Of a stretch of 40,166 nucleotides of DNA, positions 1 through 40,166 are shown piece after piece. Under the pieces are notes generated by a model, which was given only the letters and a program-made list of their open reading frames with translations, was not told where the DNA came from and made no database searches. The stretch is from a virus (lineage: Duplodnaviria > Caudoviricetes): the IMG/VR virus record IMGVR_UViG_3300005259_000072, positions 1-40,166 of that record. One strand, given 5' to 3'. Each line of letters opens with the position of its first letter. Positions within the stretch are counted from its first letter, which is position 1. A program made the position numbers and the translations under genes.

Positions 1-1164
1 AATACGGTTGCGATTTTCCGGAAAAACGTACATGGTGGCAGCCGGAGTTATACCCGTCTCCGTATTCCAAATCGGAATATCGCTACGCCCGCTCTCGCGG
101 AGAAGATTCCGCAGAAAGGCAAACCAGACACCAAAGCGCTTTTCCGGGTTGGCGGCCGGGCTACTGCTGCCACAGGGCATATGGAGCGATAAAACATCCA
201 TATACTCGACAGCGCCCAAGCGCAAAACATCACGATAAAAACGTTCTCCTCCCCAATCAGCAGGGCCGCATACACCCACAATCTGCAATTCCGGGTCGAC
301 CTGACGAATAGCAGCAGCAGTCTCTTTCAGCAACTCAAAATACTTCTGAGGTTCATTGCCGAAAACAGTATAAGGCTCATTATAGATTTCCCAATAACGA
401 ATATGTTCATGCGAGGCACGAACAAGAGGAAGCACGTAAGACTCCAGCCACCATTTTTTCCAGGCAGCAAAGCCGGCATCGGAAAGTTGATCGGCCTTGA
501 TTGGGGCCCAAAGACAACCAAGAGGATTGAGATGTTGCTCTTTTTCAAAGTCTTTGACTTTTCGAAGAGTATCGATATCCAGTTTACCATCCTTGAAAAT
601 GCGTGAATAACGCGTATCGCCCCAGCAGTTGAAGCGACGACGCCAACTTACACCACTGGCAGTAAGCAAATCCGGACACCATTCACCGCCGGAAACACCA
701 AGCATGCCATCAGCCGCGGCATCACCAACCGGAGGCAATACACTCCAAACAAGTTCACCGCGAGCAGCGTTGAAACGATCAACAACCTCAACGCGATAAG
801 CACCGGTATTCTGAATATATGTAAGGTCATGCGGCGCGAGAATACCGCCAACACTATGAAAATCCTCCCAAATCAACTTGCCGTCGAAACCAAACAATCT
901 GGCATCTGCCTTTCTCGCCACAACCTGGATACGATATGGCTGGCCGGAGGGAAGAAAGAAAATGGGATTACCCTTGCGTGAAGGACGCTGTAAACTCAAC
1001 TTTAAAGGAGCAGCCGGAGCAGACGCAGAAGATTCCGGCACCGCAGCAGCAGACACTGGCGCTACAACTTTACCGCCACCCGCAACGGCACCAGGCTCCG
1101 CCGGTAAAGCCAGTGGAAAACATAAAATTAATGCAGTAATCAAACCCCGTCGGCAAAACTTCAT
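1..1164 (-). CDS. Host secreted glycoside hydrolase, clan GH-A (GH5/GH39-like); 3' end runs off the window
   Basis: Not in the ORF track because it has no stop in the window. Manual translation from ATG at 1164 (GGGAG RBS 9 nt upstream) is open to position 1. It has a signal-peptide-like N-terminus MKFCRRGLITALILCFPLALPA, acid/base motif YWEIYNEP, IRQVDPELQIVG, MDVLSLH and nucleophile motif IPIWNTETG. Confidence 0.85.
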   Translation of the reverse strand, partial: MKFCRRGLITALILCFPLALPAEPGAVAGGGKVVAPVSAAAVPESSASAPAAPLKLSLQRPSRKGNPIFFLPSGQPYRIQVVARKADARLFGFDGKLIWEDFHSVGGILAPHDLTYIQNTGAYRVEVVDRFNAARGELVWSVLPPVGDAAADGMLGVSGGEWCPDLLTASGVSWRRRFNCWGDTRYSRIFKDGKLDIDTLRKVKDFEKEQHLNPLGCLWAPIKADQLSDAGFAAWKKWWLESYVLPLVRASHEHIRYWEIYNEPYTVFGNEPQKYFELLKETAAAIRQVDPELQIVGVCGPADWGGERFYRDVLRLGAVEYMDVLSLHMPCGSSSPAANPEKRFGVWFAFLRNLLRESGRSDIPIWNTETGITPAATMYVFPENRNRI

Positions 1165-1278
1165 TGCCACAAGCTCCCATTGTTTAATAGAAACAGGGAT
1201 TAATATAGACGAAACAGCAGCGCAAGCAAAACTGATTGCCGGCAAAAAGCAAATAAATAACATCATTCCAACATCAAA

Positions 1279-1722
1279 TCAACAAAGCATACCGTTTTGA
1301 CTGCGTTCTTCCAAGCGGTCAGCCATCCAAGTAGACATGAATTGTTTAAGATTCTTATTGGCGAACTCATCAGGATTCCAGTCTTTTTCCAGCAGCATCG
1401 GCGCATAGGCATCCTTAAAGCAATAAAAAGCCGCCGGCATCCTGATTCCCCCCTCAAGAACGACATCACCATCAGTACGTTGATAATATTCCCCCTCAAA
1501 TTGATCAAGGAGTGCAATATCTCCGGAGTTAATATGAAAATAGAGTACGCCTCGAACCGAGCCGGCACCAGGCACTACAGCAGGAAAAGTCTCACCCCGA
1601 ATCTGCAGACGGCGATAATTGTTCAGTTGGGCACGGCAAGAAATATAATGCCCGGATACAACTTTTTCCCAGATTACGGGATACATTAAAGACCCGTAAG
1701 CAAAAATGTTCAAATTCGTCAT
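1279..1722 (-). CDS. Gamma-glutamylcyclotransferase / AIG2-like family protein (host)
   Basis: N-terminal IFAYGSLM and LDQFEGEYYQR motifs typical of the GGCT/AIG2 fold. Confidence 0.85.
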   Translation of the reverse strand: MTNLNIFAYGSLMYPVIWEKVVSGHYISCRAQLNNYRRLQIRGETFPAVVPGAGSVRGVLYFHINSGDIALLDQFEGEYYQRTDGDVVLEGGIRMPAAFYCFKDAYAPMLLEKDWNPDEFANKNLKQFMSTWMADRLEERSQNGMLC

Positions 1723-2047
1723 AAAAATCCCAAAAAATTACAATTATGCCATTGTTTGATTACGATCCCCATCTCAACGATCGCGGCATTGATGTTACAA
1801 TGCACGTACCGTGCCATCCCCGACACGTGTGAAAACGCGATAACCAAACTGTAGTTGGCAAGGGGATAATCTAATGCAGGCAACAATATTTTTCCAGTGA
1901 ATTTTAAAGCAAAAAATATTGTATACAAAGGAGTTCCGAATTTAGAAGCAAGATTTTACGTTCAAACAAACGCACTTTTAACAGCATCTAAAGAAACGAG
2001 AAAAAAATCAAGAGGAAGAAAATAATGGGGAAATCAGGGCAAAAAAA

Positions 2048-2093
2048 TGGAGGCGTGGATCGGATTTGAACCGATGAATAACGGTTTTGCAGA
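2048..2093 (-). other. att site: displaced 3' half of tRNA-Cys(GCA), left prophage boundary
   Basis: Reverse complement reads TCT-GCA-AA-ACCGT-TATTC-ATCGG-TTCAAAT-CCGAT-CCACGCC-T-CCA (anticodon loop, T-arm, 3' acceptor strand, CCA). The 5' anticodon stem, D-arm and 5' acceptor strand are replaced by unrelated sequence. Confidence 0.88.
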
Positions 2094-2127
2094 GCGCTCA
2101 ATCGGTAGAGAAGCCTTCCCGTTTAGC

Positions 2128-2154
2128 CTCAAAAAGCTTTGTGCCCACTCTAGA
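2128..2154 (+). promoter_or_regulatory. Putative phage RNAP promoter, copy 1 (CTCAAAAAGCTTTGTGCCCACTCT-AGA)
   Basis: 24-nt exact match to 5187-5210. The CACTCTA|G end aligns with T7 CACTATA|G. Confidence 0.75.
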
Positions 2155-2176
2155 AAGAATTGGTTTTATACGATTC

Positions 2177-2198
2177 TGGTAGATGGTTGGTAGATGGT
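2177..2198 (+). repeat. Tandem 11-bp repeat TGGTAGATGGT x2, candidate integrase arm-type sites
   Basis: Exact tandem copies at 2177-2187 and 2188-2198, about 85 bp inside the att core. Confidence 0.55.
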
Positions 2199-2207
2199 AC
2201 AGAACCA

Positions 2208-2233
2208 TCAAAAGCTTTGTGCATACTCTTAGA
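2208..2233 (+). promoter_or_regulatory. Putative phage RNAP promoter, copy 2 (TCAAAAGCTTTGTGCATACTCT-TAGA)
   Basis: Variant of the repeated motif with two core substitutions, just upstream of the xis-like RBS. Confidence 0.6.
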
Positions 2234-2276
2234 ATGGATCAACAACACCCCCACCAAAACCATAGGAGAAAAAGCA

Positions 2277-2489
2277 GTGAGTACCCCCGAAGCAACCCCC
2301 AATGTCCCCGTTGTAAATAACCAGCAACAGTTCTTCACCCCCAGTCAGGCAGCAACATTACTTCAAGTGTCCAGTAAAACGGTTCTCGCCTGGGCACGGC
2401 AAAAGAAAATAGACGCACTTATCATAGGAGATACGGTGCGCATCCCCCGAGAAGTCCTTTATCCTGCCAACCTGCCAAATAGAAGATAG
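2277..2489 (+). CDS. Excisionase-like MerR/HTH_17 DNA-binding protein (70 aa)
   Basis: FFTPSQAATLLQVSSKTVLAWARQKKIDALIIGDTVRIP is a typical HTH_17/Xis pattern. GTG start at 2277 follows AGGAG. Gene lies next to att. Confidence 0.8.
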   Translation: MSTPEATPNVPVVNNQQQFFTPSQAATLLQVSSKTVLAWARQKKIDALIIGDTVRIPREVLYPANLPNRR

Positions 2490-2519
2490 AAGATTTTACT
2501 TTCTAAATTCTGTTGGAAA

Positions 2520-2564
2520 TTAGGATGTTATACATTTGCGATAACACCCTAACCCCCTTATATT
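2520..2564 (+). promoter_or_regulatory. Candidate sigma70 promoter for the RNAP gene, overlapped by an inverted repeat
   Basis: TTGCGA (2536-2541) - 17 nt - TATATT (2559-2564). Inverted repeat TTAGGATGTTAT (2520-2531) / ATAACACCCTAA (2541-2552), 11 of 12 complementary. Confidence 0.5.
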
Positions 2565-2623
2565 CTCCATCCCACCACAAAATATCCAGGCTCATACTCC
2601 GAGCCGGGGAGAGGATTTTTGTA

Positions 2624-5179
2624 ATGATCAGTATGGGTAGTGTTTGTAATGAAGTTGGGTCAGAAGCGGTATCTTCTGATGTCGTAGTAGAAGTAGAAGT
2701 AAACTCGAACGAATTGCTGATTGATCTGGAAATGCAGATCGAAGCAAAGGCGATGGACGTGACCAGGGAGCGCTATGAGCGTCAACTGGAGCGCATGACC
2801 AGCCAGGGCGATGGGTCTCAGACTGGTGTAGGAAAGCTCTTCATCAAGAAGACTGTAGCGGCTTTTGCTCAGGGTATTGATGAGTTTCTGAACCCAGATA
2901 AGGGGCAGGCAGGTTGGAATACGGGCAGACAGAAGCATGTACGTGGTTTGTTTGATACCCTCGACTTGAAGCCTGTAGAGTATGCGTACATAACCATGAC
3001 GGTCATCCTGGATCACTGGCTGAAGGACGACAGGACGGTCTTTCAGAGTTACGCACTGGACATTGCAAACAATTGCCTGCGTGAGTACGAGTATCGTCGC
3101 CTGAAGGCTGAGTATCCCGAGTATCTTGCTGAAGTCACTAAAGACATTCAGAAGAAGACCGAATCCAAGAAGCACTTGTGGAAGGTCCTCCGGGATATGA
3201 AGAAGAAGACTTTGGGTTTATACGACATGGAAGTATCAGAGCTGGAACGGCTGTCTTTGGGCTCCAAGCTGCTGGAGATTATGATCGAATCTACCGGGGC
3301 CTTTGAGCTAGACCGTCACGTCAAAGGGAAGGCTGATACTCCGTTGATTCTGAAGCCAGCAGAAGAGTCTCTGCGTATCCTGCGGCAGTCCTCAGACTGG
3401 TTTGCGTTTGCTCATCCGGTGTATCCTATCATGGTAGCCCCGCCTCTGGACTGGACCGATCTGCATACTGGCGGTTACTACAGCCCTGGCAAGTATCTTC
3501 AGCCTGATCTGGTCAAGCTGCCTCGCAAGGTCCTCAATCGACTGGAAGGTCACGAGATGCCAGACGTATACAAAGCAATCAACTCGGTGCAGAGTGTGGC
3601 CTGGCGCATCAACACAAAGGTTCTGGACGTGCTCAAAGAGCTTTGGGAGACTACGCCTGGCGGTGTCGCCGGTCTGCCTGAGAAGTACGCTGTGCCGCTG
3701 CCTCCGAAGCCCTGGGGAGAGATCAACTCACCGGAGGAATGGAAGCAATACAAAGAGCAGCACCTGGAATTAGTAAGAACCTGGATGAAGGCAGCAGAAG
3801 CGGCCTATCAGGCTGAAATCAGGTCCGTATCGAGACGACTGGCTATCGGCTCATACATCATCCCGATGGCTGAAGAGGTCCGTAACCATGAGGCAATCTA
3901 CTTCCCGTGGACTTTGGACTTCCGTGGCAGAATGTATCCGCTGGTGCCTTATGTTAATCCACAGGCTGATGATTGCGGTAAGAGTTTGCTGATGTTCGCT
4001 GAAGGCAAGCGGCTGGGCAGTGATGGCGTCTGGTGGCTGGCAATTCACGGGGCGAATACAGCAGGCTTTGACAAGGCGTCCTTTGAAGATCGTGTCGGCT
4101 GGGTCGTAGAGCACGAGGAGATGATCCTGAGCTGTGCCGAGCGTCCTTTGGAAGACCTGAGATGGGCCGATACTGATTCACCCATGCAGTTTCTTGCTTT
4201 TTGTTTTGAGTGGGCGCAGTACAAGATCACAGGCGAAGACACTATTAGTCACCTGCCGGTGGCGATGGATGGTACCTGCAATGGGCTCCAGCATTTATCG
4301 GCCATGCTTCTGGATGAACGTGGCGGCAGTGCGGTTAATCTGCTCCCGGCTGAAAAGCCTGCCGACATCTATACTGAAGTACGTAAAGAGGTAGAAGCCA
4401 GTATTGAGCGGGACATTGCAGGTACTGACGAGGAAAAGCAAGCCAAGGCGAGATTCTGGCAGGGTAAGATCACCCGTAGCCTGGTCAAGCGTCCCACTAT
4501 GACTACTCCATATGGCGTATCTCACCGTGGAGTACATGAGCAGTTGCTTGGCGAGGCTGAATCACTGGGCTTGCTGGTTGGCTGCGCAGTGCCTCCTCGG
4601 GTAATGGTTGAGTACCTCACTGAGATTGTCATTCAGGCGATTAGTCATGTGGTACGTAAGGCCAGAGAAGCGATGGACTGGTTGATGGAGGCGGCAAAGG
4701 TCGCCTGCAAGCTTGAGTTGCCTCTGGAGTGGACCACGCCTATCGGCTTCAAAGTCGTGCAGCATTACTCTAAGCTGGCGGGGAATCGAATTAACTTATT
4801 TATAGGCAAGACACGCATCCGGCTGACATCAGGGGAAGTTACCACTGAACTGGATACGAGACATCAAGTATCGGGCATTGCCCCTAACTTTGTGCACTCG
4901 CTGGACGCATCCATGCTAATGGGGACGGTGAATAAGCTGGTGGAGATCGGAGAAAAGTCGTTTGCCTTTATTCATGACTCTTATGGAGTCCATGCCAGTG
5001 AGGTAGACAAGCTTCACCAGATTCTACGTGATCAGTTTATCCGTATTTACACTAATAGAATTATTAGTAGTGCAAAGAACAAATGGGAACAGGCGTGGAA
5101 CGCTGAGTTGCCTGATGAACCGACAATGGGATCGCTGGACATCAACCAGGTGCGATACAGCAGTTATTTCTTTGCTTGA
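2624..5179 (+). CDS. T7-like single-subunit DNA-directed RNA polymerase (gp1-like)
   Basis: DFRGRMYP, motif A DGTCNGLQH, motif B RSLVKRPTMTTPYG, APNFVHSLDA, motif C IHDS, C-terminal YFFA. Start placed at ATG 2624 after GAGAGG; the ORF is open from 2513. Confidence 0.97.
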   Translation: MISMGSVCNEVGSEAVSSDVVVEVEVNSNELLIDLEMQIEAKAMDVTRERYERQLERMTSQGDGSQTGVGKLFIKKTVAAFAQGIDEFLNPDKGQAGWNTGRQKHVRGLFDTLDLKPVEYAYITMTVILDHWLKDDRTVFQSYALDIANNCLREYEYRRLKAEYPEYLAEVTKDIQKKTESKKHLWKVLRDMKKKTLGLYDMEVSELERLSLGSKLLEIMIESTGAFELDRHVKGKADTPLILKPAEESLRILRQSSDWFAFAHPVYPIMVAPPLDWTDLHTGGYYSPGKYLQPDLVKLPRKVLNRLEGHEMPDVYKAINSVQSVAWRINTKVLDVLKELWETTPGGVAGLPEKYAVPLPPKPWGEINSPEEWKQYKEQHLELVRTWMKAAEAAYQAEIRSVSRRLAIGSYIIPMAEEVRNHEAIYFPWTLDFRGRMYPLVPYVNPQADDCGKSLLMFAEGKRLGSDGVWWLAIHGANTAGFDKASFEDRVGWVVEHEEMILSCAERPLEDLRWADTDSPMQFLAFCFEWAQYKITGEDTISHLPVAMDGTCNGLQHLSAMLLDERGGSAVNLLPAEKPADIYTEVRKEVEASIERDIAGTDEEKQAKARFWQGKITRSLVKRPTMTTPYGVSHRGVHEQLLGEAESLGLLVGCAVPPRVMVEYLTEIVIQAISHVVRKAREAMDWLMEAAKVACKLELPLEWTTPIGFKVVQHYSKLAGNRINLFIGKTRIRLTSGEVTTELDTRHQVSGIAPNFVHSLDASMLMGTVNKLVEIGEKSFAFIHDSYGVHASEVDKLHQILRDQFIRIYTNRIISSAKNKWEQAWNAELPDEPTMGSLDINQVRYSSYFFA

Positions 5180-5186
5180 TTCTGAG

Positions 5187-5213
5187 CTCAAAAAGCTTTG
5201 TGCCCACTCTTGA
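5187..5213 (+). promoter_or_regulatory. Putative phage RNAP promoter, copy 3, directly after the RNAP gene
   Basis: 24-nt identity with 2128-2151. Position is equivalent to T7 phi1.1A/B. Confidence 0.8.
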
Positions 5214-5258
5214 TAAGACCGCCAGACTGAGATAACCAAAATTCCAGAAAGGATTCCG

Positions 5259-5477
5259 ATGATGTCAGTCGTAATATCAATAGTGGCACTTTGCTTTTGC
5301 GCTCTGGTGCTCTCCCGGTGGCTGCACAGTCACTGGCGAGGGCATCCCGTTCCCGCCTATGCTGTACATGACTGCTCGTATGGGCAACGCTTGCCCAAAG
5401 AAGTACGTCAGAAGAAAAAGCATAAGCGGCATATGGCAAAGGCTTCCCGCCGCAAGAACAGGAGAAAGAAAAAGTAG
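5259..5477 (+). CDS. Small membrane-anchored protein with a highly basic C-terminus
   Basis: Hydrophobic N-terminal helix, K/R-rich tail, AAGGA RBS, abuts the next gene. Confidence 0.6.
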   Translation: MMSVVISIVALCFCALVLSRWLHSHWRGHPVPAYAVHDCSYGQRLPKEVRQKKKHKRHMAKASRRKNRRKKK

Positions 5478-5786
5478 ATGACCTTACATCGTAAACTTCA
5501 CATTTGTCCTGAGTGCAAGGGGGAAGGACGGGTAGAGTTCCTCCCCGTTACTTCACGAGCCGATGATGAGTTTCAGATCAAAACATGTGAAGTCTGCAAA
5601 GGGTCAGGGCGGGTGTATATGAAAGTGCTCGTTGCTTATGAGCCTTATATGCCTCCCGATCCTCCAGACCTGGCACTGAAGATCATCCCATTCTCCCCGG
5701 AACCACCTACCGCAGGAGAGGAACGACCCCAGGAAACCCACACCCAAGAAAGCGCAGTTCACCAGAATGTTTTACCATTGTTTTAA
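5478..5786 (+). CDS. DnaJ-type CxxCxGxG zinc-finger protein
   Basis: CPECKGEG and CEVCKGSG motifs. Confidence 0.65.
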   Translation: MTLHRKLHICPECKGEGRVEFLPVTSRADDEFQIKTCEVCKGSGRVYMKVLVAYEPYMPPDPPDLALKIIPFSPEPPTAGEERPQETHTQESAVHQNVLPLF

Positions 5787-5989
5787 CCAGCTTGAACCCG
5801 ATACCTCCCCCGGCCCCGGAGTGAAGGCCGTTCGGGTCTTCGCATGTAGTGCACGAGGGATCGCCACGATTGCCGCAACAGGACATTTTGAAGTCCCCCA
5901 GTCGGCCCAGCGAGTCCTCAGCAATCGCCCCAAACATAACCACAAAAACTTTCGTTCCAAATAATAAAAATCACCAAGGATACATAATC

Positions 5990-6709
5990 ATGTCAACTAA
6001 ATCCAACAGCAACCGTACTCGCCGTCCCGAATACTTCACACCCAGGGGCATCGCCAAGTTCGCCTTCCTGAACGATCCCCAGACCAAGCTTGACCCGGAC
6101 GGTATCTACTCCGTGGCCCTGCGCCTGCCGACTGAGGATGCAGACACCCAGGTCCTCATTGACATTTACAACCAGGAAAGTGCAGCCGCTCTGATCGAGA
6201 CCCACAAGACCATTGACAAGATCGACAAGCCGGTCAAGGTCAACGGCAAAATCATGAAGCCGGATGAAGCCAAGAAGGCCCTGAAGGATACCCTCGCTAT
6301 TGCCCTGCCGTTTGAGACGGAAGTGGATGAGGAAGGTACCCCCACCGGCAACACGATCTTCAAGTTCAAGATGAAGGCCAAAACCACGGACGAAGACGGC
6401 AACGAGAAAGAACGCCGCCCGGCAGTCTGTGATGCGAATCGACAGGCCGTGAACCTGGATGAAGTTATGATCGGCTCCGGCACTGAGATGCGTGTGAAGT
6501 TCCGTATCGGGACCAACTACATGCAGTCGGCGAATACGCTTTACCTGACCGGCTATATGGCTGCTGTCCAGATCATCAAGCTGGTGCAGTTCAGCGGTGA
6601 TGCCTTCGGTGGTTTCGGTGAAGAAGAAGGTTACAGCTCCAGTGCTTCCGAAGCTGGTGATGTACCCGCCCAGGGTAACGGTGAAGGCGGCGAAAAGGGA
6701 GACTTCTAA
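5990..6709 (+). CDS. Single-stranded DNA-binding protein (gp2.5-like)
   Basis: TPRGIAKFAFLNDP, FKFKMKA, IGSGT, AVQIIKLVQF, acidic tail ending GDF. ATG 5990 follows AAGGA. Confidence 0.92.
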   Translation: MSTKSNSNRTRRPEYFTPRGIAKFAFLNDPQTKLDPDGIYSVALRLPTEDADTQVLIDIYNQESAAALIETHKTIDKIDKPVKVNGKIMKPDEAKKALKDTLAIALPFETEVDEEGTPTGNTIFKFKMKAKTTDEDGNEKERRPAVCDANRQAVNLDEVMIGSGTEMRVKFRIGTNYMQSANTLYLTGYMAAVQIIKLVQFSGDAFGGFGEEEGYSSSASEAGDVPAQGNGEGGEKGDF

Positions 6710-6711
6710 TC

Positions 6712-6828
6712 ATGGCTTCCAAAGCGCACAAAGACGCCGCAACCAGTCGTGAGGTCGAAGCGATGTTCAACTCTTACAGTAAAGGCTGGCGGGGATACTG
6801 CCGGTACGGATACAGCAAGGGCAAATGA
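6712..6828 (+). CDS. Small hypothetical protein (38 aa)
   Basis: Fills the SSB-endonuclease gap; GGGAG upstream; ATGA overlap with the endonuclease start. Confidence 0.5.
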   Translation: MASKAHKDAATSREVEAMFNSYSKGWRGYCRYGYSKGK

Positions 6829-7250
6829 GCCGAGCCTTTCGACCCTGCGCCAAGCCCTCGACGGTGGCCCTGAAAATGGGCTTCCGAAGTGGGTTTGAGC
6901 AGAGAATCTGTGAGGAACTGAGTAAGGCTAGGGTAGACTATGAGTACGAAGAAATGAAAGTACCGTATGTCATCCCGGCCTCTCAGCATACCTACACCCC
7001 GGACTTCTGCGTATATCTGAAGTCTGGAAAAGTAATCATCGTGGAGACCAAGGGACGATTCATGCCGGAGGATCGACAGAAACACCTGCATGTACGTGAG
7101 TCCAATCCTGAACTGGACATCCGCTTTGTCTTCCAGAACCCGAATACCAAGATCACCCCCACTTCCAAGACTACCTACGCTATGTGGTGTAATAAGAACG
7201 GCTTCAAGTGGGCGGCAAAATCCATACCGAAGGAGTGGCTCAGTGAGTAA
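6825..7250 (+). CDS. Endonuclease I / Holliday junction resolvase (gp3-like)
   Basis: GFRSGFE, YTPDF, VETKGRF, DRQKHL, PELDIRFVF. Confidence 0.96.
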   Translation: MSRAFRPCAKPSTVALKMGFRSGFEQRICEELSKARVDYEYEEMKVPYVIPASQHTYTPDFCVYLKSGKVIIVETKGRFMPEDRQKHLHVRESNPELDIRFVFQNPNTKITPTSKTTYAMWCNKNGFKWAAKSIPKEWLSE

Positions 7251-7527
7251 CAAAAGACTTAGTAAGGCACAGCTGGGTTTGTTGGAAGAGGTTGCGGGTC
7301 AGCCGGTCAAGAAGACGCTCCGGTTTGGCATGAAGCATAGCCACAGGTTTCGGGGAAACTTTGGGTCCTTTCTAGTAACCGGGGAAACGTTTCAAGTTCT
7401 TTATCGAAACGGCCTGATCCGCATGGATATTGATGACAACTGGCAGGTCACTTTCACAATTACTGCCGAGGGGTTGGCCCTTATCGATAAAGAGCTTGCC
7501 TCCCTTGAGAAAGGCAATAAGCAATGA
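7243..7527 (+). CDS. Hypothetical winged-helix-like protein, paralog A
   Basis: GTG 7243 after AGGAG. C-terminal LYRNGLIR...FTITAEGLAL. Alignable to the next ORF. Confidence 0.6.
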   Translation: MSNKRLSKAQLGLLEEVAGQPVKKTLRFGMKHSHRFRGNFGSFLVTGETFQVLYRNGLIRMDIDDNWQVTFTITAEGLALIDKELASLEKGNKQ

Positions 7528-7817
7528 GCGTCCTCAATGACTCACAGTTTGTAGCTCTCCACGCCATTAATAGTGCCCCTGTCCAAAAACCTCTGGCGCT
7601 GGTAAACAGCTTTTTTGGGGCCTGTACATTTGTGGATGAGCCCTACAAAAGTCTCTGTCGTGACCAGCTCATTAAGATGAAAATTAGTGAGGACTGGATA
7701 GCAACCTTCACGTTGACTAAAAAGGGCCGTGCGTTGTTTGAAAAAGCACAGTTATCCCCGACACTAAGGGTTCCCTTCGATGAGCGAAGTAGTTCAGACG
7801 CACCTGCCATGCCCTGA
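7524..7817 (+). CDS. Hypothetical winged-helix-like protein, paralog B
   Basis: LCRDQLIK...FTLTKKGRAL; overlaps both neighbours. Confidence 0.6.
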   Translation: MSVLNDSQFVALHAINSAPVQKPLALVNSFFGACTFVDEPYKSLCRDQLIKMKISEDWIATFTLTKKGRALFEKAQLSPTLRVPFDERSSSDAPAMP

Positions 7818-9408
7818 CTGTGGCAGCAGTGATGCCCTTTCGATGTATGAAGATGGTGGTACTCACTGCTTCTCCTGTGGGGCAACTCACAAGGACTCGC
7901 CAGCTCCCGCCCCGAGACCACTGAAGGCAACATCCAAGGCACTGCTGACTGACCTGGAGACTGTACCGCTGGAACGGCGTAAGCTGACAGCAGATACGTG
8001 TGCCCGGTTCGGATACAAGATAGGTACGTATGGCGGTCAAACTGTCCAGGTGGCCCCTTACTACAAAGGCAAGGAGCTCAAGGGGCAGAAGATCAGATCA
8101 GCCTGCAAAGACTTCATCTGGCTGGGCAAGAGTCAAGGCATTGAGCTATTCGGTCAGCATCTTTGCAAGGCCGGTGGTAGGCTGGTGATTACCGAAGGCG
8201 AGATCGACTGCATGACAGTAAGTCAATCCTTCAATCACTGCATCGACACCGTATCCATACCGAACGGAGCAGCGGCAGCAGCCAAAGCCATAACCGAGAA
8301 CCTGGAATTTGTTGAGGCATACACGGAGGTCATCCTCTGCTTCGACAATGACAAGGCGGGAAAGGAAGCAATTGAAAAAGTCGTACCTGTCCTGACTCCT
8401 GGCAAGGTCAAGGTAGTATGCTTCCCCGGTGGAGTCAAAGACCCAAGCGACCTGATGCAGGCTGGTAGAGGCAAGGAGATCAAGACACTGATCTTCAACG
8501 CCAAGCCTTACCGACCTGATGAAATCCTCGCCGGGGCTGACGTGTCCCTGCAAGACCTGTGGACTCCGATCACCCAGGGCGTACCCTATGCCTACCCAGG
8601 CCTGCAAGCCAAACTGCAAGGCGCTCGTAAGGGCGAACTAACGTTGTGGACTGCCGGTTCAGGTATTGGTAAATCTACCCAGTGCAGGGAACTGGCCTAT
8701 GCCTATCGCAATCAAGGCCTTCGAGTTGGTATGGTGTATCTCGAAGAGAACATCAAGAAGACCGCTCAAGGCTTCATTGCCATTGACAACAACGTCCCGC
8801 TCGTAACTCTCCGATTGAACCCGGAGGTCATCAGCAGGGACGCTTACCAGGCCTCCTACAATAGACTGATTAAGGCTGACGGATTGTTCCTGTTCAACCA
8901 CTTTGGATCGCTGGACGCCAAGAATCTGCTGGGTAGGCTACGCTATATGGCGGTGGCCCTCAAAGTTGACTTCATCTTCCTCGACCATATCTCGATCATC
9001 GTATCAGGAACCGAGTCAGGGGACGAACGCAAAGACATTGACGTGCTGATGACGGCCCTGCGCAGTCTGATTGAATCGACCGGCGTGGGAGTACATGCAG
9101 TGGTTCACCTGAAGAGAAGTGACAAGAACTTCAACGAGGGTGGGCAGATCAGTCTGAGTGACTTGCGAGGCTCTGCTTCACTGGAACAACTCTCTGATAA
9201 CGTAATCGCTATGGAACGCAACCAGCAGGGAGAGGGTGACGAGCGTAATACATCCACCCTGCGAGTACTGAAGTGTCGTGAGACGGGTGACTGCGGTGAG
9301 GCTGGTCAGGCAGTGTATGTCCGTGAGAGCGGCAGGCTGTTGCCGAAAGAGTTTGCCCAGGTGGACGCTCTGCCTAAACCTCCTGAACCTAAAGATGAGG
9401 ACTTCTAA
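7780..9408 (+). CDS. Primase-helicase (gp4-like)
   Basis: Zn finger CPDC...CFSC, TOPRIM EGEID/FDND, Walker A AGSGIGKS, DHISI, DLRGSASLEQLSD. Confidence 0.97.
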   Translation: MSEVVQTHLPCPDCGSSDALSMYEDGGTHCFSCGATHKDSPAPAPRPLKATSKALLTDLETVPLERRKLTADTCARFGYKIGTYGGQTVQVAPYYKGKELKGQKIRSACKDFIWLGKSQGIELFGQHLCKAGGRLVITEGEIDCMTVSQSFNHCIDTVSIPNGAAAAAKAITENLEFVEAYTEVILCFDNDKAGKEAIEKVVPVLTPGKVKVVCFPGGVKDPSDLMQAGRGKEIKTLIFNAKPYRPDEILAGADVSLQDLWTPITQGVPYAYPGLQAKLQGARKGELTLWTAGSGIGKSTQCRELAYAYRNQGLRVGMVYLEENIKKTAQGFIAIDNNVPLVTLRLNPEVISRDAYQASYNRLIKADGLFLFNHFGSLDAKNLLGRLRYMAVALKVDFIFLDHISIIVSGTESGDERKDIDVLMTALRSLIESTGVGVHAVVHLKRSDKNFNEGGQISLSDLRGSASLEQLSDNVIAMERNQQGEGDERNTSTLRVLKCRETGDCGEAGQAVYVRESGRLLPKEFAQVDALPKPPEPKDEDF

Positions 9409-9410
9409 TA

Positions 9411-9638
9411 GTGAGAGCAAAATTAAACAAACAGGGCTGGCTTGAAATAGAACGTGCGGGTAGGATGAAAGTACAATACTGCCCATATGACCGCCCCTCC
9501 GACATCCCGGCCAGATGTGGCGATTGGTGTCCTAGATTTATTGAGTTTGGGAGGCTGGGATCTTCCGATTCTGTAAAGTTCCACCTTTGCGGAGAAGAAG
9601 TAATATTCTCTGAAGTAATTGATGAGCGGGAACCATGA
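9411..9638 (+). CDS. Small Cys-containing hypothetical protein
   Basis: Tightly packed between primase-helicase and DNA polymerase; CPY...CGDWCPRF. Confidence 0.6.
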   Translation: MRAKLNKQGWLEIERAGRMKVQYCPYDRPSDIPARCGDWCPRFIEFGRLGSSDSVKFHLCGEEVIFSEVIDEREP

Positions 9639-11764
9639 CTCAAGTTATATTTGACATTGAGACTGACGGACTCTATCGCAAGGTCTCAAAAGTCCACTGC
9701 CTGTGCCTCGAAATAGTAGGGCAAGGCACCTTCTCGTACTCCGATACTCCGGTGGAAGACGAACGACCACTGGCAGAAGGACTCAAGGTACTGGAAGAAG
9801 CCGATGAACTGATCGGCCATAACATCATCGGGTATGATATCCCGGTACTCAAGAAGCTCTTCCCCGGCTTCAATCCGAGGGGGAAAATTTATGACACCCT
9901 GGTAGTGACCAAGCTGGGATTCCCCTGCATTGAAACCCGTGACTATGCTTATGTACGAGCAGGAAAGTTTCCCGCCAAGTTCATCGGCAGATACTCACTG
10001 GAAGCGTGGGGACATCGCCTGGGCATTATGAAGGGACAGTTCTGTCATCAGACCGACTGGCAAACCTACGATGCCGACATGCTGCATTACTGCGGACAGG
10101 ACATCCAAGTGTCGAAATCACTGTGGATATACTGCCTGAAAGCTGAGTTACCGGAAGAGGCCATTGAGCTGGAACAGGAAGTCAGACGGATTGTCACTGA
10201 ACAGGAGAACTTCGGCTGGCTCTTCAATCGGGAGAAGGCCGAAGCCCTGTACATTACCCTGTCCGAAAAGCGCCAGGAACTGCTGGAGCAGCTACAGGCA
10301 ATCTTCCCGCCCTGGCAGGAAAAGACTGTGTTCGTACCCAAGCGGAACAACAAAACCCGTGGGTATGTTGAAGGTGTGCCTATTGAGCGAGTGACTGAAG
10401 TACCGTTCAATCCCAACTCACGCCCCCACATTATCCGAGCCCTGGCTGAACGTTACGGCTGGGTTCCTACCGAGTTCACGGAAGACTCACTGGAGGCGGT
10501 GGAGAAGGGACAGGCTGATGCTCCCACTCCAAAGACCGATGAAGACGTGCTACTGTCCCTGCCATATCCTGAAGCTAAGGTCATCGCAGAATTTATGATG
10601 ATCCAGAAGCGCATCGGAATGCTGGCTGAGGGAAAAGTAGCATGGCTCAAATTGATTGATCTGACCGATAATCGGATACATGGATCAGTTGATACGCTGG
10701 GTGCCAGAACCAGACGGATGACTCACAATAATCCGAACTGCGCCCAGGTGCCAGCATCACACAGCCCCTACGGAATGGAATGCAGAGAACTTTTCTGTGT
10801 CCCTGAAGGATACGTACAGCTGGGTATTGACGCTGATGGTCTGGAGTTGCGCTGTCTGGCGCACTTCATGGCTCGATACGATGACGGTGAATACGTCAAG
10901 ACGGTCCTGGACGGGAAGAAAGAAGACAAGACAGACGCTCACTCAAGGAACGCCAAGGCTTTGGGGTTGCCAAGAGATGATGCGAAGACCTGGTTTTATG
11001 CCTTTAGTAAATGGAGGCTTTAGTTGGTAACAGCTATCGAAAACTGTGTGAACTCAGTGGACACCCGAAAGGGCAATACTGAACCAAGCCTGGAAGTTTC
11101 ATTACTTCCTCGAAGGCGCAACGACTATCCTAAATGGAGTAGAGTGCAAGCGATAGGCACTCGAAGCGCACAGGGACCTACTCTAGGTCTATGATATAGT
11201 CTGACCTACATGGAAACATGTAGCAGTTCGTAATAGGACGGGTGAAGGTGTAGCGACCTTCGCTGAACAAAACGCATTTACGGTGCCGGTGACGAGAAGC
11301 TGGGACGTATCGGCTCATCACCCACCATGACACAAAGGGAGGCAATGGCCCTGGGCAAGTCCCGAAGAGCGGCCTTCCTCGACTCCTTGCCAGCCCTCAA
11401 AGCCCTTACCGAGAAAGCCAAACAGCTTACTGCCGAACGCAAATACCTGCTGGCGCTGGATAAGGTGCGGCTGGTCAGCCCCTCACAACACTCAGCGCTG
11501 AATACTCTGCTGCAATCGGCAGGGGCAGTGGTGATGAAGAGGGCTCTGGTCATAGCCGACAAGTTACTTCGTGAGGCTGGTATTGACTATCACTTCCTCG
11601 GGAACATTCACGACGAGTGGCAGTTGCAGGTACGGATAGACCAGGCTGAACAGGCCAAAGCTCTGCTACTTACCACCATACCGCTTGCCGGAGAATACTA
11701 CGGCTTCCGCTGTCCCCTTGCCGGTGAAGTTAAGATCGGCAGGAACTGGGCAGATACACACTAG
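9635..11764 (+). CDS. Family A DNA polymerase (gp5-like), join(9635..11004,11275..11764), 619 aa after splicing
   Basis: Exo motifs FDIETDG, GHNIIGYD, YCGQD; motif A GIDADGLELR; motif C NIHDEWQ. Splicing restores motif B as AKTWFYAF-IYGAGDEKLG (T7: AKTFIYGFLYGAGDEKIG). Confidence 0.95.
11005..11274 (+). ncRNA. Group I self-splicing intron (IA-like), 270 nt, no homing endonuclease ORF
   Basis: P1: exon GCCUU pairs with IGS GAGGC, U.G at the splice site. Terminal G at 11274. P10 GUAAAUG / exon CAUUUAC. P2 with GUAA loop. P3 11044-50/11167-73. P5 CCC-GAAA-GGG. P7 GACUAU 11123-28 / AUAGUC 11196-201. P8 11175-89. P9 CUACAUG-GAAA-CAUGUAG. Confidence 0.95.
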
Positions 11765-11808
11765 AACATTCAATCTCAGTAAACCACTATAAAACAAGGA
11801 ACACCTCT

Positions 11809-12099
11809 ATGGTATTCACTCACACTTACATTTCCAAGGTCCTCATCCTGGAACTCTGCATCAAGCTGCTGGACTACATCGTATTCAGTCGTAAGACCGA
11901 ACGGCGTCAGCTCCAGGAGAAAGTTCTGGGGGACCTCCACAAGCTCCTCCAGATGGTCAAGAAAGATGTACCGGCAGAGGACATCAGCAAAGAAAAGCAG
12001 CGCCTCTGGAACTACTTCGGTCACTTTGAAATCCCGAAATGGCTCCACGCCTCGTACATTGCCACGCTTCAGCAGAAGCCGAAAGGTCCTCGTGACTGA
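11809..12099 (+). CDS. Hypothetical protein
   Basis: AAGGA RBS; operon packing. Confidence 0.6.
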   Translation: MVFTHTYISKVLILELCIKLLDYIVFSRKTERRQLQEKVLGDLHKLLQMVKKDVPAEDISKEKQRLWNYFGHFEIPKWLHASYIATLQQKPKGPRD

Positions 12100-12364
12100 C
12101 TCGGTAAGGCAGCAGGTAGCCACACTCAAGGCTAACCGTGACCGCCCCATTCTGCTGGGTGAACTGGATGAGGCCCTGATCGGGTACTCGTTAGCTAACG
12201 TTACGCTGGAACGGGTGGCGATCTATGATGCCGCTAAGGTCCGGGCAACGTTACGGGCTAAGGGACTGACTGGTCCTGGCGAAGTTGAAGGATACATCGA
12301 GAATCAGCTTCTCAGACGTTACTTCGGCAAGGCTTCTCCGGTCCTGGTAGAACTGGCTCCGTAG
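12092..12364 (+). CDS. Conserved phage hypothetical protein
   Basis: GTG start overlapping the previous stop. LDEALIG...AIYD...YFGKASPV pattern resembles a common phage family. Confidence 0.6.
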   Translation: MTDSVRQQVATLKANRDRPILLGELDEALIGYSLANVTLERVAIYDAAKVRATLRAKGLTGPGEVEGYIENQLLRRYFGKASPVLVELAP

Positions 12365-12365
12365 T

Positions 12366-13181
12366 ATGCAGGCCTTAATCGACGCCGACATCATTGCGGT
12401 GCGGTTCGCCTGCAAGCATGAAGTCCACCACAAGTTCCCTGACAATGAGTTCACTAAACCTGATGATCCTCCCGACTTTGTTGTAATGTATCAAAAGGAA
12501 GCGGAACAGGACTGCGACCGGTTCATCAAAGGACTGCTGTTCGCTGTCGGTACGGTGGATTACGTGCTCTGCTTCACCGGGAGCGACAACTTCCGCAAGG
12601 CCCTCAGCCTAACCTACAAACATAACCGTCTGGGTAAACCTCAGCCGATCCTGCGACAGCCTCTGGTTGACTACATGAAGGGACATCATCCCTACTTGCA
12701 GCGCCGGGGACTGGAAGCTGACGATCAGATGGGCATCCACCAGACCAGGAGGAACGCTAAAGGTGAACCCACAATTATCTGCACCATTGACAAGGACCTC
12801 GACCAGATACCAGGGATGCACTACAATTGGAACTCAGGTGAAACCTACTCCGTTAACCCGGAAGAGGGGGTTGCCGTGTTCTACCGCCAATGCCTCACAG
12901 GAGATGCCACTGACGGTTATGGGGGATGCCCTGGGATCGGCCCTGTCAAAGCTGCTACCATCCTTCACGGCCTTACGTTTGCCGCCCCTGCTGATATACA
13001 CGAGGGCTGGCGCAGGATTGTAAAGGCATATGAAGATGCCGGACTGACGGAAGAGGACGCTCTGGATACCGCCCATGTAGCTCTCATCCTTCAGGACAAA
13101 TACTTCAAAGAAGAAACCAGTAAGGTTCTGCTCTGGAATACGCCAGGCAAACCACTCAAAACCATACGTCTCCCCAGCTAG
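12366..13181 (+). CDS. 5'-3' exonuclease (gp6-like)
   Basis: LIDADII, LEADD, DKDLDQIPG, GDATDGYGGCPGIG. Confidence 0.95.
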   Translation: MQALIDADIIAVRFACKHEVHHKFPDNEFTKPDDPPDFVVMYQKEAEQDCDRFIKGLLFAVGTVDYVLCFTGSDNFRKALSLTYKHNRLGKPQPILRQPLVDYMKGHHPYLQRRGLEADDQMGIHQTRRNAKGEPTIICTIDKDLDQIPGMHYNWNSGETYSVNPEEGVAVFYRQCLTGDATDGYGGCPGIGPVKAATILHGLTFAAPADIHEGWRRIVKAYEDAGLTEEDALDTAHVALILQDKYFKEETSKVLLWNTPGKPLKTIRLPS

Positions 13182-13237
13182 GAAGCCTAAAGGCCCAAGT
13201 GGGGGACACCACTAAATCAAAAGGAGTTACCCTCATT

Positions 13238-14404
13238 ATGTCTCAGTCATTTATTGCTTATCTCACTGGTGTACCGTTCGCTCGAATCGTAGGCGTCCCT
13301 AATCGCCCCTTCTGTGACATCCCTGCCTGCCCCCTTATCATGGGAAAGGACGAACCTAAAACGAAACAGCTTCCTGAACAGGACATCTTCAATCTCCTGC
13401 CGTGGGACTGTAATTATGCAGCCGTTACTCGGAGCGGAGATGTACGTGGCTATAGCAACAAGCCCGAGTTAACAGAAGAGCTTGGGTACTGGTTGGTAGT
13501 AACCGAGGACACCTATTCCGTCCTCCTCGGAAAGGCCAGTGACTTCGGCTATGATGCCTCTCTCTGGAGAGAGTCTCTGATTGAGCGTAAGTGGTCTTAT
13601 GTCGAACGGCAGAACCAGTGGGTTGAACAGAATGACATTAAGCCCGGCGATAAGGTCAAGGTGCTGCGTAAGGCTGAACGGCATGAAGACGGCTGGAAGA
13701 ATAGCTGGGTATTTCGTATGGATGGTATAGTGGGGAAGATCATGAAGGTGGAGCAGGGAGCAGGCCACTCCGGCATACTGCTGTATGATGCTGGATTAAT
13801 GGCAGCTTGTCCATTCTTTGTCCTGGAAAAGGTCACGGAAGAGCCCACACCCGTGCCTGACAAGTGCCTCGGCTGCGTCTTCCGCTTCTGCTGTTATGAT
13901 GGTGAACCCGACAAAGGCAAGCGCATGAAAGCAGCCTGTAACTTCTTCAAGGACGGCGATACGGTGATGGTTGAGTCGATGAAAGACGGTGCGGAGAAAC
14001 TCTACACCTTCAGATCAGTAACTATTGAAGGCGCTTACGTGATCGCCCGGTGTCAGTGTCAGGACTCTATCGGAGCCATGCGAGGCTTTGACGTGGGCCT
14101 GCTCCAGAAGGTGACGGGATACAAAGATGAACTCGTGCCACTGGACCTGAGCAAGCAGGGAGACAAGAACAAGCTGTATCACCAGTATCTGCGGCAAAAG
14201 GGAACTACGACCGATCTCATGATAACAGGCATCAGGCCTTCTGTTGATTCCATATGCCTGGATGGTGGCTTGCCTGAAGGTATGGACTACATCCTGAAAA
14301 ACTACACCTTCCTCAACGGTGATCCGGTAGGTAAAAAGGTAAAGACTCCGATCCTCGCACCGAAGCCGGTTGAGCTGGCTGAGATCAGTTTGAAGGGAGC
14401 CTAG
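13238..14404 (+). CDS. Large modular hypothetical protein with KOW/SH3-like segments
   Basis: ATG 13238 after AAGGAG; IKPGDKVKV and FKDGDTVMV segments. Confidence 0.65.
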   Translation: MSQSFIAYLTGVPFARIVGVPNRPFCDIPACPLIMGKDEPKTKQLPEQDIFNLLPWDCNYAAVTRSGDVRGYSNKPELTEELGYWLVVTEDTYSVLLGKASDFGYDASLWRESLIERKWSYVERQNQWVEQNDIKPGDKVKVLRKAERHEDGWKNSWVFRMDGIVGKIMKVEQGAGHSGILLYDAGLMAACPFFVLEKVTEEPTPVPDKCLGCVFRFCCYDGEPDKGKRMKAACNFFKDGDTVMVESMKDGAEKLYTFRSVTIEGAYVIARCQCQDSIGAMRGFDVGLLQKVTGYKDELVPLDLSKQGDKNKLYHQYLRQKGTTTDLMITGIRPSVDSICLDGGLPEGMDYILKNYTFLNGDPVGKKVKTPILAPKPVELAEISLKGA

Positions 14405-14405
14405 C

Positions 14406-14759
14406 ATGGGACCGAAAGTAGAAACAACCCAACCAGTTAAAGGCCTCAAGTATGACCAGGGCAAGCCTCAGTGGCACCTGGTGATCTTCACCTACCTGCT
14501 GGGTCTGGTCAAAGTGCTGATGTTCGGGGCTCAGAAGTACGCTCCGAATAGCTGGCAGGCAGTCGAGAATGGCGGTGAGCGGTATTACGATGCCCTTGTC
14601 CGTCACCTCACCCAGATGATGCACGAGGATGGTACGCTGAACCTCAACGCCAAAGACAGTGAGTCGGGCTTGTATCATCTGTGGCATGTACAGGCAAACG
14701 CATACTTTCTGGAGAAATTCAGACAGGATGCAGAACTTAAAAGCGAAGGAACCATATAG
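14406..14759 (+). CDS. dATP/dGTP diphosphohydrolase-domain protein (DUF5664-like)
   Basis: GLKYDQGK, VLMFGAQKY, NSW, ALVRHL, DSESGLYHLWH...NAYFL. Confidence 0.85.
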   Translation: MGPKVETTQPVKGLKYDQGKPQWHLVIFTYLLGLVKVLMFGAQKYAPNSWQAVENGGERYYDALVRHLTQMMHEDGTLNLNAKDSESGLYHLWHVQANAYFLEKFRQDAELKSEGTI

Positions 14760-14761
14760 AA

Positions 14762-15172
14762 ATGATTAGCCCATTTAGTATTTATCTTGTAGGCATTATG
14801 GATAACATCCGGGATATGTTAACGGGAGCCACTTACCTCTCAGTCATTGCAACAGCAATTGTTGGGATAGCACTTATTTTCGTTACATGTGTGGCTAGTA
14901 CGGGGGATGCGGATGTAGAAAACGCTCTCCCGACACTCAGAAAAATAGCGCTTATTATCTTCGCCTGCTTGCTATTCTTCGCCCCCCTACGTGCTCTTTG
15001 TCCTGACTCAAAAACCCTGGCAGGCATGTATATCATTCCGAAAGTCGTCAACAGTGAGTTCGTACAGAAGCAGCTTCCAGCTGATGCCCAGCAAGTCTAT
15101 GGACTGGCAGTCAAGGCCCTTACTGAACAACTCAAGGAATGCTCGGGAGATAAGGGCGAGGTGAAGAAGTGA
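14762..15172 (+). CDS. Membrane protein with two TM helices
   Basis: Two hydrophobic segments followed by PDSKTLAGMYIIP. Confidence 0.7.
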   Translation: MISPFSIYLVGIMDNIRDMLTGATYLSVIATAIVGIALIFVTCVASTGDADVENALPTLRKIALIIFACLLFFAPLRALCPDSKTLAGMYIIPKVVNSEFVQKQLPADAQQVYGLAVKALTEQLKECSGDKGEVKK

Positions 15173-15543
15173 GCTCTTCCGGCCCCTGCGTAAAACAGAG
15201 AGTCGTCTGCATCATTACTTCCCGCTTCGGCACCTTTGTTGGAGAGAATGACTGTGCTCATCCCCAGCAGGAGTGTCCCCGGCAGGACCTCCCGACCGGC
15301 ACTGGCTATTCCCTCTGCCGTGAAGTGTGCGGCCAGACCAGCCATGCAGAAGTAGCAGCAGTAAAGGCAGCGGGAGATAAGGCCGAGGGAGGTATTGCCT
15401 ACCTGTTCGGTCACTCCTACTGCTGTGATGACTGTCTGAAGACGTTAAAGGATGCCGGAGTCAGGCGGGTGTATATCCCGTTGGCTCCTGCAAACTATCC
15501 CCTGGGTGAAACCTGGGCACCGAAAGAATACTGGTTAATCTAA
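15169..15543 (+). CDS. dCMP/cytidine deaminase-family zinc enzyme
   Basis: HAE plus CCDDC zinc motif, GEN, terminal AGV. Confidence 0.85.
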   Translation: MSSSGPCVKQRVVCIITSRFGTFVGENDCAHPQQECPRQDLPTGTGYSLCREVCGQTSHAEVAAVKAAGDKAEGGIAYLFGHSYCCDDCLKTLKDAGVRRVYIPLAPANYPLGETWAPKEYWLI

Positions 15544-15559
15544 AGAAGGAATACACTGA

Positions 15560-15880
15560 ATGACCAAAGCAAAAGCATCCCGTATTGAAACCGTAAGTCT
15601 GAGCATGACTCCTCGCCGGATCATTGAAATGGGTCTTTCTATGGACCTGATTGAGAAGCTCGGAGGCCCTCGCTGGAATGATGAGGCAACTCAAAATGGT
15701 CTGAAGGACATCATTGAGAACACCACGCTGGAAGCGGATGACCCGGCTTTCACCCAGGGGGTTCAGTTCATGAAGGATCACTTCCATGACCGTGCCTTCT
15801 GGCAGGCCTGCTATATCCTTAACCAGCTCCTGGTGGCGATGGCCACGGAAGTAGCTACCTCGGAAGATGACGAGCAGTAA
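15560..15880 (+). CDS. Hypothetical protein
   Basis: AAGGA RBS; operon position. Confidence 0.6.
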   Translation: MTKAKASRIETVSLSMTPRRIIEMGLSMDLIEKLGGPRWNDEATQNGLKDIIENTTLEADDPAFTQGVQFMKDHFHDRAFWQACYILNQLLVAMATEVATSEDDEQ

Positions 15881-16019
15881 CGAACGCAAGATCGACCCTG
15901 TACTGGATCGAATCATCTTCAACGGCAGACCCTCAGCCAGACGGCGGCAGGCCAACAATGAGGCGTACCGGACCAACTATGACCATATCAGAGGGTTCGG
16001 GAAAGGAAAGGCAGCATGA
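15867..16019 (+). CDS. Small hypothetical protein (50 aa)
   Basis: MTSSNERK...NEAYRTNYDHI; fills the gap and has an ATGA overlap with the next gene. Confidence 0.5.
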   Translation: MTSSNERKIDPVLDRIIFNGRPSARRRQANNEAYRTNYDHIRGFGKGKAA

Positions 16020-16228
16020 CTTCCCCCTCCACTATTCAAAGCATTCACGATCTTCCGCTGGACATACCTCTGGTGGAACTGGTCAAGGTACTCGACCGGG
16101 TTATCCCGCACCGCTGTTATGAACGCAGTATGACCCTGGAAGCAAACATCGAATACGCAGGGAAACGGGCTCTGGTAGATACCCTGCTGGAGCACGTGCG
16201 AGATACCCTGCAAAATCAAGAACAATAA
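16016..16228 (+). CDS. Small conserved protein preceding the virion genes
   Basis: LDRVIP...AGKRALVDTL pattern and position typical of T7-like phages. Confidence 0.6.
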   Translation: MTSPSTIQSIHDLPLDIPLVELVKVLDRVIPHRCYERSMTLEANIEYAGKRALVDTLLEHVRDTLQNQEQ

Positions 16229-16246
16229 GGGAACTATAATACTCAA

Positions 16247-16450
16247 ATGTGTTCCGAACCTGATACGCCCAAACTGAAAACCCCAGCACCAATAATCCCC
16301 GATGCGCCTCCCGAGACCACTGATGTGGAAATCGGTCTGGCTAATGATAAGGATGAAGGCAAGAATAACAAGAAGGTGCAACGGGCCAAAGGAGCACGTC
16401 AGCTGGCAATCCCGCTGACCTCAGGCAGCTCCGGTCTGGGCATTCCGTAA
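16247..16450 (+). CDS. Small virion assembly protein (gp6.7/7.3-like)
   Basis: MC..P start, Pro-rich, KGARQLAIPL...GLGIP end; immediately before portal. Confidence 0.65.
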   Translation: MCSEPDTPKLKTPAPIIPDAPPETTDVEIGLANDKDEGKNNKKVQRAKGARQLAIPLTSGSSGLGIP

Positions 16451-16470
16451 TGCAAGGACATCGCTAAAGT

Positions 16471-18156
16471 ATGTCCAATCCCCTAATCCCCGATGAGGTA
16501 TCAGTAGTCAGCGAGTCTCTGGCGTCACGCTGGAACAGCCTTCACGCTGAACGCTCGGGGGTACTCAGCCGTGCAAGAGAGTGTGCGGCTTTAACCATAC
16601 CGGCTCTGTTGCCTCCCGAAGGTTTTACAGAAGCCCAGGAGTTGTACTCGCCTGCCTCCAGCTTTGGAGCGCATTGTGTAAGCAATCTGGCAAGTAAACT
16701 CCTGCTCTCCCTGTTCCCTCCTAATTCTCCGTTCTTCCGACTGCAAATGGATGAGGCAGTGATCCAGGGCCTTGAGCGTATGGATCAGCAACTCGCCAAG
16801 ATGGGTAAGGCTCCCACCAAAGGCATCCGTGCCTTGAGTGAGGAAGCTTTGTCCAAGCAGGAAAAGGTAATCATGAAGGCACTGGTTGCCAAAGCGTTCC
16901 GGCCTAAGCTCTTTCACGTGCTGAAGCTGTTGATTGCTACGGGTAACTGCGTCTTCTACGTACCTGAAAAGGACGCCGCCCGAGTCTACGGACTGAATAA
17001 CTTCGTAGTGAAACGAGGTGCTGACGGACGAATGCTGGAGTTGATTATAAAGGAGTCGATCACCTACGCCGCTCTCCCTGTCGATGTACAGAGAGAGTTA
17101 CAGGTGAAGGCCTTGATCGCTCCGAACGAAGCACCTGGCGGTGGCACTTATCAGGGGAAGACTCCGATAGAGCTATACACCCAGGTGCTGCTGACCAAGA
17201 AGGACAAGTACAAAGTCACGCAAATGGTTGGCAGCAATACACTGGTCAAGGGGGCGTCAGGCACTTACACTGCCTCCACGCTTCCCTGGCTGGTACTCCG
17301 ATGGGCTACGGTTGACGGCGAATCCTACGGACGTTCCCATGTAGAGGAGTGTATCGGAGACTTCCGTGCCCTGGAAAACTACTCGGTAGCCAACTCCCGC
17401 CTGGCAACGGCCTGTTCCAAGATCGTCCCTCTGGTCAATCCTAATTCGATGACTAAGGTGGACTCTCTGAATAAGGCCAAGCCGGGACAGTTCGTGCCTG
17501 GCAGAAAAGAGGACATCAGCTTTGTTCAGGTTGAGAAGATGCAGGACTTCACCGTCATCCAGAAGACACTGGAAGAGGTCAAGAGCGACCTCAAACGGGC
17601 CTTCCTGCTTAACTCTTCCGTATCCCGTCAGGCTGAACGGGTGACTGCTGAGGAAGTACGTACACTGGCCGGTGAATTGGAAGATCACCTTGGCGGGGTC
17701 TATTCGGTACTCTCTCAAGAGTTCCAGTTCCCGCTGATCTGCCTGGTATACGCCCAGCTCAAGAAGACTGGCGAGTTACCTGCACTGCCGGATAAAGACG
17801 TAACTCCGGTCATCACCACCGGCCTGGAAGCTCTGGGACGAGGTAACGATCTGAACCGTCTGATGGTCTTCGTCAGTACCATCTCCCAGATACCGAACGG
17901 CTTTGAGTGGCTGAATGTCAATGAACTGATTACCCGTGTAGGGACCAGTCAGAGCGTGGACATGGAAGGTCTGGTAAAGACTTCTGAACAGGTCACTCAG
18001 GAACAGGCATCCAAGGCGCAGGCGGCAAGTCAGCAAGGTCTGATGGCTGGCGTACAGCAAAGCATCCCGGCAGCAGTCGGGGCAGTAGCCCGTAATATGA
18101 CACCCGAACAGGCGGCACAGGCAGTCAGACAGATTGCCTCCGCAAAGAAACAGTAA
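16471..18156 (+). CDS. Portal / head-tail connector (gp8-like)
   Basis: ESYGRSHVEE, ERVTAEEVR, LGGVYSVLSQEFQ, TGLEALGRG. Confidence 0.97.
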   Translation: MSNPLIPDEVSVVSESLASRWNSLHAERSGVLSRARECAALTIPALLPPEGFTEAQELYSPASSFGAHCVSNLASKLLLSLFPPNSPFFRLQMDEAVIQGLERMDQQLAKMGKAPTKGIRALSEEALSKQEKVIMKALVAKAFRPKLFHVLKLLIATGNCVFYVPEKDAARVYGLNNFVVKRGADGRMLELIIKESITYAALPVDVQRELQVKALIAPNEAPGGGTYQGKTPIELYTQVLLTKKDKYKVTQMVGSNTLVKGASGTYTASTLPWLVLRWATVDGESYGRSHVEECIGDFRALENYSVANSRLATACSKIVPLVNPNSMTKVDSLNKAKPGQFVPGRKEDISFVQVEKMQDFTVIQKTLEEVKSDLKRAFLLNSSVSRQAERVTAEEVRTLAGELEDHLGGVYSVLSQEFQFPLICLVYAQLKKTGELPALPDKDVTPVITTGLEALGRGNDLNRLMVFVSTISQIPNGFEWLNVNELITRVGTSQSVDMEGLVKTSEQVTQEQASKAQAASQQGLMAGVQQSIPAAVGAVARNMTPEQAAQAVRQIASAKKQ

Positions 18157-18187
18157 GTAATCAATTAAGCAATCAAAGGATTTTTGA

Positions 18188-18439
18188 ATGGCAAAGAGTA
18201 ACAACACCGATGCTTCCAATGCCGAAGCGTCCAACACCGATAACACCAACGCTGGCACTACCGACATCACCGCCCTCACCAAGCTGACCACCGATCTGAT
18301 CGCTCAGGTCAATGATCTTCAGAGCCAGCTGGACAGCAAGAAAGCGGATGTAGTGGCAAGCACCAAGGGCTTTGTGAGCACTCTCAAGGTCTGCACCGCT
18401 ACCCTGAAGAACTGCTCCGAAGTCGTCAAGCCCAGCTAA
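18188..18439 (+). CDS. Small coiled-coil protein between portal and scaffold
   Basis: Shares a 17-nt initiation region with the capsid gene; heptad-like central segment. Confidence 0.65.
   Translation: MAKSNNTDASNAEASNTDNTNAGTTDITALTKLTTDLIAQVNDLQSQLDSKKADVVASTKGFVSTLKVCTATLKNCSEVVKPS
18369..18387 (+). promoter_or_regulatory. Putative phage RNAP promoter, copy 4 (phi9-like)
   Basis: GCTTTGTGAGCACTCT matches the core at 14 of 16 positions, about 65 nt upstream of the scaffold gene. Confidence 0.55.
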
Positions 18440-18448
18440 GGGATACCA

Positions 18449-19195
18449 ATGGACGGTATTATCCCCAACAGTAACAGCTCTGCTGCTCCGATCATCCCGC
18501 AGGCTGCTCCGGCAGTTCAACCGGTAATCCAACCGGCAGCGCAGACTCCGGCTCCGATCCTGGGTAAGTTCAACTCGGTCGAGGACCTGGCCAGGTCTTA
18601 TCAGGAACTGGAACGGAAACTCGGTTCGGGTCAGAACAATACTACCCAGGCCCAGCCTGCTCAGGTTCCAGCCGTTCCCGGCAACCTGGACATCTCCAAG
18701 TATGAGCAGGAATACGCTCAGATGGGTGGTTTGTCCGCTGCTTCCGTACAGGAGCTGGCTTCCCGAGGCATCTCCAAGGATGTCATTGACAACTACGTCA
18801 GTGCCCGTAAGACTGCTGCTGAAACCCAGACCTCTCAGGTACTGGCCGCAGTAGGTGGACGTGAAGCCTTTGACACGATGGCAAAATGGGCCTCCAGTGC
18901 CTTGAATGCCGAGGACAAACAGTCCCTCAACCGGATGCTTCAGAGCGGCGATAAAGCTATGGCTGAATGCGCTGCCCGTGAACTCCATCGGCGCTTTACT
19001 GACGCAAATGGTTCCGGTGCTAATCTGCTCCAGGGTGGCTCCCTGGCAACCGGCGGCGGCTTTGCTGATATCAAAGAAGCCCTGACCGCAATGTCCGATC
19101 CCCGCTACCGCACCGATGCTCAGTTCCAGAATGCCTTCATGGCCCGGCTGAACCGGTCGAATCTCGGTATCGTACAAAGCAACCGTCACCTCTAA
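18449..19195 (+). CDS. Capsid assembly scaffolding protein (gp9-like)
   Basis: GKFNSVEDLARSYQELERKL, VGGREAF, AMSDPRY. Confidence 0.92.
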   Translation: MDGIIPNSNSSAAPIIPQAAPAVQPVIQPAAQTPAPILGKFNSVEDLARSYQELERKLGSGQNNTTQAQPAQVPAVPGNLDISKYEQEYAQMGGLSAASVQELASRGISKDVIDNYVSARKTAAETQTSQVLAAVGGREAFDTMAKWASSALNAEDKQSLNRMLQSGDKAMAECAARELHRRFTDANGSGANLLQGGSLATGGGFADIKEALTAMSDPRYRTDAQFQNAFMARLNRSNLGIVQSNRHL

Positions 19196-19517
19196 CCAGG
19201 CTGACTGAGAAGGTGCAGTAAAGCGACTATGGGCGGTCCAAAGTACACGGGCTGCTTACGTCTACCTGCTGCATCATTCTCCAATCGGGATGTCCTCTGC
19301 CCGTATTCTATACCCCCACACTTCCCCGTCACCAGGTCATGCTGTCGGGTCTTCACCCTGCGCCTTCGAGGAGGCCGGACTGGAGGCAACCCTATAGCAG
19401 AGCCAGCGGGAGAGTCTGGAAGGAGAAAGGCAGAGGGCTTCCCTCCCTCGTTTTATCTCAACAAGTTTTTCATTGTTTCCCCCTTCATTTTAACTTAGAA
19501 AATACAAGGATTTTTGA

Positions 19518-20543
19518 ATGGCTGATTCTTTTACCCAGCTCGATGCTACTACGATGACTCACGGTATGGCTGTCAACGGCGCTTCGCCCTATAACGGTCT
19601 TACCCTCAAGCAGCTTCTCGGGCTGGAAATTCTGCTCTCCTTTCAGCGGAAGCAGGTAGTCTCCAACCAGGTACTTATCAAGAACATCAAAGGCGGTCAG
19701 ATGGGCCAGTTCCCGATCATGGGCCGTGCTCAGGGTCAGTACCACCAGACCGGTCAGCGTGTCGCCACCACCGGCATCAAGTACGCCGAACGGACCATCA
19801 CGGTCAATCGTCCGTACATCGCCAGTACCTTCTGCGATAACTTTGAAGAAGCGATTGCCCACTTCGACTCCCGTGCAGAACGTGCCGATGCCCTGGCTGA
19901 ACAGCTGGCCTACGTGCAGGAACTCCACACCATGATGATGCTGGCGAATGCCTCCCACGCCACCAAGGTTATCACCGATGCCGACCAGGTTAACGGTTCG
20001 TGGCTTGCCAATGACCAGTTTAAGGTTGCCAGCGGCGGCGCTGCTTCCGTTGAAGCCCAGGCGGCTGCTCTGGCCGAGGCCCTCTACAAGGCCAACGTCC
20101 TGATGGACAATGCCTTCGTGCCCCGTGACGGTCGTAAGATGGTCCTGAGGCCGGATGAGTACTCGGTACTGGCCCATGCGGTTCAGTCCTCCGGCTTCTC
20201 GGTCGTGAATACTCTCTATGGCGGCAAGGGCTCCATTGCGGAAGGCACCTGCCCCCGCCTTGACGGTACCGATCTGCTGTCCACTCCGCTGGTCCCGAAG
20301 CGGGTCTACACCAGTGCTGAGAACGACTTCACCTACTACAACGGTGACTACTCCAAGCTGATCGGCCTGGTCTTCCGGCGTGAAGCGGTGGGTAAGGTCC
20401 AGCTCTGGGAAGCTTCGGTTGAATCCGAATACCAGATTGAGTATCAGGGCAACCTGATCCTGGCGAAACAGGCTTACGGCCTCGGCGTTCTGCGGCCCGA
20501 ATGCTGCGTTGCGCTGGAACTGAGTACGCTGTCCAACAGCTAG
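19518..20543 (+). CDS. Major capsid protein (gp10-like)
   Basis: IKGGQMGQFP..GR, ERTIT, AYGLGVLRPECCV; 341 aa; follows scaffold. Confidence 0.95.
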   Translation: MADSFTQLDATTMTHGMAVNGASPYNGLTLKQLLGLEILLSFQRKQVVSNQVLIKNIKGGQMGQFPIMGRAQGQYHQTGQRVATTGIKYAERTITVNRPYIASTFCDNFEEAIAHFDSRAERADALAEQLAYVQELHTMMMLANASHATKVITDADQVNGSWLANDQFKVASGGAASVEAQAAALAEALYKANVLMDNAFVPRDGRKMVLRPDEYSVLAHAVQSSGFSVVNTLYGGKGSIAEGTCPRLDGTDLLSTPLVPKRVYTSAENDFTYYNGDYSKLIGLVFRREAVGKVQLWEASVESEYQIEYQGNLILAKQAYGLGVLRPECCVALELSTLSNS

Positions 20544-20568
20544 TCGGCTGACGGATATCCTACTACAT

Positions 20569-20601
20569 GCCCTGGGGAGGGAAACCTCCCTGGGGCTTTT
20601 T
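20569..20601 (+). terminator. Intrinsic terminator after the capsid gene (T-phi-like)
   Basis: GCCCTGGGGAGG-GAAA-CCTCCCTGGGGC, 12-bp stem, followed by TTTTT. Confidence 0.9.
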
Positions 20602-20632
20602 GCACTTCACATAATCAAAGGAGAATCTACAG

Positions 20633-21235
20633 GTGGAATTTACACCTACTACTGAGCTAGAGGCAGTCAACCGGCTGCTCGGCTATCTGGGTGAGGCTCC
20701 TGTCAATTCCCTCAACAGCGGCGTATCGGAGGCTGACCAGGCCCGTAAGGCGCTCTACTCGGCCTCACGAGAACTCCAGATGGGCGGCTTGCACTGCAAC
20801 CGGGAGAACGGCTACAAGCTTCTGCCGGACGATTCAGGCATCTTTAATCTCCCCGTCAACGTTCTCCAGGTCAAGATTGCAGATACCGAACAGGTCAGTG
20901 CCACGGTGCGAGGCTCCCGACTGTACAACCTGGACGACCACTGCTATACCTTTGCCGGGCACTCTTCCCTGCTGGCTGAAATCATTTTCTTCCTGCCTTT
21001 CGAGGAACTTCCCGAACCGGTACGGAACTATGTAACAGTCACGGCGGCAAGACGCTTCCTGGTGGCAACTCTGGGTACGGAGGAGCTTACTCAGGTTACA
21101 GCGGCAGACGAAATGAGAGCACGTAACGGGCTGATGGCTTATGAGTACAGTCAGAATGAATACAACTATCTGACTCCATATGAACAGTCTATGGCGGCAC
21201 GGCTGTCTGCCCCCGGAGGAGCGGCATGGGTCTGA
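20633..21235 (+). CDS. Tail tubular protein A (gp11-like)
   Basis: TTELEAVN..L...GEAPVNSL, FEELPE...YVT..AARRF. Confidence 0.93.
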   Translation: MEFTPTTELEAVNRLLGYLGEAPVNSLNSGVSEADQARKALYSASRELQMGGLHCNRENGYKLLPDDSGIFNLPVNVLQVKIADTEQVSATVRGSRLYNLDDHCYTFAGHSSLLAEIIFFLPFEELPEPVRNYVTVTAARRFLVATLGTEELTQVTAADEMRARNGLMAYEYSQNEYNYLTPYEQSMAARLSAPGGAAWV

Positions 21236-23559
21236 TCTCACGAGACATTCAAGGACTGTATAATGGGGTGTCTCAGCAGGCACCACCGCTCCGGCTGGCG
21301 AATCAGTGTGCCGAACAGATCAACTTCCACAGTACGGTAGCCAAGGGCCTGGAGAAGCGCCAGGGAACGCACTTTCAGTGGTTCTTCAGCGGCAGCAAGG
21401 CCACCGAAACGGTACGCACCCACTTCTTCAAGGACTCGGAAGGTAATGAGTACCTGATGCTGTTCACCGGGAACGCTGCCGAACCGATTGAAGTTTATAC
21501 GCTGGCCGGGGTGAAGTGTACGGTGACTTATGAAGGCTCCGCACTCAGCTACCTCAGCACTGCTACCGATCCGCAGGCGCATCTCCGCATCACTTCAATT
21601 GCCGATTACACTATGGTAGTGAATCGCAAGGTAACGTGCAAGATGAATACCAGCAGCACTGTAGCAACTCCGGCCCCCTTTGCGCTGTACTGGTGTAAGA
21701 AGGGTGTGAACTCCACTGCCTACTATCTGGGGTCGGGGAGCTGTACCACTGGAGACACTTCAACCACCACCGGCACTAATACCGCCAACGTGTGTTCGTC
21801 CCTGGCCGGTCAAGTCTCCGGCAGTACCTGGCTGAACGGCAGAGGCTCTGTGATCCGAATCACAGGCACCCAGAGTTACATTGATGGACTGACTTGCAGT
21901 GACTCCTACGGGAACCAGGCCAGCAGTCTGCTCAAGGGCAAGGTGAAGGCAGTGGAAGACCTGCCGCCGCTCGGACAGAATGGAGACATCTTTGAAGTAA
22001 CCGGAGAGAAGAGCGATGACTTCGCTAACTACTGGGTTAAGTTCGATGCCAGCGATAACCTGTGGCGGGAATGTCCCTCCTACGGTATCCCGAATGCCTT
22101 TGACGCCACCACGTTACCACATCAGCTGATCCGAACCGGAGCCACTGAGTTCCTGTTCCGGGCAGCGGTGGAGGATTCGACTAATGGCTACAAGGGCTGG
22201 GCAGAGCGCAAGGTGGGGGATGCAGACAGCGCCCCGGCACCATCCTTCATCGACTCCAACATTACCGACATTTTCTTCTATAAGAACCGGCTGGGTATCC
22301 TGACCGGACAGAACGTGATCCTGTCACGGGCCAATGACTTCTTTACCTTCTTCCCCGATACGGCGGTAGAGGTACTGGATACGGACCCGCTGGATATGAT
22401 CGTGGGAGGTAATGCGATGGAGGCGCTGCTCTGGGCTGTGCCTTTCAATGAGGACCTGCTGTTGTTCAGTAGATACGCTCAGTATGTACTCAGCAGTGGC
22501 TCTGACATCTTCAGCGCTACCAGCGTATCGGCTGGACTGGCTACCAGTTACCCTTGCTCGGAAACGTGCAGGCCGGTCAGTGTGGGGGCTGAGGTCTTCT
22601 TCTGTAGTGACAGCGGGGACTGGTCAACTGTCCGTGAATACTACACGGATAATACCACAGACATCAAAGATGCGGCAAACATTACAGCGCACTGCGATTC
22701 TTACGTCCCCAAAGGACTGATTAAGTCAGTTCCCCTGTTCAATCATGACATTACGTTCAACCTGTCAACGGAAGAACGGGAGTCTCTGTACATCTATAAG
22801 TGGTACTGGACCGGCAAGGATAAGCCGCAGTCGGCCTGGTATAAGTTCACGCTGCCTTACACCATCCTCAGCATGGAAAAGCAGAGCGATGAAAAGTTGC
22901 TGCTGCTGGGACAGAAGGACAACACAATCTTTCTGGAGACCCTTTCACTGGCCGGTAGAGATACCGTGCTGTTGGATCGGTATGCCGCACCTCAAAGTGT
23001 CACATATGATGCAGCCACCCGGACCAGCACGATCACGGTGCCATACAGTCACTCCGGACTGACACATGACCAGTGGGCGGCAGTACGACTGAGTGACACG
23101 GGGAAGGTCTTGCAGGCGGTACCGGTCAGTGCTGCCAGCGCCACTCAACTGACAGCGAATGGAGACTGGCGCAATTGCAATCTGGTGCTGGGGGTTCAGA
23201 TACCCAGCTCGTTTACCTTCAGCGAGTTCTTTGTACCCAGTCAGAAGGCTAACGCAGGGATGTTGCAGGGACGCTTACAGTTACGTACCCTTACCGTCAG
23301 CTATACCGACAGCGGAGGCTTTGAGCTACACGTGACTCCGAAGGCCCGTGATATCCAGAAGCATGTGTTCTCCAATGAAATCTTGGGAGCATCCTCGCTG
23401 AAGCAATTCACCCCGATGACCGGACGTAAGCGCTTCCTGCTGGGATGTGGAACGCAGGGCACAGTCATATCCCTGGTCAATAACGACTTCCTGCCCAGCA
23501 CCTTCGACAGTGCGGGATGGGAAGGAACCCTATACATAAGGAGTAGCCCTCTTGGCTAA
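21226..23559 (+). CDS. Tail tubular protein B / nozzle (gp12-like)
   Basis: GVSQQAP.LR, FFYKNRLG, GRLQLR; 777 aa. Confidence 0.93.
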   Translation: MGLISRDIQGLYNGVSQQAPPLRLANQCAEQINFHSTVAKGLEKRQGTHFQWFFSGSKATETVRTHFFKDSEGNEYLMLFTGNAAEPIEVYTLAGVKCTVTYEGSALSYLSTATDPQAHLRITSIADYTMVVNRKVTCKMNTSSTVATPAPFALYWCKKGVNSTAYYLGSGSCTTGDTSTTTGTNTANVCSSLAGQVSGSTWLNGRGSVIRITGTQSYIDGLTCSDSYGNQASSLLKGKVKAVEDLPPLGQNGDIFEVTGEKSDDFANYWVKFDASDNLWRECPSYGIPNAFDATTLPHQLIRTGATEFLFRAAVEDSTNGYKGWAERKVGDADSAPAPSFIDSNITDIFFYKNRLGILTGQNVILSRANDFFTFFPDTAVEVLDTDPLDMIVGGNAMEALLWAVPFNEDLLLFSRYAQYVLSSGSDIFSATSVSAGLATSYPCSETCRPVSVGAEVFFCSDSGDWSTVREYYTDNTTDIKDAANITAHCDSYVPKGLIKSVPLFNHDITFNLSTEERESLYIYKWYWTGKDKPQSAWYKFTLPYTILSMEKQSDEKLLLLGQKDNTIFLETLSLAGRDTVLLDRYAAPQSVTYDAATRTSTITVPYSHSGLTHDQWAAVRLSDTGKVLQAVPVSAASATQLTANGDWRNCNLVLGVQIPSSFTFSEFFVPSQKANAGMLQGRLQLRTLTVSYTDSGGFELHVTPKARDIQKHVFSNEILGASSLKQFTPMTGRKRFLLGCGTQGTVISLVNNDFLPSTFDSAGWEGTLYIRSSPLG

Positions 23560-25096
23560 CTTATATTTAAGCCGGACTACCTACGTCCCGGATGGAACTA
23601 CGAAAGTCTTTCCGGTATCCTTTCCGGTGAATACCGAGCTGTCCTCAGTTGAGGTTACACTGGACGGTGTGGCTGTTACCAGCGGCTTCACGTTTGACAG
23701 CTCCAGCAGTTCGGTGATCTTCACAGCGGCTCCTGTGGGAAGCATACTGGTGTTATCACGCAATACTAACCTGAGCAACGCTGTCACTAACTTCAATAAC
23801 GTGTCATGCCTGAATGAGGATGACCTCAACCTTGCTATTCAGCAGGTACTTCACAATCAGCAGGAACTGGCTGATAAGGCCACACTGTTGCGGGAACAGG
23901 CCTTGCGAGTGCCTGATACAGACCTGCGGATCGGCATCATTCCTAACAAGACCGCACGAAGCAATAAGCTCATGGGGTTTGATGTAAGTGGAGAGCCTCG
24001 GGTTGCTTCTGCTGAGGACTTCTTTAATAGTCAGGTATTGAACAATATTAAGGAAGAGACCGCAACATCCGCAACCAATGCGGCTAACTCAGCAAGCCAG
24101 GCGGCGACCAGTGCAACCAATGCAGCTAACTCTGCAAGTCAGGCAGCAAGCTCTGCAACTCAAGCAGCTGCTTCAGCAAGCCAGGCGGCGACCAGTGCAA
24201 CCAATGCAGCTAACTCTGCAAGTCAGGCAGCGTCCAACCTAACCACATTAGACAGTAAACTTCACCATCCCTGCTGTGGGCGGCTGACGCTTACCAGCGG
24301 TGATCCCGAGGGCAATACCAGTGTAACTGCCGGAACGACATTGTACTACAGCCCCTACAACGGTAATGATCTGGCACTATACGATGGCACCAAGTGGATT
24401 AATTACACGTTTGGCGAACTGCCTTTGGTGTTAACCGGGCTGGTCGCAAATACATTGTTCGACGTATTTGCGTACAACAACGCAGGTACTCCCACCCTAT
24501 CCGTTACCGCATGGAGTTCAGCCACTGTACGAGCAACGGAATTGATACGTCAAGACGGTGTATTAGTTAAGTCGGGAGGAACTGGATATCGGTATCTTGG
24601 TACAATTCGCACCACGGCAACCGCAGGAACATGTGCGGATAGCAAATATCAACGATTCGTATGGAATTATTATAACCGTATAAACACTCAGGGAGTTACC
24701 TATAACACCAATGCGTCTTGGACTTATGCCAGTTCCACATTCCGAGAATATAATGGCGGGACAGGACAAGTAAGATTTGAGTGGGTCAACGGATTTCCAT
24801 CTTATATAACGATTATAAACAACTGTCGGTCAAATAGCGGCTCCGATAATGCTTCCTATACTGGAATCTTCCTTAATGTGACTACGGGAACAGTGGCAAG
24901 CCTAGTGCTCACAGATACTCTTTACGGGTTCATGATGACAAACTCTAGTGGTCTTCCTAACCTAAAAACATTTGGAGCTGGATTAACTGCAATAGGTTAT
25001 AATTTTGCAACACAATTAGAGGCAATCAATGCCAATTCGACGGCGCTAACATCTTACGGCTTAATGTATAACGGAATTATTTTGCTTCAAAAATAG
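23552..25096 (+). CDS. Tail fibre with T7 gp17-type N-terminal adaptor
   Basis: DGTTKVFPVSF...LNEDDLN...QQE adaptor, Ala/Ser-rich stalk, more AT-rich distal domain; TTG start after AAGGAG. Confidence 0.85.
   Translation: MANLYLSRTTYVPDGTTKVFPVSFPVNTELSSVEVTLDGVAVTSGFTFDSSSSSVIFTAAPVGSILVLSRNTNLSNAVTNFNNVSCLNEDDLNLAIQQVLHNQQELADKATLLREQALRVPDTDLRIGIIPNKTARSNKLMGFDVSGEPRVASAEDFFNSQVLNNIKEETATSATNAANSASQAATSATNAANSASQAASSATQAAASASQAATSATNAANSASQAASNLTTLDSKLHHPCCGRLTLTSGDPEGNTSVTAGTTLYYSPYNGNDLALYDGTKWINYTFGELPLVLTGLVANTLFDVFAYNNAGTPTLSVTAWSSATVRATELIRQDGVLVKSGGTGYRYLGTIRTTATAGTCADSKYQRFVWNYYNRINTQGVTYNTNASWTYASSTFREYNGGTGQVRFEWVNGFPSYITIINNCRSNSGSDNASYTGIFLNVTTGTVASLVLTDTLYGFMMTNSSGLPNLKTFGAGLTAIGYNFATQLEAINANSTALTSYGLMYNGIILLQK
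24089..24231 (+). repeat. 59-bp exact direct repeat (84-bp period) in the fibre stalk
   Basis: 24089-24147 equals 24173-24231; encodes SASQAATSATNAANSASQA. Confidence 0.9.
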
Positions 25097-25108
25097 GAGA
25101 TTATTATT

Positions 25109-25615
25109 ATGACCTTATTAGACCTCCACGCCGCTATCGAGGCGGTTTGCCCGATTGTTTCGGTATGCCAGACCGCAGATAATCAGTACCTTGTTACCTA
25201 TGCCGATGATGCCAGCGACAGCCAGAAAGCCGAAGCACAGAGGATTATCAGTGCATTTAATCCGGCCTTAACCAGCCCTGCCGAGTTATGGTTGTCTGCG
25301 GAAAACTACTACACTGGAGCGGACGCACCCGATGCCTCACGCCTAGCCAAGAGTGAAACGGACGCATACTCTCTGGGAACCATGAACTACAAACGTAAGC
25401 AGGAAGGCAAGGACCCGGCAGGGGACTTAGTAATCAGCCCGGATAACTCCTACATGCTGGCAAATCTGGCATGGGGACAGACCATATGGGCTGAGTATCG
25501 CACCCGCCTTGCTCAACTCAAGGCAGGGACAGCGGTATCCACCGACTTCTCTGCACTGGGAGATAAACCCTACAGCTTCAGCCAGGTAATCGCTCATGAC
25601 ATGGCAACCACATAA
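25109..25615 (+). CDS. Probable tail fibre assembly/accessory protein
   Basis: Directly after the fibre with AGGAG RBS; call based on position only. Confidence 0.5.
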   Translation: MTLLDLHAAIEAVCPIVSVCQTADNQYLVTYADDASDSQKAEAQRIISAFNPALTSPAELWLSAENYYTGADAPDASRLAKSETDAYSLGTMNYKRKQEGKDPAGDLVISPDNSYMLANLAWGQTIWAEYRTRLAQLKAGTAVSTDFSALGDKPYSFSQVIAHDMATT

Positions 25616-26078
25616 GGACTACCAGATATTTCCGGTAGCCCCCGACACCCCGCTCTGGAAGGAAACAGCAGCGCTTCAGCTTTGTCCTGAGGATATTCAT
25701 GAGATGCAGGTGATGCACCCCGGCAGGGACTGGCAGGAGTTGCTGGAGAGTTCCATGAAGAGCTCGGTAGAGCTGTATGCCGCCAGAGACCTGAGGACCG
25801 GTAAGGTCTGTATGGTGTTCGGTCTGGGGGAACGCAAGGAATACATGGTCCCTTGGATGTTGTCTGATGGATCAGTCGGCAAGCGCATTCCCAAGAGCAT
25901 GATGAAAGTTACAAGATTTATGCTAAGAACCTGGACTCTTCGCTATGGGAAGCCTCTGCGCAATGCTGGTCTGAAGCATAATATTTTATGGCTTGAGCCG
26001 GTAGGATGTGTCCTGGAAGAGGACGGCCTCGGTCCTTGTACCATATTCACCTTTAACTCACAAAAAGGAGCATCTTAA
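25596..26078 (+). CDS. gp13-like (internal virion protein A / GNAT-like) protein
   Basis: L.PED..E...FG...PWML...WL...G pattern; precedes the gp14-16-like genes. Confidence 0.65.
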   Translation: MTWQPHKDYQIFPVAPDTPLWKETAALQLCPEDIHEMQVMHPGRDWQELLESSMKSSVELYAARDLRTGKVCMVFGLGERKEYMVPWMLSDGSVGKRIPKSMMKVTRFMLRTWTLRYGKPLRNAGLKHNILWLEPVGCVLEEDGLGPCTIFTFNSQKGAS

Positions 26079-26079
26079 C

Positions 26080-26766
26080 GTGTGCTTAGGAGAATTTGTA
26101 CCCTCTGTAGACCCGGTAATGTTAGGTGCGACTACAGGCGCTACTATAGGGGCCGGATCGGCGATAGCCGCTGATATCCAAGCGGATAAAAATCAGGACA
26201 TACTTAACGAGGCCATTGAGACCAAGTATAATGCCGATCTGGAAGTCCAAAAGAATCAATACTACGCCCAGCAATTCCAAGCTACTGACAAGGCATCACA
26301 GGAGCTCAGAAAGAGCACCGCCCAAGAGTTTCAACAGGTCAGACAAGTTATGCGAGATCAGTCCCATAACGAAGCCGCAATGAGCTCTCTCAACATTGTT
26401 GGAGCTACCGCATCACGGCAGGCCGGGGTGAGGGATATGGAGATGAATGGGATGCGCCAGGCCTTCAATAACCAGCGTGAGGGTATTCAGCAAAACTACC
26501 AGGCCGACATGTATGTCAATGATGCGCAGTACAACAACGGAATAATAATGGCTGAGGCCAACGCAAAAGCCAGCTGGAAACAGATTGCGAATCCGTGGTG
26601 GGCTAGTATGTTGGGGATAGCCTCTGGAACGCTTCAGGGAGCCGCCGCCGGGGCCGCACTAGGTCAAAGCCTCAAGGGTTACTCCGCCTCACCAGGAGGC
26701 TCATCAGGAGGCTCATCAGGAGACTCATCAGGAGGCTCATCAGGAGGCTCATCAGGAGAATATTAA
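26080..26766 (+). CDS. Internal virion (ejection) protein, gp14-like
   Basis: GTG start after AAGGAG; MC start, Gly/Ala hydrophobic ends, Gln-rich helical centre. Confidence 0.7.
   Translation: MCLGEFVPSVDPVMLGATTGATIGAGSAIAADIQADKNQDILNEAIETKYNADLEVQKNQYYAQQFQATDKASQELRKSTAQEFQQVRQVMRDQSHNEAAMSSLNIVGATASRQAGVRDMEMNGMRQAFNNQREGIQQNYQADMYVNDAQYNNGIIMAEANAKASWKQIANPWWASMLGIASGTLQGAAAGAALGQSLKGYSASPGGSSGGSSGDSSGGSSGGSSGEY
26688..26759 (+). repeat. 12-bp tandem repeat CTCATCAGGAGR x6
   Basis: Units start at 26688 (variant), 26700, 26712, 26724, 26736, 26748; encodes (SSGG)n. Confidence 0.95.
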
Positions 26767-26769
26767 AGC

Positions 26770-29349
26770 ATGGCAGTAATACCAACACAACAACTTGCAA
26801 GGTACGTGCAAGGGCAACAGCAAGGCCCGGCACAGTTACCTGAAGCCCCCTCAATCCGGCCCAGAAGCGTCTCCCTTGACGTTAACTTCCCACTGAATTA
26901 TGCCCCAATCAATGACCCCACACCGATGTTTGTGGATCGCCTCTTCGGAGGTACCAACCAGTTGGCCGGGGTCTTCGGTCAGGTCAAGAAAGAGCAGTAC
27001 AAGGAAGCACGGGCACAGGCCTTAGCCGGGAACATGGAACCGGATCATGGTCTATTCTCGTTCACCGGAACGCAGCAGGAAGCAATAGATGAAGTCAAAG
27101 GGGAGTATGCCGGGATGAAGTACACCGAGCAGCTCCGGGATGACTCACAGAAGTATCAGCAGGAACTGGCACAGAACCCCGCACTGACTCCGGCCCAGCG
27201 GGTGCAGATGCACCAGGACTTCCTGAAGAGCCAGACTACCAGCTACCTGAAGCAGGGTGGAAGTGATGCTTACGTGCTCAGTATGGCCCGGTATGTCAAT
27301 CCGGCAATCGAGAAGCTGTCCGGCGATTACCACACTACCCAGATTCACGAACAGATTGCCCAGGATAACGCATTGATGGGCGAGGTCTTCTATAAGAAGT
27401 GCAAGTTCGCTCCTGCGGGAATGGATGTGGATCAACGAGCGGCCTTCTACAGTCAGGCAATGGACGAGCTGAACTCCAGCACTGAAAAGGCTGGGTACCC
27501 GTTGAAGGCATCTCTCGCAGCCAAGGCAAGGTTGATCGAAGACCTCAAATCATCCGGCGATCCCGACTCGGTGAAGGTCCTCAGTAAACTGGAGAATTAC
27601 CAGTACAAGGGAGTCAGCCTGGGCAGTATGGGTCTCATCAACGAAAGTACAATCAATGAGGCTGAGAATCGGGTTCTACAGAAAACGGAGCAGCAGTTCC
27701 GACTGAAGCAGATGGCCCAGACGGAGCAGTACGAAAAGGATTACAGCGGCCTTACCCAGATTCGCCAGGGTCTCGACCAGTACAACGATATGACTCCGGG
27801 AGATAACAAGGATCAGGCCAAGACTCAGTTACTGACCCAGATGGATCAGTATGCCTGGGGTCTGTACAACCAGAAGCCTGGTGAGAACGCTCCGGCGCAT
27901 CAGGAAGCCCTGCTCAATCAGCTGTCAGCCATGAAGGATGAGGTTGCCTACGGAAAGAAGCGACCGCCTCTGCCGGACCCGATGGAAGCCTCTTTGCGTA
28001 CTATGGTGAGGCAGAACAACGTGGATGGAATCAACTCATTCATGGATGCCACCGGGTTCAAGTACCAACTACCCAAGGACCTGTACCTGGATACGCAATG
28101 GGCGCAGGAAGTAAGGCAGCAGGAGAACCGGCAGCAGGTCTTTGCCCAGCGTGGGGATCAGATTAAACAATCCCTTAACCAGGTGCAGTTACCGTGGACG
28201 CCGGATGATCAGATGAAGCTGGCCGCACCTGGGGCGGTGAAGGAGAATCTCCAGACCTGGAAGGACGCCAAGGAATACTGGATTGCCACTGGAGGCGGGG
28301 AGGATTTCTACAAGAGATACCCCAAGATGAACCAGCAACAGCAGGATCAGCAGCAGACCAGAGAAGCTAAAGTTCAGCGCTACAACTCACTGGTTGACCG
28401 TATGTCCTCCGGTACGTTTGGAGCGCAGGAAGTTGCCGATCTCAGAGCCTTTGATCCAGCCACCCGCAAGCAACTGTTGGATAGAGTCCGTGCGTCTTCG
28501 GAAGGCAAGGTATCTCCTGAAACAGTGGCGCTTTGGGGCGGCAGCGATCCCAATGCCAAGGACCTGGCCGATGCCAAGGTCAAGAAGGAAATATCCAGCG
28601 ACTTCAACTGGGACAGCCCGATGTACGGCTACAACTTCGAGCACTCGGTAGATGCCAGACGAGGCGTAATCTGGGTCCAGAAGGAGGACAAAAGCATGGT
28701 TCTGTCCAAAGCCACGGATAAAAATAATCTGGGGATCAACAGTTCGGCGGTTCTCTTTGCGTCTAATCCTGAGCATCTCGTGGTTTACAAAGATGCCAAA
28801 GGTGATTTGCAGACGCAGAAATACAGCAAGCTGGCTCCCGAGGATTTGCCAAGGGTTCTCCCGGATACTAAGCAGCCCCTGCTTCAGACCGGAAAGCCTT
28901 ACTATAATCAGAAGGCAATGGATATACCCAGTTTGAATCTGACGGAAGAAGCCCAGCAGAGAATGGTCAACTCGTCGATAGATACCCGTGCGTTCACCTT
29001 GAACTACTCCAATGCCAGCAAGCCTCTGGATGAGCATGTAGCACTTTACTACGTCCCGGAGCTGAAGACGGTCAAGATGGACACGGTCAAAAACATGAGG
29101 GACAATAAGGTTGACCCCTCCTGCATTCTGTCGCATCCTATTGACCCGGACCACCGTGTGGTAGTGGAAGACGAAGCCCACGAGCGCAAGATAGTTCCTA
29201 TGTCAGAATATCTGCAACCCAAGGAAGTGCGGGGTGCGGGCCTTTATCGGCCTTATAATCCACGACCGGAATACACCTTGCTCTCCAGCACACCAGCAGA
29301 CCAGCTGAGTACCAAACAGTTGGATAACCTTTTAAACCCGGTGAAGTAA
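26770..29349 (+). CDS. Internal virion protein, gp15-like
   Basis: 859-aa Gln-rich helical protein in the gp15 position. Confidence 0.65.
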   Translation: MAVIPTQQLARYVQGQQQGPAQLPEAPSIRPRSVSLDVNFPLNYAPINDPTPMFVDRLFGGTNQLAGVFGQVKKEQYKEARAQALAGNMEPDHGLFSFTGTQQEAIDEVKGEYAGMKYTEQLRDDSQKYQQELAQNPALTPAQRVQMHQDFLKSQTTSYLKQGGSDAYVLSMARYVNPAIEKLSGDYHTTQIHEQIAQDNALMGEVFYKKCKFAPAGMDVDQRAAFYSQAMDELNSSTEKAGYPLKASLAAKARLIEDLKSSGDPDSVKVLSKLENYQYKGVSLGSMGLINESTINEAENRVLQKTEQQFRLKQMAQTEQYEKDYSGLTQIRQGLDQYNDMTPGDNKDQAKTQLLTQMDQYAWGLYNQKPGENAPAHQEALLNQLSAMKDEVAYGKKRPPLPDPMEASLRTMVRQNNVDGINSFMDATGFKYQLPKDLYLDTQWAQEVRQQENRQQVFAQRGDQIKQSLNQVQLPWTPDDQMKLAAPGAVKENLQTWKDAKEYWIATGGGEDFYKRYPKMNQQQQDQQQTREAKVQRYNSLVDRMSSGTFGAQEVADLRAFDPATRKQLLDRVRASSEGKVSPETVALWGGSDPNAKDLADAKVKKEISSDFNWDSPMYGYNFEHSVDARRGVIWVQKEDKSMVLSKATDKNNLGINSSAVLFASNPEHLVVYKDAKGDLQTQKYSKLAPEDLPRVLPDTKQPLLQTGKPYYNQKAMDIPSLNLTEEAQQRMVNSSIDTRAFTLNYSNASKPLDEHVALYYVPELKTVKMDTVKNMRDNKVDPSCILSHPIDPDHRVVVEDEAHERKIVPMSEYLQPKEVRGAGLYRPYNPRPEYTLLSSTPADQLSTKQLDNLLNPVK

Positions 29350-29350
29350 A

Positions 29351-32300
29351 ATGTCTCTTTACAATAGTGAAACTGTAGCGGACCAAACCCACTACAACGC
29401 ACAGGCAGGCCCAGCCGGAACACCCCCATCGCCTCCACCGGAAACGGACAATTACGAGTATGGCACACTCACCCGTGCCGCTATGGGGATTGCCAACGTA
29501 CCGGGAACCTTTGTGGATGACCTGGTAAGTCTGGGTGAGGACGTGACCGGCTGGATTACCGGGGACAAGGTGGAATGGTTTGACGTTCCTCAGACCATTG
29601 GCGAGAAGGGCTGGATGGTCAATACCGACCTAGGCACGGCTGGAGAAGTAACCGAGCAGGTAGGGACCTTCGCCCTGGGCCTGCTGCTATCCTGGACAGG
29701 TATCGGTGAAGCCGGTCTGCTGGGACAGGCAGGCAAACTGGGCAAGGTAGGCAAGCTGGCTGAATGGGCCAGTAAAGCCCAGGCCGGTGAACTTGGCAGA
29801 GCCTCCCGCCTCGGCATTGAGGCAATCAAAGGGGCCGGTGTAGACTTTGCTCTGAGTGATACCAAGGACGGCAATCTCTCCAATCTGTTGAACGAGTTCC
29901 CCATGCTGAAGGACACGGTAGTAACCTACCTGAAACATGACGGAGATGACTCTCAGCTGATGAAGCGCATGAAGAATGCGATGGAAGGAATACCTCTGGG
30001 GATCGCTACCGATTACCTATTCGAGGGACTCAGTAAGATTCTCAAGTATAAACGGGCTGGGATTGATGCGGCGGCAGAGGGTGACGAGGCTAAACTGTTG
30101 CAGGGAGTGGAACGGGAAACGGGGCTGGAAACGGCCCCTGTAGATCGCAACATCAGCGCCCTGAGTGACATTACCCCCAAGCCTCTGACGCATCAGGACG
30201 AGGCACTGGAAGCCACGGAAAAGCCCGTTGCCACCACCTTGAAAGAGGACATGCTGATGACCCCGGAAGGGCGGCAGCGGACCTTGCTGGATATCTACGA
30301 TCACATCAAAGAGTCCGGCATGGACGCACCGCTCAAGGCCTTTGAAAACTTCACCCATGTTGAGAGCCCGGAAGAGGTGGAGAAGCTTCTGGCCGGAGTC
30401 AAAGAGATCACCGGCAGAGGCATTCAGTTTGATGAGCTGGGCAACCGGATACCAGTGAGGACGCTGGCTGAAACGGATAGACTCAGTGACAGCGTACCCA
30501 AGGAACTACTGAGCGACCTCGGCCTGTCAATGGATGCTCTGCGGGAACAGGGACGAGTCATGAACAACATGGACGTATACCTGACCGGCTGGTACAAGGT
30601 TCTGAATGCCAAGGCCAACGAAGCAGTAAGGCTGGCTGGAAGGATCACGGACGGCAACGCTGATGCCCTGGAGAAAGCCCAGTTCCTCAAGCTGCTGGAG
30701 TTTCAAATGGAAGCACAGCCGTACTTGCAGGATATTCGAGCAGGGATCGGCAGAAGCCTCAGTGCCCACCGGATCAACATCAGCGGCAGTCCCAAGTATC
30801 TGTCCCAGGTGACAAAGGAAGAACTGGAAGACCCGTCAGCCGGTTTCCTCAAGAACAAACTCAAGGAAATTCTGGATGAACGAGGTGGGGATAAGGGAGT
30901 GTCCGAACTGGCGAAGATCATCCGTGACCAGGCCCAGGTTAACAGCAAGGGCGAGGTCCAGTTGAAGGACTTCCTGAATACCGCCAGAAGTCTGCAAGGA
31001 AGCAAATGGCTCAATGTTCTCCAGGAGTTCCGCTTGACCAACATCCTGTCAGGCCTGAGTACGCAGGGAGTAAACGTCCTGGGTAACTCACTGGCATTCA
31101 TGGTCAGGGATTTGTGGGAACAGGGAGTGGCGGCTGGGATCGGAGCCTTTAGAAGCGGTAAGGATCGGGTGTACTTTTCCGAGGTGCTGGGAAGAGCACA
31201 GAGTATCGGGGAGTCGCTCAAGGATTTCTTTTCCACCCTGGCCGGGGACATCTCCAGTCAGGCAGGAGAAAAGGGCTGGCTGAAGGCGCTGGCGGGAGCC
31301 GGTGATTCGGTCAACCGTGCATCACTGGACTGGGCCGACCGGGCAACTACAGAGGGGATCGTCTCCAAGGCAATCTCTTCCAAGTACCTCAACCTGGACC
31401 CGCACATGCCGTTAGGCTGGGTAGTAGACCAGTACGGCAGGCTGGCAAGGTCCGTGTCCTTCGGGGCTATGAACGTGACAGATGCGGCAGCAGTACACAT
31501 GGGGTTCTACTCCGAACTGTCTGCCTTACTACAGCGCCACTGCCTGATGAATGAGATCACTGAGCAGGAACTTTGGAAGGGCAATATGAAGCGCTACGTA
31601 CTGGATTATGCCAGACGTGGTACGATGCCCAAAGGAGTGCCGGAAAAGACCTGCCTGCTGATTCAACAGTTCTATGATGACGCCATGCACCAGGCTAAAG
31701 TGGATACGTTCAAGGATGCCCTTGATCCTTCAGGCTTGGCTGGAAACTTCTCCCGCTGGCTTAATCAGAAAGACAGCTACTCACCGCAGCTAATGAAGAC
31801 CTTCGTAGTCCCGTTCTTCCGCACCCCGATGAACATTCTGGAGTTTGTGAAGGCCCGTACTCCGCTGCTGCACAAAGCGGCCAAGGATTATCAGTACGTC
31901 ATGGAACACGGCACCCAGGCGCAGAAAGACCAGATCACGGCCAGAGTCATTACCGGCTCACTGTGCTACATGGGCGCTACCGGACTGTACTTCTCTGGAG
32001 CCCTTACCGGCGCTCACGATCCCAAGGAAAGGGACGATCTGCTGGCGGCAGGAGTACCTGAGTATGCGGTGAAGATCGGCGACCGGTTCTACTGTTACAA
32101 CCGGGTGGACCCACTAGGGTGCTTCCTGGGGATTGCAGCAGACGCTTTAGGCTGCGCCAAGTATATGAAGGATGGGGAGTACGGTGCAATGTCGGCTACG
32201 CTGGTAACGGCAGCAGTAAAGACTGCCATAGGCAAGAGCTACATGAAGGGAATCGGCGACCTGTACAACGCAGCCAGCAGCCCCGCTCAGTTCGGGGAAC

Positions 32301-32968
32301 AGTTTGCAAAAGGACAGCTCCGGTCCCTCATCCCGATGGCAGGCGCTCAGAAGACGGTGAATGACACCATTGATCCAAACATGAAAGAAGCTCGGAACAT
32401 GGTGGACTTCTTCCGCAGCAATACCGTATTGAAGCATTCGCTGCCGAACCGCAAGGACTCGTTAGGCGAAGAGATACCGGTAGAGTCCAGCCCGTTGTCG
32501 GTCATGCTGGGGATCAAGACTTCAACCTATGGAGATGCAGTGCACCGGGAAATTGCCAAGTACCGGCTGTATCCTCCCGATGCCCCCGGCACGGTCCGTG
32601 GAGTGCGTCTGGACGACTCGCAATACCAGCAGTACAAGGGCATTCTGCATGAACTGGGTATGGATACCAAACTGAATGAGCTGGTGTCTAGCCAGGGATA
32701 CAGGCAGATGCCGGATGAAGGCAGGGCCACGATGCTGCAACATTACTTGGGCAAGTACCGGGAGTATGCGGCTAACCTGTTAACGGTGAGAGATTCCCGC
32801 CTGCGCACCGATATCGTCAACAAACAGAAGTTCGTATTGGACCTGATGGTGAGAGACCCGCAAAGGTATGCCTCGCTTGCCGATGACCTTCAGGGGATTC
32901 GTGATTATCACAAACCGAAGTACGAACTGACCAAAGCAACCAACCCTAATATGGAAGGAATCCAGTAG
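29351..32968 (+). CDS. Large internal virion protein, gp16-like
   Basis: 1205 aa; NILSG..TQ.VN, PFFRTP.N and YNRVDPLG motifs typical of gp16-like ejection proteins. Confidence 0.75.
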   Translation: MSLYNSETVADQTHYNAQAGPAGTPPSPPPETDNYEYGTLTRAAMGIANVPGTFVDDLVSLGEDVTGWITGDKVEWFDVPQTIGEKGWMVNTDLGTAGEVTEQVGTFALGLLLSWTGIGEAGLLGQAGKLGKVGKLAEWASKAQAGELGRASRLGIEAIKGAGVDFALSDTKDGNLSNLLNEFPMLKDTVVTYLKHDGDDSQLMKRMKNAMEGIPLGIATDYLFEGLSKILKYKRAGIDAAAEGDEAKLLQGVERETGLETAPVDRNISALSDITPKPLTHQDEALEATEKPVATTLKEDMLMTPEGRQRTLLDIYDHIKESGMDAPLKAFENFTHVESPEEVEKLLAGVKEITGRGIQFDELGNRIPVRTLAETDRLSDSVPKELLSDLGLSMDALREQGRVMNNMDVYLTGWYKVLNAKANEAVRLAGRITDGNADALEKAQFLKLLEFQMEAQPYLQDIRAGIGRSLSAHRINISGSPKYLSQVTKEELEDPSAGFLKNKLKEILDERGGDKGVSELAKIIRDQAQVNSKGEVQLKDFLNTARSLQGSKWLNVLQEFRLTNILSGLSTQGVNVLGNSLAFMVRDLWEQGVAAGIGAFRSGKDRVYFSEVLGRAQSIGESLKDFFSTLAGDISSQAGEKGWLKALAGAGDSVNRASLDWADRATTEGIVSKAISSKYLNLDPHMPLGWVVDQYGRLARSVSFGAMNVTDAAAVHMGFYSELSALLQRHCLMNEITEQELWKGNMKRYVLDYARRGTMPKGVPEKTCLLIQQFYDDAMHQAKVDTFKDALDPSGLAGNFSRWLNQKDSYSPQLMKTFVVPFFRTPMNILEFVKARTPLLHKAAKDYQYVMEHGTQAQKDQITARVITGSLCYMGATGLYFSGALTGAHDPKERDDLLAAGVPEYAVKIGDRFYCYNRVDPLGCFLGIAADALGCAKYMKDGEYGAMSATLVTAAVKTAIGKSYMKGIGDLYNAASSPAQFGEQFAKGQLRSLIPMAGAQKTVNDTIDPNMKEARNMVDFFRSNTVLKHSLPNRKDSLGEEIPVESSPLSVMLGIKTSTYGDAVHREIAKYRLYPPDAPGTVRGVRLDDSQYQQYKGILHELGMDTKLNELVSSQGYRQMPDEGRATMLQHYLGKYREYAANLLTVRDSRLRTDIVNKQKFVLDLMVRDPQRYASLADDLQGIRDYHKPKYELTKATNPNMEGIQ

Positions 32969-32969
32969 A

Positions 32970-33218
32970 GTGAGCAAAAGAGCGAACGATTCTGTCCTGT
33001 CCGAACTCCACGTCTGCCTTGCAGAACAGATGCTCAAGCGTCTAATCAGTGGCGAAGCTTCGGCAGCGGAGATGAACGCTATCCGACAGTTCCTGAAAGA
33101 CAACGAGATCACGGCAGAGATTGCCCCCGGCACGGTGATCGGAGCACTGAAAGAGGAACTGAGTGAAGACGACCACAGCTATCTGAAGCTGGTGGGAGGT
33201 CAGGCTAATGTCGGCTGA
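32970..33218 (+). CDS. Terminase small subunit (gp18-like)
   Basis: LH...A...GEASAA.....FLKDNEIT. Confidence 0.85.
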   Translation: MSKRANDSVLSELHVCLAEQMLKRLISGEASAAEMNAIRQFLKDNEITAEIAPGTVIGALKEELSEDDHSYLKLVGGQANVG

Positions 33219-33227
33219 GGCACATAG

Positions 33228-33461
33228 ATGACCTTATCCAGCGATTCGTTAGTTACCCTCCTGACGGCAGGAGCAGGAATTGTAACGACTGGCCTTGGAG
33301 CCATTGTGGGTGCCCTGTGGGGGCATCAGAAGGAACTCGGTAAACGGGTGACGCATGAGCAGTGCAGAAAGAAACGCAAGGACTGCCCGTGCCATAAGAA
33401 GTTAAAAGAGATGAAAAAAGAACAGAAGGAAAAGAAAGCAGAGAATGAAACGTGTCAGTAA
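33228..33461 (+). CDS. Single-TM protein with a basic tail, holin-like
   Basis: One N-terminal hydrophobic helix, K/E-rich C-terminus, lysis-region position. Confidence 0.45.
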   Translation: MTLSSDSLVTLLTAGAGIVTTGLGAIVGALWGHQKELGKRVTHEQCRKKRKDCPCHKKLKEMKKEQKEKKAENETCQ

Positions 33462-33906
33462 AATTATGACCGGCATGGCCCTGGCGGCGATGCTGGCAGG
33501 GTTCGGCAGCGGTTGCCTCAGTACCACGAAGGTCACTGAGTATGACCTCGCCACCGGCAAGGTTGCCAAAGTCACGGAGACCTCGGAACCGATTGTCGGC
33601 CAGATCACCAAGTCCACCAAGGACAAGACGGTGTTCATGTGGGAAAGCGGCTGGTATGCCCAGATCGTAGCGGAGTTCACCGGGTCCAGCAGCGCCCTGC
33701 CGAACTTCGACTTCAAGGGTGGGAACCTCGACAAGGGCCTCCTGACGATCCACAAGGACCAGGCAAACATGACTAACCTGGCCGACTGCATCAAAGCGGC
33801 CCGGTCCAACTCGGTATCGATGGGTGCAACCGGGGTGAGCAGCTCCAGTGGTTCGGCCTCCGCAACCAACAGCCAGACCTCCAACAGCACCTCTTCGGGT
33901 AAGTAA
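33445..33906 (+). CDS. Predicted lipoprotein
   Basis: MKRVSK + hydrophobic core + GSGC lipobox-like motif; Ser-rich tail. Confidence 0.6.
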   Translation: MKRVSKIMTGMALAAMLAGFGSGCLSTTKVTEYDLATGKVAKVTETSEPIVGQITKSTKDKTVFMWESGWYAQIVAEFTGSSSALPNFDFKGGNLDKGLLTIHKDQANMTNLADCIKAARSNSVSMGATGVSSSSGSASATNSQTSNSTSSGK

Positions 33907-34323
33907 GTGTCCCGTACCTATTCCCTGTCCAACATTGTCGTGGTGGACGGGGATACCATCAAAGCGGATATTGAACTGGGCCTGGGCGTAAGCCTGATCC
34001 AGAAGCATATTCGGCTGGCTGATGTGGATACTCCCGAAACGCACTCGCACAATCTGACTGAGAAGGCCGCTGGCATGGCGGTCAAGACGTGGCTGGCTAA
34101 TCGACTGCTCAATCACAGCAGCGGTGAACCTACTATCGTTGATCCTGAGTTGGACAAGTATGGCCGTATTCTGGCGGTACTGCGATCCGGTGAGGTGAAC
34201 GTGTGCCAAGAGATGACGGACAAGGGCTTTGCCAGACGGTATGAGGGCGAGGCCAAGACGCCGTGGGACATGGAAGTCCTGCGCAAAATCATTGCAGAAA
34301 GTACGGTGGTAAGTAATGGATGA
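33907..34323 (+). CDS. Thermonuclease (SNase-like) family protein
   Basis: VVDGDTI, IRLADVDTPE, DKYGRILA. Confidence 0.9.
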   Translation: MSRTYSLSNIVVVDGDTIKADIELGLGVSLIQKHIRLADVDTPETHSHNLTEKAAGMAVKTWLANRLLNHSSGEPTIVDPELDKYGRILAVLRSGEVNVCQEMTDKGFARRYEGEAKTPWDMEVLRKIIAESTVVSNG

Positions 34324-34762
34324 AATGAGCAGCTTCTACTACTCGATGGAGCAGATCAAGGCACTTCGGGCTGAGGTGCTTAAACGGAACCTCAGCAGAC
34401 CGGCATACTTCGACAAGCTGACGGATGAAGACCTGCACCGTATCTGTAACGGCTGCGGCCCTGACTGGATGAGTAAACGAGGCAGGGACTTCCTGACGAA
34501 ACGCTACGAGGTATTCGGCCCGTGTATTATGATTCACGATGTCGAGTACGAATACAGCGACCACAGCAAGGAGAAGTTCAAAGAAGCCAACCAGCGCCTG
34601 TATGACAATGACAGAGCAATCGTGGCAGCTGACTATTCCTGGTGGCGTCCTCTGTTGAAATCCCAGCAGTATTTCCGGGCCTGGGAAATGTACGTGGCCT
34701 GTAAGGATTTGGGCTGGTCGGCATGGACGGACGGAACTCCTCAAAGTCCTCCTGAAGTCTAG
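34316..34762 (+). CDS. Hypothetical protein with a phospholipase A2-like motif
   Basis: CNGCGP ... CIMIHDVEY ... ANQRL resembles the NGCG / HDxxY pattern of PLA2-like folds. Confidence 0.5.
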   Translation: MDEMSSFYYSMEQIKALRAEVLKRNLSRPAYFDKLTDEDLHRICNGCGPDWMSKRGRDFLTKRYEVFGPCIMIHDVEYEYSDHSKEKFKEANQRLYDNDRAIVAADYSWWRPLLKSQQYFRAWEMYVACKDLGWSAWTDGTPQSPPEV

Positions 34763-34794
34763 CTGAACGGACACCCACTTTAAACCCATTCTAC

Positions 34795-34870
34795 GCCCTC
34801 TGGAGCGCACCTTGACGTTCTCCCCTACCAACTTACGGGAAGACAGCAAGCAGGCCTCCAGAGGGCTTTT
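34795..34870 (+). promoter_or_regulatory. Long hairpin upstream of terL (RNase III site- or attenuator-like)
   Basis: Perfect 11-bp stem GCCCTCTGGAG (34795-34805) / CTCCAGAGGGC (34856-34866), further inner pairing, then TTTT. Confidence 0.6.
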
Positions 34871-34886
34871 GCGTTGACTCTAACAG

Positions 34887-36632
34887 ATGAATACAACTCA
34901 CCCTAATATGGTACTGGCGGCAAGAACCAGATTTGCCGTCTTTCTGTACCTGGTATGGCAGCATCTTGGTCTGCCCAAACCTACCAAAATACAAATAGAG
35001 ATAGCCGACTACCTGCAATATGGTGGACGGCGAATCACTGTTCATGCCTTCCGAGGAATCGGGAAGAGCTGGATCACCAGCGCCTACGTCCTCTGGAGGC
35101 TCTGGAATAACCCACAACTAAAGTTCCTGATCGTATCGGCCTCAAAGAATCGGGCAGACGCCTTCAGTACATTCACCCGCAGGCTGATTCAGGAGATGCC
35201 TCTGCTGGCCTGTCTGAAGCCTAGTAAGGATCAGCGGGACAGTAACATTTCCTTTGACGTGGGACCGGCGAAAGCAGCCCATGCGCCCTCGGTAAAGTCC
35301 GTGGGGATCACCGGCCAGATGACCGGGAGTCGTGCCGATGAGATCATTGCAGACGACATTGAGGTATTGAACAACTCACTCACCCAGGATCAGCGGGAGA
35401 AGCTGCTGCACTTTGTGGCTGAGTTTGAATCAATCCTGTCGCCCAACGGATCAATCAAGTTCCTCGGGACTCCTCAGACCATTGAAACGCTGTACCGTCA
35501 GACAGAAGAGCGAGGATACGTACCGAGATACTGGCCTGCCCGTGTACCCAAGGCAAGTTCCCTGGATAACTACGGGATCAGACTGGCTCCGTCCATTATT
35601 GAGGCAATCCATAACGGTACGGCAGAAGGAACTCCTACAGACCCTGAACGGTTCACTGAATGTGACTTGCAGGAACGAGAAGCGGCTATCGGCAAAAGTG
35701 CCTTCATGCTTCAGTTCATGCTGGATACAACCCTCAGTGACGAACAGAAGTACCCGCTCAAGACTTCAGACATCCAGGTAGTGAGTCTGGGAGGACAGCT
35801 CTTCCCAGCACAAATCCAGTGGGGCAAGCTAAAAGATTGTATGCTGCGGGACATTCCGTGCATCGGCATGGGCGGCGACCGGTGGTACAAGCCGGTGTTC
35901 GTATCCCCTGAATGGCTGGAATGCAGCGGCACGGTAATGACAATCGACCCTGCCGGACGAGGCAAGGACCAGACAGCCTACGCAGTAGTATCACAATTGC
36001 ACGGAAACCTGTTCGTGAGAGAGGTTGGTGGATTTGCTGGTGGCTATGAGGATGGAACGCTGAAGGCCCTTGCCGTGACCGCAAAACGCTTTAATGTCAA
36101 TGAGATTGTTATTGAGGCAAACTTCGGTGACGGCATGTTCACCCAACTGTTCACACCGGTATGCTTCAAGATATACCAGTGTGCCATTCAGGAAGTCAAA
36201 CACAACCGCCAGAAAGAGCTTCGGATCATTGATACGCTGGAGCCTCTGCTGGGATCGCACCGGCTGATCTGTGACCAGTCCTTTGTAGAACGGGAAGTGT
36301 CCTCTGCCTTCACCAAGGATGGTCTGAGCGAGGATACCAATCTGAGCACATCCATTCAATACAATCTGTTCTATCAGATGACCAGACTGACCCGTGACCG
36401 TAACTCACTGAAGCACGATGACAAGCTGGACGCTTTAGCCATGGCCTGCGGATACTGGGTGGAGGTGCTGGCACAGGATGCCGAACGCCGAACTCAGGAC
36501 TACCGGGATCAGGAAACCACAAGGGCGCTGGAGGAATTTGTGAGGGACTGCTCTACCGGCAAGGCGGTGGCGCTGGATTACAATACAGGGATCGTTAACC
36601 AGTATCTCATTGGTGGAGATATCTGGGGCTGA
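34887..36632 (+). CDS. Terminase large subunit (gp19-like)
   Basis: AFRGIGKSWIT, SVGITGQMTGSRAD.IIADDIE, IDPAGRGKD, HDD.LDALA. Confidence 0.97.
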   Translation: MNTTHPNMVLAARTRFAVFLYLVWQHLGLPKPTKIQIEIADYLQYGGRRITVHAFRGIGKSWITSAYVLWRLWNNPQLKFLIVSASKNRADAFSTFTRRLIQEMPLLACLKPSKDQRDSNISFDVGPAKAAHAPSVKSVGITGQMTGSRADEIIADDIEVLNNSLTQDQREKLLHFVAEFESILSPNGSIKFLGTPQTIETLYRQTEERGYVPRYWPARVPKASSLDNYGIRLAPSIIEAIHNGTAEGTPTDPERFTECDLQEREAAIGKSAFMLQFMLDTTLSDEQKYPLKTSDIQVVSLGGQLFPAQIQWGKLKDCMLRDIPCIGMGGDRWYKPVFVSPEWLECSGTVMTIDPAGRGKDQTAYAVVSQLHGNLFVREVGGFAGGYEDGTLKALAVTAKRFNVNEIVIEANFGDGMFTQLFTPVCFKIYQCAIQEVKHNRQKELRIIDTLEPLLGSHRLICDQSFVEREVSSAFTKDGLSEDTNLSTSIQYNLFYQMTRLTRDRNSLKHDDKLDALAMACGYWVEVLAQDAERRTQDYRDQETTRALEEFVRDCSTGKAVALDYNTGIVNQYLIGGDIWG

Positions 36633-36646
36633 TAAAATCCCCCGTA

Positions 36647-36693
36647 GCTCCTTGAAAGTAATGGACTTGAGCCAGCTTTCAAGGGGCATTTTT
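36647..36693 (+). terminator. Probable terminator after terL
   Basis: 12-bp stem GCTCCTTGAAAG / CTTTCAAGGGGC followed by ATTTTT. Confidence 0.55.
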
Positions 36694-36753
36694 AGTCTCA
36701 AAATCAGTAATAATTATCAAAAGCTATAAAGCCCTCACTATCAACCACTCAAC

Positions 36754-36775
36754 CTTTGTGCCCACTCTTGGAGAG
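36754..36775 (+). promoter_or_regulatory. Putative phage RNAP promoter, copy 5 (phiOR-like)
   Basis: CTTTGTGCCCACTCT-TGGAGAG, 15-nt identity to the core; lies after terL and ahead of the repeat-rich non-coding region. Confidence 0.75.
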
Positions 36776-36839
36776 AAAAACTAAATTCTCTTTGCCAGGG
36801 TTGCTAGTATATCTTATAGTGGTTGACTGAGTGATTACC

Positions 36840-37245
36840 TATAGAGGACCTACTGAGGGTACCATAGAGGGTTGATTGTAATGGGGGTAAGGGGGGACCT
36901 TTAGAGGACCTTATAAGGACCTTAATAAGGCTTATTGAGTACCTCATGAGGTAAATGATATAAATATAGTATTAGAGTATTAATCTGATATTGATTGTAT
37001 TGTGTATGTATCTATACCTCCCCTTATCCCCATACTACAACAGATAGAGCATCTTATCCGATACATGTATTAAGGCCTTGCTAGGGCAGCAAGACAGACA
37101 GAGTAAGTGATTATATAGAAGAGAGCAGAGAAGACCGTATCGAAGACAGGATAGAAGATCGTAGAGAAGACCTTGAGAGGTTTTTGCCAGAAAAATTTGA
37201 AACGGTATACGTTAATGGCGTTCGATCCATGTCCCCCATGAGGTC
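36840..37245. repeat. Candidate genome-terminus region with short-repeat arrays
   Basis: GGACCT at 36846, 36895, 36906, 36917; palindrome TACCTCATGAGGTA at 36940-36953; GAAGA at an exact 12-bp period (37118, 37130, 37142, 37154, 37166); non-coding. Confidence 0.6.
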
Positions 37246-37517
37246 AGAACAAAAGGCTAATACAGTGATGAGGCCGGGCAGTATCTACCATGTATCTACC
37301 AGGAGCAGGAAAACAGGGCAAATTGGCAGGCTTTACAAGGGCCGTTTGAGCTCAGGGCATAAGGCAACAACGGTTTTAAATACCAGCAGTATCTACCTAA
37401 CATCATACTCAAACTGACCTCTGAAGTAGCTTTGTATTGCCCTTCTGAATTGACCTCAAACTGGCCTTGTACTGCTCTTCTTATTTTGGTTATTACTTTG
37501 TATTACATGTATTATCT

Positions 37518-37546
37518 GCCCCGGGCCTATTGCCTGGGGTTTTTTT
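37518..37546 (+). terminator. Intrinsic terminator on the + strand
   Basis: GCCCCGGGC-CTATT-GCCTGGGGT followed by a T run. Confidence 0.7.
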
Positions 37547-37626
37547 GCGTTTTCATCTTATATTCAATTAGGTCTCCCTAATTATGTATAAGTTGCCCTG
37601 TTTTGCGTTTTTATTGGGAATGATTA

Positions 37627-38112
37627 CTAAATTTGATTCCAAACTGTCCAGGTCTCAATTTCCCAATCATAGACCTTATCATCAAACAGAAAAAACTTGT
37701 ACTTGATAAACTCACTACGACTTGGTTGATATGCAGAGTAAGCAGTGGGGTTATTTCCAAAACCTTTAGGTAAGTAGGTAGATACTACATAAGGGCTAAA
37801 TTTGCGCTCATTAACCCAGGCTATTTCTACTGAACGCTCATTTTTAAAATACACTTTAGGTACCTTATACTTAAATGTACCTTTTAGCTGATATTCACTT
37901 TTACCTAGTTGCCTGTCCATAAAGCGAATCTTGCTAAATTTAATCTCAGCAAGGCCCAAAGAAAACAAATCAGCAGCGCCGTATCCTGTCCACTTTAAGG
38001 CCGCTGTAGCGTTATCATCTTCAGGCCTGGGAACAAGAGATTTACAGCCGATCAGCAGGGAAGACACGAGGCCACATAATAATATTAAAACCAGGGCTTT
38101 AAAATTGATCAC
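37627..38112 (-). CDS. Predicted lipoprotein, candidate superinfection-exclusion or lysogenic conversion gene
   Basis: Hydrophobic signal with LIGC lipobox; AT-rich; starts 3 nt after the repressor-like gene on the same strand. Confidence 0.6.
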   Translation of the reverse strand: MINFKALVLILLCGLVSSLLIGCKSLVPRPEDDNATAALKWTGYGAADLFSLGLAEIKFSKIRFMDRQLGKSEYQLKGTFKYKVPKVYFKNERSVEIAWVNERKFSPYVVSTYLPKGFGNNPTAYSAYQPSRSEFIKYKFFLFDDKVYDWEIETWTVWNQI

Positions 38113-38115
38113 TTT

Positions 38116-38442
38116 TCAGTCTCTTTTCTGAATCTTTTCTTTTAATTCCAAAGCATACGTTAACACTTTGCTTTTATCAACCATTTGCAGGCCTTCCAGC
38201 GCCTCAAGAATCGACTTTGTTATACTATCCATATCATTGCAGGGGGTGAGGTTATCAGGGCCTAAAAATGGCCTCAAATGCGGCTCCAATTTTGACCATA
38301 GGACAGATTGTATTTTGTCAACCTCTGGCAGTTTGTACCATGTATTACGATGTATCCCAGTTAAGGCGACAAGCGCAGGTATTCCACCAGTTGACGCCAT
38401 AAGCTGCTTTATTGCAATTTTCTGTGCATTTGTAAGCTTCAT
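38116..38442 (-). CDS. HTH (XRE/Cro-like) regulator, candidate prophage repressor (108 aa)
   Basis: GGIPALVALTGIHRNTWYKL HTH pattern; ATG 38442 after AGGGAG; divergent from the early promoter. Confidence 0.65.
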   Translation of the reverse strand: MKLTNAQKIAIKQLMASTGGIPALVALTGIHRNTWYKLPEVDKIQSVLWSKLEPHLRPFLGPDNLTPCNDMDSITKSILEALEGLQMVDKSKVLTYALELKEKIQKRD

Positions 38443-38545
38443 TTTATTGTCTCCCTGGATAATATACATGCCTTTGTCAAAAAATAAATCGAAACTTTTT
38501 TGAGCTCAAATTTATATAAATGCACAAAAAAGCACACAAATGATA

Positions 38546-38574
38546 TTGACAGCACACAAAACCTCTGCTATTCT
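38546..38574 (+). promoter_or_regulatory. Strong sigma70-type early promoter
   Basis: TTGACA (38546-38551) - 17 nt - TATTCT (38569-38574), with an extended -10 TG. Confidence 0.85.
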
Positions 38575-38641
38575 TTATACCATGCAAGACAACGTGAGTT
38601 AATCAAAACCAAGACAAACCTAAGAAGGAACACGAAAGAAA

Positions 38642-39337
38642 ATGGACAACAAAGAACTTTTAATCACTGCAAAGCGCCTCATTGAAAACAATGAGTATGA
38701 GGCAGAAAGCCACCGCAAAACGATGTTGCAGTTCATTGAGGCAATGACGCCTTTGGTGTTTAAGTCTGAAGCCCGTAAAGGCGCTTTTGATTTATGCAGA
38801 TGGATACAATCCGCTGCTGCAACTTCAAAGGAAGACAAGCGCAGAGTACTTCATAATGTTTTTGTTGGTGAGAATGAAACATGTGCAACCAATGGTAGGA
38901 TTTTGCATGTATATGCAGGGAGATTAAACGGCTTAAATTCTGGCATATACTCTGTGCCAACTATGCAGCAAGTCACTGATGTAGGTACCTACCCTAATTA
39001 TAAGCAGGTCATACCTACAAAGTATGTAGACTCTTGTGAGATATCAATCACCAACTTTGCATGTCGTAATAATACAATGATAACGCTTGCGGATAATGGT
39101 GATGTAATCAATAACGATACTAAAACTGTAGTTGGCCGCCACACTCTGCGCAAATGTACTAATCTGGTGATTTTTTTTCTGAAGCAGCTTGCTAACTCCC
39201 TGGATAAACAGACAGGCACTTTTAAGATGTCCATAGCCGGGAATATGGACCAGGAAAGATCTTCAGTTTGTCGCTTTGATATAAACAAAGATTGCTTTGC
39301 TATTGTGATGTCTTGCATACCTACAACTAAAGCTTAA
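38642..39337 (+). CDS. Truncated DNA polymerase III beta-clamp-like protein
   Basis: SKEDKRRVLHNV...ATNGRILHV and GTYPNYKQVIP parallel DnaN D.R..L.G...ATDGHRL and G.FPDY..V.P; only 231 aa. Confidence 0.55.
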   Translation: MDNKELLITAKRLIENNEYEAESHRKTMLQFIEAMTPLVFKSEARKGAFDLCRWIQSAAATSKEDKRRVLHNVFVGENETCATNGRILHVYAGRLNGLNSGIYSVPTMQQVTDVGTYPNYKQVIPTKYVDSCEISITNFACRNNTMITLADNGDVINNDTKTVVGRHTLRKCTNLVIFFLKQLANSLDKQTGTFKMSIAGNMDQERSSVCRFDINKDCFAIVMSCIPTTKA

Positions 39338-39362
39338 CACAAATTAAGGGGAGATAAAAATC

Positions 39363-40166
39363 ATGGATAGCATTTTAACACGTAACCAGGTTAAGAAGTT
39401 CAACAAGTCAATCCGCTTTGAGGGCAAGCCTGCTAATATCGTTTGTGAAGTCCGCTATGATGACCAGTGCGGCAACGGTCACAACTCGTTTAGCATTACA
39501 GGCCATGTACGGCTTGTGGGCGGTAAAGATTGGGAAATAGGCGGCTGCATTCACGAGGAAATAGCAAAGCACTTCCCGGAGCTTGCCCACCTTATCAAGT
39601 GGCATTTATTTGACAGCAACGGGCCCATGTACTACCTGCAAAACACCATGTATCACGCCAGTGATAAAGATTGTCACGGCTACCGCAAAGGTGAGGCTTG
39701 TTCCTGGAGTCAGTTTATAAAGTTTGGCGACTTCCCTATGCTGTTTCCTGCTGGTAAAACGCTACGGGCTTTAGTGGAGGCTAGTAAAGGCTCTCTTGCT
39801 TTTTGGCAGGGCCTGGAGATTGTACCCATTGACCACAAAAAAGACGATTACCCATTTAAGCCCAAATACAAGTTTACTTGCATGAATACGGTTACAGAGT
39901 GGCATCTGTGTCCCTTTGATACACTCCAGCAGGCAGAAGAGTTTAAGGCGGCTGCAATTTGGTGTAATGGGTGCGTTGAACTTGTCACCTTGCCGGACGA
40001 TTACAGCCTGGGTAAAACTCCAGACTTAGAAGCTGCAAGGGCCTGCGCTGTATGGCCTGAAGCGACATTAGAGCAACTCCAGGACAAAGAGCAGCTTTTA
40101 GCTCGCTTGCCGGGACTAATTGAGGCCTTCAGACATGATATAGAGGCCCTGGGCTTTACCTTCTAA
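39363..40166 (+). CDS. Conserved phage early hypothetical protein
   Basis: GGGGAG RBS; RYDDQCGNGHNSFSITG...GGCIHEEI..HFPEL..LIKWHL...GPMYY pattern seen in phage proteins of unknown function. Confidence 0.7.
   Translation: MDSILTRNQVKKFNKSIRFEGKPANIVCEVRYDDQCGNGHNSFSITGHVRLVGGKDWEIGGCIHEEIAKHFPELAHLIKWHLFDSNGPMYYLQNTMYHASDKDCHGYRKGEACSWSQFIKFGDFPMLFPAGKTLRALVEASKGSLAFWQGLEIVPIDHKKDDYPFKPKYKFTCMNTVTEWHLCPFDTLQQAEEFKAAAIWCNGCVELVTLPDDYSLGKTPDLEAARACAVWPEATLEQLQDKEQLLARLPGLIEAFRHDIEALGFTF

Follow-up and report, generated by a model that had tools for sequence, protein, structure and literature searches.

A near-complete T7-like prophage occupies the window, by which we mean the whole stretch of 40,166 nucleotides analysed here, and begins at the 3' half of a tRNA-Cys gene (positions 2048-2093, minus strand). 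On balance, we favour the reading that this prophage is integrated at tRNA-Cys with a predicted excisionase gene (xis) and the RNA polymerase gene (RNAP) at the end opposite the early genes, that the integrase gene and the intact tRNA lie beyond the window, and that an XRE-like repressor silences it. The split layout and the tRNA-Cys target are already known for temperate T7-like phages and are nothing new; the unusual feature is the predicted xis directly before RNAP, behind two likely phage-polymerase promoters.

Gene content of the prophage and its host flank

The window is an excerpt of an 81,597-bp contig and ends precisely with a stop codon; in IMG/VR the record is listed as a provirus with a completeness of 98%. 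Searches with PHROGs and Pfam identified a T7-type gene set comprising RNAP, SSB, endonuclease I, primase/helicase, DNA polymerase (DNAP), and exonuclease, on the virion side portal, scaffold, capsid, tail tube A and B, and fibre, and in addition internal proteins, terS, and terL. As expected of Autographiviridae, the replication and virion genes lie on one strand in the conserved T7-type order and the phage encodes its own single-subunit RNA polymerase; the fibre gene precedes the internal virion genes, which is not the case in T7. The replication and metabolism module (5990..16450, plus strand), which also carries a dNTP pyrophosphohydrolase and a deaminase-like gene, is followed by the virion and packaging module from portal to terL (16471..36632, plus strand), within which a Tφ-like hairpin is found (20569-20596). 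Arrays of short repeats follow terL in the likely virion terminus region (36840..37545, no strand assigned), which has a terminator at 37518-37540. Among 49 ORFs scanned, none matched a ligase and none clearly matched an endolysin. The core genes are full length, and the genes look intact after intron removal. With xis and RNAP at the left end and the terminus, candidate repressor, and early genes at the right, the gene order agrees with the initial annotation, which had placed RNAP at the left and the terminus and early promoter at the right; PHROGs, Pfam, and the tRNA anatomy likewise confirm that the T7-type gene set starts directly after the tRNA-Cys fragment.

The DNAP gene (9635-11764) contains a 270-nt group I intron without a homing endonuclease (11005..11274, plus strand; RF00028, 68.4 bits, cut-off 50, E 2e-15), missed in the earlier reading. 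The 5' exon ends in U, the intron ends in G, and its removal restores a reading frame of 619 aa with a motif that aligns with T7 DNAP. Introns of this group are described for the DNAP genes of the T7-like phages PhiI, W31, and Pf-WMP3 in the part of PMC3428280 available to us; these are also self-splicing-type introns in a conserved DNAP region, but they encode homing endonucleases.

On the host side, a secreted GH39-like glycoside hydrolase (1..1266, minus strand, truncated by the window end) matched PF01229 with E 1e-5 and 25 bits, below the 26-bit cut-off, and its best Atlas value of 0.87 to GH39/GH42 clusters is a lead only; no relatives of this protein scored at 232-739 aa. The adjacent gamma-glutamyl cyclotransferase (1279..1722, minus strand; PF06094, E 5e-16) has relatives with 76-82% identity, whose contigs reach 70-95 kb. 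The exact tRNA fragment was absent from the GTDB genomes and viral contigs searched, and blastn found none in E. coli genomes. In the Atlas, Lentisphaerota was the commonest phylum for some clusters resembling the repressor (2-6 recorded members), and other phyla were found for the glycoside hydrolase. The proposed check of the flanking genes was thus run and gave no assignment, and a host from the Lentisphaerae/PVC group stays a guess; our literature search returned no paper on Autographiviridae prophages in Lentisphaerae.

The tRNA-Cys junction and the position of attP

Sequence anatomy identifies 2048..2093 (minus strand) as the 3' half of a tRNA-Cys(GCA) and as the att core of the left prophage junction; the fragment starts in the anticodon loop (GCA at 2090-2088), includes the T-arm, and ends in CCA. 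It shares 82-84% identity over 44 nt with annotated tRNA-Cys genes, and neither ARAGORN nor Rfam called it. As read from the sequence, the 3' strand of the anticodon stem finds no complement in the five bases 5' of the loop, which is what a crossover at the anticodon loop would leave. Two direct repeats with a TAGAT core, 11 bp apart (2178..2195, plus strand), may be integrase arm-type sites; in L172, the closest relative, such repeats (873, 884) have identical spacing and a nearly identical offset from the tRNA fragment.

Neither an integrase nor a second att copy was found within the window, where the longest shared word is 10 bp. A 9-bp match near 37369, lying between TAGAT-core repeats, was rejected as a second att, since other chance matches reach 9-10 bp. 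In relatives, the distance from terL to the integrase is 2.4-8.7 kb and exceeds the 3.5 kb available in the window in 20 of 21 cases; these would likewise show no integrase if cut at that distance, so the absence fits the window end. Among RNAP relatives with at least 2.5 kb upstream, 28 of 41 carry an integrase within 2.5 kb, and integrase matches were co-oriented in 36/36 (among 80 loci). PF00589 was located at the end opposite RNAP in nine of ten near-complete provirus relatives; of the ten, one lacks a PF00589 match and another has PF00589 on the opposite strand. At its left end G001 has a minus-strand tRNA 3' fragment followed by RNAP, and at its far end an integrase followed by an intact minus-strand tRNA; it is an exact mirror of the layout predicted for our prophage. 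By analogy, the integrase and intact tRNA are likely to be located a few kilobases to the right of the window. A search with the last ORF returned only a distant 1.9-kb contig from metagenomes and an unrelated phage from viral contigs.

These data support the earlier proposal of an attP between the early genes and xis-RNAP: the tRNA-Cys 3' half precedes xis-RNAP, and the early genes occupy the opposite end, as in temperate T7-like phages. As a novelty, this split geometry did not hold up. In the accessible part of 10.1101/410191, attP lies between integrase and RNAP in 12/12 integrase-bearing HTVC019P-type pelagiphages, five of which target tRNA-Cys, and a 2025 survey (PMC12361551) describes this position as common.

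An xis-RNAP cassette behind predicted phage promoters

The excisionase-like HTH_17 gene (2277..2489, plus strand; GTG start, AGGAG ribosome-binding site) scored 35.1 bits with TIGR01764 (cut-off 28.8) and 35.4 bits with HTH_17 (cut-off 27), and its product is 50% identical over 40 aa to that of the gene in the same place in L172. HTH_17 proteins can also act as regulators and are not always excisionases. It is followed by the single-subunit RNAP (2624..5179, plus strand; phrog_414, E 3e-232), whose start is uncertain (the database call has 884 aa) and which aligns end to end with T7 RNAP. The best isolate is 35.5% identical and L172 50%, and a quick RNAP tree places L172 as sister of our phage (SH-aLRT 99); single-sequence RNAP scans of genomes and viral contigs gave no matches. 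The xis-RNAP cassette is common to both, L172 adding a BRO antirepressor-like gene, and none of 80 other RNAP records had HTH_17 above the cut-off. This placement of xis before RNAP and behind phage-type promoters would tie excision to the switching on of the polymerase. Our literature search found no account of such an excisionase-RNAP-phage promoter cassette in a prophage; Boeckman et al. 2022 may describe one.

A T7-type promoter motif occurs in five copies in the window, all co-oriented (0.18 expected by chance; 0/100 shuffles reach five). Copies 1 (2136..2152) and 2 (2214..2230, two mismatches) precede xis-RNAP, which suggests that RNAP keeps an upstream promoter. Copy 3 (5195-5211), abutted by a near-palindrome with one mismatch (5181..5211), occupies the place of T7 φ1.1A; copy 4 (18369..18385), before the scaffold gene, that of φ9; and copy 5 (36753..36769), after terL, that of φOR; all are on the plus strand, and no copy precedes the capsid gene. 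Copy 4, outside the set used to build the matrix, scored 20.1, whereas 30 random trials reached at most 17.1. L172 carries a different motif of its own at the positions of copies 1 to 3, with two copies ahead of xis-RNAP and one right after RNAP. Positions 11-13 of our motif are CAC, as in T7; positions 9-11 are CCC in our phage and CTC in L172 and T7, position 10 being C in 3/5 copies of the former and T in 2/3 copies of L172. The specificity loops also differ, with R746/N748/R756/R758 in our RNAP and R/E/R/Q in L172. The frequent published pairing of N748 with G7 is not observed, as position 7 is T. This divergent RNAP and its predicted promoter could be of use as an orthogonal pair for expression.

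The right end: early promoter, candidate repressor, and early genes

A sigma70-like early promoter (38546-38574, plus strand; TTGACA-17-TATTCT, 10/12 with TG) is preceded by a perfect 12-bp palindrome (38499-38510, plus strand), and two GCACACAAA copies flank its -35 box (within 38499..38574, plus strand). The initial annotation had called this promoter strong: the boxes are present as described, but the strength is unproven, since eight such sites were counted and chance alone would give 8.6. In L172, the 12-bp palindrome is present beyond the tRNA fragment as well and may therefore be something other than a phage operator. A GCACAAA core common to the early operator and the promoter motif was rejected (four found against 3.5 expected).

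Divergent from this promoter is an ORF for a candidate XRE/CI-like repressor (38116..38442, minus strand). It had no match in Pfam or NCBIfam, two relatives among 1.84 billion, and no matches in a scan of viral contigs. For its structural model (pLDDT 75.7), Foldseek gave no match at E<=0.001, with HTH_3/Cro rows on top; in VIA, the best Z was 6.0 (rmsd 8.6, 105 aligned), XRE rows had a Z of about 5, and the TP901-1 CI dimerisation domain had a Z of 5.3 (rmsd 1.2, 35 aligned); in the Atlas, a TM of 0.70 to a CI-repressor cluster was below the bar. The predicted fold thus weakly resembles XRE/CI proteins, and of the right-end repressor proposed earlier, the divergent ORF and this weak likeness stand, while a significant family or fold match does not. 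The regulator adjoins the early promoter, not the integrase, and there is no MarR- or cI-like regulator beside RNAP; in 5/18 relatives, a weak MarR/IclR/HTH_20 match lies just before the integrase (80/106 ORFs scanned).

Behind the regulator, a lipoprotein-like ORF (37627..38112, minus strand), with a signal and a lipobox-like Cys read from its sequence, matched no family in Pfam or NCBIfam; a role in superinfection exclusion is a guess. The first two early genes (38642..40166, plus strand) end with the stop codon of the second at the window end. The second has relatives in 43 phage records and the first has none; kinship of the first with the early antitoxin-like gene of Desulfovibrio phage ProddE was rejected, the two being unrelated. 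The GC content is 0.44 in the early region against 0.53 in the core, and 0.43 against 0.53 in ProddE. An AT-rich right end as a separate element was rejected, since the GC drop in ProddE is alike and the palindrome links both ends.

Comparison with known temperate T7-like phages

As far as the accessible part of 10.1101/410191 goes, HTVC019P-type pelagiphages share with our prophage the T7-like order, the attP between integrase and RNAP, tRNA-Cys as target (five phages), and the same prophage split. Their genomes encode an integrase and MarR, the main text has no hits for the word 'excisionase', and their tRNA-Cys cores lie at the 5' end or in the middle of the gene, whereas ours is the 3' half. 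No pelagiphage was among the best 30 RNAP matches.

Pseudomonas phage LUZ100 (PMC10134795, in the part available) resembles our prophage in that a phage promoter has been mapped immediately ahead of RNAP, and seeding by read-through with positive feedback has been proposed. It differs in a MarR-integrase operon just upstream of RNAP and in that this part describes no xis between promoter and RNAP; no stable lysogen was obtained. Its RNAP is 34.9% identical to ours. ProddE (from the annotation of record MZ666938) and Agrobacterium phage Pasto (Boeckman et al. 2022, known to us through its citation in PMC10134795) are likewise temperate and T7-like, with an integrase upstream of RNAP, an excisionase, a DNAP intron, and an AT-rich early region. 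In ProddE, however, a cI-like repressor lies between integrase and RNAP and xis at the far left of the early region, whereas our regulator is located by the early promoter and our xis adjoins RNAP; the RNAPs are 35.4% identical. The T7-like cyanophages P-SSP7 and S-TIP37 share the attP downstream of the integrase and the tRNA target; the part of PMC8776855 seen reports integration without lysogeny and no repressor homologue, in contrast to our candidate repressor and assembled provirus.

A model for the lysogenic cycle and its alternatives

From the gene order, the tRNA fragment, the copies and positions of the motif, and the conservation of the cassette in L172, all of which are observed, we infer the integrase, the functions of promoters and repressor, and the following order of events. 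During infection, host polymerase would read from the early promoter at 38546 across attP into xis-RNAP, and integration would sever this read-through. In the lysogen, the repressor would shut the early promoter, possibly at the 12-bp palindrome. Induction would lead to integrase expression from the right arm; a small amount of RNAP, acting on the two phage-type promoters, would set off a feedback loop, and Xis from this loop would permit excision, rejoining the early genes to RNAP.

The initial annotation had proposed that integration uncouples RNAP as part of the lysogeny switch. The attP geometry behind this idea stands and is general, but the idea is incomplete: two phage-type motifs remain upstream of RNAP, from which leaky expression would be amplified, and according to the part of PMC8776855 at hand, integration of T7-like cyanophages yields no stable lysogens, and these phages have no repressor homologue, so the geometry by itself may not silence. 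That integration is itself the switch, RNAP losing its only promoter and needing no left-end repressor, is therefore rather unlikely in our judgement. The left host genes do point away from RNAP, no sigma70-like site above chance precedes xis-RNAP, and phage-type promoters are silent without RNAP, so a severed read-through would lower the seed level; the BRO antirepressor-like gene in the L172 cassette, however, suggests that a repressor matters. We give similarly low weight to a grounded, decaying prophage whose right junction or integrase was lost or replaced, making excision impossible: the lack of integrase and second att in a record rated 98% complete, and of a clear endolysin, would fit, but the core genes are full length, the excerpt from a longer contig stops exactly on a stop codon, and the same cut would drop the integrase in 20/21 relatives.

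It seems improbable that the motif is bound by Xis or a repressor and is not a promoter, and that the HTH_17 product regulates RNAP in the manner of Cox or Cro. Two copies within the att arm, few copies overall, and the partial mismatch with published residue-base rules speak for such a site; against it, three copies lie far from att at T7 promoter places, all are co-oriented, and the motif of L172 at the corresponding places differs from ours, which agrees with the difference between the specificity loops. A misassembly, or a transient integration captured by assembly, is very improbable: there is a single contig, but the junction falls exactly at the tRNA CCA end, the fragment ends at the anticodon loop, and this junction type recurs independently in L172 and G001.

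Returning to the repressor-silenced prophage that we favour, its interest lies in how T7-like prophages carrying a self-amplifying polymerase are kept silent, for which the switch of LUZ100 is a hypothesis in the part of that study available. Our prophage represents a compact alternative wiring, with an xis-RNAP feedback cassette, a terminus repressor, and a candidate operator. A more speculative extension, which we regard as possible though doubtful, is that a deep lineage comprising our phage and L172, with RNAPs below 36% identity to any isolate, wired excision to its own polymerase, with a small XRE repressor at the terminus guarding the early promoter of the host polymerase as well as the promoters of the phage polymerase via one 12-bp palindrome. 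If true, xis, RNAP, and, in L172, the antirepressor-like gene would form a self-amplifying unit with tandem phage promoters in the att arm, and the lysis-lysogeny switch would differ from both the MarR-integrase and the cI-RNAP type; the host might belong to the PVC group.

Prophage layout and the tRNA-Cys junction

The window is an excerpt of one 81,597-bp contig, about 41 kb of which lie outside it; it starts inside a gene, ends on a stop codon, and belongs to a record classified in IMG/VR as a provirus, 98% complete. Positions 1-2047 hold leftward host-type genes for a GH39-like protein (Pfam score below the cut-off) and a gamma-glutamyl cyclotransferase (Pfam). They are followed at 2048-2093, on the minus strand, by the 3' half of a tRNA-Cys, from the GCA loop to the CCA, which was recognized by its sequence anatomy and is 82-84% identical to annotated tRNA-Cys genes; ARAGORN and Rfam gave no match for this fragment. 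The next gene, xis (2277-2489, plus strand), belongs to an excisionase family with scores above curated cut-offs, and it precedes the phage RNA polymerase gene (RNAP; 2624-5179, plus strand) and then T7-type replication, virion and packaging genes. The initial annotation, which had a T7-type gene set starting directly after a tRNA-Cys 3' fragment, is thereby borne out. Short-repeat arrays and a terminator follow terL; beyond them lie two genes pointing leftward, a sigma70-like site (38546) and two ORFs of early type. Neither an integrase nor a second att copy was found in the window. Repeats with a GGTAGAT core, similar to those of the att arm, are found again in the terminus region at 37281-37397 and 37777; the 11-bp spacing is kept, and most copies are inverted.

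The split prophage layout at tRNA-Cys is not new, because pelagiphage, marine survey and LUZ100 reports precede it. In the available parts of these reports, attP lies between integrase and RNAP in 12 of 12 pelagiphages, five of which target tRNA-Cys (10.1101/410191); the same attP position is common in a survey in which 625 of 1143 marine populations carried an integrase (PMC12361551); and a phage promoter was mapped before RNAP in LUZ100 (PMC10134795).

Position of the integrase in relatives

The best 80 terL and best 80 RNAP matches from viral contigs were fetched. Among the best 80 RNAP relatives, 28 of the 41 loci with at least 2.5 kb of upstream sequence carry an integrase within 2.5 kb upstream of RNAP, and all integrase matches among the best 80 relatives fetched are co-oriented (36/36). 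Among the matches listed, 21 loci have terL and then an integrase, separated by about 2.4-8.7 kb, a gap that exceeds the 3.5 kb following terL in the window in 20 of the 21. PF00589 was found at the end opposite RNAP in nine of ten near-complete provirus records tested; one record lacks it, and one of the nine positives has it on the other strand. In the provirus relative G060 (L134), the integrase strand is opposite to the RNAP strand. The relative G001 has a minus-strand tRNA-Leu 3' fragment (identified by eye) before RNAP and, at its far end, an integrase and then an intact minus-strand tRNA-Leu, a layout that mirrors the arrangement predicted for the window phage. Because of this placement in the terL, RNAP and provirus relatives, including G001, an integrase likely lies beyond position 40166 in the contig.

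A xis-RNAP cassette and predicted phage promoters

The viral-contig locus L172 encodes the closest relative of the window RNAP (50% identity; the two are sisters, with SH-aLRT 99, in a quick 27-row tree). Its order agrees with that of the window: the 3' fragment of a tRNA-Leu on the minus strand comes first, then a pair of motif copies (the motif is different from the window's), a BRO-domain gene, xis and RNAP, with one more motif copy behind RNAP. The xis-RNAP cassette is common to both phages. HTH_17, the family of the window xis, scored above the cut-off in none of 80 other RNAP records (31 of them at least 90% complete), two of which have weak matches several kilobases from RNAP, and it had no match among 122 ORFs upstream of RNAP in these loci. 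In ProddE, a known T7-like phage, xis is at the far left of the early region, whereas it lies beside RNAP in the window. The BRO-N antirepressor-like gene of L172 (1314-2249) stands between tandem phage-type promoters and xis-RNAP, and four other loci (L096, L107, L134 and L146) likewise have a BRO or KilA gene ahead of RNAP. A leftward ORF with an internal stop (L172, 1-333) lies beyond the tRNA fragment, in a flank of host or phage DNA.

A 15-bp motif occurs in the window in five copies at up to two mismatches, all on the plus strand (2136, 2214, 5195, 18369 and 36753), against 0.18 expected, and none of 100 shuffles reached five. Two copies lie between att and xis, and three occupy the places of T7 phi1.1A, phi9 and phiOR. 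In T7 register the motif has CAC at positions 11-13. The one copy outside the training set, at 18369, reached a score of 20.1, and the highest random score over 30 trials was 17.1. RNAP residues 746, 748, 756 and 758 have been coupled to promoter positions 11, 7-8, 8-9 and 10, respectively, N748 usually pairing with G7 (available text of PMC11880802). These residues are R, N, R and R in the window, with C at positions 9, 10 and 11, and R, E, R and Q in L172, with C7, C9, T10 and C11; in T7, Q occurs with T10. Counting against the promoter reading, position 7 is T despite N748, C10 is found in only three of five window copies and T10 in two of three L172 copies, and the capsid gene of the window has no copy before it. 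Overall, from sequence, the motif is well supported as a predicted phage RNAP promoter. The scaffold and capsid genes are separated by 322 bp of non-coding sequence (19196-19517) that contains no copy and has a 9-bp word in common with position 23526, immediately ahead of the tail fibre gene.

Candidate regulator and palindrome

The leftward 108-aa candidate regulator (38116-38442, minus strand) has two relatives, and the best structural matches of its model are mostly XRE/CI-type, with non-significant scores. In ProddE the repressor lies between integrase and RNAP, whereas the candidate here is near the early promoter. In 18 relatives (80 of 106 ORFs scanned), leftward ORFs near the terminus gave no family match with Pfam, a weak test since Pfam also misses the window's regulator, and a weak MarR/IclR-type match just before the integrase was seen in five.

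A perfect 12-bp palindrome, TTTGAGCTCAAA, lies between the regulator gene and the early promoter (38499), and a one-mismatch copy (5181) abuts the promoter motif 3' of RNAP; further sites are at 37345 in the window and at 556 and 896 in L172. Two copies were reached in 2 of 100 shuffles, and among the fetched loci (1.96 Mb in total) the exact palindrome occurs only in L172. Since the L172 copy is placed on the other side of the tRNA fragment, the palindrome may be an operator, a recombination site or a host site.

Other genes of the phage

The DNA polymerase (DNAP) gene looks split because of a 270-nt group I intron (11005-11274) without a homing endonuclease, whose removal gives a 619-aa frame that aligns with the T7 motif. 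Group I introns have been described from T7-like phages (available text of PMC3428280), and the ProddE record likewise has one annotated. The tail fibre gene (23552-25096) precedes the internal virion genes, unlike in T7, and contains an Ala/Ser/Thr repeat with a 21-bp period; the gp14-like protein ends in a Gly/Ser tail encoded by six 12-bp repeats at 26676-26771. Between terS and terL (33228-34762) are a holin-like membrane ORF, a lipoprotein-like ORF, a staphylococcal-nuclease-family gene and one ORF without assignment, and no clear endolysin was found among 49 ORFs scanned. The first early ORF (38642-39337) has no relative among phage records; short stretches may resemble the DNA polymerase III beta clamp.

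A proposed lysogeny-lysis cycle

We lean towards a cycle in which, upon infection, host polymerase reading through across attP would seed RNAP, and integration would remove this read-through. An RNAP loop would remain in the prophage, startable by any leak. Once the prophage is induced, excision would be carried out by Xis made in the RNAP-driven loop together with integrase expressed from the right arm. Looked at as a source of the first RNAP molecules in the prophage, a sigma70-like site at 2536 matches at 9 of 12 positions, no better than chance. Since any leak could start the remaining loop, a repressor is probably needed to keep the integrated phage silent. The earlier proposal that integration uncouples RNAP from the early promoter therefore agrees with the expected loss of read-through, but uncoupling would probably not suffice as the switch. 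For LUZ100, read-through seeding with feedback and MarR repression has been proposed (PMC10134795, available text), and T7-like cyanophages are described as integrating without lysogeny (PMC8776855, available text). The T7-like prophage at tRNA-Cys is real and of a type already described, and it carries a regulatory variant particular to its lineage.
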